A stretch of DNA of 64,000 nucleotides from Antedon mediterranea (GCF_964355755.1 NC_092673.1:24859648-24923647), one strand, 5' to 3'. Shown: positions 1 to 64,000, counted from the stretch's first letter. Numbers and translations: made by a program. Notes: a model not told the origin generated them from the sequence alone.

Positions 1-59
1 TTACTACTAATGGCATATATGCACTTTCAAATAAAACATGTACCACTGCTTTTCTTGAT

Positions 60-320
60 GTTAACTCCTCAATCACAATGCTTCTCCCCTATGGGGATCA
101 CGTCATGTGGCTGTGTAAAGCTAGTACATCCTACCGGGGTAACCCCCTACTCGTCTCGAATGGTGTACTGGTTCTTTAACGTGCACATGATAATGTTGTG
201 TACACTGGACCAAGTCAATCTAGATTGTCTTGACTGGACCCACGGTAATAATCCGATAAGAATTGCTCTACCACAAGAACCATGGAACAAGTGAGCCTCA
301 AACCCTTGCCATAAGGCTTT
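60..320 (-). mobile_element. Degenerate SINE copy (same family as 29585-29960)
   Basis: Contains gtactggttctttaacgtgcacatgataatgttgtgtacac and ggtaacccctactcgtctcga, reverse complements of the body of the SINE-like element at 29.6-29.9 kb. Confidence 0.5.
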
Positions 321-1265
321 ATAAATGGATATTTCCCCGCATTTGTTTCCTTAATAATGGTACGTACATTATTAATTAGTTAAATGAATAGAGTTTATAG
401 TACACATTTATCTGTAGACCATGGTCTAGTCAGTTTTATGACTTGAAGAATGGGGCTTATACTACCTTTCACTCTTCTCTGACCTACATTATGTCTTTAT
501 CCAGAGAAATGAATGTCGTCATAGTGTACCATCTATTACGCTATGACATTCAAAATACACACGTGAATAAATGCAATATAATTTAGGTTAAGATCGATTG
601 TTAAGTTTACATTTATATATTTCAAAACGTTATAAATAATAACCAAACCCTGCTGGAAATGTCATGGAATATAGACATAGGACAATTATATTATTCAAAG
701 GTAAAAAATAATGATATAATGTTCACATACGTTACGTGTAATGAGGTGCGTTCAAAAGTTGTTATTAAGTTGCTAGGCCAGGCGATTAATTGATTCTTTA
801 CTCTAAGCCTCCGGCTTTGGAAAATATATTGAAAAGTCTCTAAGCTCGGCAAGTCGTATATCAAATTAGCCATGAACACTAGATTCGTAAGCAATATTGA
901 TAAACAAATGTAGGCCCTACTAAACATTACATTTACGTAGCAAGTTAAAGATCGTAGTAAGTAAACCGCTCGTTAGTTTAACTTCTTTATTTAAAATATC
1001 GTTGACAGGCGAAGATAATAAACAAAGCAACGAACATTTTTTTCCCTTGATTCAATAAAATTAACCAAAAAATATGAGGGAGGGGGGGGGGGGGGAGGCG
1101 CCGTTTCAACATCATACATGTATATAGTATCTTTTTTTGTATAATAAAGTGTCTTTGAAATATAAATTATGCGAAAGAAAATTTAAAAAAGATATATTAG
1201 GGGACGCTTAGGTCATGGGGTTAGGAGGTGAGCATCTTGGGAAGGTGGAACGAAAGCGTACATAC

Positions 1266-2063
1266 TTTTTAGTCGCGTGGAAGCGACTCTATAGTTCACT
1301 AAGTCGGTCGGTCGGTCGGTCTGTCTGTCTGTCTGTCTGTCTGTCGGTCTGTCTGTCTGTCGGTCTGTCTGTCGGTCTGTCTGTCGGTCTGTCTGTCTGT
1401 CTGTCGGTCCGGTATCACTATGCGTTTTATCGCTTTCTGACCTTATCTTGATATCAGTTTAATCTAGCTAGGTCAATTTTTCACAGTATATTCCTTATGG
1501 CCAGGAATCAATGTGGTTATGTTTTCACGGTGCGCAATAAAAAATTACGCGGTCTACGCACGATTTAACGAAATCACGTTTGTAATCATATCTTCACAAC
1601 CATGAATCACAATTAAATAGAATTTGGTACTCATAAATTTCAGGGCATAAAATATCATCATATGGCAATACAATTACGTGCGTAGCGCATGTAACGCATG
1701 CGTACGCGCGCTTAACATTTTCAAAATTTATTTTCGATGAAATAAGAGTACATTTCAGGCAATTTTAAGCGTTTACAAAATTGCCATGAGTGCGCATATT
1801 TTTGCGCGCGCACTGCGCGTTAAATGTTATTGCGCACTCTTTTTGCCCGATTTCTGTTTTCTTGACTTACTTTTCAACTCGAAATTACGTTATACGAGCA
1901 CGTCGAAATTGACAGGCTACGCACGTGTAAATTAAAAAAATATAACTGTTTTTAAACATTTCAACATTTTTAAACATGTTCAGTAATTTCGGTCAGTTGG
2001 TAGGTTGGTCGGTCGGTCGGTAAACACTAAGCACACGACTGCAGCCATCTATATGGCCTTGTT
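1266..2063 (+). mobile_element. Non-autonomous Helentron/DINE-1-like element (HINE), copy 1
   Basis: Starts in a T-run with agtcgcgtg; (GTCT/GTCG)n microsatellite; subterminal inverted copy cacacgact near the 3' end followed by hairpin gccatctatatggc and TT; near-identical to 2692-3532. Confidence 0.7.
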
Positions 2064-2691
2064 TCATAATGTCTCTGTTAGTAGGATAACGTCAAAACTA
2101 AATGACGGAATTTTACCAAATTTCAACCACTACTAGGTATGTGGTCTCGGATTAAATTGAAAATCTCAATTCTGAACGACTTTTTATTTTATTAATTCTT
2201 GACCATACGTCAAAACTACAATACGATTCTTGATAGTTTTCTCTTTTCACTCCTAGCGGCTGTTGCAACTCCCTAGTTTCATTGTTTTTATAAAACAATA
2301 ATTCGGCTCATTTTTATGTGGAACTATTTGCAATTATATGTACAATATTTTAATATAATTATTGTATTTACAGTTATTTGCATATAAATGTTTCAATATC
2401 TTGCGCTAGACATCAAACAGAATAATGTTGTGTATTACTTTTGATAAGTTATAAACCTGCAACAATAACAATTATTTGCCCTTTTTATAACCAGTCTATG
2501 GTAACGGTATTGCTTTCAGTTTCTTCGATACTATATCTATTTGTATTTGAAACTAGATATGTGAATATATTTTAATAATTAAATTATGTTTTCAATCTCA
2601 ATTTTTCTCTTAATTTATACTTCATTCTGTTATGAGTTAAAGTTTAATTTTCAACAACGTATGCAATTCAAATGCATAGTTTTGTTTATTA

Positions 2692-3532
2692 TTTTAGTCG
2701 CGTGGAAGCGACTCTATAGTTCACTAAGTCGGTCGGTCGGTCTGTCTGTCTGTCTGTCTGTCTGTCGGTCTGTCTGTCTGTCTGTCGGTCTGTCTGTCTG
2801 TCGGTCTGTCTGTCTGTCTGTCGGTCCGGTATCACTATGCGTTTTGTCGCTTTATGACCTTATCTTGATATCAGTTTAATCTAGCTAAGTCAATTTTTCA
2901 CAGAATATTCCTTATGGCCAGGAATCGATGTGGTTATGTTTTCACGGTGCGCAATAAAAAATTACGCGGTCTACGCACGATTTAACGAAATCACGTTTGT
3001 AATCATATCTTAACAACCATGAATCACAATTAAAAAAAATTTGGTACTCATAAATTTCAGGGCATAAATCATCATATGGCAATACAATTACGTGCGTAGC
3101 GCATGTAACGCATGCGTACGCGCGCTTAAAATTTTCAAAATTTATTTTCGATGAAATAAGAGTACGTTTCAGGCAATTTTAAGCGTTTACAAAATTGCCA
3201 TGAGTGCGCAGATTTTTGCGCGCGCACTGCGCGTTAAATGTTATTGCGCACACTTTTTGCCCGATTTCTGTTTTCTTGACTTAATTTTCAACTCGAAATT
3301 ACGTTATACGAGCACGTCAAATGTGACAGGCTACGCACGTGTAAATTAAAAAAATATAAATGTTTTTAAACATTTCAACATTTTTAAACATGTTCAGTAA
3401 TTTCGGTCAGTATAGTTCACTATGTCGGTCGGTCCGTCTGTCTGTCGGTCTGTCTGTCTGTCAGTCTGTTTGTCTGTCGGTCCGGTATCACTATGCATTG
3501 TAGCACGCGACTTAATGGCTGTTGGCCTTGTT
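2692..3532 (+). mobile_element. Non-autonomous Helentron/DINE-1-like element (HINE), copy 2
   Basis: 5' agtcgcgtg / 3' subterminal cacgcgact inverted repeat, GTCY microsatellites, ends ggccttgtt; a 3'-end fragment of the family also lies at about 48755-48850. Confidence 0.7.
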
Positions 3533-6174
3533 CTGAGATATATTTGGAAAACAAATTCACCGAGGCTTACTAAGTAACTCCTAATTTGGGACTCCTTTAT
3601 TAAGAGGACACTTGGGTAGGCACCTACAGAATGTGCTCTAGCTTCTACTGTGTATGCACTATAATTATTACGGAGAGCGAGGATCCAAGACAAATAATTG
3701 CTAATTTCTTGATAAAAACAGAAGATTAAATGAAATGAAAAGACTTAAGATGATGAAACTAATAATAGAAACGGGAGTTATACTTTTGCAAGGTTGATTA
3801 AAATTTAAGGTATTCATTCGTTCAGAAGATGAATAATAAATCCTCTGCAATGATTATAGTTACATGTGGATCAACTAGATTTAGAATTTATTTATCTGCA
3901 TTTCATTGTATTTTCCTTGGCCTAACTTTAGTAAAGAGGTCAGTAATGCAACCATTTTTTTTAAGTCACATAAAAAAAAATGCAGTAAAATCATTTGGAT
4001 ACACATGGTTATCGCCAGCAAATAATGACCATCCTATCCTAAAAAAGTAATGCAGTCTAATTGTTCATTGAGAGTATTATACCACTAAAGAGATATAGGC
4101 TACAGAAGCTATCTCCACCCTGAATCAAATGGCTTTACGACTTTATCGGAACCTCAAACTGTACAGCATTCAGTGTAATGTAAATTACTATCACTTTAAA
4201 TTCAAAACCGACCAAAACTATTTTGACCCAGAGAAAAATTTACTGGTTCAAGTAATAGTAGTAGTAGTAGTAGTAGTAGTTCATGTGTATTCAAAACGAG
4301 AGAAGTACAACCGAAAAAAATTAAATATTTAAAAGATTGACATTGTTTCGGCCCCTTACTTGCTAACGATTGTACCGAGACTTGTCAAAATCACCTTTGA
4401 CTTGGAGTAAAATTGATTCGACTGCCTCTTTGATAGCCTATATGCGTAAATGATACTTTGAATTTACGTTTAACATGACGATATTTGTGTGTGTAAAGAC
4501 TCACAATGTTGCCGCCTTCAATTATGCATCATTTAGATCTTTGGGGATTTATGTGTCCTTTTACCGATCTTTAGAAATGCTCGTTTAAGCTGACTTTCAC
4601 AAATGTAGCAAGCGTCCTCGTAAACCTTTGTCAAACCATGCTAAAAACTTATACAAGAAATTATGACACAGTGTAAAACTAATAGAAACATTGATAACAT
4701 ATTGAACTGTTTTATTGATAATACATCGTTCGTGCTCAGTGTTTGACCCCGAGGACTACATTTGGTCAAAAATGTAAATATATAAATAAGGTTTAGGTTA
4801 ACTTAACTTAAAATGTACACTAGTTTATGTATTATTCGAAAAGGTCAATGAGTAATATGTTGCATACTTTTCAAATCAAACTAGAAAAACGTGAAAGAAT
4901 AAAGCGAAATATGTATAATAACTTTATGCTTATGATAGCTGTGAAATGCGTTTTATTGCGCATTTATTAGCGTTTCTAGTATTTTGTATAACCCTTTCCA
5001 CAATTTGTCCATTTTCAGAATGGTTTGTTATTGTGTGTTAACATCCCATTCTTGATTTGTTTCATCCAGTTATTTTTTTGGTCTTTCTGTTTTTCGTTTT
5101 ACTTTGTTTTTAGTTTTCTTCATTTGTTTGATTGAATTATGTATTCATTACCATTGTAGTCCGCTTCGTTTTAATTGTGTTACTCTATATTCCTCTTGAT
5201 TGATTTAATTGATTGATTGATTGATTTTTTTAAAAGTAGCATTTAATGCGTATAACGTTGATCGATATGTAACTTTAAATAGTATGCCTACAGGATAAAA
5301 GTGATATAAAAAAGCTACAGTTATTTATTGAGGCCCCCATCTATACTCTGATTACCTTGAACTACGTCAGTACAGTAGTACTTTCGATAGGCCTACAATA
5401 GGCACTCGTCTACTATAGCGGGTATTTTTTTCATTAGGCATACGTGCAAACAAGGTGAATGTTGTTGACGCAAGGACCTAACCCGTACTCATTCATGTAT
5501 TTATGTATTAAGATAGATTTTGGTGATATGAATTAGTGTGAGGTTGCAGAATTGGCATTTTAAATTCAGTTTTAGATGACAGCCATGAGGAGAACGTTAA
5601 GGTATAAGCCGTACATAATTAAAATTTACAGATGTCTGGTAAAGATTCACCTCTCCGTGATGATCATGCACACACAAAACCGAACCTTTTATTTAAAAAA
5701 CAAAAATGAATGGATATTTTGGTTGTTATTTAAATCATTGAAACAACTGATTGAACGCAATTGTGCATAGCTTTTACTATTTTTCTATAGTCTCACTTTA
5801 ACCGAGCCGCTATTCTCTACAGATGATCAAGAGGTAGTTGTCGCCCTTTAGATAAATCTAAAATACATTTGTGAAATTAAACATGCATATCGCCCTCTAG
5901 GCAAACTTTTCTCAAATTCAATTTTCTTCATAGTTCTTCTAGTAGCTCACTTTATCCGAACCGCTAATTCTCCACTTATCAAGAGGTAGTTGTCGCCCTC
6001 TAGATAAAATCTAAAATACATTTGTGAAATTAAAGATGCTTATCGCTCTAAACAAACTTTACTCAAATACAACCCAACACCAACACCAACACCTTAACAC
6101 CACCACTACTACAGTAGTTACAATTTAAGTATTAGCAGTAACCTATAGATGTTGACGAATGTGTTACGAACACA

Positions 6175-6230
6175 ACATTGACAATAAATGCATTCACAGT
6201 AATAGATTAACATTTATTTCGTCCACAAAT
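6175..6230 (-). terminator. Conserved polyadenylation block (AATAAA at 6213-6218), representative copy
   Basis: Plus-strand aacattgacaata..cacagt..catttattttgttcaca recurs 3' of most paralogs (about 8671, 23389, 28375, 35172, 37746, 43852, 46653, 51830). Confidence 0.55.
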
Positions 6231-6550
6231 ATAACAACAACATTATAAAAATATAGAAAATACCGTATTAATATTATTAATTCACGATATGATTACCATA
6301 TTTCAATATATTCATAATTTATAATACATTTTGTTATGCCGACAAAACATTAGGTAAAGCAAGCGATTGGAATGACTAAAACAGCCAAGCAATTGATAGA
6401 AATTAAAAGGAACGAATAAAAACTATAATGATATCGTTTATACTATTTTGGGTTTACACATACGGTAATTCCAGTATCTGCAGTTTAGTGGCCTAGCCTC
6501 TGTTGCTGCAACGTTACATTCGAATACGTCGTATATTTAGGGCTTTTTTT

Positions 6551-7649
6551 TTAAGGACATGGTGCGACTGAAAATAAAAAGAAAAAAAACGATTCAATGA
6601 ACATTCTAAATAAAATAAAACTCCATCAACCGAAAAATCAATTTTTTTAAAGCTATTTTAATAACATTATGATTAATAAAGATATCACTTCAAATCAATG
6701 CATTCAGTCAAATAGAAACAACATTCTTAAATATCATCATTATTGTTTTTCTCACAAATATATTCAAAAGTTATTAAATAATATTACAGGAATTAACCGA
6801 TGTTCAATCATCAATCAATTAACTTAAGTGTTAAACGTAAACGAAAAACTATATACATCTTACCATAAGGGCAACCTCTTTTTCCCTTCTTCTTCTCTAT
6901 TTTCTTCTCTGTTTCCTTTTTTTGGTTCTCTATTTCCTTTTTTTGCTTCTCTATTTCACTTTCTTTCTCGTCTTTGTAATTCAATAAACATCCCATTAGT
7001 TTTCTTGAAGCCAGTATTTCCCAAACAGGATAACAGACATCTTTCATTTCAACATCTAAAAAAAAATTATATCTACTATACAAGAATTCCATTTGATTAG
7101 ATTAATTAATTCGTTTTACCCCGGAAAAGATGTATCGTTCACAACGAACTCGGATATTCCGGTTCGGAGACCAGAAAAAGAAGCAACATTGGTTTAGTGT
7201 TCCAGATTCCGTACGGATGGATTTGAAACGGTGCACGATTTCGGATCCAATGGTCGAAAGCTATTTAATCGCACTGAAATTAACTTCTACCCAACCATAG
7301 AAAACAAAATAATCTACTATAAAATATTACCTTTACCTTCTTTTAAAAATATATTTAACTAATATGAACTTTTAAAACCAATGTGAAACTATGCAACACG
7401 AAAACAAAACTCTCACGAAACTCTCATCGGGTCGTTCCAGACGCATGTGGGTACTGGATTAGATTTACTGATTAAATAGGGGTATCTTAACATTTTATCA
7501 TCAGACATTGTCTAACCATTCAAAGAACAAAAGTAAATTTAAATATATTTACCATTATTATGTATCTGGACGTTGTTGAAAATTCCAAAAGCATAACAAC
7601 CGTTGATCATCAGCGACAAAAGAGCAAATGCAATCATTCTGGTCCTCAT
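6551..7649 (-). CDS. Secreted cyclic-peptide precursor, paralog A (101 aa); predicted mature GCPYVAPCP
   Basis: Exons 7649-7553, 7055-6864, 6567-6551; GT-AG, phase 1/1. MRTRMIAFALLSLMINGCYAFGIFNNVQIHNN / DVEMKDVCYPVWEILASRKLMGCLLNYKDEKESEIEKQKKEIENQKKETEKKIEKKKGKRGCPY / VAPCP*. Confidence 0.85.
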
Positions 7650-7915
7650 TTTAGTTGATTTACACAGCAATACACAATGTAGAATAAAGTAAACTTCTCA
7701 GTTGAAGCAATACTCTGGAAATGGTCAGTTTCACTCAAACTTTACTTGTTATAACAACATCTTCAAATGATAATAATGTATAATTTAAACGAACGGAATA
7801 ATGCCACGTGATGTCTAAGTGCGTTTCTTCATAAAGTACATATATTATTTATTATTATATCATCATGATAATGGTCTATTCTATTATTAATAATTAGGAA
7901 ATCCGTTTTACAAAT
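7650..7915 (-). promoter_or_regulatory. Conserved 5'UTR/promoter block of the peptide family with CACGTG E-box (representative copy)
   Basis: The same ordered motifs lie upstream of nearly every ATG. CACGTG at 7805, 27040, 31055, 34566, 37016, 41714, 45143, 48259, 53007 and 60537; CACATG at 50244. Confidence 0.6.
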
Positions 7916-8279
7916 TTCTCAAACCGAAATTAGAGTAAAATAACGCAATCAACGTATAGTTTGTCCGAACGATGGCACATATTTTTTTCGACAATTCCAG
8001 CTGTCCTAACCAAAATTACGACATGGAACCGGGGCTGATTAAAAAAAAAGACAACAGGTTATCAAAATACTGAAAAAGTAATATGTTTGCTTCCATTACA
8101 CAATGTTGCACAGCGCCTTAAGGTTGATTCCCATTTGAACGTAACGCAACGACGTAGGCGCAACGCAAGCGAATTGACCAATCACAAGCGACAGTTCGGA
8201 TGGCCCATCGATAAGTTTTGTCCGGTTTATTATTCCAAATGTATTATCACGAACTGCAATTAGTAAAACCATGAACAAT

Positions 8280-8555
8280 ACTATCAACACCAACACTTTC
8301 ACCACCAACATCATCATCACCTACACCATCATCACCATCATCACCAACACCATCATCACCACCATCACCACCATCACCACCACCATCACCACCAATACAA
8401 ACAACACCATCATCACCACCAATACCAACAACACCATCATCACCACCATCACCACCATCACCACCAATACCAACAACACCATCATCAACACCATCACCAA
8501 CAACAACAACACCATCATTCATCACCACCACCAATACCACCATCAACACCATCAC
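8280..8555. repeat. (CAC/CAT/CAA)n low-complexity trinucleotide tract
   Basis: Direct reading; similar tracts at 16130-16478, 22920-23072, 23497-23648, 27930-28290 and 31265-31400, mostly just beyond the poly(A) block of a paralog. Confidence 0.9.
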
Positions 8556-9139
8556 ATTACAGTAGTTACAATTTAACTATTAGCATGGACTGCTGACCAG
8601 TGTGTTTGTCTTACGAGCAATCAAACATAGCCTAATTGACAATAAATAAATTCACAGTGAAAAAGTACCATTTATTTTGTTCACACATAATAAGAATTTA
8701 AAATATAGAATTACTAATACAGATAGAATACTAAATAATTACGTTATGTTCAAAAGTACTGTGAACGTACTGCAATCTACTATCAGTTTTACTGCCTCAG
8801 AACATTGAACGTAAAAAAGTCAAAAATATATATTTTTTAAAATTTATATTTTTATAATTTTATATCATGTGAATACAATTCTTTCAGCTTTTGCTTCCTT
8901 TTGAAATAAATAAATAAAATATTTACCGTATACTATTCATAACCCATACATTGATTTTGTTATAGCGACAAAACAGGAAATAAGGCGCGCAAGCAAAACG
9001 GAAAAAAAAACCCAGACAATTGATAGAGATCAAAATAAGCATTATATTATTCGTTTACACGTAATTCCAGTGAGTGTGATACAGAGTGACCTATGATGAT
9101 CCTGCAGGGTTACATTCGAATACTTTCTGACAACAGAAT

Positions 9140-11632
9140 TTACTTTTTAGGACAAGGACTTGTTAAGCCTGAAAAATAAACGAAAAATGTATTCAATCAA
9201 CAATAAATATATTGTTAAAGCAATTTTAATAAAAAATTATGGTAAATATAATATAATACAAATATCACATCAAATCTATTATGCATTTATTCAAAATGTT
9301 TCATAATAAGCATTGTTTTTCTCATAAATAATATTCAAAGGTTATTAAATATTGTAGAAATTAACCGATGTTAATTTAACTCATTCTAAAGCTCTGTTTA
9401 CACTATCAAACTTTATGTGACAACAAAATGTGATGTTCCCAAATATAGACATGATGATGATCACTACCATATTTTGGCATATTACTACCATATTTAGGCA
9501 CATCACACTTTTTTGTCAAACTAGTTTGATAGTGTAGACAGAGCTTTAGATTTAACAAATCTTACTTTTTGAGCAAACTGGTTTTTCTCTTTTTGGTTGT
9601 GCTGGTAGTCGGTTTCGTGCTTTCTTCTCTATTTCATTCCTTTCTTCCTGTATTTCGTTTCTTTCTTTCTCCTCTTCGTAATTCAATAAACATCCCATCA
9701 GTGTTCTTGAAGCCAGTATCTCCCAAACAGGATAACAGATATCTTTCTTTCCAACATCTAAAAATCCAATAATAGGCCTATATTTATACGAGAATGCAAT
9801 TTTACTAAATTAAATTATTTAAGGCCGTGTTTCCACAGCAATAACAAGTATTATCTGTTGTTTTTTTAACCAATCAAATAACAAAATAACAAATACAATG
9901 TGCGCATGATAATTTATTACCGAACACCAAACGCTTAATCGCAACTCAACAATTTGTCCTTCACGTCTCCTCCAAAACCACTGAACGGTACGTGCTCACA
10001 TTTGGCACACTGATGTTTATTTAGCGGCCGCACACGATAGGCTGTCATTTTACTGAATTTTATATGTATCAAATAATTAATACACCACGAAAAACACCCA
10101 AATAATATATTTTGGCATTTTATACTTTCATTAGTGTTTGCGTGCATCATCTAATTCACACAGAACAATTTTTCTTTAGCGTTTTTTATTTTCGCGAAGT
10201 CTGAACAGTCAAAAGTAAAGTATAAAGTTCCATATCCAGTATTGCTTTCATTTTTTAGTCTACATATATTACCAAGTGAATGGATTTTGTATAACAAATT
10301 AAAATATAGTAATATATTGATATAATTTGTTTTTATTTTAATAATAGCATATGTCAAAGTACTTTTATCAGAGTGCGCTTTTATTATACTTGCCCATGCA
10401 AAGTATATAACCACCCACATAAGGCAGAAAAAGACCGTGCGGAAGTCAGTTATTATTTATCGATTGGAATCGGCTAAACCCTTTTCACTTTATCGGTTAA
10501 TTATCGTATATTTTTTGTCGGTTAATGTTGGGCTGCGGAAACACGGCCTAATTTGTTCCCGGAAGAAGTGTAACAGTTACCGATAAGCCCGGATTCCGGT
10601 TGGTGACCGGAAAAAAAATTAGTAAAAAATAGGTGCGCAATCGGAACCAACCATGATAACGAAACAATACACTATACATTATTTTCTTTGCCTTCTTAGG
10701 AAAAATATTTTAATAGCAATAGAAATAGGTTTGAACTGTTACAACAAATGCGAAATATTAAAACTCTCAAAAATAAAAAAAAATAAAAATTTATATCAAA
10801 TGAATTTGCTCAAATCAATAGTACTAAGAAGGATTTATTCATCATTATTAGGCATACTTGAATATATTTTTTTTGTAAGTTTATTTCTTTTAGGAATTCT
10901 TTCCGTATAATATTTTGTTTCAAGTAGCTATCAGGTCATACTGATTATGAAGTTGAAGATGAATATCATTTTGTTACAGTTTGCTCTCGTTACAAGGAAA
11001 TCAGAAAAAAATTTATACCTTCTTTATTTTTTGAAAATCCAAATACTTTTAAATTCTGCCGTTTAATGTCATCACAGGATCCAATAATTATTGATAATCT
11101 ATCTAAATATATTTATCATGCTTATAAGTTAAGATATATGTTTTGCTTAGAGAACGAAATTAATTAATTCATTTATCTTGTGACCATAAATTGCTTTATT
11201 TTTCAATGTAATTATTATTTTGTTAATTACTAGGGGCCAGAGGCCTAAAGTAAATAAAGTCAGGCGATAAGCCTGAATGAATGAATGATTAAGATACTAC
11301 CATGCTAGAGCAAAGCCATAAGAACAAACATACATGGAACTGGATTCATGGAGGGAAACCTCTTTGAAAGAACTGATAAATCATAAAACAAATGTTTCTT
11401 TCACTTCAGAAATTAGTCCGCGTCCCATAAGCCCTTTCTATTAAAGAGCTTATCAGATATACTGATTAAATAGAGGTGTACTTAAATATTATGATCAAAC
11501 ATTGTCTAACTAGTAAAAATACAAAATACATTTACCATTATTATGTATCTGGACGTTGTTGAAATTTCCAAATCCAAAACAATCGTTGATCATCAGCGAA
11601 AAAAGAGCAAATGCAATCATTCTGGTCTTCAT
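9140..11632 (-). CDS. Secreted cyclic-peptide precursor, paralog B (105 aa); predicted mature EKPVCSKSLTSPCP(KK)
   Basis: Exons 11632-11536, 9757-9566, 9168-9140. MKTRMIAFALFSLMINDCFGFGNFNNVQIHNN / DVGKKDICYPVWEILASRTLMGCLLNYEEEKERNEIQEERNEIEKKARNRLPAQPKREKPVCSK / SLTSPCPKK*. Confidence 0.85.
9389..9546. mobile_element. MITE family a (about 160 bp) in intron 2 of B
   Basis: TIR aagctctgt(c/t)tacactatcaaact...agtttgatagtgtagacagagctt; other copies at 25010-25166, 33367-33481 and 55446-55541, fragments at about 18726 and 60792. Confidence 0.8.
9822..10549. mobile_element. MITE family c in intron 1 of B
   Basis: TIR aggccgtgtttcc(a/g)cagc...gctgcggaaacacggcct; shorter copy at the same position in D (25454-25748). 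Confidence 0.75.
10935..11290 (+). mobile_element. 3' fragment of a non-LTR retrotransposon
   Basis: Encodes EVEDEYHFVTVCSRYKEIRKKFIP (C-terminal EDExHF..C zinc-knuckle motif of LINE ORF2), followed by AATAAA and a (TGAA)n tail. Confidence 0.65.
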
Positions 11633-12637
11633 TTTAGTTGATGTATAATGCAATACACAAGTGTCGAATAAAGTAAACTTCTCAGTTAAAGCAATACGCT
11701 GGAAATGGTCAGTTTCACTCAAACTTTACTATGTGGAAACAACATCTTCAAATATTAATAATAGGCTAATGTATAATTTAAACGAACGGAATAATGCCAC
11801 GTTGTGTTTAAGCGCGTTTCTTTATAAAGTACATATATTATTTATTATTATACAATCTGTGTCATGATAATTGTCTTTTCTATTATTAATAATTAGAAAA
11901 AACGTATTACAAATTATCAAATCTAAATTAACAATAATGCCGCAATTAGAGTCTTAAATATTTATAGTTGGCATATTATAGTGGCACATACGGTTCCAAG
12001 ATTTCTACCGTAGTTGATTAGTAATATATTGTTAATTTATGAGAACCTACGTCCCTAGCGAACAGTTTTCATTAACAGTTTTATTGTACGTTTCTTTTTA
12101 ATATGAGGTGGCATTTTTTTCTTTTTGCCAAAAGTAATTTTTTCAATATTCATTTCAACATAAAAGAAGTACATAACATGAAATTCAATATTATCATCAA
12201 TTTCTTTTGACTTAATGTAAAATTCTTATGTTTTTAGGTGTGAGGTGGCAATTTACAATTGACGATGGAAGATCGTAACACAACTTTAAAAATACACTAC
12301 ATTTTAGAATGTTTAATCAATTAAAACAGTACTAATGCACAAATTTGAGTGATCGTTATAGAATATTATTATTATTATATTTAATAATGCATTTTAGCAC
12401 ACCCGGTAACTACGATATCCAGTATACATATAAGTGTAATGAAATTGATTATTAATGACATGTCGTTAACAAAAAATGTATGCACGTAAAGCAATAACTA
12501 GCGTCTGAACGGCCATCAACACGTGTGAACGATTATATTTGTTATTCAGGTCCGGGTAAGGATTATATCAGCGCCACCACCTCCTCCGCACCACCAAACC
12601 TCCTCCGCACCACCAAACCTCCTCCATTAACAATATG

Positions 12638-12968
12638 AAATAAGGCAAGCAAAACGAAAAACAACCAAAGAATTGATAGAGATCAAAATGAGCATTATAT
12701 TATTCGTTTACACATAATTTCAGTGAGTGTGATACAGAATGGCCTGTGTTGATCATGCAGTGTTACATTCGAATACTTTCTGATAACGTGAATTTAAGTC
12801 TTTTTCAAACAACAATAAATACATTGTCAAAGCTATTTTAATAAAATGATGGTAAATATATATTACAAATATCACATCAAATTAATTAGGAATTTATTCA
12901 AAAATGTTTTATAATAAGCATTGTTTTTCTCATAAATAATATTCGAAAGTTATTAAATATTGCAGGAA
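12638..12968 (-). pseudogene. Orphan 3'UTR/intron-2 fragment of a B/D-type paralog with the coding part of exon 3 deleted
   Basis: Matches about 8980-9360, but the stop/Cys/acceptor segment is missing. Confidence 0.6.
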
Positions 12969-13772
12969 TAAGGGATTACCTTGAACTACGTCAGTACAGT
13001 ATTACTTTCGATAGGCCTACAATAGGCACTCGTCTACAATAGGCACTCGCCTACTAAGCGGGTATTTTTTTCATTAGGCGTACGTGCAAACAAGGTGAAT
13101 GTTATTGATCCTAGGACCTAACCCGTACTCATTTATGTATTTATGTGTTAAGAGAGATTTTGGTGATATGAATTAGTATAAGGTTGCAGAATTTGCATTT
13201 TCAATTCAGTTTTAGATGACAGCCATGAGGAGAGAGTTAAGGTATAACCCGTACATAATTATGATATACAGATGCCTGAAAATAGGCCTATATCAGCTAG
13301 ATAAAGATTCACTTCTCCGTGATGACCATGCACACACAAAACCGAACCTTTTATTTAAAAAAACAAAAATAAATGGATATTTTGGTTGTTATGTTTATTT
13401 TTTGTTGTTGCGCGCCGAAATCGTTGAAACAACTGATTGGACGCAATTGTGCATAGCTTTTATTATTATTTTTCTATAGTAGCTTACTTTATCCGAGCTT
13501 CTACCGTAATTTTTTTTTTCCAGGACGAACGTGGACAATTTACATGAATGGGCGTGGCTTAACTCCCCCCCCCCCCCTTTAACTACTCTCGCGCATGCGC
13601 GTATTGTCTACTTTCAGCAGAGAGAGTATGCAGAGAGATTAAATCATTTTTGTTAACAGCGTTCGCCAACCGAAATGTTTGGTCTAGGTAAAGGCGTTAA
13701 CCTATTACACTGGAGCCCTTTAAGGTCTTTCAAGAACATGTTTTTTAAATAGTTGAGAGAGATTATTTATAT

Positions 13773-14180
13773 ATGAGAAATCCATATAATTCCAATTTAA
13801 TTAGTAAACTTGAAATGGTACAGAGAAGAGCGGCTAGATTTGCCTGCAACAACTATAGGCCTAAGCGCATGTCAAGTGTAACCGAAATGATGAAGGTCCA
13901 TGGTTGGGAAACCTTGGAAGAGAGGAGGAGGATAGCTCGACTGCTAATGTTCCATAAGATACACTACTGCAATGTAGCAGCCGATATAAAAAACACATGT
14001 AGACCCAGTCGGAGAAAGAACAGTCAATCATACCATATTCCTCACTCAACAGTTGATTAGGCCTACTTTAGGTATTTATTCTTTCCACGTAACTGCCATC
14101 GACTAGAATCATCTACCAGATAAGGTTGTAAATTGTACTTCCATTCTGGAATTCAAAACCCATATTGTCCAAACTTAGGC
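13773..14180 (+). mobile_element. LINE (CR1-group-like) ORF2 C-terminal fragment
   Basis: PYNSNLISKLEMVQRRAARF..SVTEMM..GWETLEERRRIARLLMFHKI is the typical post-RT region of LINE ORF2. Confidence 0.75.
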
Positions 14181-14388
14181 TAATTAATAGTGTACCCCTT
14201 GTCACAACTTACTCTCTGAGGGTGTCTGTTCCTAGTGACAGCTCGCTGGGCACCTGGGTGGCTGAGGCGGGGTAAATGGTATCCGACTACTTTATTCTGC
14301 CTCATAGGTAGCGGCCCAGGAAAGTGATAGCAGTTGGCACGGACGGTAGACTTCTATAGTGTTTGATGTCGGGTACAGTTTACTCTAT

Positions 14389-15275
14389 TTCAATTCAATT
14401 CAATTCAATTAAAACTTTATTATCCCCATGGCGAAACTCTGTTGGCCTTTTGAAAAGTACAGTACATACAAATATAAAATGGATACAGTACATAAAATAT
14501 AAAATACGATAAAAAAAGCCATACAAAATATACATATAAAATCCTAAAAAGTCGATTTAAAATACTACAAAAAATAAAACTAGCGCAAAAAATACGATTA
14601 TACGATTATATAATGAATGATATTATCATTCATTATATAATCGTATAGCGGCAAGGACGAATGAATTGCCATATCTATTTGTTTTAATTTTTCTTTGAAG
14701 GAGTCTGTCACAACGTTGACTTTTGTTAAATTTATAGTGCAGAGGATGAGCGTGGTCTTTTAAAATAATTTTCAATATTTTAATTACTAATTCCTTATAT
14801 AAAACTTCAGGTTGAATTTGTTCAGAGCCTACTATTCTACTGCCTTGTTTAACTATTTTATTAAGTAAAAGTCTATCTTTAAAACGTGAATTACCATAAT
14901 AACATATTAGGCAAAAACTAAGTACACTGTTTAAGATAGAAGTATAAAAAAGTTGTAAAATAGTACGGTCAATCTTAAAAGAGTTTAATTTGCGTAGAAA
15001 GAAGAGACGTTTTTGTAATTTATTGTATATGCACCTACTATTTGCATCAAATTTAAGTTTATTATCAATTTCAACCCCTAAATATTTGTAAGTTTTAACT
15101 TCCGGAATGGTCTCACCATTGATTTTGATCTTGGGAAGGTAGTTTATCTTCTTCCGAAAATCAAAAACCATCTCTTTAGTTTTATTTATATTTAGATCTA
15201 AAAAATTATCTTTACACCATTTGTGAAAAATATTAATACTGTCTAAGAAGCCTGTCATTGAATCATCTTTTTTAT
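14389..15275 (-). mobile_element. 5'-truncated LINE, Rex1/Babar-like ORF2 C-terminus (ORF 14626-15258)
   Basis: WCKDNFLDLNINKTKEMVFDFRK, YKYLGVEID, QKRLFFLRKL, LFYTSIL motifs; AATAAA and (AATTG)n tail at about 14389-14422. Confidence 0.8.
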
Positions 15276-16479
15276 CTTTTAAAGGTGTCTGAATACAATT
15301 ATATAAAGGATAGATTAAATAATAATATATATTCGTACTAACATGTATATATACTTATATAAGTAGAAAAAAAGAGAAAAGGGAACGGAAGAAGAAAAAA
15401 AAGAAGGGAAAAAATAATAATAATTATAAATAAATAAGAGAGTCAGTTTTCTCTCTGTAAAAGAATAAATTAATAGAATAACACCACACAACCAAATAAT
15501 GTAGAGCTTTTTTTTCTCTTTTGTGTCGCAAACACCACTTTTATTCACATTCATATTATCTCATATTACATAAAATCGTATTATTTAACTTACGTCGTTA
15601 CAGTTCATAAGTAACATTTTTACATATATGAATTCTGTATGTAATAATGTAGAGCTAGCAAATCAGAGTTGGAGGAGCAGAGTCTTCACATCTGAAGTTG
15701 GCTCCAAAAACAAAGAAGAAGAAGATGAAGATTTAGAGGGTTAAGTTTAGTACATTTAGGAAGTAGATCAGCTATCTTGCAATTCTTTATAATAAAAAAT
15801 AATTAAGGTAATGAATTATTCATGATTTCTGCCCTGAAAAAAAAAAACCATGATCCGCGATTCTCAACTGATCAAGAAGTAGTTGTCACCCTCTAGATAA
15901 AATCGAAAATACATTTGTGAAATTAAAGATGCTTATCGCCATCAAGACAAACTTTCCTCAAATTCAATTTTCTTCAACTTAAGGCCAATTTACACAGACG
16001 AGCGGTAACGGTAAGCGAAAAACCTCGTGCTTGTCTTTCGTAGAATATGTATAATTACATTACACAATTACACTCCCATTACAGTCGTTACAATTAAGTA
16101 TTAGCGGGGACTGCCATGAGTAACCAACAACACCACCAATACCACCCGACACCAACAGCCCAACATCAACACCACCACCACTACCGTAACAGTAGTTTAC
16201 TTAATTTAAGTATTAGCATAGACTGCCATGAGTAACCAACACCACCAATACCACCCAACACCAACATCAACACTACCACCAATACCACCCATACCACCCA
16301 ACATCAACACCACCACCACCAATACCATCCAACACCAACATCAACACCACCACCAATACCACCCAACACCAACATCAACACCACCACCAATCACCCAACA
16401 TCAACACCACCACCAATACCACCCAACACCAACATCAACACCACCACCAATACCACCCAACATCAACACAACCACCACT

Positions 16480-18027
16480 GGTTCTAGGACACCTACCCCC
16501 TAGACAGTTACCCCCCGGATGTTTACCACCCGGACAACTACCCCCTTAGGACAACTACCCCCCGGACAACTACCCCCCGGACAACTACCCCCTTAGGACA
16601 ACTACCCCCTTAGGATAACAACCCCCCGGACAACTACCCCCCGGACAACCACCCCCTTAGGACAACTACCCCCTTAGGATAACTACCCCCCGGTCAACTA
16701 CCCCCCGGTCAACTACCCCCCGGTCAACTACCCCCCGGTCAACTACCCCTCCCCCCCCCCCCAATCCAAAAGTAGACAAATATATAGGACCGGTTTCTGT
16801 AAAAATGAAATCATCTGTTTTTAACGGGTGTTTCGAAACTAGAGACCCGAGACCAGAGACCTGACACGAGACCCAATACGAAAAGGGAGACCTATATTTG
16901 GGTCTCCCTTTACGTATATTAGGGTCTCCCTTTTCGTATAGTGTGGTCTCTCTTTTCGTATAGTGGGGTCTCCCTTTTCTAATTATAGTGGGTCTCCCTT
17001 TTCGTATATTTAGGTCTCCCATTTCGTATATTTGGGTCTCCCTTTTTGTATATTTGGTCTCCCTTTTCGTATATTTAGGTCTCCCTTTTCGTATATTAGG
17101 GTCTCCCTTTTCGTATAGTGGGATCTCCCTTTTCGTATAGTGGGGTCTCCCTTTTCGTACGTGGGTCTCCCTTTTCGTATATTTAGGTCTCCCTTTTCGT
17201 ATTGGGTCTCGGGTCTCTGGTCTCTGGTCTCGGGTCTCTAGTTTCGAAACACCCGTTTTTAACCGATTATTCTGTTTAACAGCACGCTAGACCCTAGATG
17301 TGCTAGATTTAAAGTACCGTATTTATTGAAAAAACGGCCTGGGCTGTTTATTGTTTAGGTGGTTTTTAGGTGGACATTTATTGGAAGAAAGTTGTTTATT
17401 CAATGGGAGGGGGTATAATCTAATGGAAATAGACGCCGATTATTCCATATGATGTTTCATGGGAGTGACATGGTCACCGTTTATTTGAGGGGAATTTATT
17501 TAAAGATCGACGTTTATTCGGTGAGTGAACATTGAGGTCAAATATCAAAAGTGATATTATTCTTCAAGTGTACAAAAATACATATATGACAAATTTGAGA
17601 CAAAAATTAATTCTTTTAAGACCAGTGGTTATCGAAGCATTGTCCTGACGCAAAAATTATTATTATTATTAGCGAACCCAGTCTTTACAGTAAATACATG
17701 GAGTACTATATAATACGTTCGACTATCCTATGATCATGTGTGACAATCTTCAGTTTATACCACCAGGCTATATTTATGTTCAATCTTTTACTTTTGTTTA
17801 CAATAATGAATAGTAATTCGTCAAAGTAACGAATTAAAATATAGTTATTAATTAATAGTTGCAGAGTCAGGTTGTTGAATGGTCTGGGTGGTTAGGGTGT
17901 TCTAAAGGGATAGTTTTCTGGGTGGTAATTGTCCGGGGGGTAATTGTCCGGGGGGTAATTGTCCGGGGGGTAATTGTTCCTAGGGGGTAATTGTCCGGGG
18001 GGTAGTTGTCCAGGGGGTAGTTGTCCT
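16480..18027. mobile_element. Foldback-like element with long modular inverted termini, inserted just 3' of the stop of paralog C
   Basis: Tandem ggacaactacccccc units at 16480-16750 and their reverse complement gggggtagttgtcc/gggggtaattgtcc at 17920-18027. Confidence 0.65.
16826..17254. mobile_element. Nested Mutator-like MITE with internal 22-bp tandem repeats
   Basis: TIR gggtgtttcgaaactagagacccgagaccagagacc and its exact reverse complement; 9-bp direct repeat gtttttaac at 16817-16825 and 17255-17263; internal (ggtctcccttttcgtata..)n. Confidence 0.75.
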
Positions 18028-19354
18028 AACGTTACATCGTCGTCGTATTGTCTGAAGAAGAAGGATCAGGAGGAAGAGGAAAAGGGAAACATGGTGCGGC
18101 TGAAAACAAGAAGAAAGGAAAACTCTAAATAAAATAAAAATCCATCAACTAAAAAATCAACGTTTTTAAAGCTATTTTAATGACATTATGATATATATAT
18201 ATATATATCACTTCAAATCAATGCATTCAGTCAAATAAAACCAACATTTTTAAACATCATTATTACTTTTCTCACAAATATTATATATAATTTTATATTT
18301 TTATTGATATGAGTGGTGTTTAGTAACTTAAAAAAATAATAATCCCATAACTTTAAATTAATTTGAATGCATTTTTCTCTCAAAAACGCATACACTTCTG
18401 CTTAATGCGTGACAAAATGTGGTCACGCATGACGTGTTTTTTCAAAAAGCGTGTTTCAGTAAAAATCACTTTGAAATGCGCCCGTCCCGCATGATGCGAG
18501 ACAGTTGGTAACTATGAGACCAACTATCAAACTAAAAAAAAAAAACATCAATATTGAAAAATCAACGTTTTTAAAGCTCGATATCAAATCAATGCATTTG
18601 TCAGCCCAATAAAATCAACATTTTTTAAACGTCATAGTGTTTTTTTCATTAAAAAGTTATTTGGCTAAATATTACAGGAATTAACCGATGTTGTTATTAA
18701 TTATACAGTCAGTTTACTCAATATAAAGCTCTGTCTACACTATCAAACTTTATGTGACAACGATTAATGCATTTTTAAATCTATTCATAAGGACACGAAA
18801 AAGCTGAAATTGCAAAAATAAAAAAAATGTTGAACAAAATCAACTCCGTGGATTGAGTACAACATAATATTTAAAAGCCTACTAAATAAATCAACAAATG
18901 CCTCAATCGAAATAAACTTACCATGTCTAGTAATTGCTTCTTTTTAGAAGCAACACCAGCTAAGCGGCCGTTTGTTCTTTTCGAATGAATAACATAGGAA
19001 ACGCATGAATCCGTTATTCAAACATAGCATATTAGAAAATAGTGTAATACTTTCTATTTCATTTGATTTATTTCAATTAATAAACTTGATGAAATAAAAC
19101 AATTAAACAGATTAAATTAACTAATTTCATAAATTCTTAAAATAAATAAATCCTCAAAAAGCTATCATAATGGTAATATGATTCAATCAGTTTATTTAAT
19201 TAAATCATAACATCAAATCAAGTTGCGTTACATTAATTCAAACAAATAAAACAGAAAATAACTTTAATGTCTTTTTGTGTTTCATTCTGATGCAATAATT
19301 AAATCTTTAGTAAATATTGTATAACTTACTGGATAGACATAATGGTTTACGCGG

Positions 19355-21163
19355 TTGTCTCTCCAGTTCTTTTCTTTTTTTCTCAGCTTTGTTAGTCAAA
19401 ATAATAATGACAAGAAACAGGTTAGTCTTGAGATCAACAATGAATATGTTCATGATAAGAAAGAAGTTGCTGAAGAGTTTAATTCGTACTTCACCAACGT
19501 TGCTGGAGAGCTAGTAAACAAACTTGACCCTCCTAGTAATACTTATAACTTGGAACATGTCAATGTCTTTTACAGTAGCAAAGGTGTCTTTCCTAATGAT
19601 TTTTCTTTCATAGAATTATCTGAAGATAATGTTCTTAAAGCTTTGACACAATTATCGACGAGTAAAGCTACCGGAATAGATACTCTACCAGCCAAATTCT
19701 TCAAAGATGGGGCTTCTGCAATAGCAAAACCATTAACTCATATTATTAAGTTGTCCTTCACATCCGGTATTGTACCCAAAGAATGGAAATTAGCGAGAGT
19801 CATCCCAATTCACAAAAAGGGTAGTAAAACGGTGGTAGGTAACTATCGTCCGGTGTCTATACTCTCGGCTTTTTCTAAAGTTGTTGAAAGACTAGTACAT
19901 GACCAATTGATGGAATACCTTAATTCTAAATCACTTATCTATGATTTCCAATGTGGGTTCCGAGCAAATTTTTCGACAGATCTTTGTTTAATTCACCTAA
20001 CTGACCATATTAAAAAGAACTGGGATAAAGGTAATTTAACAGGTATGATAGTCTTAGACCTACAAAAGGCTTTCGATACTGTAGACCATCAGATTTTACT
20101 AGGCAAAATGAGAGCATTAGGATTGTCCCAAACAGTAATAGGTTGGTTTAAATCATATTTAACAGATAGATGGCAGGTAGTTGATAATTGTGGTACTCTT
20201 TCAACGTGGAAAAAAATAACATGTGGGGTCCCTCAGGGGTCAATATTGGGCCCACTGTTGTTCTTAATGTATGTGAATGATATGGAATCTGCATTGAGTA
20301 GTAAACTGCTCCTTTATGCCGATGATTCTGCTATAGTTGTATCTGATAAAAGTGTCGCCAATATACAAAATGTATTGTCAAAAGAATTAAAATCTATTAA
20401 TTCTTGGTTATTAGATAATAGATTGTCATTGCATCTAGGCAAAACGTATTCAATTCTATTTGGATCTAAACGTAAACTCAGAAATCAACAAGAATTGAAA
20501 GTTACATGCAATGATTATATAATCACAAACAAACCTACAGTAAGTTATCTAGGACTTGAACTCGATAACAATCTAACTGGAGATTATATAGGTAAAACAG
20601 TTATAAAGAAAGTAAACTCAAGGGTAAAATTTTTATATAGAAATAGAAAGTACTTAACTTTCAGAGATCTTAAGTTACTAGCAAATAGTTTGGTGTTATG
20701 CCTTTATGATTATGCTTGTAGCGTGTGGTACTCTGGATTAAAAAAAACATTAAAAGTTAAATTGCAAACTGCACAAAATAAGACGGTCAGATGTATTCTT
20801 GGTCTTGAACCAAGGGATCACATTGGGGCTAATGAATTAAACAAACTGAATTGGCTCCCAGTAGACTTAAGAGTTAAACAGATAAAACTTTGTCACATGT
20901 ATCGTATTATTAATGGATTAAGCCCTACGTTTATGAATGATGGTATTAGTAGAGCAAATGTAATTCACCAGTACAATACTAGATTTGCAACTCAATCAAT
21001 TTATAGACCATATATAGGTAACCACTCCCAAACAACCTTTGTTAACACGGCAATAACGTCATGGAATCACCTGCCAAAATTGATACAGTGTTCAGAAACC
21101 ATCAATCAATTCAAAAGAAATATCAGGAAACATCTCAAAGAGGTTATGCTTGAAAGATTATAA
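19355..21163 (+). CDS. LINE ORF2 reverse transcriptase (5'-truncated; the first ~15 codons are host sequence)
   Basis: 602-aa ORF with the complete non-LTR RT motif set. Confidence 0.85.
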   Translation: MSLQFFSFFLSFVSQNNNDKKQVSLEINNEYVHDKKEVAEEFNSYFTNVAGELVNKLDPPSNTYNLEHVNVFYSSKGVFPNDFSFIELSEDNVLKALTQLSTSKATGIDTLPAKFFKDGASAIAKPLTHIIKLSFTSGIVPKEWKLARVIPIHKKGSKTVVGNYRPVSILSAFSKVVERLVHDQLMEYLNSKSLIYDFQCGFRANFSTDLCLIHLTDHIKKNWDKGNLTGMIVLDLQKAFDTVDHQILLGKMRALGLSQTVIGWFKSYLTDRWQVVDNCGTLSTWKKITCGVPQGSILGPLLFLMYVNDMESALSSKLLLYADDSAIVVSDKSVANIQNVLSKELKSINSWLLDNRLSLHLGKTYSILFGSKRKLRNQQELKVTCNDYIITNKPTVSYLGLELDNNLTGDYIGKTVIKKVNSRVKFLYRNRKYLTFRDLKLLANSLVLCLYDYACSVWYSGLKKTLKVKLQTAQNKTVRCILGLEPRDHIGANELNKLNWLPVDLRVKQIKLCHMYRIINGLSPTFMNDGISRANVIHQYNTRFATQSIYRPYIGNHSQTTFVNTAITSWNHLPKLIQCSETINQFKRNIRKHLKEVMLERL

Positions 21164-21364
21164 TTTATATTTATATTGTGACTACATGTGTTATTGTTTA
21201 TTGTAAATGTTTATTCTTATGGTGTTTTTTATCCTTAAGGGCCACAATGGAAATAAGTTTGACCTTTGGTTACTTTTTTGTGTTACCCTGAATTCATTCT
21301 TTGTATTTTTTTTTTATTTTGTGTTATTTTATGAATTCGAATAAAGAAATGAAAAAAAAAAAAA
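19401..21364 (+). mobile_element. 5'-truncated LINE (L2/CR1 group, Crack/Daphne-like) with uninterrupted reverse transcriptase
   Basis: ORF to 21163 with NYRPVSIL, QCGFR, LDLQKAFDTV, GVPQGSILGP, LYADD and YLG motifs; no endonuclease domain; AATAAA and A-tail ending at 21364. Confidence 0.92.
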
Positions 21365-22872
21365 TCCTTCAGGATAACTAACATTACTTATTCCAACCTC
21401 TGCAATGCAACAATACAGCTATATAATTAATCTATCATAACACTGTTGCATTACCATTAAGGATGTCCCCCACAAATATGAAACTGATGAAGAGTATTAA
21501 AATAAAAATAAAACAATCTTTTTTTTCAGGGGACAATGAAGATGAACTAAATCAGACTTTGAATGGGTTATTTTGTAGTTTTAATAAATGTAATCACTTC
21601 TGTAGAAAAAAATGTTTTCACTTATAAAATGACAAAATAAATGGTTACAGTAAATTCAACCAAAAAGTTGGCAGCCAATTTGACTATTTTTTATTTATAA
21701 TCAATAACTTTTTTATAAATATTTAATTTTTTTATATCTATTATGTGACATTAAAATGACATATTCAACAAACATATTTTCAATAATTATTTTTTCAGGA
21801 GATAATACATCTTTAATGATAATGCTAGGTCTTGTATTTATACCACAACCCGATCCTGCAGCTGTTTCTAGTAGATTGTAACTGATTATTGACAGTGATA
21901 ACATGTATTAAAATTACTGAATACACACACTCGTATCAGTTACAATTTACCTAGAGACACCTGTAGAATCCTGATCTCTTTGATATTGTACAATATTATC
22001 AGGTTGTCTTGAGTTAAGGCCGCTACACTTAGGACGATCGACGATAAATAGGTACACTTAGGCCTATATTTGTATTGAATAAAACAAAAGAAATTATAAA
22101 GAATTTCATTCTATTATATGATAACGATTTATGCTGTGTTTGATAATAATATTGTTCGATCGATATCGTTCTAGTATAAAAAGTATAGACGTTTTCAATT
22201 TTACTCAGACATTCATACTTGGCGACACGTTTGTTTTCATTAACAAATTATCTGAGTATAGCAAGTGCGGTGCATGTATCCGATTGATATTCCTTTTTGA
22301 TCGGTTCATAGGCCACCCCACCGATCAACACCCCAAAAAAGACAAACAAAGAATATTAATAATTTACCATTATCCTGGCTTTGTGTGGTGGAATTCTTAA
22401 CAGAAAAACAGTGGTTGATCACCAGCAAAAACACAGGGAATGCGATAATCCTGGTCTCCATTTTATAACAGTAGGCCTACACAGCAATACAATATAATAT
22501 AAACTACGCTTGAAATGGTTGATTTCACTAACAACTCTCTTTTTAAATCATTATGATGTATAATTCAAACGAACGGGATACAATGTTAGGTACAATCTTT
22601 TAATTTAATCGAGTAAATGATTTGTTATTATTATATGCATCCATCATCATCATAGAAGTAAGTAGCCTACATTTGGTCGTCTATTATTAATAGGGAAATC
22701 TGTTTGACAGGTTATCAAAATGCTGAAAAAAGAAATATGTTTGCTTCCATTACACAATGTTGCACAGCGCTTTAAGATTGATTCTCACTTGGACGCAAAG
22801 CAACGACGTAGGCGCAACGCAAGCGAATTGACCAATCACAAACGACATCCCATCGATAAGTTTTGTCCGGTT

Positions 22873-24017
22873 TAATTATTCCAAATGTATTATCACGAAC
22901 TGCGATTAGTAAAAATACGAACAATACCATCACCACCAGCACCATCACCAGGATCATCACCATCACCACCAACACCAACACTATCACCATCAACTCCAAC
23001 ACTATCACCACCAACACCATCACCACCAACACCATCACCACCGACACCACCAACACCATCACCACCACCACCATGTAATGTAATGTTGTTCGATTTATAA
23101 AGCACTTTTACAATCAAAGATTGTCCCAAACCAAAGAAAAAAGATGGGTTTTTAAGAGTGTTTTGAAAACTATGATAGAGGATGCATTTTTAATAGGATC
23201 AGGAAGATTGTTCCACCATCAACAACAATATCAGCATCACCAACAGCATCACCATCAGCATCAACACCAACACCCTAGATTCAATCAGTTACAATTTAAG
23301 TATTAGCATGGACTGTTGACCAGTGTGTTTGTCTTATGAGGAATCAAACATTATTGACAATAAATAAATTTACAGTAAAGAAATAACATTTATTTTGTTC
23401 ACACATAATAACAATAAAATATATAAATACTAATATAGACAGAACACTAAATTATTCCAAATGTATTATCACGAACTGCGATTAGTAAAAATACGAACAA
23501 TACCATCACCACCAGCACCATCACCAGAATCATCACCATCACCACCAACACCAACACTATCACCATCAACTCCAACACTATCACCACCAACACCATCACC
23601 ACCAACACCATCACCACCGACACCACCAACACCATCACCACCACCACCATGTAATGTAATGTTGTTCGATTTATAAAGCACTTTTACAATCAAAGATTGT
23701 CCCAAACCAAAGAAAAAAGATGGGGTTTTAAGAGTGTTTTGAAAACTATGATAGAGGATGCATTTTTAATAGGATCAGGAAGATTGTTCCACCATCAACA
23801 ACAATATCAGCATCACCAACAGCATCACCATCAGCATCAACACCAACACCCTAGATTCAATCAGTTACAATTTAAGTATTAGCATGGACTGTTGACCAGT
23901 GTGTTTGTCTAAACATTATTGACAATAAATAAATTTACAGTAAAGAAATAACATTTATTTTGTTTACACATAATAACAATAAAATATATAAATACTAATA
24001 TAGACAGAACACTAAAT
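22873..24017. repeat. Near-perfect 576-bp tandem duplication covering the 3' end of paralog D
   Basis: Near-identical ORFs offset by 576 (22885/23461, 23121/23697); an extra partial copy of about 23945-24110 lies at about 24255-24445. Confidence 0.9.
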
Positions 24018-24746
24018 ATTAATTTATATAATATAAATTTATTTTTTAAAAGTACTGCAATCTACTGTACAGCTTTACTGCCTCAGAACCTTTAATGTGA
24101 AAAGTCAAGAATATATATCTTATGACTTTTATGTGCAGTTTTTACATGGGTGAATGTTCATTTACTAATTAAACTATTTAAGCCAGAACTTATGTTGTAT
24201 GCGTCTTTATTTATTATTCTATGAGTTTGTTAATTGCCGCAGTCTCCGAGTAGCAAAATAACATTTATTTTGTTCACACATAATAACAATAAAATATATA
24301 AATACTAATATAGACAGAACACTAAATATTAATTTATATAAAAATGTCGATGAATTGAATTGAATAATATAAATTTATTTTTTAAAAGTACTGCAATCTA
24401 CTGTACAGCTTTACTGCCTCAGAACCTTTAATGTGAAAAGTCAAAAATTTATATTTTTAATAATTTTAAATCAGGAGAATACAATGCCTTCAGCTTTTGC
24501 TGCTTTTCGAAATAAATAAATAAAATATTTACCGTATACTATTCATAACCCAAACATTGATTTTGTTATAGCGACAAAACATATAAAATGAGGCAAGTAA
24601 AACAACAAAACAATTGATAAAGATCAAAAGTGATATTCCATTATGGGTTTACACATAATTTCAGTGAGTGTGATACAGAGTGACCTATGTTGATCCTGCA
24701 GTGTTACATTCGAATACTTTCTGACAACGTGAATTTAAGTCTTCCT

Positions 24747-26889
24747 TTAAGGACAAATAGACGGCACTGAAAAATTGAAAATAAACGAAAAATATATTCA
24801 ATCAACACTAAATGCATTGTTAAAGCCATTTTAATAAAGTTATGGTAAATATATAATACAAATATCACATCAAATCTATATGCATTTATTCAAAATGTTT
24901 TATAACAAGAATCGTTATTGTTTTCTCATAAATAATATTCAAAAGTTATTAAATATTGCAGGAATTAACCAATGTTGTTATTGTTAAATAATAATTGTAA
25001 CCAATTTTTAAGCTCTATCTACACTATCCAACTTATGTTACAACAAAATGTGATGTGCCCATAAATAGACATGATGATGATCACTACCAAATGTTGGCAT
25101 GTCACTACCTTATTTGGGCACATTACACTTTGTTGTCGAACTAATTTAATAGTGTAGACAGAGCTTTAGATTTAAACGCAACACATCTTACTTAATTGGC
25201 ATTGTGGTTTTATTGGTGATGGTGGTGGATTTTCTCCGTTCTTCTTCCCCCTTTCTTTCTGTATTTCGTTTCTTTCTTTCTGTATTTCATTCCTTTCTTT
25301 CTCCTCTTCGTAATTCAAGAAACATCCCATCAGTGTTCTTGAAGCCAGTATCTCCCAAACAGGATAACAGACATCTTTCTTTCCAACATCTAAAAATCCA
25401 ATAATAGGCCTATATTTATACAAGAATTCCATTTTACTAAATCAAATTAATTAAGGCCGTGTTTCCGCAGCAATAACAAACATCTGTTAATTTTTCAACC
25501 AATCAGATAATAAATAAATGTGCGCCTGAGAAAATAAAGAAAGATCAGTTATTACCGAATACAACCCAACTTTCGTTGCTGTTGGTTTTGATGAAATAAA
25601 ATAAAATAAATATACAATTTGTCCTTCAAGTCAAATGTTCACAATTATTATTATTATGGAAGCGGCTAAACTCCTTTTCACATGAACTTTATCTGTTAAT
25701 TACCGGTTAATTTTTTTCGGTTAATGTTTGGCTGGTGAAAACACGGCTTAATTGTTCCGGGATGAAGTGCAATAGTTAAAAATAAGCCCGGATTCCGGTT
25801 GGGTGACCGAAAAAAATATTAGTAAAAAATGGTTTAGTGTTGGACACATACGGATTTGAACCGGTACGTGGGATGTACGATATCGATCAATGGAAACAAT
25901 CGTACAGATGTGATCTAACCAAAATGTAAGTTCCGCTCGTTCTGAACCACACATGATAACAAGAAAATCTACTATACACTATAACCTTTTTTTTTCTTAG
26001 GATAATTATTTAATAATAATTTATGTTTTACAATGAAAGCGAATATTATAAATCTCTAAAAAATAAAACCGTAGAAGTGAAAACGTTGACACAATCAACA
26101 TTATATCAAATAAAAAAAAAATATCAAAATAAATAGTAGTAAAAAGGAATTATTCATCAGTATTAGGCATACTTGCGAATCTATTCATTTTCTTAGAAAT
26201 ATTTGGAACTTTGGTTCTAGGAAAAATTCAGTATTTTGTTTCAAATAGTTAAAGATGTATTTTCCCCCTGCAAAACTAATTATTTAAATTGTTGAATATG
26301 CCATTTTAATGCCACATAATAGTTATCCACTTTTACCAAAAATTAGATTAAAAAAATAATTATTTACCTGAAAAAACTGTAATTTAATGCAAAAAAATTA
26401 ATCAAATTGGCTGCCAGCCAATGGATTTTTGGTTGAATTTAACCATTTATTTTGTCATTTTATAAGTGAAAACACTATTTCTTTTTGTTTTTACTACAGA
26501 AGTGATTAACTTGATTAAAACTACAAAATAACCTATCTTAATTGTTCATGTTTTTGAGGAACTATTATTAGACTGATGATTAAGATCAGCTAGAGCAAAC
26601 CATGAGAACGAACATAAATTGAACTGGGTCCATGAATAAAATCATAAAATATGTTTCTTTCATTTCAGAAATTAGTCCGCGTCCCATATAAGCCCTGAGC
26701 TTATCAGATTTACTGATTAAATAGAGGTGTACTTAAATATTATGATCAAACATTGTCTAACTAGTAAAAATACAAAATTAAAATACATATACCATTATTA
26801 TGTATCTGGACGTTGTTTAAAATTCCAAAAGCATAACAATCGTTGATCATCAGCAAAAACAGAGCAAATGCAATCATTCTGGTCCTCAT
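24747..26889 (-). CDS. Secreted cyclic-peptide precursor, paralog D (104 aa); predicted mature NGENPPPSPIKPQCQLMPSICP
   Basis: Exons 26889-26793, 25389-25192, 24766-24747. MRTRMIAFALFLLMINDCYAFGILNNVQIHNN / DVGKKDVCYPVWEILASRTLMGCFLNYEEEKERNEIQKERNEIQKERGKKNGENPPPSPIKPQCQL / MPSICP*. Confidence 0.85.
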
Positions 26890-27447
26890 TTTAGTTGACT
26901 TTAGTACGCAGCAACACAGAGTGTAGAAAAAAGTAAACTTCTCAATTTAAGCAATACGCTGTAAATGGTGGTTTTCACTTTACTTGTTATATTATAACAA
27001 CATCTTAATAATGTATAATTTAAACGAACGGAATAATGCCACGTGATGTATAAGTAAATATATTATTTATTATTATACCATCTTTGTTTTCATGATAATT
27101 GTCTTTTCTATTATTAATAATTATAGGAGAAAACGTTTCGAAATTAACAACAATGTCGTAATTAAAGTCTCAATCAAATATTTATAGTTTGTCCGAATAT
27201 GGCACATACGTTTCCAGGATGTCTAGTTGATTAATAATATATTTTTAATTTATGACAGGTTTCTTACAGTTTCATTAACAGTTTTATTGTACCTTCCTTC
27301 TTTCATGTGGAGACAATTTAAAATTAAAAATGGACAAATCAGAATTTTAAAAATACAAAACATTTTAGAATGTTTAATCAATTAAAAAAAAAAAAATTAA
27401 AAATGTTAGTGGTCGTATAGATGAGTATTATTATTATATTAATTACA

Positions 27448-27744
27448 ACTAGAGGGTACTCCGAGAGTACAAATCTCCGCCTACATAAAATATCCCCGGA
27501 AAATGTATCTATATATTTTTTTATTATTAATTCTAAGTGTAAAATAATAGGCTAACTGCACACTACAAAGTTGTGGATGAGAGTTTGGTGTAATGGTTAT
27601 GTATCCAGTATAATGAGTCATTGGTCATTGTGGCTAAGTTTGGTGAGAATCGAATAAAAACAGTGACCTCCACGCTGTTCACAGACAGACACACAGACAC
27701 ACAAACATGCAGGGGGGAAATATAACCTTCTTGGCGGAGGTAAT
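27448..27744 (-). mobile_element. Second HINE/Helentron-like non-autonomous element
   Basis: Minus strand begins ttacctccgccaagaagg, has a GTCT/GTGT tract and subterminal ggcggag; absent from the paralogous site at about 12385. Confidence 0.55.
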
Positions 27745-28987
27745 TTTAGCACACCCGGTAACGATATCCAGTATACAAATAAGTGCAATGAAGTTGATTA
27801 GTAATCACATGTCGTAAAAAAATGGTATGCACGTAAAGCCTATAACCAGCGTCTGAACGGCCATCAACACGTGTGAACGATTATACTTTTGTTTTATTTT
27901 TTATTCAAGCCCGGGTAAGGATTATATCAGCATCACCATCATCACCAAACCGCCCCCATCACCACAACCACCCCTCCATCACCACCACTAGCCACTCTTT
28001 CATCACCATCAACACCAAACCACCTTCTCACCACAACCACCCCCTCCTTCATCACAATCAACACCAAACCGCCTCCATCACCACAACCACCCCTCCTTCA
28101 TCACAATCAACACCAAACCGCCTCCATCACCACAACCACCCCTCCTTCATCATCATCAACACCAAACCGCCTCCATCACCACAACCACCCCCTCGATGAC
28201 AACAACCACCCCTCGATGACAACAACCACCTCCTCGATCACAACAACCTTCCCCTCCTTCATCACCACCACCACAACCACCACTAACACCGCAGTATTAG
28301 TTAAGTTTAAGTATTATGATATTTCATACAAATCAAACATTGACAATAAGTACATTAACGGTGAACGAATGCCATTTATTTCGGCCACAATATGATAATA
28401 ATAATAATAACAACAATATAAAGTATAGAAAATACATAATATTAATTAGGCCTAGTGTCATGATTATGTTTAAAAGTATCGCAGAAATCTACAGCGTTAC
28501 TGCAGCACCTCTAATGTGAAAACAGACAAGAATATTGACCGTTTTTCAATACTATTCATAAATTAATATTGTTATAGCAGCAAAACATAAAACAACAAAT
28601 ACATGCGGTCGGAATGACTACAACAACAACACAAGTAATAGAGATCAAAGAAACAAATATCCATACAAAAACGATAGTTATATCGTTTTCACTATTATGG
28701 TTTTACACGTAATTGCAGTGAGTGTGATACAAAGTGGCATGTTAAGCTATACTTTCCACTAGGCGAATCGAATCGTATTGACTCTAATGCGCATGCGTAT
28801 TTCAATTTTCATCTACTTTTTGTGCCGTGATAAATGCGAAAAAAAACCCCAAGTAAATAAAATCATGGTTTTCGATTAAGGTTTTACTTTAAAACCACGT
28901 GAATTTAAATCTTTCGTTTATAAGGACATCGAATTAACATGTTTTACGATCATTACTTCCTGTGACAACTTGAAATCAAATCTTACG

Positions 28988-30913
28988 TTAACATACAGCC
29001 ATGTACGCTGAAAATAGAAAATGAATAACGTTAAACAGATCAACCAAAACTAATAAAATAACAAATCCAACATTTGAAAAATCAACGTTTTTAAAGCTCT
29101 TTTTGGCTGATCAACGGATTGATTTGACATTTTTTAGGTATCATAATGTTTTTTTCTCATAACATATTTCTATTTCAAAGTTTTTCAATGATACAATTTA
29201 ATATAAAGAAGTAACCAATTCATACCATGGAGAAATACTTAGTCTATGGTCATCAATAAATTTGACTCATTAAAATGTAAACGCAAAACACAGAAATCTT
29301 ACCTTGTCTGCAATCTGGTGGTACTGGTGTTTCAGTATTATCATCTTTCTTCTCTATTTCTTTCTGTATTTCGTTTCTTTCTTTCTGTATTTCGTTTCTT
29401 TCTTTCTCCTCTTCGTAATTCAATAAACATCCGATCAGTGTTCTTGAAGCTAGTATCTCCCAAACAGGATAACAGATATCTTTCATTTTAACATCTAAAA
29501 AATCGATAATAGGCATTCTGTTACTTTCTTACTCCGGACGTCTCCGAACCTATACAACCATTTTAAACAAAATTAAATTAATGGAGTGAGTGAGTGAGTG
29601 GCCGAGCGATTAAGACAATGTAACCCGTAATCCATAGCCCTTTGGCAACATTTGGTTTAAAGCTCACTCGCTCTATGATTCTGGTGGTAACCGGTCTTCG
29701 TGGATAAGAACTTTAAACCGTAGGTCCCGCCGTACGTGTACACACAATTATCATGTGTAGGCTACCTTAAAGAACCTAGTACATCTTTCCAGACGAGTGG
29801 AGGATTACCCAGATGTACTAGCTCACACAGCCACTGTCGCGGACAGACGAAATAGCGCTGTATGTGTTTAACAGCAATGACATGACGTAACTCTCGCGGG
29901 GAGTCGCATTGAGACGACAATGTTTGTGAAATTCGCTATTTTAAATACATTAACATTAATTAATACATTGTTTTTTTATTTTTTTTTTATTTCTTTATTC
30001 TGATATAAAATCAATAGGATAAAAACACAAAAAAAGTACCGAGACGGCAAACCTATTTCCATTGTGGTCCATTGTGTTACCCAGGCAGAAGCCTGATGGA
30101 AGTGCAATCGTTCACAATCAGCTCGAATTTCGGTTCGATAAAAAACATTGCAAAAAATGGATTTAATGTTTAATTAATTTCGGATTCCGTACAGATAGAT
30201 TTAAACCGGTGCGCTTGGTGCACAGTGGGCGGAGCGATTAGTCTGAAAGCCATTCTATTAGGGAAAAAAGTACGAATTTTATCCAACCAAAATTTAACTT
30301 CTGCGCGCTCGAGAGAAAGTTTTTAAGATTGAAGCAGCGACAACGAATTCGAAATATTAAAACTCATGACCAACAAGTAACAACAAGTTAGAAGTAAAAA
30401 CGTTGACAATTTATTACATTAATTGGCTCAAAATCAAGTACAGAAGTAAGTACGATACGGTATTCATCATCATCACGCATACTTATAACGAATCCACTTT
30501 CTCTCGGAAAGTTTATTTTTTAGGACTTTGGTTATAATAGAATTCTTTCCGTACAATATTTTGTTTCAAATAGTTAACTATCATTATACGTATTAGAAAT
30601 ACGCCGAATGTTTTACAATTTTTTAGGTAGTTTATATCAGCTACCGTACTGCTTTTACGGAATTTCGAGAGCTTTTCTAACTTTCGTAAGTCCTTGATTG
30701 ACACCGAAGTGTTTAAGGTGATATCGTGACTAGTGTTTCCGAACTTCCGACAGCATAACAAAATTAAAATAAGCTTCCCTCAAGAGAATTATAAAACAAT
30801 TATAATTTACCTGCATTATTATTATGTATCCGGACGTTGTTTAAAATTCCAAAAGCATAACAACCGTTGATCATCAGCAAAAAAAGAGCAAATGCAATCA
30901 TTCTGGTCCTCAT
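28988..30913 (-). CDS. Secreted cyclic-peptide precursor, paralog E (104 aa); predicted mature DDNTETPVPPDCRQAYMAVC
   Basis: Exons 30913-30811, 29494-29303, 29007-28988. MRTRMIAFALFLLMINGCYAFGILNNVRIHNNNA / DVKMKDICYPVWEILASRTLIGCLLNYEEEKERNEIQKERNEIQKEIEKKDDNTETPVPPDCRQ / AYMAVC*. Confidence 0.85.
29585..29960 (+). mobile_element. tRNA-derived SINE in intron 1 of E
   Basis: A-box-like tggccgagcgattaag, degenerate B-box ggtttaaagc, about 350-bp body with related reverse copies at 60-320 and about 61860-62070. Confidence 0.6.
30400..30780 (-). mobile_element. Possible Penelope-like element N-terminal fragment in intron 1 of E
   Basis: KDLRKLEKLSKFRKSSTVADINYLKNCKTFGVF resembles PLE ORF N-termini; related decayed sequence lies in intron 1 of B (about 10790-10920) and D (about 26130-26250). 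Confidence 0.35.
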
Positions 30914-31556
30914 TTTAGTTGATGTATAATGCAATACAAAGTGTAGAATAAATTTCTCAGTAGAAGCAATACGCTGGAAATGGTGGATTTCACTAAGAAA
31001 AACTTTACTCTATCATCGTAAAAAATAATGTATAATTCAAACGAACGGAAGTGCCACGTGATGTGCAAATTTTCATAATGTAAATACTTATGTTTTATTA
31101 TTATACCATGTTTGTCATAATAATTATCTTTTCTATTATTGATTTTAGGAAATCCGTTTACAGATTATCAAATCGAAATTGACGTAAAACAACACAATTA
31201 TTTACAGTCTATTTATAGTTTGTCCGAACGATAGCACATACTTTTTTTCAGGATTTATAGTTTCACCACTACCACCAACACCATCAATGCCGCCAACAAC
31301 AACTCCACCACCATCACCACCAACAAACACCACCAACACCACTAAAACCAACACCAACTCCACCACCTCCAACACCGCCACCACCAACACCACCCCCATA
31401 ACCAGCAAGTCGTTAAAGTTGGTTTCGAGCACTTTCGGTGACGACATTCAGTTCATCATTTAAGTTTCGTTATCAAATACTCTTTTCACCCACCCCACCA
31501 TCCAACACTTTCAAACCCCAAACAAGATAAACGTGTAGGCCTATATAATAATTTAC

Positions 31557-31664
31557 AGTTATTCTGAACCGCAAAACGAATGTTGGTTGTGTTATTCCAA
31601 AAGCATAACAACCGTTATAATCATCAGCGAAAATAGAGCAAATGCAATCATTTCTGGTTCTTAT
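31557..31664 (-). pseudogene. Orphan, frameshifted exon 1 of the peptide family with its own upstream block
   Basis: First ATG changed to ATA, with indels; remnants MIAFALFSLM and NGCYAFGITQPTF lie in different frames; GT donor at 31556; no exon 2/3 before gene E. Confidence 0.75.
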
Positions 31665-33266
31665 TTGAGTGGATGTACACAGCAATACAATACTTCTCAG
31701 TTAAAGCAATACGCTGTAAATGGTCTGTTACACTAAAACTGACTAAAAGTTTTAGTATTATTATTATTATTATTATTATTTATTGCCAAAAACCAGTTAC
31801 AAACAAACAAAACACAGAAACTAAGGGAGTAGGCAGGAACCTAAAAGTGAACCTAATCACTATAACAAGAGTTCAGGTTCCGTACTCCCAAAGTAACAAC
31901 AATGATATAAAATAAACTATATAAAAATATTTTTTTGTCCAATATCAATTATACCATCTTGGTCATAATAATTGTGATTTTTATTATTAATAATTAGGAA
32001 ATCTGTTTTACAGATTGTAAAATCGAAATTGAACTAAAATAACACAATCAGAGTCAGAATCAAATATTTATAGTTTTATAGTTTGTGATGTGTCCGGACG
32101 GTGTTTTCCAGGAATTTATATAGTGAAATTCCAGAAATTATGCGTTTTTTTATTTTATGCAGTACACCTATTTTAGTATTGGGAGTTAAGTGTTGTAACT
32201 GGTGTATATAAACTACATTAAGGAAATACATATACCCATCCCCGTTAGATATAATTAGGGGGACCGTGTATTCTGTTGAGACAATTTCCGTAATATAACA
32301 ATTAAATGATTACAATTGCTTGTAAATCCGTCCAAAAATACGAGTGTGAAGGCATGTCAGCGTCTGAACGGATATTTGTTCTGAATTGACAATAAATAGA
32401 GTAAACGAAAACAGTATCATTTATTTAGTTTTTATTAATATAAAAATTCACAACCGTAATAGCATACTGCAGGAATGTAAAGCTTTACTGCAGAAACGTG
32501 AATGTAAAATCACAAGATTTCAATAATATTCTTAATAATTCATAAGAGTCGGCAAAACTTAGCAATGTATTCGATCGGTTGACTAAAACATCTAAATATT
32601 TCATTTTTGTCCAATATCAAAATCGCCTCCGAAACATATAAAACACTGTCAAATCGACAAAGTACATGTACAGTAAAAATCAACTCAATTTTTAGAATTG
32701 TTTAGTAATCAAATATATTATAGTATTTCTGTTTATATAAAGGCCTACATAATTTTCAAGAAAGGAGGACAAGAGGCACCGCAAGGACGTACCCAAGCGA
32801 GTTGACCAATGACAAGCGGCCACAGTTCTAATAATCCATCTCTTGTGATTGGTCAAATGACAACGCAGCGACGTATTTACGCAAAGTGCTGCATTGCGTA
32901 ACCAGAGAAGTGGGAACCGATGACGCAACAGTGCTGCAAACATTGCAGGTTTGATTTCACGAAGGCGGGGCAAAAACAATTATTGGGAGGGCATTTTCTT
33001 ACGTTGCGTCGTTTGCGTTACGTTACGTCGCTAGTGGGAACCAAGCTTAAGCTTTACTGAGTAGTAATTGTTATTATAAAAAGGTATTACAAAAGCTGAT
33101 TAATTATTACCAATCATGTACAATGAGTACCATTTTGGTGCTGAGCATATTTCAACGATTTCACCATCGTTTTCACCATGATTTCACATTATAATTCTCG
33201 CGGCATCAGCAATGTTGATTGGTGCCACGTTGCCAAGTTGACATTTCAGATGAAATGAATTTAAAT

Positions 33267-34424
33267 CTATCGTTTACCACATGGAGCTGGGGCTGAAAAA
33301 TCAAAAAAAAAAGTTGTCGGCTCATGAATAAATCAATTAATGCATTCAGCATTCATAATATGTTTAAAGCTCTACACTATAAAACTATATGTGAACAAAA
33401 ATGTGATGTGATGAACACTACCGTATTTGGGCACATCACACTTTTTTGTCACTAACTAATTTTGATATTGTAGACAGACTTTAACAAACCATAAAATGAC
33501 AAATTGATAATACTGTACATTCAAATGAAGCTATGAAACTATGAAAATATTTTTTCTTAAATAAATTATATTGCATGCAATTAATAAAATCGATTGATGC
33601 AGTTAATCTTAAGCCGTTTTTTTTTTCAGTAGGTGAATTTGTTTGCGATAATCGAAAGCGTCTGCTTATACACATGCGTATTAATGTTTCCATCTTTCAA
33701 ATCCCTCTCTACGCATGCGTATAAGCTGACTCTTTCGATTCGCGCGAACAAATTCGCCTAGTGGAAAATAGGCTTAATGCATTAACGTGTTCAAAATATT
33801 GAAATTTATTTACATACAGACACATTCCGGTTTCCCTCGTTTGAATGTTTTATCCTTCTGTATTTTATTTCTTTCCTTCTGTATTTCATTTCTTTCTTTC
33901 TCATCTTCGTAATTCAATAAGCATTTCATCAACGTATTCGAAGTCAATATCTCCCAAACAGGATAACAAACATCATTTATTTTAACATCTGTAAAATACA
34001 ATATCATCTGACTCATTTATAATTATCATTTTACTATTAGGCTATTTTAAATAACTTATTTCGATATGTTATTTTTCTTCAGAAAAATGAGCCTGCGTCT
34101 CACGTGCCGTGCCTTGGTCTTGAATGGCTGATCAAAAGTACGTCGCAGGTAGCAAATATCATGCAATTTATAACAGCCCATCAATACCCACCCGCAAAAG
34201 TATGTATATAATAATTTACAATTATCCACAAACCTATTAATATTCCAAAAACCAAAACAGTTAATTTTGTTATCCATAAAACATCGTTCAATTTAATACA
34301 TATCTCACCCAAAAATGTATAACTTACTATTATTTATCTCCACGTGGTAGAAAGGTAATCCAAAAGCATAACAACCGTTGCTAAGCAGCAAAAACAGAGC
34401 AAATGCAATCATTCTGGTCCTCAT
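33267..34424 (-). CDS. Secreted cyclic-peptide precursor, paralog F (97 aa); predicted mature GKPECVSPAPC-amide
   Basis: Exons 34424-34328, 33988-33818, 33292-33267. MRTRMIAFALFLLLSNGCYAFGLPFYHVEINN / NVKINDVCYPVWEILTSNTLMKCLLNYEDEKERNEIQKERNKIQKDKTFKRGKPECV / SPAPCGKR*. Confidence 0.85.
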
Positions 34425-34783
34425 TTTAGTCGATGTACACAGCAATACAAAATGTAGAATAAAGTAAACTTCTCAATTTAAGCAAAATGCTGTAAATGGT
34501 TAGTTTCACTAACTATACTCGGCCTCGCTAAAGTATTATACATTATTTAACGAATATAAAAAATGCACGTGTTTTGGCATATGCATTTTCTATTTAATAC
34601 GTAATTTCATCTCGTAAATGGTGTGTCTTATTATTATACCACCTTTTTCATCTTGGTATCTTAATTGAAATCATCAATTGTTACTGGGGACATCCATTTT
34701 ACTACAAACTATTATAAAAATAGCCGACCAATCAAAATTATAGGAAATATAATAAGTGTTATTTAAGGTTTATCCCCAGCGTA

Positions 34784-34996
34784 AAGCGTGGTTCCCATTA
34801 GAACGCAACGCAGCGACGTATTGACACAAAGCGATGTATTGCGTAATTGCAAGTGGGAACCGACGTTCGACGCAACAGTGCTGCAAACATCTCAGGTTAG
34901 ATTTCACGCAGGCGGGGGAAAACACAATTATTGGAACGGCATTTTCTTACGTTGCGTAGGTTGCGTTACGTTGCGTCGCTAGTGGGAACCAAGCTT
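34784..34996. mobile_element. MITE family b
   Basis: TIR aagc(t/g)tggttcccac/ttag...ctagtgggaaccaagctt; relatives at 35284-35456 and about 32770-33047, fragments at about 8120 and 22775. Confidence 0.75.
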
Positions 34997-35283
34997 TAGT
35001 CAATATTATAACCGCTTCTGTATCGAGCATTGATATTGATGTTATCTAACGAAAACTGCATTATGTCCATCTGCCTAATTAACGATGTATGTGACATGAT
35101 ATTACGACGAACTGCCATGAGTAAGAAATCAAACAACATTGACAATATTTAACTTTCACAATAGACAAATATTTATTTTGCACCAACATTTAAATAACAA
35201 AATTACATATTGATTAAACATTAAATATCAGCTAATTTGAACTTGAATCAATGATTTTAAAGACTAAAGAAAGAGCATGACTA

Positions 35284-35456
35284 AAGCTTGGTTCCCACTA
35301 GAACGTAACGCAAGCACGTAAATGCAACGCAAGTGAATTGACCAATCACAAGCGATGGCTTATTCGCTTGTGATTGCTAACTGTCCATAACATCTCTTGT
35401 CATTGGTTACGTTGCGTTTACGTCCTTGCGTTGCGTCGCTAGTGGGAACCACGCTT
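35284..35456. mobile_element. MITE family b (palindromic copy)
   Basis: aagcttggttcccactagaacgtaacgcaag...cttgcgttgcgtcgctagtgggaaccacgctt. Confidence 0.8.
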
Positions 35457-35813
35457 TACTGCGGAGCAGAGCAATCATATTATTGGTTTCGTATTCATTA
35501 TGACATATACGTGTCTATCGCGATCCACAAAAATGTCAACTCTTTTACAAGGAGATGGAATACTGTATTTTGAATATAACTTTCACGTGATACCAATTTA
35601 GGCAAGGATATACGAAGTGTGTAAAAACAACAAAATAGACTGAGGTAAAACAAATACATAAAACAGATAAAACAATACGTGATAGGTACTATCGTGGTGT
35701 TGAGCGTCATTCAGCAATTTACGTTTTCACCGTGGTTCAAACAGTAATTGTACTGTACTAGTGGTATTCCAGTGGCCTATGATGTGTTGCTGCAACGTTA
35801 AATGGATTTAAAT

Positions 35814-36874
35814 CTATCGTTTAGGACATAAAACTGAGCCTGAAAAAAAAAATCATCAATCGAAAATTTATAGCAATTACATTCATTTTTTCCAGGCACC
35901 TGCCTTTATTTCATCTGTAGGCCATGGGCCCATAGATTTACATTATATACAGTAAGGTTGACTCTCTCCTATTTACAATACATTGACAGATTAACATAAG
36001 CATTTACATCTGTTAGTAGTTAGTTAGTAAATAAATAAAATAAATAATTCAGTTTAGTTCAGTTCATCACAAAAATAAATAAATCAAATTATTTATATAT
36101 GTATAAAATCAAATAAACCACATGCTCTTATACATTATATTTGATTTGAAGTTATTCAATAATATAATTAATAACGATTTCTTTTTCAAGGATAATTATA
36201 ATCAATTGTAAACGCAAATCACTAGAAATCTTACTTTGGCATGTTGGTTTTTTTCTTTTCTCCACTATTTCTTTTATTTCTTTCTGTATTTCGTTTCTTT
36301 CTTTCTGTATTTCATTCCTTTCCTTCTCGTCTTCGTAGTTCAATAAACATCTCGTCAACGTTTTTGAAGTCAATATCTCCCAAACTGGGTAACATATATC
36401 ATGAATTTTAACATCTGTAAATACAATTTAAAAAATTACAAATAATGTTATTTGAATGATTAATATTCATTGATTTCGTTTTTTATTCTTCAGAAAAATT
36501 TGCTGACTAAATTTAAAAGTACGTGGGTTGCTGAATATTTTGTTATCCATCAAATATAATCAAACTCGTCTCAACCTCCCCCACCAGCCAACCCCCACCC
36601 CAAATAACAATCGTAGTATGCCTACTGTATATATTAAGTTTCCATTATCCATAAACCTATTCGTATTAAAAAGCAGAACAACTGATGATTGTGTCCATAA
36701 AACATAGTCCAACTCTTCCTATCCACCCCACCAACCTTTCATCCGAAAAATCGTAACTTAAATAATTTAAAATTTACCATTATTTAAATCCACCTGGTAG
36801 AACGGTAATCCAAAAGCATAACAACCGTTGCTAAGCAGCAAAAACAGAGAAAATGCAATCATTCTGGTTCTCAT
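35814..36874 (-). CDS. Secreted cyclic-peptide precursor, paralog G (100 aa); predicted mature (KK)PTCQSSVLCP
   Basis: Exons 36874-36778, 36414-36235, 35839-35814. MRTRMIAFSLFLLLSNGCYAFGLPFYQVDLNN / DVKIHDICYPVWEILTSKTLTRCLLNYEDEKERNEIQKERNEIQKEIKEIVEKRKKPTCQ / SSVLCPKR*. Confidence 0.85.
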
Positions 36875-37242
36875 TTTAGTCGATGTACACAGCAATACAA
36901 AATGTTGAATAAAGTAAACTTCTCAATTTAAGCAATACGCTGGAAATGGTGGATTTCACTAACTATACTCGGTCACGCTAATGCATTATTCAAACGAGTA
37001 GGCCTATAAAAAATGCACGTGCTTCGGCATATGCATTTTCTATTTACTATACGTAATTTCATCTCGTAAATGCTGTGTCTTATTATTATTATTATTATTA
37101 TACCACCTTTTTTATCGTGTTGTTTGTCTTAATTGAAATCATCATTATTATCATATTTATAGGACATTCATTTTACTACAAACTACTATAGAATTAATCA
37201 AACTTTTAGGAAATGTATTTGCAATTTTTGAAGTGTTATTTT

Positions 37243-37563
37243 AAGATGTATTGTCCCCCAAAAACCTGAAAATGAAGATTAATTAAATCAGACTTTGAAT
37301 ATGTTATTTGTAGTTTTTAATAAAGTTAATCACTTCAGTAGAAAAACAAATGAAAACGTTTTTTTTTTTACTTACAAAATGACAAAATAAATTTTGGCAG
37401 CCAATTTGACTATTGTTTGCTTTAAATTACATTTTTTCAGGTAAATACATTTTTTTTCGAACCATTGTTTGATCAAAGTGGATAACTATTATGTTACATT
37501 AAAATGGCATATTCAACGAAAATTTTGTTCAGAATTATTTTTTCACGGGGACAATACATCTTT
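37243..37563. mobile_element. MITE family f
   Basis: TIR aagatgtattgtcccc...ggggacaatacatctt; relatives at about 21458-21813, 26250-26540, 61235-61573 and 63400-63680. Confidence 0.75.
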
Positions 37564-38014
37564 AAGGTTTATGCCCAACGTAAGGTCTCGCCTGAAGGTG
37601 GTATCGCCAACAAACTGTATACACATTTTAGGAATCAGCCATTGAAATGACAATCTGCGCACTGTGTCATGAGTAACATATTGACGATGATGAAAATGTG
37701 TTTTTAACCAGAACAATATTGACAAAAGTTGAATTAAGAATACTATTTATTTGTACTAAAAGATAATATGTAATATTTAAATGTAGTTTAAAACCATGGC
37801 CATCATGGTAACTCTAATACCCATGCTTAGCAAAAATACAAATACAATTTACGCGTTAATTTACGATATGTTAAAAGTTATAACGACATTTTAAACTTAT
37901 AATATACTGCAGTGAACTACCACGGATAATAATTGATACAATATGCCTTCATTGTTGTTGATATTGAAGGCGGTATAATACTTAGGAAACAACAATAGGG
38001 CCTACAGTTACTCC

Positions 38015-40257
38015 AATTCAATAGACATTTATTTACAAAATCTGAATACATACAGTAGGAAAACCAGAAACAGGATTGTACAGAATTATAAAAGTATATC
38101 AGAAAATGAAGGCAAAAGCCCTGAAAGATGTTTGTAACATCTTGTGTTGGGTGAGCCTTAACACAAATAAAAAAAGAAAAGAAATGCATTGAAGAAAATC
38201 ATAATAAATTTCATAATCTAAAATATGAATCACAGAAAAAAAAAATCTGTTGGTACTGCAGATCGAGACATGACCGATTAATAAATATTTAATAAGTAGA
38301 AAAGGTGTATTTTTTTAATTTTGAGAGAAGTATCTTAGGGGAAGCAGATTTTAAAATGGAGGGTGGTAGGTTGTTCCATAGGGTGGGTCCAGAGTATCGA
38401 ATGTTATGTTGGAAAGAATTTGTTCTATGGGAGGGTATGGATAATTTATTTTTAGTACGTGTGTGATGGGAATGATAGAAGGAATTGGAAGTAAATAGAT
38501 AACAAAGATGGTGAGGAAGGATGTTGTTTAAGGCAGAGTAGATAAAAATGGTTTGTTGAATTAAATTGATATCATTAAGTTTGATGAGATTAAGATTTGA
38601 AAATAAATGAGAGGAATGGGAAAGCGGAGGCGCGCCAGATATAATTCTGATAGCCTTCTTTTGGAGGGTATGCAATTTATCAAGGTTTGTGGGGTATGTG
38701 TTGCACCAAACAATATTATAATAACTCAAATAGGGAAGAATCATAGAGCAATACAGGATGCGTAGGATAATAGGGGTAAATATGAAGACAAACGAAAAAT
38801 AATACCAAGGCTTTTGGAAATTTCGTTTTCAGTTACACTAATGTGTGTTTTCCACGTCAGGCCAGAGTCAAGATGGACACCTAAGAATTTTGCTGATTGA
38901 ACAGAGGGGATGTTTATATTTTCAATGGTATGGAAAGTGACGGGTCAACATTTTTTAACTTCTGGGGAGTCCCAAACAGGATGAAGTTGCATTTTTTATG
39001 GTTTATAGAAAGTTTATTAGCAGCAAAGTATTGGGACAACATCTCTAGGTGGGAGTTGTTAGTATTAAACAGAGTTTGGATTTCAGGGTGAGAATAGGTG
39101 ACAGTTGTGTCGTCAGCGTATAGGTAAAAATCAAGTAGGCCTAATGAGGAAGAAAGATAGATATCGTTAATGTACAGAATAAATAAAAGGGGACCGAGTA
39201 AGGAGCCTTGGGGAACACCACAAGTTACATGATTGAAATTAGAGATTGAATTGGAGAATTTTGTGCTTTGGACACGATTAGAGAGGTAACTTTTGAAGAG
39301 ATTTAATGCAGGGCCACGGATTCCATAGTGAGATAATTTGAATAAGAGTATAATATTGTGATCAATTGTATCGAAAGCCTTGGAGAGGTCTATAAAAATT
39401 CCTAATGTGAGGTGACGGTCTTCGAAACCATCAACAATTTTATTAGTTAGGTCGATTAGAGCAGATGCAGTATTGTGGCTTTTTCTGAAACCAAATTGTT
39501 TTTTGTAGAGAATGTTGTATTTATTTTTGAATGAGGACGTACGTTCATAAATCACTCTCTCCAAGGCTTTCGAGAAAATTGAAAGAATTGAGATAGGACG
39601 ATAGTTGGAGAGATCAGATTTGTTTCCGGACTTATAAATAGGTGTAACGCGCGCTATCTTCATCCTGTCTGGGAACACACCATTAGTTAAAACAAGATTA
39701 AAAATATGGGATAAAGGGAAGGAGATCAAATTGGCGACATATTTAATGGGTTTAGTTTTAAAATCGTCAATGCCAGGGGATTTGTTTGTTTCAAAGGATG
39801 TGATAATTTTTATAACTTCCGTCTCATCAACTGGATTAAGAAATAAAGAATTATGAGTTGGATTTGGCAGAAAGTCTTTAACTGAGTTGTTCACATGGGG
39901 AATTTTGTTAGCAAGGGAGGGACCGATTTCTACAAAGTATTTGTTAAAAGCATTACATATTGTATTGGGATCTTTAGTCAGTTCACCGTTACAGTTGATA
40001 GAGATATCAGAGTTTCGATTATTGGGGTTTTTGAGTAGTGAATTGATGGTTTTCCAGGTTGCCTTGATATTATTTTTATGTTTAATGAAAGTGTCCTTGT
40101 AATGTAATTTTTTAGCCAGTTTGACCAAAATATTTAGTTTATTGCGAAATTTTTTGTATGTTTTTTCATTGGCGACAGAAGGACAGTGGAGGAATTTAGA
40201 ATAAAGTTTGTGTTTATATTTAACTGAATTTAGCAATCCATTAGTCATCCAGGACTT
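38015..40257 (-). mobile_element. 5'-truncated, frameshifted LINE (L2/CR1 group) in the 3'UTR of paralog H
   Basis: ORFs 38914-40248 (NYRPISIL, QFGFR, IDLSKAFDTI, GVPQGSLLGP, LYADDT) and 38289-38744 (C-terminal region) in different frames. Confidence 0.9.
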
Positions 40258-40464
40258 TATTTTATTTATTTTATTTTATTTTATTTATTTTTTTTTATTT
40301 TTGGAGGGGAAAGTGTTTATTATAATAAAGTGATTTTAATTTATTGTCAACATTTTTATATCCGAATGACTAACAAAACACAAATAGATGCCTTCATGAG
40401 TATCTGAATATCTGTATATGTATATACTCAATATCAGTATAGTTGCTGTGGTGAATATCTTCCG

Positions 40465-41568
40465 TTAACATAGACCAGTGACTGAAATATTACAGAAAAA
40501 ATACAAAAGATTCAATCCACATTGTGAATATTAATCAACAAATAATATCGATCGAACAGCCATAAATTTCGTTAAGCTATAATATGATTTAATGAGGTTA
40601 TTGTTTCAAAATTCATTCATTCAATGAAATAAAGAACGATTATTTAAAGTTCTTCAATTATTCTCATATTTGTTGCTGTAATCATATTGAAACTAAACTA
40701 TAATTAATAAAGGTAAAATCAAATATTGCATCTTGTACATGGGTCACATTTAAATGAATTCAATGCCCTAATAATGCTATGTAATTAATTTAAACTTTTA
40801 AAACAATAGAAAAAAATCACTAATCTTCACTGAATCAACTGTGAGTATTTACAAGCAAAAATATACTTACAGTTGCACCCCGGTTCGTTTCGTTTAATTG
40901 ATTCGTTTGGTTGACCCTTTCCCTTCGGTATTATTTCCTTCGGTATTTCGTTTCTTTCTTTCTGTATTTCATTCCTTTCTTTCTCCTCTTCGTAATTCAA
41001 TAAACATCCGATCAGTGTTCTTGAAGCCAGTATTTCCGAAACAGGATAACACATATTATTCTTTTCAACATCTAAAAAATACAATATTAATTATTACAAA
41101 ATATAACAATAAAATTAATGTATTATTATTATGAATGTTACTGTTATTACAAATAATATTCATTTCGAAATGTTCTTTTCTTCTTCAGAAAAATGGGTTT
41201 TCGTCCCAAGTGCAGTATCCATGCCTTGGTGTTGACTGGCTGATTACAACTACGTGATAGACAGATATTTCTTTGTATCTTCTACCTCATCTCAGCCCAC
41301 CAGCCAACCCCCACAACCGCCAAAAAATCAAACATTGTAAGTATATAACAATTTACTATCTTCCAAAAACTTAACCAAACGTATTCTAAAAACCAGAAAA
41401 AATTTGATTATCAGAAATTATTGTCCAATACTTCTCTACCACCCACATGAAGAAAAGAAAATCTTAAATTTATAATTTACCATTATTTATCTCAACGTGG
41501 TAGAAAGGTAATACAAAAGCAAAACATCCGTTAATCAGCATGAAAACAACAATCATTCCGGTCCTCAT
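40465..41568 (-). CDS. Secreted cyclic-peptide precursor, paralog H (101 aa); predicted mature NEPGCNFTGLC
   Basis: Exons 41568-41481, 41071-40871, 40481-40465. MRTGMIVVFMLINGCFAFVLPFYHVEINN / DVEKNNMCYPVSEILASRTLIGCLLNYEEEKERNEIQKERNEIPKEIIPKGKGQPNESIKRNEPGCN / FTGLC*. Confidence 0.85.
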
Positions 41569-42419
41569 TTGAGTTGATGTACACAGCAATACAAAGTGTA
41601 GAATAAAGTAAACTTCTAAGTTGAAGCAATACGCTGGAAATGGTCAGTTTCACTAGAAGGCTCTAAATCATGTTCAAACATTATGCATAATTCAAACAAA
41701 TGTAAAAATGACACACGTGTGTTTGGCGTATGCATCAAGTAAAATTGCGTACTGTATGATTATACCATCTTTGATCTTATTTTCTTAATTGAAATAAAGT
41801 AAATTTTCTCTATTATTAATGATAAAAACACGAATAGACAAAAACATACATTAAATAAAAAAAGGAATTTATAATTGATAGCACAAAATAAGTCGAAATG
41901 TAAGTGGAATGTGATTGTGTATAATAATGAGAATAGAGCTGGAAAAATGGTCAACTTTTAAAAATATTTTTACTTTCATGAAAAGAAACGAAAATACATA
42001 ACGTCTGTACAGTTCATTTATTTTGTTGAATTATTAAATATAATTTTTTCATAGAACACTACTAGAGATAAAATAAAACGTAAACCACTAAAATCATCGG
42101 TAATCATGGATCTGTTCAATATAGTTATCATTATATACCGATTCATGGTTAATCGCCGGTCTAAAGTTATTAGCTAAACTGCGCATGTCTGTTTCCTATA
42201 TATCTTCTTTAATACAATCTGATCCACACGAGCGATGCGATTGCGTAGCCCTTGCGTTAGTAGCTTAGCCTACGATGATTAACTTGTATGAGCTGACTTA
42301 GGCTTAGGATTTAACCAGTTTAGCGGCAAGTTAAAATATGAAGAAACAAATAAAGTATGATTTGGGAATATTTATTGCATACTGTATCTGGAACTGACGA
42401 ATTATCAAATGCAGAAACC

Positions 42420-43436
42420 AGGTGATGTTTTTAAGACGGTTCCAGTACAAATTATGTTAGCCATCACTCCCAACCCATAATCCCTCAGTGGCAGTTTTCA
42501 AATGTAGTTTTAAACATTCCCAGTTTCGGTCATGGTGATGGGGCTACATCCCCACCCCAAAATCCCAGCCGTTTCCCAGGAATAATTAAATACATTTTCC
42601 ATCCACAATTCTGGTCAATTTGATAGCCTACTATTCCTAGCCTAAGCGAAATCCCCACTATCCCCTGAACCCCAACATCCTATCTCCACTACTCCTAGCC
42701 TAAACAAAATCCCCACTATCCCCTGAACCCCAACTCCCAAACCGTATCTCCCAACGCCCCTCTCCCACAATGGGCGTTATTTCCTTGGAGGCATGGTGAT
42801 GTAGTTGAACACAGTAACACACAGTATATGTTCACACAGGAATGGATGTCTGTAATGAGACAATCCAAGATACTGATACATAGCTGGATATGGGCAAAGT
42901 ACTTTGATAAATGTGTAAATGAATAGGTGTCATATTGGTTAATGAATAAAATATGTATATCTATATCTGTGTTTTCCCCAAACGCCTTGCTGAGGATAAT
43001 TGAACTACTGTAAAACTTTTGTAGTATAATTTTACAATTCGATAGCCTACAACCCCGAGCCCTAGCAAAAATGACATCACAAACCACCAGACCCATCCCC
43101 CCTCCCACAAAAACCCCAGGAGTCGGGGGAATTTTTTAAATGTAGTTTAAAACCTTCCGGGTAAAATTGCCATCATTTTGAAACCCCATATGTATGGTTA
43201 CGTGCAGAAACAGAAATTTGTATAACGAACAAACATCGAAAGTGGGGGGATTGACCACATTTTGGTCCCTAACTTGGATCCTAGGTGGCGGATGATGTTC
43301 AAATATAGCTTAGAACATTCCCGGTACAATTGCGGTCATTTTTATACCCCATATGTAAGATTAAGTGCAGTAACAAAAATTTGTATAACGAACAAACAAA
43401 CAGACAAACGTACAAACTCTCTCACTTATAATAGAT
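42420..43436 (-). mobile_element. Possible Helitron-like non-autonomous repeat
   Basis: Minus strand starts a|tctattataag..gtttgtctgtttgtttg and carries internal duplicated blocks; no 3' CTAG end confidently located. Confidence 0.3.
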
Positions 43437-44197
43437 GATGATGATGTTGGATGTTGCTGCCATACTGCTCTGGTCCCTGACGCCGCCGGAAGCTGCCACT
43501 TGACAGATCAGGAGAGTTTGTTACTTACTTCATGAAGCTATCCCTCGGTGTTTTTACAGATATGATTTTCAAACAAGGGGAATTTCGTGTAGGCCTATAT
43601 TGAACAAAGGGCTCATAAACACGCATGTAGGCCTACGCTTCCAATTAATAATTTGTTTGATAAAAGCCGATTCTTAATATGTAGAATAGAATAAATTCTC
43701 CAAGTGCCCGGTATAACAGTATTACTACTGTATTAGGCCAACTATGAAAAATCTATAAGCCGGATTTCTTCTACAATATCGGAACGAAGAGATATTATCT
43801 CAATAATAAAACAACATTGACAATATTAACATTCACAATAATCGAATATCATTTATTTTGTTCACAAATTAAGATACATAAATACAAACGATTACACTTA
43901 AATTTACTTAATTTGAAGTTTGAACCTGCAACTAATTTGCATATGAAGGCGGTGGGTGGTGGAGGGTTAATTTGTTGTACATGAACATAAACAGATATAC
44001 ATAATTCATTTAAAACTGTAAAGCCTTTGTCTAAAATGTTGTCCCACTTCACACCATAATTTAGAGATTCAGTAGCCTATAAATACGGCGTGTTTATTGC
44101 GTTGCAGAGCTGACCGTTGAATATAACCATAATAATCCTTTTAACGCTGTCGTGTGCCATTTTATCATGATTACTGAGTTGGCGGAGGCGGACCTGG

Positions 44198-45005
44198 CTA
44201 ACATATAGCTGGGGCTGAAATAAAAACATTTTTTTTTTTAATATTAAAAGAGTTCACAGATTTGTTTTCAATCAATGACACAATAAATGAAACAAAAATG
44301 TAGATCTAATATCTTACAGTGACATTCAACATCATTTTTTTCTCTGTATTTCTTTTCTTTCTTTCTCGTCTTCGTAACTGCGTAAACACTCTGTCACCTT
44401 TTGAAAAGTCTCCAACTCCCGAGCAGAATAACAGATATCATCTGTTCAATCTCTAAAAACACAATTAATGATAATTCAAGTATATTAATTCTTCATTACT
44501 ACTGGTGTTGTTTTATTTGTTTACCAATATAATAATGTGGTTAGGTCACCATCCTAAGATTCAATTGCAAACATTCGGGAATCTAAAAACAAAATACTGT
44601 AACACCAGCATAAATCAAAACAGCATTAAACATGACGATGTAGACTTGCCCCAAGTCTGTATTGTATTTTTTTTATTTTATTTTTTTTATTTCGACCGCG
44701 ATTTTTGTCTGAAATCCAAACTCAAGTAATACACGTATGAAACGCCATATGTGCAAAAATATTTATATTTTTACTAATAATATTAAGAAAAAACTCCGTC
44801 TGGAGCCCAGACTAATGACGATGATAACAATACATAAACGAAAAATCATTGAAGAGATATGGAAATAAAATTGTAAATTAAAAAAAAAACACAAACAATA
44901 TTTACGAAAATTCGAGCTTTGTGGGAGGAGGAGGTTGTTTCTAAAAGCAAACGAACTGTTGATTACCAACAAAAACAGAGCAAATGCAATCATTCTGGTC
45001 CTCAT
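44198..45005 (-). pseudogene. Paralog I, frameshifted exon 2; reconstructed mature NDVECHSPAIC
   Basis: Exon 1 45005-44906 MRTRMIAFALFLLVINSSFAFRNNLLLPQSSNF is intact. Exon 2 44452-44318 has a -1 near its start and a +1 in an A7 run; the family frame reads DDICYSARELETFQKVTECLRSYEDEKERKEIQRK, the used frame hits TGA. Exon 3 44214-44198 SPAIC*. Confidence 0.75.
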
Positions 45006-45709
45006 TTTTGTATAATGCAATACACAACAAGTGTTAATGTAGAATAAAGTATAAACTTCGCAATTGAAGCAACACGCTAGAAATGGTCAGTTTCACTAGA
45101 AATCGTCAAATAATATAAAATCTGCATAATTCAAACAAATGTCACGTGTTTGTACGCATGCCTTTCTATTTAATGCGTATCTGTCCATTAAATGCGCATC
45201 TTATTTTTATACCATCCTTATCACATTATTATCTTAATTGAAATGTAATCAATTGTATTATATTATTGATGAAAGAATGCGTTTTACAGATTGGCGTACA
45301 AAGTAAATCAATCAAATCCGATATGAAATTAATTATGTGAAACCATCAAGTAGAAGAAGTTACAAAGACACGTGGTATCTTTCGTGAGTAGTTATTAATT
45401 ATAATATATTCAGCGTCTTTTTTGGACAATAAATATCTGTATCTATGCCCCAAATCGGATGTCGATTGCTTTCTCGATCTGTCAGATATTTCGCTAGACA
45501 TGATACCGCTTAATCTAAGTGATCAAAACTCATATTCCACTGCAGTAATTACTTTTTACTGCAATATTGTATGATTTTAGTTTGTTGCAATGAAGTTTAT
45601 GGAGCAGTCATTGCAATAAACAAGGTATGTTGGCATATATATGAATAATCATGTAATGCATGATTCAGGTCGTCGCGAGTCGAAAGTTCCTTTTATGCTT
45701 AAAGCTTAA

Positions 45710-46064
45710 AGCCGATTTTCCACTAGGCGAATTTGTTCGCGCGAATCTAAAGCGTCGAGTTTCTGTCTGTCATACTCCCTTCTGCGCGACGAATTCTAGT
45801 TCCTTGATTTTTTGCTGCAGCGAAATTTACTAGTTCGAATTGTTTCTACTTTTTGCGAAGCGAAATATTGCGCAACCAATCAGAGCTCAGGAAATGAGCT
45901 ATGACGCTTTCATGAGCACTCATGCGAATCGAAATGCTCAGCAACCACGCGGGGAACATGAACGTCGCAACTATTCGCTCATGTAGTGGAAAGAGAGTAG
46001 GCGATTTTTTTCTCTTCGAAACGTTTGATTCGCGCGAACAAATTCGCCTAGTGGAAAATCGGCT
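45710..46064. mobile_element. MITE family d
   Basis: Long TIR agccgattttccactaggcgaatttgttcgcgcgaatc...gattcgcgcgaacaaattcgcctagtggaaaatcggct; fragments at about 28750 and 33735-33775. Confidence 0.85.
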
Positions 46065-46841
46065 TTATGCAAATGAACGATATAATGTCACGTGGCGTAT
46101 TACTGTGTTTAAATATTGAAATGTACGTCTGGTATAATAATATTGTAATATAAATTATAAGACGTCTGATAAATATTGGTCAGTATATAATTTGTGTACA
46201 AGCACGTTTCGGTTTTATAAATCGTCATCAGAGATAAACATGTCATTGTCTTAATAATATTGAATTTACGAGGAAAATCGTTTTATTTTATGTAGGCCCT
46301 ATTATTTGTTTAAAAGTTGATTTTTTAAGGAAAAAATAAAAAACTAATTAGTATATTTAATTATTCAACAATTCTCGAATTACTGCAAAATTGTGTTCAG
46401 ATTGTGAGTAGGCCTATTTCTAGATTAAAACAATTGATTATATGGTTATTATTGAGACATTCTGCTTTAAACAGTTTAAATAAAGTTTAATCAGCCAATC
46501 GGATCCAAGGTTTAGATTTCCTTGCCATTGCAATACTATACTAATCTGTAAACCGGATTTCTTCTTTGTCATGAACAGTCCACAGGTGAAATGAGCGAGT
46601 TTTAGGAATAAAACGAGATCGACAATATTTACATTCATAATAATCGAATACCATTTATTTTAAGACATCATAAATACAAACGATTTCACTTTATTATGGA
46701 TAAAAGATAAGAATAATGACTTAATTTGCAGTTTTCTTCTGAACCTGCAACTAATAAGTATGTCTATATTCATTAATAATGAATCCATTATGGCAAAGGA
46801 CACACCACAAAGAGGTAGTGCATGCGCAGAAGGTGCTCTCA

Positions 46842-48148
46842 CTACTGATTTTCTTTTGCTTTTGCTTTATGTTCTTTTTGTCCTTTTTCCGGCATACAAA
46901 TAGCTGAAGACCCTGAAATAAAAAGAGAAATGAACATATAATATAATAAACAATTTTATAATTTAATCAAAAAATGCATGAATCGAAAATATCAACAGTT
47001 GTCATGAGCAGCTTAACAAATCACATTAAATAATACATTCAACTCTATTAATAAATCCTTTTATCGAAAAATGTGTAGATCAGAATGATTCATATCAGTT
47101 ATAGATTAAATTCAATCAAATATAACTATATTATTTTACAAATACGTTATTTCATAAGTGGTAGTCAATTTGAAGGTATTTTGATAAACAGATTTGTGCT
47201 TATTCATTAGGGAGGTTTCGCAACCTTACGAATACGATAACGAAAACGGATACGTCATACATTTGTGAAACTTTTGAGCTGATCCCCATTTCATATTCGT
47301 AAAGTGTATTCGTGATGACGAATATCACCAGTCATATTCGTAACTACAAAACGAATATAATTTTTGATCTATTTAGCACATTTTGCATTTGAATCAGGAA
47401 TGATTCATGATTATAATATAATACTAGATTTAGGCCTATTGAAAGTAATTTACTAAAGTAATTTACTAAAATGCCAAGTCAATTTTGATAAATAGCAGTT
47501 TTTAAAGTCCTCACTCGCTTTGATGTTACGCTTCGCTCAAATTTACCGCAGTCATATTTTGAACGCGCCTCAATATTTCGTTGCCATGCGAAACAGATTT
47601 TTTTATGGCTTACGAAAACGAATACGTGTCCGTGACGTATCCGTTTTCGTTATCGTATTCGTAAGATAGCGAAACCTCTCTAATAAACGACACATAAACG
47701 AAAACAAAATATTAGATATAATATCTTACCACATCCTTTTTTTATCGGTATTTCTTTACTTTTTTTCTCCTCTTCATAGTCCAATAAACATTTTATCAGG
47801 ATTTCTGAATTGTCTAACTCTCGAATAGGATAACAGATATCCTCTGGTTCAACATCTAAAACACAATAATGTTAATTGTTAATAATTAAATTGTTAGAAT
47901 ATATATAATATAAAAGACCATAATTAATTGTAAAAATTACACCAGCATAAAAAAAATGACGATGATAAAAATACATAAAAGGAAAGAGATATGAAAATAA
48001 AATTATAAATAAAAACAGAAAAAAAACCAAAAACAATATATTATTTACCAAAATCAGAGCGTTGTGGGCCTGGGAAGTTATTCCAAAAAGCAAAGGAACT
48101 GTTGATTACCATAAAAAACAGAGAAAGCGCAATCATTCTGGTCCTCAT
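46842..48148 (-). CDS. Secreted cyclic-peptide precursor, paralog J (98 aa); predicted mature GCGSSAICMP plus basic tail
   Basis: Exons 48148-48049, 47855-47730, 46912-46842. MRTRMIALSLFFMVINSSFAFWNNFPGPQRSDF / DVEPEDICYPIRELDNSEILIKCLLDYEEEKKSKEIPIKKGC / GSSAICMPEKGQKEHKAKAKENQ*. Confidence 0.8.
47209..47681. mobile_element. MITE family e in intron 2 of J
   Basis: About 48-bp TIR agggaggtttcgcaaccttacgaatacgataacgaaaacggatacgtca and its near-perfect reverse complement. Confidence 0.85.
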
Positions 48149-49200
48149 TTTAGTGGATGTATAATGCAATACAAAGTTGAAGCAACACGCTGGAAATGGT
48201 CAATTTCATTACAAATCGTCTTCAAATAATATCAAATCTGCATTATTCAAACCAATGTCACGTGTTTGTATGTATTTCAATTTAGTGCGTATCTATCCAA
48301 TAAATGCTTAAATCTTATTATTATACCATACTTATCACATAATCATCTTAATTGAAATATTGTCAATTGTATCTATTATTCATCAAAGTATCTGTTTTAT
48401 AGATTATCCTAGTTAACACAATAAACGGGGGTACCCAGTTCAAATCAACTAGTAAGAAGTTGAAAGTTTCGGCAGTGGTAACTACGGGATCGTGTACTAT
48501 TTCTGACCGACATTTCTTTGTTTTTTTACAGAGACAAATTAAGTTTCCTGTATCTTGTATAACTTAGACCATCTAGTTTTTTCAGTAAAGTATCAAACAA
48601 TACTGTAAACAATGAATCATTTTTAGCAACCTGAAATGACATTCAGAAATGATTTTGATTGAAATTCTTTAAAACAAATTTAAACTTAATACGCGGGTAC
48701 GAAAGATGGGCCAAGCGTTTGAACGGACTCTTCAAATGTGTTTTTCTATATCTATCTCTATAGCTCACTATGTCCGTCGGTTGGTCGGTCGGTCGGTAAA
48801 AACTAATTAAAAAATGTGCACGCGACTGCAGCCATATATCTGGCCTTGTTCTTTTTCTGATGACTGATATAATAATTTCTAACTGCATAGATGTCTAATG
48901 TCCACACGTTTATATGTGCGCGAGGGAAGGAGTGGGCAGAAGGAACGATGTGGGTTGGGTGAGTAGAATAGTAATATTGTCCAAAAATCAAACTGTCTAA
49001 TATTATGTTTAATTAAACTTTGCTTTTCTTCTCGAGAATGCGCTATCTCGAGAATGCGCTATTATGTATGAAATGTTTCCTCATCAGCAGTAGTGCGAAC
49101 ATCAAATGTAGGCCTAATTCATGCACCAGTAACTTCCAGAGCGGATCCACTATGTTACGTTGCTGCAGCAACGTTGAATATAATGTGTGTGAATTTAAAA

Positions 49201-50111
49201 TCATCGTCCAGGACATGGACCCGTGACTGAAAAATTGCAATAAACAAGAATAAGGAACCGTATACATCGAATTTGAAATTATCAAAGGTTTCCGAGAATG
49301 CGCTATTATGTATGAAATGTTTCCTCAGCAGCAGTAGTGCGAACATCATTGTATTGTTGTCGCATACCAGACTCGTCGGAACCAAACCGAGTGCGTTTTG
49401 TCTTATTAATCGTAGCGTTGCTGTTTTCAATGCCCAAGAATCTCCCGACTTTTTATAGAAGAACATTTAGGCCTACTTTAGAACAATAGGGTATTATTAA
49501 TTAATTAATTAATTAATGTTGTATTTTGTTAGCGGATGCATGATTATCAAAATGAGGCTTTCCGGCCGCGATTTTTTTCGCGGCTGGAACTCATCTTTAT
49601 ACACGCCATACATTATAAAAGTTCGTTCACTGTAAACCGAAGGTCCGACCCGGCCTCCGGGTTGAGTTACGTTTTTCATTCACACATACAGGATCCGGAA
49701 TAAGACTGTATACTGTACTCTTGCATTTTAGAGGTAGTCCCTAACTGATGAATCTCCGTGCGACCACCTACCGTAAGCGGCCACCTCAGCTCCCTTAACG
49801 GCTCATGTGAAAAGTGAAATTACAATTTAATTTGAATTTTAAATCTCGGGAATTGTTTTGGTAAATATTCTCAATGAATTTACCTTGAATTGAATTTACC
49901 TTGAATCGCCACAGTCTATTTTCTTTCGAATGTTGTGTAATTCCACATGTATTACCAAAAAAAACACATTAAAATAAATAGATATAACAAAACTAAACTA
50001 AATTTATTTACCAATATCCGAGCGTTGTGGGCCTTGGAAACTATTCCAAAAAGCAAATGAGCTGTTGATTACCAACAAAAAAAGAGCAAACGCAATCATT
50101 CTGGTCCTCAT
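49201..50111 (-). pseudogene. Paralog K: intact exons 1 and 3, no recognisable canonical exon 2
   Basis: Exon 1 50111-50012 MRTRMIAFALFLLVINSSFAFWNSFQGPQRSDI; exon 3 49226-49201 xTGPCPGR*; no CYP..C exon in between. Confidence 0.65.
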
Positions 50112-51124
50112 TTTAGTTGATTTACACAGCAATATAAAGTGTAGAATAAAGTAAACTTCTCAGTTGAAGCAATACGCTGGAAATGGTCAGTTTCACTAGA
50201 AATCGTATTCAAATGTTAAACATTAAATAATTCAAACGAATGTCACATGTTTACGTATGTATTTAGTGTGTATCCATCTATTAAATGCGCAACTTATTTT
50301 TATACCATACTTATCCAACATTCTTAATTGAAATAATATAGTTAATTGTATTATTGATGAAAAATCCGTTTTACAGATTGGCGTACAAAGTTAATCAATT
50401 AAATACGATATGAAATTAATTATTTGAAACACTCATGGAGAAGAAGTTAAAAAGGTACCTGGTATCCTTTGAGATAAGTATTTATCCCGCTTCGCTCGTG
50501 CTGGTTCTCGAATATAGTAATTTCAGCGTGAAACAAACTGGCGATTTCAAATGTACGTAACGAAGGACTATAAAATACATGTCGTTTACAGGAAAGAATA
50601 AATAGACATGGTGATTCGTATGTAGTCAACTAAAATTAGTACCCTGGGAATTACTTCCGAAAGAAAAACTTTTCAGAAAATAAGTAAAATTTAAACAAAT
50701 CCATCTTGTGTTTTGTATGTAACATTAGGGTTGAGGGATGGGGAAGAGGATGGGTGCAAGGAGGAACAATTTTTAAATATATTCTCCTAATATTAATTTG
50801 TTTTCATGATTTATAAGTAATACCACTAATAAACATTTGCGATTTAATACTTTGTTGAAACTGTCACTGTCATAGTCGATTGAAATAAGATACACCGCCA
50901 CTTTTCTGTTTATGTCAGAAAAGTATAACACTGGTGTAAAAACAACGAATTATAAAATTTTAAAAAATACACATACATAACTAATACATAATTATTGAAA
51001 TGTGCGTCTGGTATAATAATAATTATAATATCAATTATCATAAGACATCTGATAAATATTTGTAGCTGTATAATCTGTTGCAAACACGTTTTGGTATTCT
51101 AATCATCATCAGAAATACACATAT

Positions 51125-51658
51125 CAACAACATTCTTCTCCCCTAAATGTCCCATCGTGTCTTAATTCCATTGAATTTACGAGGAAATCCGTTAAAACAA
51201 GTTTATTGGCGATATTCATACTCACAATATTAACACGTGGAAATGGTTCATGACATTGAAGAAGAAATCCGGTTTAAAGATTATAAATAGTAATAGTGTA
51301 TAGTATTGCAATGGCAAGGCAATCTAAACCTTGGATTCGATTGAATGATTACACTTAATTAATTAATGTATTTATTTAATAAAAAAACCGTTCTACAGGA
51401 TTACACAATCGGTTGTGGAATAATTAATTTCAGTTGGTAGGTTATTCCATATTTTTGCGCCTGCAACTTTCAACGACGAGTTCGTACTATGGTATGGGCC
51501 TAGTAGGCTATTGTTATAAATATTAGGCGTTCTACTCCAGGTGTTTTAACACAAGTGTGAGTATGAATATCGCCAATAAACTTGTTTTAACGGATTTTCT
51601 CGTAAATTTAATGGAATTAAGACACGATGGGACACTTAGGGGAGAAGAATGTTGTTGA
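51125..51658. mobile_element. MITE-like element with about 100-bp inverted repeats
   Basis: caacaacattcttctcccctaa..atactcaca (51125-51226) is mirrored at 51556-51658. Confidence 0.75.
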
Positions 51659-51939
51659 AAAGGTGTAACATCTTAGTCCACATCGCCTTTGATCACTTGT
51701 TGCTGGAATTGGTGCTTTAAAAATTCATATATATTATTAAATTCGTATATATTTCCAGGTGAAGTGAACGTGTGTATATAGGAATAAAACGAGATCGATA
51801 ATATTTACATTCATAATAATCGAATAACATTTATTTTGTTCACAAATTAAAAGATATCAATACAAACGATTACACTTTATTATGGATAAAATATAATAAT
51901 AATATTAACTTAATTTGAAATTTGCTGCAAAACCTGCAA

Positions 51940-52881
51940 CTAATAATTATGTCTTTTATCATAAGGACATTGACCGGTACCTGAAAGAAAATAAGAAAGA
52001 AGACAAATGAACAGAATCAGTAACATTTAAAACATTTAAAACTACCTTGCACTGATTAGTGCAAATTGTCATGGCTGTTTTACATTATCATTTTTGCTTA
52101 TTTTATTTCCTTTTATATTTTTCTCCATTGAGATCCAGCCTCTGATACCTCTGATATACTTTTTTATAAACAACTATTGTTGAAAAACATTTAATATTTT
52201 AATTATTAAAACAGTTTTTGATATTATATGAATAATAAATAAAACACAATGATGAACTAAATCGTATTTATAAATTAAAATATTAGATATTTTATTAGTG
52301 ATTTTCTATATTGACTGTTTTCTGCATGTACGTATATTGTTATTATTTCTGCAGTGTATATAAGAGGAATTTCTAATGTATTTTTATATTGGACCAAATA
52401 AAGAATTGAATTGAATTGAATAATGTCTTACCGAACGGGCCACAGCCTTTTTTTTTCTCTGGTATTCTTTTTCTTTCTTTCTCCTCTTTGTAATCGTGTA
52501 AACATTTCATCACAATTTTTGAAGTCTCTAACTCCCGAGTAGAAAAACAGATATCTTCTGTCTCAACCTCTAAAAATACAATAATGAGAATTAAAACTAA
52601 GTGTACTATTTTCTTTTTTTACAGTCCTAATTAATTCATATGAATCCGTTGCTATGGGGCCTATTTGTTTCCATTGAGGATCATAGCATATACTGAAACT
52701 ACAACTATATAAAACCATTTTCAACAGAATTAAAGATATAAAAATGACCAAAAAATGGCCTATAAATATAAATTAATTTACCAAAATCAGAGCGTTTTGG
52801 GCCTGGCAGGTTGTTCCAAAAAGCAAATGAGCTGTTGATTACCAACAAAAACAGAGCAAGCGCAATCATTCTGGTCCTCAT
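51940..52881 (-). CDS. Secreted cyclic-peptide precursor, paralog L (92 aa); predicted mature GCGPFGTGQCPYD
   Basis: Exons 52881-52782, 52569-52432, 51980-51940. MRTRMIALALFLLVINSSFAFWNNLPGPKRSDF / EVETEDICFSTRELETSKIVMKCLHDYKEEKERKRIPEKKKGCGPF / GTGQCPYDKRHNY*. Confidence 0.85.
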
Positions 52882-54406
52882 TTTAGTTGATGTATATACA
52901 CAAGTGTTGAATAAAGTAAACTTCTCAGTTGAAGCAATAAGATTAAATGATCAATCGTTAAAATCGTCTTCAAATAATATCAAATCTGCATTGTTCAAAC
53001 CAATGTCACGTGTTTTTACGTAGTATTTCTATTTAGTGCGTATCTATCCATTAAATGCGCGTCCTTCGTATTTGTGTACCATCCTAATAATCATCTTAAT
53101 TGAAATATAGTCAATTGTATCTATTATTGATCAAAGATATCCGTTTTACAGATTATCGCAGTTAAGACAATTATTCGATATCAAAACTGTGTAAATTAAT
53201 TTACACAGTTCAAATTAAATAGTAGGCGTAAGTAGTGATGGGTGGTGCACTATTTTCGGGATAGGTGGTTATAACTTAGAGCATCTAGTTTTGGTGAGAA
53301 AAGTAAAAAGAAAATGAAACAATGAATCATTTTTATCAAACTGAAACGACATTCAGAAATGATTTTGATTGAAATTCGTTAAAATAAATTTAAACTTAAT
53401 ACACGAGTAGGAGACCACGAAAGCTGTGCCAAGCGCTCGAACGAACACTTTCAACTACATAGGTGGAAGTGCAGCTCTCTCTTTAGTTGGCAAAACTCTG
53501 AAACGGCTTAAGAGATATAACCTAAACTCATCTTTATACACGCCATACATTGTAAAAGTTCGTTCACTGTAAACCGTTGGCCCGGTCTCTGGGTTGACTT
53601 ACATTTTTCATTTACACACGTACATATGTTGTTCCACTTAAAATTAATTTATTTCACAAAGAAATAATTAGGAATACCAAAAGACCTATGTATTTACAAT
53701 CCACCTCTACTACACTGCCTTGAACCTGACAGCCGCCACCGCCACCTCCCCCACCCCCAATTAAAGTTTGGCTAGAGACTAGTAGCCTACATTAGATATT
53801 GTAGATACATTACCTTGGTCCTGACGGACACCCTAAATAAAAGTTCGACTAGAGACCCCTTACCTCAACTAGCCTACATTAGTTATTGTAGATACCACCA
53901 GAAACCAATGTCATGTTATCTAGAACATTGTACGGAATGCCAAATGACCTTACAGTACAGACAACATATACAAAGTTTGACTAGAGACCCCCTTATTGTA
54001 AGGAATACCAAATGACCTTACAGATCTATACCTACACTGCCCTTGTCCTACTGACATCCCCTCACCCTTTCAAAATAGACACCCCTTTCCCTAACACTAT
54101 ATTGCAGATATAATGATTTATACATTGTAAGGAATATAAAATGAGCTACCTACTGTACAAACTGCCTTAGTTTTATCATCACAATTTAAATATAAGGTAT
54201 ACTTATATCATCTGGGCTATCCTTTGCAGGTACCAGAATATAAATACCAATAATCCAGAAAAAAATCAAAACAGTAGCTTTAATTAAGTTTAGGTATATC
54301 AGTGCATTAACCTATTTGCAGGTTAGACTCATCAAACAAATGGAAAAAAATAGATACAAACAATTATAAAGGGAAACAGTTTCATTTAAAATGTATTATA
54401 AGTGTC

Positions 54407-55039
54407 TAGTCGAATTTAGCGGGGTCTGCCAGGACTAAGGTAATGCATAAGGGGTCTGTAATAGACCATTCGGTATGTAGTCGAATTTAGCGGGGTCTGC
54501 CAGGACTAAGGCAATTCATACGGGGTCTGTAATAGACCATTCGGTATGTAGTCGAATTTAGCGGGGTCTGCCAGGACTAAGGCAATTCATACGGGGTCTG
54601 TAATAGACCATTCGGTATCTAGTCGAATTTAGCGGGGTCTGCCAGGACTAAGGCAATGCATAATGGGTCTGTAATAGACCATTCGGTATCTAGTCGAATT
54701 TAGCGGGGTCTGCCAGGACTAAGGCAATGCATAAGGGGGTCTTTAATAGACCATTCGGTATCTAGTCGAATTTAGCGGGGTCTGCCAGGACTAAGGCAAT
54801 TCATAAGGGGTCTGTAATAGACCATTCGGTATCTAGTCGAATTTAGCGGGGTCTGCCAGGACTAAGGCAATTCATAAGGGGGTATGTAATAGACCATTCG
54901 GTATCTAGTCGAATTTAGCGGGGTCTGCCAGGACTAAGGCAATGCATAAGGGGTCTGTAATAGACCATTCGGTATCTAGTCGAATTTAGCGAGGTCTGCC
55001 AGGACTAAGGCAATGCATAAGGGGGTCTGTAATTCGGTA
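54407..55039. repeat. Tandem repeat, about 71-bp unit x about 9
   Basis: tagtcgaatttagcggggtctgccaggactaaggcaat(g/t)cataaggggtctgtaatagaccattcggtatc starting at 54407, 54478, 54549 and so on; no unique spacers. Confidence 0.95.
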
Positions 55040-56391
55040 TTTCTCGGTATATATGGGGTGAGGGTGTTGTCTATATTTGTAAATTGGCAGACTGCACCGT
55101 AAAATGTAACCAGCATTTACCAATACCGCGCACAATGTATCGGCGGCCACCATATTTTTTTAAAGATGAATTTCTGACTGACCACAGTAGTTGCTTGTAG
55201 TGCGTCATGAGAGATACGAAAGGAGGCCAACACGCACTGTTTTCGGGAACAACCTGGCATATGGGTCGTCGATTTGTCCACAATAATATAGAATTTTATT
55301 CATGGAGAAATAAGAATTTCGTCTTGAATCAGCCTGTTGCGTTGAAAGATTGACTCATTCTATTAGAACGGTTAATATGTCTACTCATGGGGTGAGTTTG
55401 GATGGTGGAGAATATTTCAAGATTGAAATATTGACTGCTATTGTAAAGCTCACACTATCAAACTAGTTTGACAAAAAAAAGTGTGATGTGCCCAAGTATA
55501 TGGACACATCACATTTTTTCGTTTTTTGGATAGTGTAGACAGATCCACGAATGAATTGTTTTTTGATTCTCAAAACGTTGAAAACATTTACATTCACAAT
55601 ATGTATACCATTACCATTTATTACGAATACAAACAATTGAAAAATACAAAAATGTACGTATTATATATATTCAACAACTATTGAATCAAGCTACTACCAC
55701 TGTAGAAATATTATTTTATTATTAAATTATTTTACCAATTCAAATTCATGTATTACCATATCGTAGGCCTAACTCAATAACAAATAATACACCAAAAACT
55801 GTATTGTTTGTTGAGATGTCATAAAACATTACATGGGATCGGAAGTACAAACAACAAAAATGAATTGATAGGGATTAAACGAAAAGACGTGATAGGCTTG
55901 CTTGCTATACTATATTATATCAACTTGATTTATTCACGAGACTGAATGTACAGTACAACTCGTTCAATCAACATTGATTGTTTTTACACAAGTTCGTGAT
56001 ATTACGCACTAATACAACTTTTCATTTAATTGATTCCAAATTTATTTAGTCATCAATTACGTCATAATTGCAATACAACTGATAACAAGGATCCTGCATT
56101 AAAAAGCTGTATCTTCGTTTTTTTGTAGGACCCTTTTATATAAAAACAATATAAGTAAATAGAACACCATATAAATACGAAAAAAAAGAAAGAAAACAAA
56201 TTGAAATTGAAAAAAAAAAAAAAATAGCAGAATCCCTTCCACCTGGCACCTCTATTTAGGGAACACCATACCGGTACTTCCCGCGTAAACGGGAACCCCT
56301 ATTCAAATGTCTCTCTTATTCAACAGAGATGAGAGCATCATCAATATTCAGGGCATTCATAGAGTACGGTTGGTTGAGTCTTCTTATGGTC

Positions 56392-59300
56392 TTAGCATGG
56401 TCCTGTTACTGAAATATTGCAAAAAAATGTGTTTTAATGAACAAATTCATCACTAAAAAAACTTAACATTTCTTTAAGTTTTAAGTTTATTTCTTATCGT
56501 AATTGTTACCGTAAATCTTCTAAATTTTAACCCTGGGTTATTATTCTTTAATTGTTTTTTAGGGTGGGTTACTATTAGAAGGGGGTTACTATTAGAGTAG
56601 TGGGTTACTATTACTAATCTTAAATTAGGCACCTGAAAATAGTAACCCACCCCAACTTTTCCGGTCAGCAAATCATAGCAAAATAATAAAACAGTACAGA
56701 TAAACTCAAAAACACTCAATCCTCCCCACTCCCGAGATCAACATGCATTATCTCCTTGTTTTTAAAATACGGCTGCATCATAAACGACCAGTCTTCATAA
56801 ATGTCATTTTGTCAATAGTTTTTGTGAATCTAATATTAACCCCGATGGGTTACTATTAGAGTAGTGGGTTGTTATTATTATAGATTAACTTATAACGTGC
56901 GTTACTATTAGAAGGAGGGTTACTATTAGAAGGGGGGTTACTATTAGAGTGTGGGTTACTATTAGAGCGTGGGTTACTATTAGAGTGTGGGTTACTATTA
57001 GAGTGTGGGTTACTATTAGAAGGGGGGTTACTATTAGAGTGTGGGTTACTATTAGAGTGTGGGTTACTATTAGAAGGGGGGTTACTATTAGAGTGTGGGT
57101 TACTATTAGAAGGGGGGTTACTATTAGAAGGGGGGTTACTATTAGAGGGGGGTTACTATTAGAGTGTGGGTTACTATTAGAAGGGGGGTTACTATTAGAA
57201 GGGGGGTTACTATTAGAAGGTGGGTTACTATTAGAGTGTGGGTTACTATTAGAAGGGGGGTTACTATTAGAAGGGGGGTTACTATTAGAGTGTGGGTTAC
57301 TATTAGAAGGGGGGTTACTATTAGAGTGTGGGTTGTTACTTTTATAGATTAACTTATAACGTGCGTTGCTATTAGAAGGGGGTTACTATTAGAGTGTGGG
57401 TTGTTATTATTATAGATTAACTTATAACGTGCGTTGCTATTAGAAGGGGGGTTACTATTAGAAGGGGGGTTACTATTAGAGTGTGGGTTACTATTAGAGT
57501 GTGGGTTACTATTAAAGTGTGGGTTACTATTAAAGTGTGGGTTACTATTAGAGTGTGGGTTACTATTAGAGTAGTGGATTATTATTATTATAGATTAACT
57601 TATAACGTGCGTTACTATTTCAAAGGGGGTTACTATTAGAGTGTGGGTTACTATTAGAGTGTGGGTTACTATTAGAGTGTGGGTTACTATTAAAGTGTGG
57701 GTTACTATTAAAGTGTGGGTTACTATTAGAGTGTGGGTTACTATTAAAGTGTGGGTTACTATTAAAGTGTGGGTTACTATTAGAGTGTGGGTTACTATTA
57801 AAGTGTGGGTTACTATTAAAGTGTGGGTTACTATTAGAGTGTGGGTTACTATTAAAGTGTGGGTTACTATTAAAGTGTGGGTTACTATTAGAGTGTGGGT
57901 TACTATTAGAGTGTGGGTTACTATTAAAGTGTGGGTTACTATTAGAGTGTGGGTTACTATTAGAGTAGTGGATTATTATTATTATAGATTAACTTATAAC
58001 GTGCGTTACTATTAGAAGGGGGGTTACTATTAGAGTGTGGGTTACTATTAGAGTGTGGGTAACTATTAGAGTGTGGGTTACTATTAGAAGGGGGGTTACT
58101 ATTAGAGTAGTGGGTTACTATTAGAGTGTGGGTTACTATTAGAAGGGGGGTTACTATTAGAGTGTGGGTTACTATTAGAAGGGGGGTTACTATTAGAGTA
58201 GTGGGTTACTATTAGAGTGTGGGTTACTATTAGAGTGTGGGTTACTATTAGAGTGTGGGTTACTATTAGAAGGGGGGTTACTATTAGAGTAGTGGGTTAC
58301 TATTAGAGTGTGGGTTACTATTAGAGTGTGGGTTACTATTAAAGTGTGGGTTACTATTAGAGTGTGGGTTACTATTAGAAGGAGGGTTACTATTAGAGTG
58401 TGGGTTGTTATTAGAGTAGTGGATTATTATTATTATAGATTATCTTATAACGTGCGTTACTATTAGAAGGGGGGTTACTATTAGAGTGTGGGTTATTATT
58501 AGAGTGTGGGTTACTATTAGAGTGTGGGTTACTATTAGAAGGGGGGTTACTATTAGAGTAGTGGGTTACTATTAGAGTGTGGGTTACTATTAGAAGGGGT
58601 TACTATTAGAGTGTGGGTTACTATTAGAGTAGTGGGTTGTTATTATTATAGATTAACTTATAACGTGCGTTACTATTAGAAGGGGGGTTACTATTAGAGT
58701 GTGGGTTACTATTAGAAGGAGGGTTACTATTAGAGTGTGGGTTACTATTAGAGTAGTGGGTTGTTATTATTATAGATTAACTTATAACGTGCGTTGCTAT
58801 TAGAAGGGGGGTTACTATTAGAGTAGTGGGTTGTTATTATTATAGATTAACTTATAACGTGCGTTACTATTAGAAGGGGGGTTACAAGAGTGTGGGTTAC
58901 TATTAAAGTGTGGGTTACTATTAGAAGGGGGTTACTATTAGAGTGTGGGTTACTATTAGAAGGAGGGTTACTATTAGAGTGTGGGTTACTATTAGAGTGT
59001 GGGTTACTATTAGAAGGGGGGTTACTATTAGAGTGTGGGTTACTATTAGAGCGTGGGTTACTATTAAAAGATTTACGGTATTGACTGCTTCTCAAAGCAG
59101 GGAAATGTAATTCTCCCTTTTCAAATAAAGTATAGTCACATCGCATCAATTTAATTCTACATTATTCAATCAAAGAAAATGAGATACTATAATTGTTATT
59201 TATTTAAGTTGTAATGAAATAAAGCATGTATGTTATTTTTGTTTTGTTCAATCTAACAAGACCGTATCAAGGGTGAGAACGAAGCCTTTTCCTGGCGTGC

Positions 59301-60400
59301 CCTTTTCATTTCTTTTCGGACTAGAGATCATCAGCAATAGTAATAATTGATAATGCTTAACTAGCCTATTATATTGCTTATAACGATGATGATTTATGCC
59401 TCTTTTGGTGACATAAGCTTCTATTTGTGTAAAAAAGAACCCCCTGTAGAAACCCTGAGTATCTGCTACTATAGGCCTAAAAAGTCACTTAAAAATAGAT
59501 AAAGGTATCTTACAATGACAAGAAACAGCACCGGCCCTCTTTTCCTCCAATCGCTGTATTGCTTTCTTGGCTTCGTAATTTACTATACATCTCCTCAGCG
59601 TGTCTGAAGCCCGTATCTCCGAATTAGAATAACAGATAGGCCTTTCAACATCTAGAAATATTATAATAATAATAATCATCATAACAATAACATGCCTAGA
59701 AGTATATTAATGATATTAAATAATATGCAGTAATCATAATAATAATTATATCTAAAATTTATTTTTTGTGTTTCTTTAAATTCTAATAATATTAGCATTT
59801 TATTGTCCTTACTGGTGAATCCGATCTTTAAGAAAATGTATTAATTTAAGTTTTATGATAGACTCTATTGCTGTCAAATAGCTCAATATTAATCAGTGTC
59901 GATTCATATTATACACCCCTGGGAAATGAATGCAACAAGCTCTTTGATCCTATAATGCATTTTAATAATTTAAATTGAATAACGGTTCAGATATCAGATA
60001 TTAAAACAAAAATTAGCAATCATTATTATTAAAATCAATTAATTCAAATACAAAATAAACAAAAATGTCAAACGTTTGAGCTAAAATCAAATAAGAAATT
60101 AAAGCAACATATTAGATATATTATTACATCCGTGGCTCTGTACATAGGATCTAATAACATCTTTATTAACTACGGTATCATTTATACAGTATTCAACTCG
60201 TCTCCAACACCCCGCCAAAAACCAATCACCAACCAATACACTCGAAATTAACAACCCACCAAAAAAAAAAAACAACCTAATAACACATAGATAAATAATA
60301 ATAATTTACCTTTAGCCCGACGTTCTATAAATATATTTCCAAACACAATATATGTGTTGATCAACAGAAAAAGCAGAGAAAATGCAGTTTTGTTACTCAT
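56392..60400 (-). CDS. Secreted cyclic-peptide precursor, divergent paralog M (81 aa); predicted mature AGAVSCHLTGPC
   Basis: Exons 60400-60310, 59651-59514, 56408-56392. MSNKTAFSLLFLLINTYIVFGNIFIERRAK / DVERPICYSNSEIRASDTLRRCIVNYEAKKAIQRLEEKRAGAVSCH / LTGPC*. Confidence 0.8.
56507..59080. mobile_element. TA-flanked TIR element (Tc1/mariner-type MITE) carrying an expanded minisatellite, in intron 2 of M
   Basis: taccgtaaatctt at 56507-56519 and aagatttacggta at 59068-59080 are exact inverted repeats. Confidence 0.7.
56847..59067. repeat. 18-bp minisatellite gggttactattaga(gtgt/aggg) with recurrent longer variant units
   Basis: About 2.2 kb of direct repeats interrupted by ttattattatagattaacttataacgtgc blocks. 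Confidence 0.95.
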
Positions 60401-63400
60401 TTCAGTCGATGCACAAAGCAATACAAAAATTGAATAAAGTAAACTTCTCAATTGAAGCAATACACTTGAAATGATTCAATGACAACTTTTTTTCAGAATC
60501 GTTTTCAAACATTATGCATAATTATTCGAATAATGTCACGTGATGTTGACGTATACATTTTCAATTATCCTAAAATTGTATTTTAATCAAATGAATTTGC
60601 ATATTAATCACCGTCTACATTCTAAATCAATTTTTACTACCGGTTCAGATTATCAAAATATTATTAAAAAAGTCAATTAAAATGTCAAAAATAAATTTAC
60701 ACTATACGAATCAAGTTACTAAGATAAGTATTAATAACAACATCACTTACTGCAAATAATAATTATCATCTTGTAATTATGTTCTCTCGTAAAGCTCTGT
60801 CTACACTATCAAAGTAGTTTGACAAACAAAAGTGCTTGCCCAAATATGGTAGTGATATTACGATATCGTGTCCATATATGGGCGCATCAATCCCTATTGG
60901 GCTGCAATAGTCGTGTTACATGTTTTAATGAGTTATAATGTTGAATAAAATATACAGAAATATATATAATATATACGAATATACTTATTAAGATTTATAG
61001 AAGACATAATGGACATTAAAGCGGATTTTCATTGTTCTCCGTTCACATCCACCCCTCCAATGCATTATACAGGATACATAATCGGACATGAAAGAAGTTT
61101 TTTATTGTTCTTCGTTCACTATCTCCCGCTATCACCCGAAAATGCATTTATTTCCGTTCTGTCTCTCATAATTCTAATCAATAAATTATACAGGATACAT
61201 AATCGGACTTCAAACTTGTCATTGTTCTTCTATTAAAGATGTATTGTCCAAAAACATGAAAAATGAAGATTAATAAAATCAGACTTTGAATAAGCCATTT
61301 TGCAGTTTTAAAAATGTTATTCACTTCCGTAGAAAAAAATCCCGAAAAAATAATGTTTTCACTTATAAAATGACAAAATAAACGGTTAAATTCAACCAAA
61401 ACCTATTGACTGGCAGCCAATTTGATTATGTTTTGCTTTAAATTCTGCTTTAAATTACATTTTTTCAGGTACATTTTTTACGGTCCATTTTTGGTCAAAG
61501 TGATTAACTATTAGGCCTACGTGACATTAAAATGACATATTCAACAACAAACTTAAATTTGTAATACATCTTTAACTCGATAAATATAATACAGTGTGTT
61601 AATATTTGAAAAGAATGAATCACTAATTACAAAAAGAATTATGAATATATTATTATTATAAAGAGTTATATTTACATATAAATTAATTTGTTCTATAGGT
61701 GGAAGTTTAAATTAAAGTTAAGATAATGCATAATGTTTCAACCTAAAACCACCGTGCTAATTTTGCTGACCACATCAATTGAGTTCACTTAAACCAAAAG
61801 AAGAAAATAAAGACATTTTTAAATGATATCCATGGATAGGCCTATCATTGTATTGCCTTTTGTGAGGTGAGGACCATGCAGTCAAGAAACCGCATACAAA
61901 CGGAGTAGCAGTAGGCCCTCCGCGGACCCACGGCAGCCAGCAATGCAGCGCCTACCAGATCAGCACACCGGGAGATGATCCCCTACTTTTTTCCAATAAT
62001 GTACCTAGTTCTTTCATTGAGGAAAATCCTCCATGGTTCTTTAACGTACACTGACTTCAAAAGTACGGTAGGTGTTGTTTCCTCATTTTATTTGTTTTAT
62101 TCATAGTCACGTCATCGGAAAAGAACAATATATAATTAAAACATCGAACAGAATATAATAAAAATATAGAGATATTCATCTCACAACATTTTGATTGTAA
62201 ACAACACAGTTCATCATAAACAATTGTTATATTATTAATTTTTCTGAAAAAAAATTAATGCAAAGAAGCAACTCTAATGACGCAACACTTACTTCCGATA
62301 AATTATCGCGTAATTATAATATTTAACGATTTCTCCCATACCAGATGCAATGTTGTAGTGTCCTTTAATAGCACCGCTTTTTGCATTTATTAAGCGGTTT
62401 AAAGACGCTTAAGCAAATAAAACGTTGAAAAGAATTAATAAAGGAATTGAAACTGACGCTCATGGCGCTCATGAACAAATACAAGATAGGCCTAACAACA
62501 GTTTTGAATGCATGCAAAAATGGTGATTTATCCTCGTAAAAATATTGGTAGCGGCAGAGAAAAACATGATTGGTTTTTTTGTCTTATCGTGTGTCGCTCA
62601 ATTCCTACACATCCCTTGTTATTCTTTGGAAGACTGTCACGAACTCGGAGTGGTTGAAAATACTTTAGGAACTCCCTTGTGACATAAAAGTATACACAAA
62701 AAATCCACAAAGTTGTGAAATAACTCAAAACAAAGCTTTAATTTCAATCAACTTCAACTTTCAACAATCCAGTAAGCACTTTAAACAACAGCTTCACAAT
62801 AACCTTTACAATCTAATATCCAACCTTCTTCAAAATAAATGCTTCAATCAAAAATCCTTCTCCCTCCTTACAAGAATTGTCATACTTCCCCTTATATACA
62901 ATATGTTCATAACCTTCTAGATCATTCCTTATACTTCTTATATTCTATTGGATTACAGTTTCTATTAATAGCACTTCTGAAATGTTTCTGATTGTTGTTA
63001 TATTAATTATACATGGTTTTTTAAATCTAAACATACTCTTATCCTAGAATGTTCATTTATATACTATATTACTGTATATGTTAGGAATGGTAATTTATTA
63101 CAACGATACGAACTAAGGGCGCACTGAAGTACTAAAGATGTTTTTTCACGCTGCTGCTCTAGCCCGCTACGTCCCATTAGGACTACTCAATCAGAAGCTA
63201 GAGCAAGCAGCAATTATAGTTCTAAGGACGACAGTTTTGCGAAAATGGAAACTCCACTATAATTTATTGATTCCAGCTGCTACAGTAGACCCAAAAAAAT
63301 GTCATGCTAAAATTACAAATCCCAAAGCATTTCTGGTATATTCACTGTCACATATTCATTGAATTATTATCGAAACAGTCAATTAAAGTTTGTGTTTGTA

Positions 63401-64000
63401 ATAGGATACTTCACACTTGAAATGTCTAGGGTGATGAAGTGACCCCAGACTTGACCTTAGTAATAAAATTAACTAAAGTGACAGAAATTGAGTATTCACT
63501 TCTGTAACAACAAAATAATATTTATTCACATATAAAACGAGAAAAGAAACCCCAAAACCATTGTCTGACAGACAATTTAAGTATTTGTTGCTTTAAATTA
63601 CATTTTTCAGGTAAAATAACTATTATGTGAAAATAAAATGATGACATATTCAAAAACATTTGAAATAAAAAATATTTTTCAATAAGCGAGCAGCAGAAAT
63701 ATTTCTTGTTCTATTTTATCCCAGGTCCTGGTCTCCCGCGTAAACTTTATCATGAAGGTAAAAGATATATGTTTGTGATACAGAATCAAAAGAATCATCT
63801 GGATCTAGAATATGCGAAATTGGGTCCGACGACTTGGCAAAAATTTACAAACCAATCACAAATGAAATTAAAATGATGCCATCGGTCAAGATCGTCGCAA
63901 ATTGAATACTCCTTTGACTCTGACGGACTACTCCATGCTTACTTTTAAAGTTATAAAATGAAATATGTATATTAGTCTGTGTATTATATTATTATGTAAA

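What the first reader, a model, noticed from the sequence alone, without database searches (positions are those of the whole stretch)
6551..59651. Intron 2 always splits the disulfide ring, and both introns are phase 1, giving combinatorial potential
Seen in sequence: in every copy with an exon 2, Cys1 of the mature ring lies 0-3 codons before the exon-2 donor, and Cys2 lies 3-5 codons after the split codon in exon 3. Ring size is x5 in A, C, F, G, H, I, J and M, x6 in D, and x7 in B, E and L. With uniform phase and orientation, any exon 2 can join any downstream exon 3 in frame. Inference: unequal crossover within intron 2, or read-through splicing, could create new rings from two half-ring modules.
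Basis: partly seen in the sequence, partly recalled or inferred. Interest (0 to 1): 0.7.

Follow-up and report, generated by a model that had tools for sequence, protein, structure and literature searches.

The report
Feather-star ring-peptide gene array
This is a tandem row of 13 related feather-star genes that likely release small, highly variable disulfide-ring peptides; an intron splits the ring in every copy that has the middle exon, most likely by simple inheritance from one ancestor, and the two copies with RNA evidence splice only to their own last exon, so mix-and-match rings are likely rare at most.

Summary
Thirteen minus-strand paralogues (A–M; five equal Antedon mediterranea RefSeq 'uncharacterized' proteins) have phase-1 introns. 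In 12 of 12 copies with an exon 2, intron 2 falls between the last two cysteines, with the stated ring sizes. C and I are broken; K lacks exon 2.

The shuffling inference is mostly unsupported. One inherited intron explains the shared phase. Intron 2 is among the least alike parts: 1 of 66 pairs shares ≥100 nt at ≥80%, against 25 of 66 for exon 1 plus flank. Exon 3 co-descends with exons 1 and 2. RNA contig lengths fit cognate junctions exactly for F and G; the other 11 copies were not examined. Mosaicism exists but lies mainly in the conserved signal and exon-2 core.

Three leads remain: G may carry a D/E-type Cys1 half (triplet p≤5e-5, AU p=0.37); a deletion behind C broke inside an intron 2; and L exon 2 could read through to K exon 3. 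No relative outside this species was found. Function is untested.

The parts
6551..7649 (-). Copy A: exon 1 CDS 7649-7553, exon 2 7055-6864, exon 3 CDS 6567-6551; ring x5 (2+1+2)
   Evidence: model identical to P0004 = XP_071946729.1
9140..11632 (-). Copy B: exon 1 11632-11536, exon 2 9757-9566, exon 3 9168-9140; ring x7; short inverted-repeat element in intron 2
   Evidence: identical to P0001 = XP_071946730.1
12633..12969 (-). Relic of a B/D-type copy: 3' part of intron 2 and 3' UTR, with acceptor and exon-3 coding bases missing
   Evidence: 74-77% to B and D over about 390 nt; alignment
18032..18761 (-). Relic fused behind C's stop: B/D-type then A-type intron-2 sequence and an orphan A-like exon 3 (18099-18032); the junction shares 9 nt with both the ancestral 3' UTR start and the intron-2 element
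18781..22461 (-). Copy C (broken): exon 1 22461-22368, exon 2 21399-19330 interrupted by a reverse-transcriptase element (open frame 19343-21163 on +), exon 3 18803-18781; ring x5
   Evidence: RVT_1 E=1.7e-35
24747..26889 (-). Copy D: exon 1 26889-26793, exon 2 25389-25192, exon 3 24766-24747; ring x6
   Evidence: identical to P0002 = XP_071946731.1
28988..30913 (-). Copy E: exon 1 30913-30811, exon 2 29494-29303, exon 3 29007-28988; ring x7
   Evidence: identical to P0003 = XP_071946732.1
31591..31740 (-). Degenerate solo exon 1 with 5' flank
   Evidence: 68-79% to exon 1 of 12 copies; frame broken
33267..34424 (-). Copy F: exon 1 34424-34328, exon 2 33988-33818, exon 3 33292-33267; ring x5, ends Gly-Lys-Arg-stop (likely amidation signal); transcribed and spliced cognately in run X1
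   Evidence: X1 contig stops at 33292 with 227 further letters = predicted cognate length 227
35814..36874 (-). Copy G: exon 1 36874-36778, exon 2 36414-36235, exon 3 35839-35814; ring x5; spliced cognately in X1; candidate mosaic (3' half of exon 2 and donor D/E-like, rest F-like)
   Evidence: identical to P0008; X1 contig with 71 further letters, 70 predicted plus one ambiguous base
40465..41568 (-). Copy H: exon 1 41568-41481, exon 2 41071-40871, exon 3 40481-40465; ring x5; intron 1 F/G-like but exon-2 core B/D/E-like
44198..45005 (-). Copy I (broken): exon 1 45005-44906, exon 2 44452-44318 frameshifted with an internal stop, exon 3 44214-44198
   Evidence: DNA contigs of X2, X3, X5 match 43408-44499 with 0 differences (possibly the window's own sample)
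46842..48148 (-). Copy J: exon 1 48148-48049, exon 2 47855-47730, exon 3 46912-46842; ring x5 (0+1+4)
49201..50111 (-). Copy K: exon 1 50111-50012 and exon 3 49226-49201, no exon 2 in the 785 nt between; exon 3 keeps its Cys, frame and acceptor; no AATAAA within 1.5 kb, ATTAAA at +213
51940..52881 (-). Copy L: exon 1 52881-52782, exon 2 52569-52432, exon 3 51980-51940; ring x7 (3+1+3); its donor lies 3.2 kb upstream of K's exon 3
56392..60400 (-). Copy M: exon 1 60400-60310, exon 2 59651-59514, exon 3 56408-56392; ring x5; 18-bp satellite (56897-59070) in intron 2

Best explanation
This is a tandem array of 13 three-exon genes that likely encode secreted precursors, each predicted to be cut at a dibasic site to release a short disulfide-ring peptide, and the intron inside the ring is most likely one ancestral intron copied with each duplication rather than a working shuffling joint. 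Shown: exon structure, phases, Cys positions, a dibasic site 1-13 residues before Cys1 in 12 of 12 copies, broken copies and relics, and cognate splicing of F and G. Inferred: signal peptide (exon 1); a pro-region with its own C-x14-C disulfide and a charged helical spacer (exon 2); convertase cleavage; Cys1-Cys2 pairing. The rings likely diversify inside each gene by substitutions and whole-codon indels on both sides of the intron. Whole-gene duplication and deletion change copy number, and patchy gene conversion likely homogenises the signal and exon-2 core. Most likely role (about 0.5 given this model, from the family's pattern only): ligands aimed at targets outside the animal (defence or chemical signalling), because the ring interior is hypervariable, the family looks species-restricted, and it is littered with dead copies.
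For: Intron 2 lacks cross-copy homology: 9 of 66 pairs with any match, 1 of 66 with >=100 nt at >=80%. Median longest perfect match is 10 nt, against 24 for flank+exon 1 and 15 for exon 2 (55 pairs). Exon 3 plus 100 nt tracks exon 1 (rho 0.57, p 0.0005) and the exon-2 core (rho 0.52, p 0.0015) across 11 copies. Trees of exon 1 and exon-2 core share their starred groups I+J+L and F+G. X1 contigs run through the F and G junctions with 227 and 71 upstream letters; cognate models predict 227 and 70, the other nine models give 82-289 but neither value, and a co-existing chimera would cut them to 0-3. Natural rings are x5 or x7 in 11 of 12, against 65 of 144 for free pairing (permutation p 0.007); A/C and J keep x5 through opposite changes on the two exons. 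12 of 13 copies have their own AATAAA within 1.5 kb of exon 3. Ring interiors average 20% identity among the 8 x5 rings, against 60% inside the C-x14-C core. Conversion signal: 0-3 synonymous differences in the 6 pairs tested among A,B,D,E,H over exon-2 codons 1-31, against 5-8 in the 5 pairs with F or G.
Against: RNA evidence covers only 2 of 13 copies, one run, and contigs drop rare forms. The ring-size result is weak once kinship is counted (5 of 6 distinct states odd, p 0.07). The two ends of intron 2 show no correlation (rho -0.07, p 0.64), and exon-2 tail against exon 3 is only rho 0.23, p 0.08: saturation hides any old swap. 7 of 106 triplets pass Bonferroni for mosaicism, including G with a tract that ends at the intron-2 donor. 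Signal peptide, cleavage, disulfide pairing and function were not tested. The structure model is poor (mean pLDDT 53).
Confidence: 0.68

Rival explanations
1. Half-rings have been reassorted at the DNA level: conversion tracts or unequal exchanges that start in the conserved exon-2 repeats and end in intron 2 occasionally pair one gene's Cys1 half with another's Cys2 half; G would be such a product.
For: G shares informative sites with F over D 43:8 in flank+exon 1, 11:4 in exon-2 codons 1-26 and 10:3 around Cys2, but 1:16 across the exon-2 repeats, Cys1 and donor (p<=5e-5, 106 triplets). The first 31 nt of G's intron 2 are 90% like E's. D+E+G is rejected upstream (AU 1.7e-7) and downstream (0.006) but not in the tract (0.33). 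A past deletion behind C has one end inside an intron 2. B and D still share 84% over 405 nt of intron 2.
Against: On the tract itself F+G is not rejected (AU p 0.37) and F has the longest branch (0.57), so fast change in F explains the pattern as well. Blocks were chosen after the pattern was seen, and only 7 of 13 copies were tested. The repeats are purine-rich and low in synonymous capacity. The deletion behind C made no new ring. Intron 2 offers almost no homology today.
Confidence: 0.2
2. Read-through splicing makes new rings in RNA. The one favoured case is L exon 2 joined to K exon 3, because K has no exon 2 and its exon 3 is therefore the next gene's second exon; the product would be an x7 ring.
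For: In frame, 3206 nt apart. Matches the usual read-through pattern (PMC5209911 passage). K's exon 3 keeps its Cys and acceptor although K alone would give an unpaired Cys.
Against: L has its own strong acceptor 452 nt away (19 of 20 pyrimidines) and AATAAA at +99 and +145. For the other 10 neighbour pairs the next acceptor is an exon 2. No chimera survived assembly at F or G exon 3. K's exon 3 may be intact simply because the loss is recent.
Confidence: 0.08
3. The C-terminal ring is not released: the product is one secreted helical protein of about 60-85 residues with two disulfides (or cross-paired Cys), and the variable tail is a binding loop.
For: The C-x14-C pair is invariant in 10 of 10 copies, more than a disposable spacer usually needs (recalled). 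The spacer is Lys/Arg-rich, so dibasic sites arise easily. The model shows continuous helix 37-85 (low confidence).
Against: A dibasic site sits 1-13 residues before Cys1 in 12 of 12 copies despite unalignable tails; F and K end in Gly-basic-stop, an amidation-type ending.
Confidence: 0.17

Closest known systems
[quoted passage not shown] 2022, PMC9793003; abstract, section 36, passages and a search of 7 supplementary files seen)
   Same: Same species; hydrophobic N-terminus, dibasic sites, two-Cys peptides (PCNP3, PCNP19).
   Different: Four family motifs found 0 times in the supplements. PCNP3 and PCNP19 carry the peptide at the N-terminus; here it is C-terminal and the genes form a 13-copy array.
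Echinoderm somatostatin/allatostatin-C-type precursors (PMC7536072, passages seen)
   Same: C-terminal disulfide ring after a long pro-region; SS1 genes have a phase-1 intron in the C-terminal part.
   Different: They have a phase-0 N-terminal intron and FxP or FWK/IWK cores; here intron 1 is phase 1, neither motif is present, and there are 13 variable copies.
SpTransformer (Sp185/333) clusters of the purple sea urchin (PMC5491942 passages; PMC8634487 abstract and outline)
   Same: Tight echinoderm tandem cluster, conserved leader exon, variable downstream exon with internal repeats, short-repeat tracts between genes, duplication, deletion and recombination.
   Different: No sequence relation found; SpTrf genes have two exons and mixed orientation; here three exons, one orientation and small Cys-ring products.
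Exon shuffling through phase-1 introns in cone-snail toxins and sponge aggregation factors (PMC10501145, PMC13542836, PMC5400394; passages seen)
   Same: Uniform phase-1 introns make exon exchange frame-safe; the sponge locus is also a tandem cluster.
   Different: The documented toxin cases join a signal or 5' exon to an intact peptide, and PMC13542836 expects fusions not to split the peptide. The claim here is a swap through the middle of the ring, which is not shown.
Theta-defensin half-ring pairing and protocadherin/Dscam combinatorial splicing (recalled, no call)
   Same: Concept of products assembled from interchangeable halves.
   Different: Those systems have dedicated machinery or shared constant exons; here nearly every copy has its own last exon and poly(A) signal.

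Membership tests
Exon-shuffling module system (half-ring swap) | Same intron phase at the joint in all members | tested here: met
   phase 1 in 13 of 13 and 12 of 12; 0 stops in 144 non-cognate pairs
Exon-shuffling module system (half-ring swap) | Homology in the intron to support crossover | tested here: not met
   1 of 66 intron-2 pairs with >=100 nt at >=80%
Exon-shuffling module system (half-ring swap) | Incongruent ancestry on the two sides of intron 2 | tested here: inconclusive
   G triplet p<=5e-5 but AU p 0.37; overall co-descent rho 0.52-0.57
Combinatorial cis-splicing locus | Non-cognate junctions in RNA | tested here: inconclusive
   cognate only for F and G in contigs of one run; 11 copies not examined; contigs drop rare forms
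Combinatorial cis-splicing locus | Variable units lack their own terminal exon and poly(A) signal | tested here: not met
   13 of 13 have an exon 3; 12 of 13 have AATAAA within 1.5 kb
Neuropeptide-type precursor (PCNP criteria of PMC9793003) | N-terminal signal peptide | tested here: inconclusive
   hydrophobic first 20 residues seen in 13 of 13; no predictor was run
Neuropeptide-type precursor (PCNP criteria of PMC9793003) | Peptide bounded by a dibasic site | tested here: met
   12 of 12 copies with exon 2, 1-13 residues before Cys1; background of basic residues is high
Neuropeptide-type precursor (PCNP criteria of PMC9793003) | Neural expression and detected mature peptide | not testable with these tools
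   no tissue or peptidome data
Somatostatin/allatostatin-C type | Phase-0 intron in the N-terminal part | tested here: not met
   phase 1 against PMC7536072 passage
Somatostatin/allatostatin-C type | FxP or FWK/IWK core in the ring | tested here: not met
   absent from the 12 rings
SpTransformer family | Sequence homology and two-exon structure | tested here: not met
   searches return only this species' own copies; one search adds two weak unrelated hits; three exons
Cationic antimicrobial peptides (definition recalled) | Strong net positive charge of the mature peptide | tested here: not met
   predicted net charge -3 to +3 in 12 copies; activity itself untested

The most novel reading that the evidence does not exclude
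An undescribed crinoid peptide family builds new disulfide rings from two exon-encoded halves: copy G arose by pairing a D/E-type Cys1 half with an F-type Cys2 half, and K survives as a spare last exon that L reaches by read-through.
Probability: 0.18. Interest if true: 0.65.

Novelty: new member of a known kind. Interest (0 to 1): 0.36.

Why it matters
The family appears undescribed: the protein searches found no relative outside this species, and the paper searches and the crinoid neuropeptide supplements showed no account of it. Ten intact, fast-changing ring-peptide genes in a feather star are a ready target for peptidomics, in a group whose secreted peptides are little studied. The shuffling claim would matter more: the documented toxin cases keep the peptide whole, so a proven swap through the middle of a disulfide ring would be a new variant. 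The data make this rare at best, but they name two exact places to test it (G's ancestry; the L-to-K junction).

Tried and rejected
No whole genome was held, so other clusters in this genome could not be sought. No RNA holder was listed as such; X1 was judged RNA only from contigs that stop at exon-3 acceptors. The joints table was filled by repeat copies (for example 25079-33416, between the elements in D and F intron 2, also seen in DNA runs); I rejected these as evidence of chimeras. Pfam: no curated-cutoff hit for 6 exon-2 translations or 4 full proteins. PDB sequence search: best E 0.05, nothing credible. The 50%-representative search gave A itself and two weak unrelated hits (E 2e-4 and 9e-4). 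ESM Atlas for P0003: no feature hit, structure TM <0.5. The AlphaFold model was too poor for a fold search. H as a recombinant: synonymous sites and intron 1 suggest conversion, but AU tests did not reject either placement (p 0.089, 0.377). K as an exon1/exon3 chimera: its exon 3 scores F 28, G 27, I 24, too close to call. A recalled likeness to sea-urchin sperm-activating peptides could not be checked (0 papers). Earlier scan findings: none by place or sequence.
Full report
What is there. A protein search with B's exon 2 returned RefSeq 'uncharacterized protein [Antedon mediterranea]', a feather star. My spliced models of A, B, D, E and G are letter-identical to five such records; F, H, J, L and M were not found among the hits. 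Each intact copy encodes 81-105 residues: a hydrophobic N-terminus (exon 1); then a C-x14-C segment, a charged spacer partly built of 21-nt repeats, a dibasic site and Cys1 (exon 2); then a few residues with Cys2 (exon 3).

Observation check. All 144 non-cognate pairs are in frame. An independent acceptor scan recovered 12 of the 13 exon 3s and the orphan, plus 2 weak background sites. Three corrections apply. C is interrupted by a reverse-transcriptase element. I is frameshifted with a stop, and DNA contigs agree with the window there. Exon 2 carries a second invariant Cys pair, so which Cys pairs with which is inferred.

Is uniform phase surprising? No. Paralogues inherit their introns, so 12 copies are one event. 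A phase-1 intron near the signal-peptide end is the common state in secreted proteins (PMC1626468, abstract; PMC13542836, passages).

Test 1, substrate for crossover. Among the 12 copies with an exon 2, 9 of 66 intron-2 pairs have any BLAST match and only B-D reaches 100 nt at 80%. Flank plus exon 1 gives 65 and 25 of 66; exon 2 gives 53 and 20 of 55; intron 1 gives 11 and 0 of 66. The median longest perfect match is 10 nt in intron 2, 15 in exon 2 and 24 in flank plus exon 1. Spacers between genes in the A-F half share several hundred alignable bases, including CAC/ACC-rich tracts. Present-day unequal exchange should therefore fall in exon 1, the exon-2 core or the spacers, none of which splits a ring. 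That recombination needs long near-identity is recalled knowledge.

Test 2, ancestry of blocks. For 11 copies (C and K left out), trees of flank plus exon 1 and of the exon-2 core share the starred groups I+J+L and F+G, and AU tests of H's placement did not reject either side. Similarity in exon 3 plus 100 nt follows exon 1 (rho 0.57, p 0.0005) and the exon-2 core (rho 0.52, p 0.0015). The two ends of intron 2 do not correlate (rho -0.07), which I read as saturation and which limits the test. Mosaicism is present all the same. 2 of 495 triplets switch partner between exon 1 and exon 2 after Bonferroni. The 6 pairs tested among A, B, D, E and H differ by 0-3 synonymous codons over exon-2 codons 1-31, while the 5 pairs involving F or G differ by 5-8, although H's intron 1 is F/G-like. 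This points to conversion of the conserved parts.

The one candidate half-ring swap is G. Against F and D it sides with F before (43:8, 11:4) and after (10:3) a segment made of the exon-2 repeats, Cys1 and the donor, and with D inside it (1:16); permutation p<=5e-5, one of 7 of 106 triplets passing Bonferroni among 7 copies. The blocks were drawn after the pattern was seen. On the segment alone F+G is not rejected (AU p 0.37) and F has the longest branch. G is a lead, not a result. Separately, 20 nt behind C's stop the sequence becomes B/D-type intron 2 at a 9-nt shared word, followed by A-type intron 2 and the orphan exon 3. A deletion thus did break inside an intron 2, but it joined to a 3' UTR and made no new ring.

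Test 3, RNA. One run (X1, kind guessed) has contigs that stop exactly at F's exon-3 acceptor with 227 further letters, and at G's with 71; DNA runs give contigs that continue through introns. A de Bruijn simulation (k=31) of the 11 cognate models predicts 227 for F and 70 for G (one base fits either side), and other values for the other nine. If a chimera into the same exon 3 were present as well, the contig would begin 0-3 letters before the exon. So the junctions that survive assembly at F and G are cognate. The joined letters themselves were not displayed, contigs drop rare forms, and the junctions of the other 11 copies were not examined.

Read-through logic. Read-through usually joins the penultimate exon to the next gene's second exon (PMC5209911, passage). 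Here that is the next exon 2, which lies nearer than the next exon 3 in 10 of 11 neighbour pairs and leaves the ring cognate. The exception is L to K: K has no exon 2, so L's donor could reach K's exon 3 at 3.2 kb and give an x7 ring. L's own acceptor and poly(A) signals are strong, so I put this low.

Ring sizes. Natural rings are x5 or x7 in 11 of 12, while free pairing gives these in 65 of 144 (p 0.007). Counting only distinct states the excess is 5 of 6 (p 0.07). A/C and J keep x5 by opposite changes on the two exons, which suggests that the halves are tuned to each other.

How it likely works. Secretion, cleavage at the dibasic site (present 1-13 residues before Cys1 in 12 of 12) and ring closure would give 9-25-residue peptides of net charge -3 to +3. 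Ring interiors are 20% identical, the core 60%. Hypervariable product, conserved leader, dead copies and apparent restriction to one lineage fit outward-facing ligands better than conserved neuropeptides; this is inference from pattern only. The low-confidence model (pLDDT 53) shows helices at 37-48 and 50-85.

Known kin. No Pfam, PDB or Atlas relative was found. The family is not among the crinoid PCNPs by motif search of the supplements (figures not seen) and fails the somatostatin-type intron and motif tests. It behaves like SpTransformer-type and toxin-type arrays without being a member. The paper library lacks most subscription journals, so 'undescribed' rests only.

Verdict. Observation confirmed; interpretation partly supported. 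A new family of a known kind, with half-ring shuffling possible but unproven and probably rare. Interest 0.36.

Noticed in passing
window exon 1 of all copies, e.g. 7590-7649, 26830-26889, 34365-34424, 44945-45005: Signal-peptide codons differ by 0-3 synonymous changes even between distant copies (11 pairs), while their introns cannot be aligned: conversion or nucleotide-level constraint.
   Followed up: partly
window 8324-8516, 16284-16450, 23004-23042, 23580-23618, 27953-27988, 31294-31326: CAC/ACC-rich tracts sit in the spacers of the A-F half only, reminiscent of the short repeats that flank SpTransformer genes.
   Followed up: partly
window 22874-24017: Recent direct duplication of about 575 nt (97.6%) in the spacer between D and C.
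   Followed up: no
window intron 2 of B (about 9390-9550), D (25010-25170), F (33365-33485) and 18650-18761: The same high-copy short inverted-repeat element lies in intron 2 of three copies and in the relic behind C; it is the only long homology between B/D and F intron 2.
   Followed up: partly
window 28885-28928: E has a second, degenerate exon-3-like end about 80 nt downstream of its exon-3 start (77% to D's).
   Followed up: no
window 16485-18028: Element with inverted GC-rich 15-bp repeat arrays at both ends and a 22-bp array inside cuts off the orphan exon 3 from its 3' region.
   Followed up: no
window 38914-40275 (-) and 14626-15354 (-): Further reverse-transcriptase frames between genes (RVT_1 E 8.9e-32; a fragment below cutoff); X1 contigs cover the first.
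   Followed up: no
window 54405-55033 and 56897-59070: 71-bp (8.8 copies) and 18-bp (122 copies) tandem arrays; the second expands M's intron 2 to 3.1 kb.
   Followed up: no
window 1267-2021 and 2692-3441: Two 94%-identical copies of an element with a GTCT microsatellite.
   Followed up: no
window 48148-50111: K has no AATAAA within 1.5 kb of its exon 3, so its exon 1 could also serve as an alternative first exon for J, in frame.
   Followed up: no
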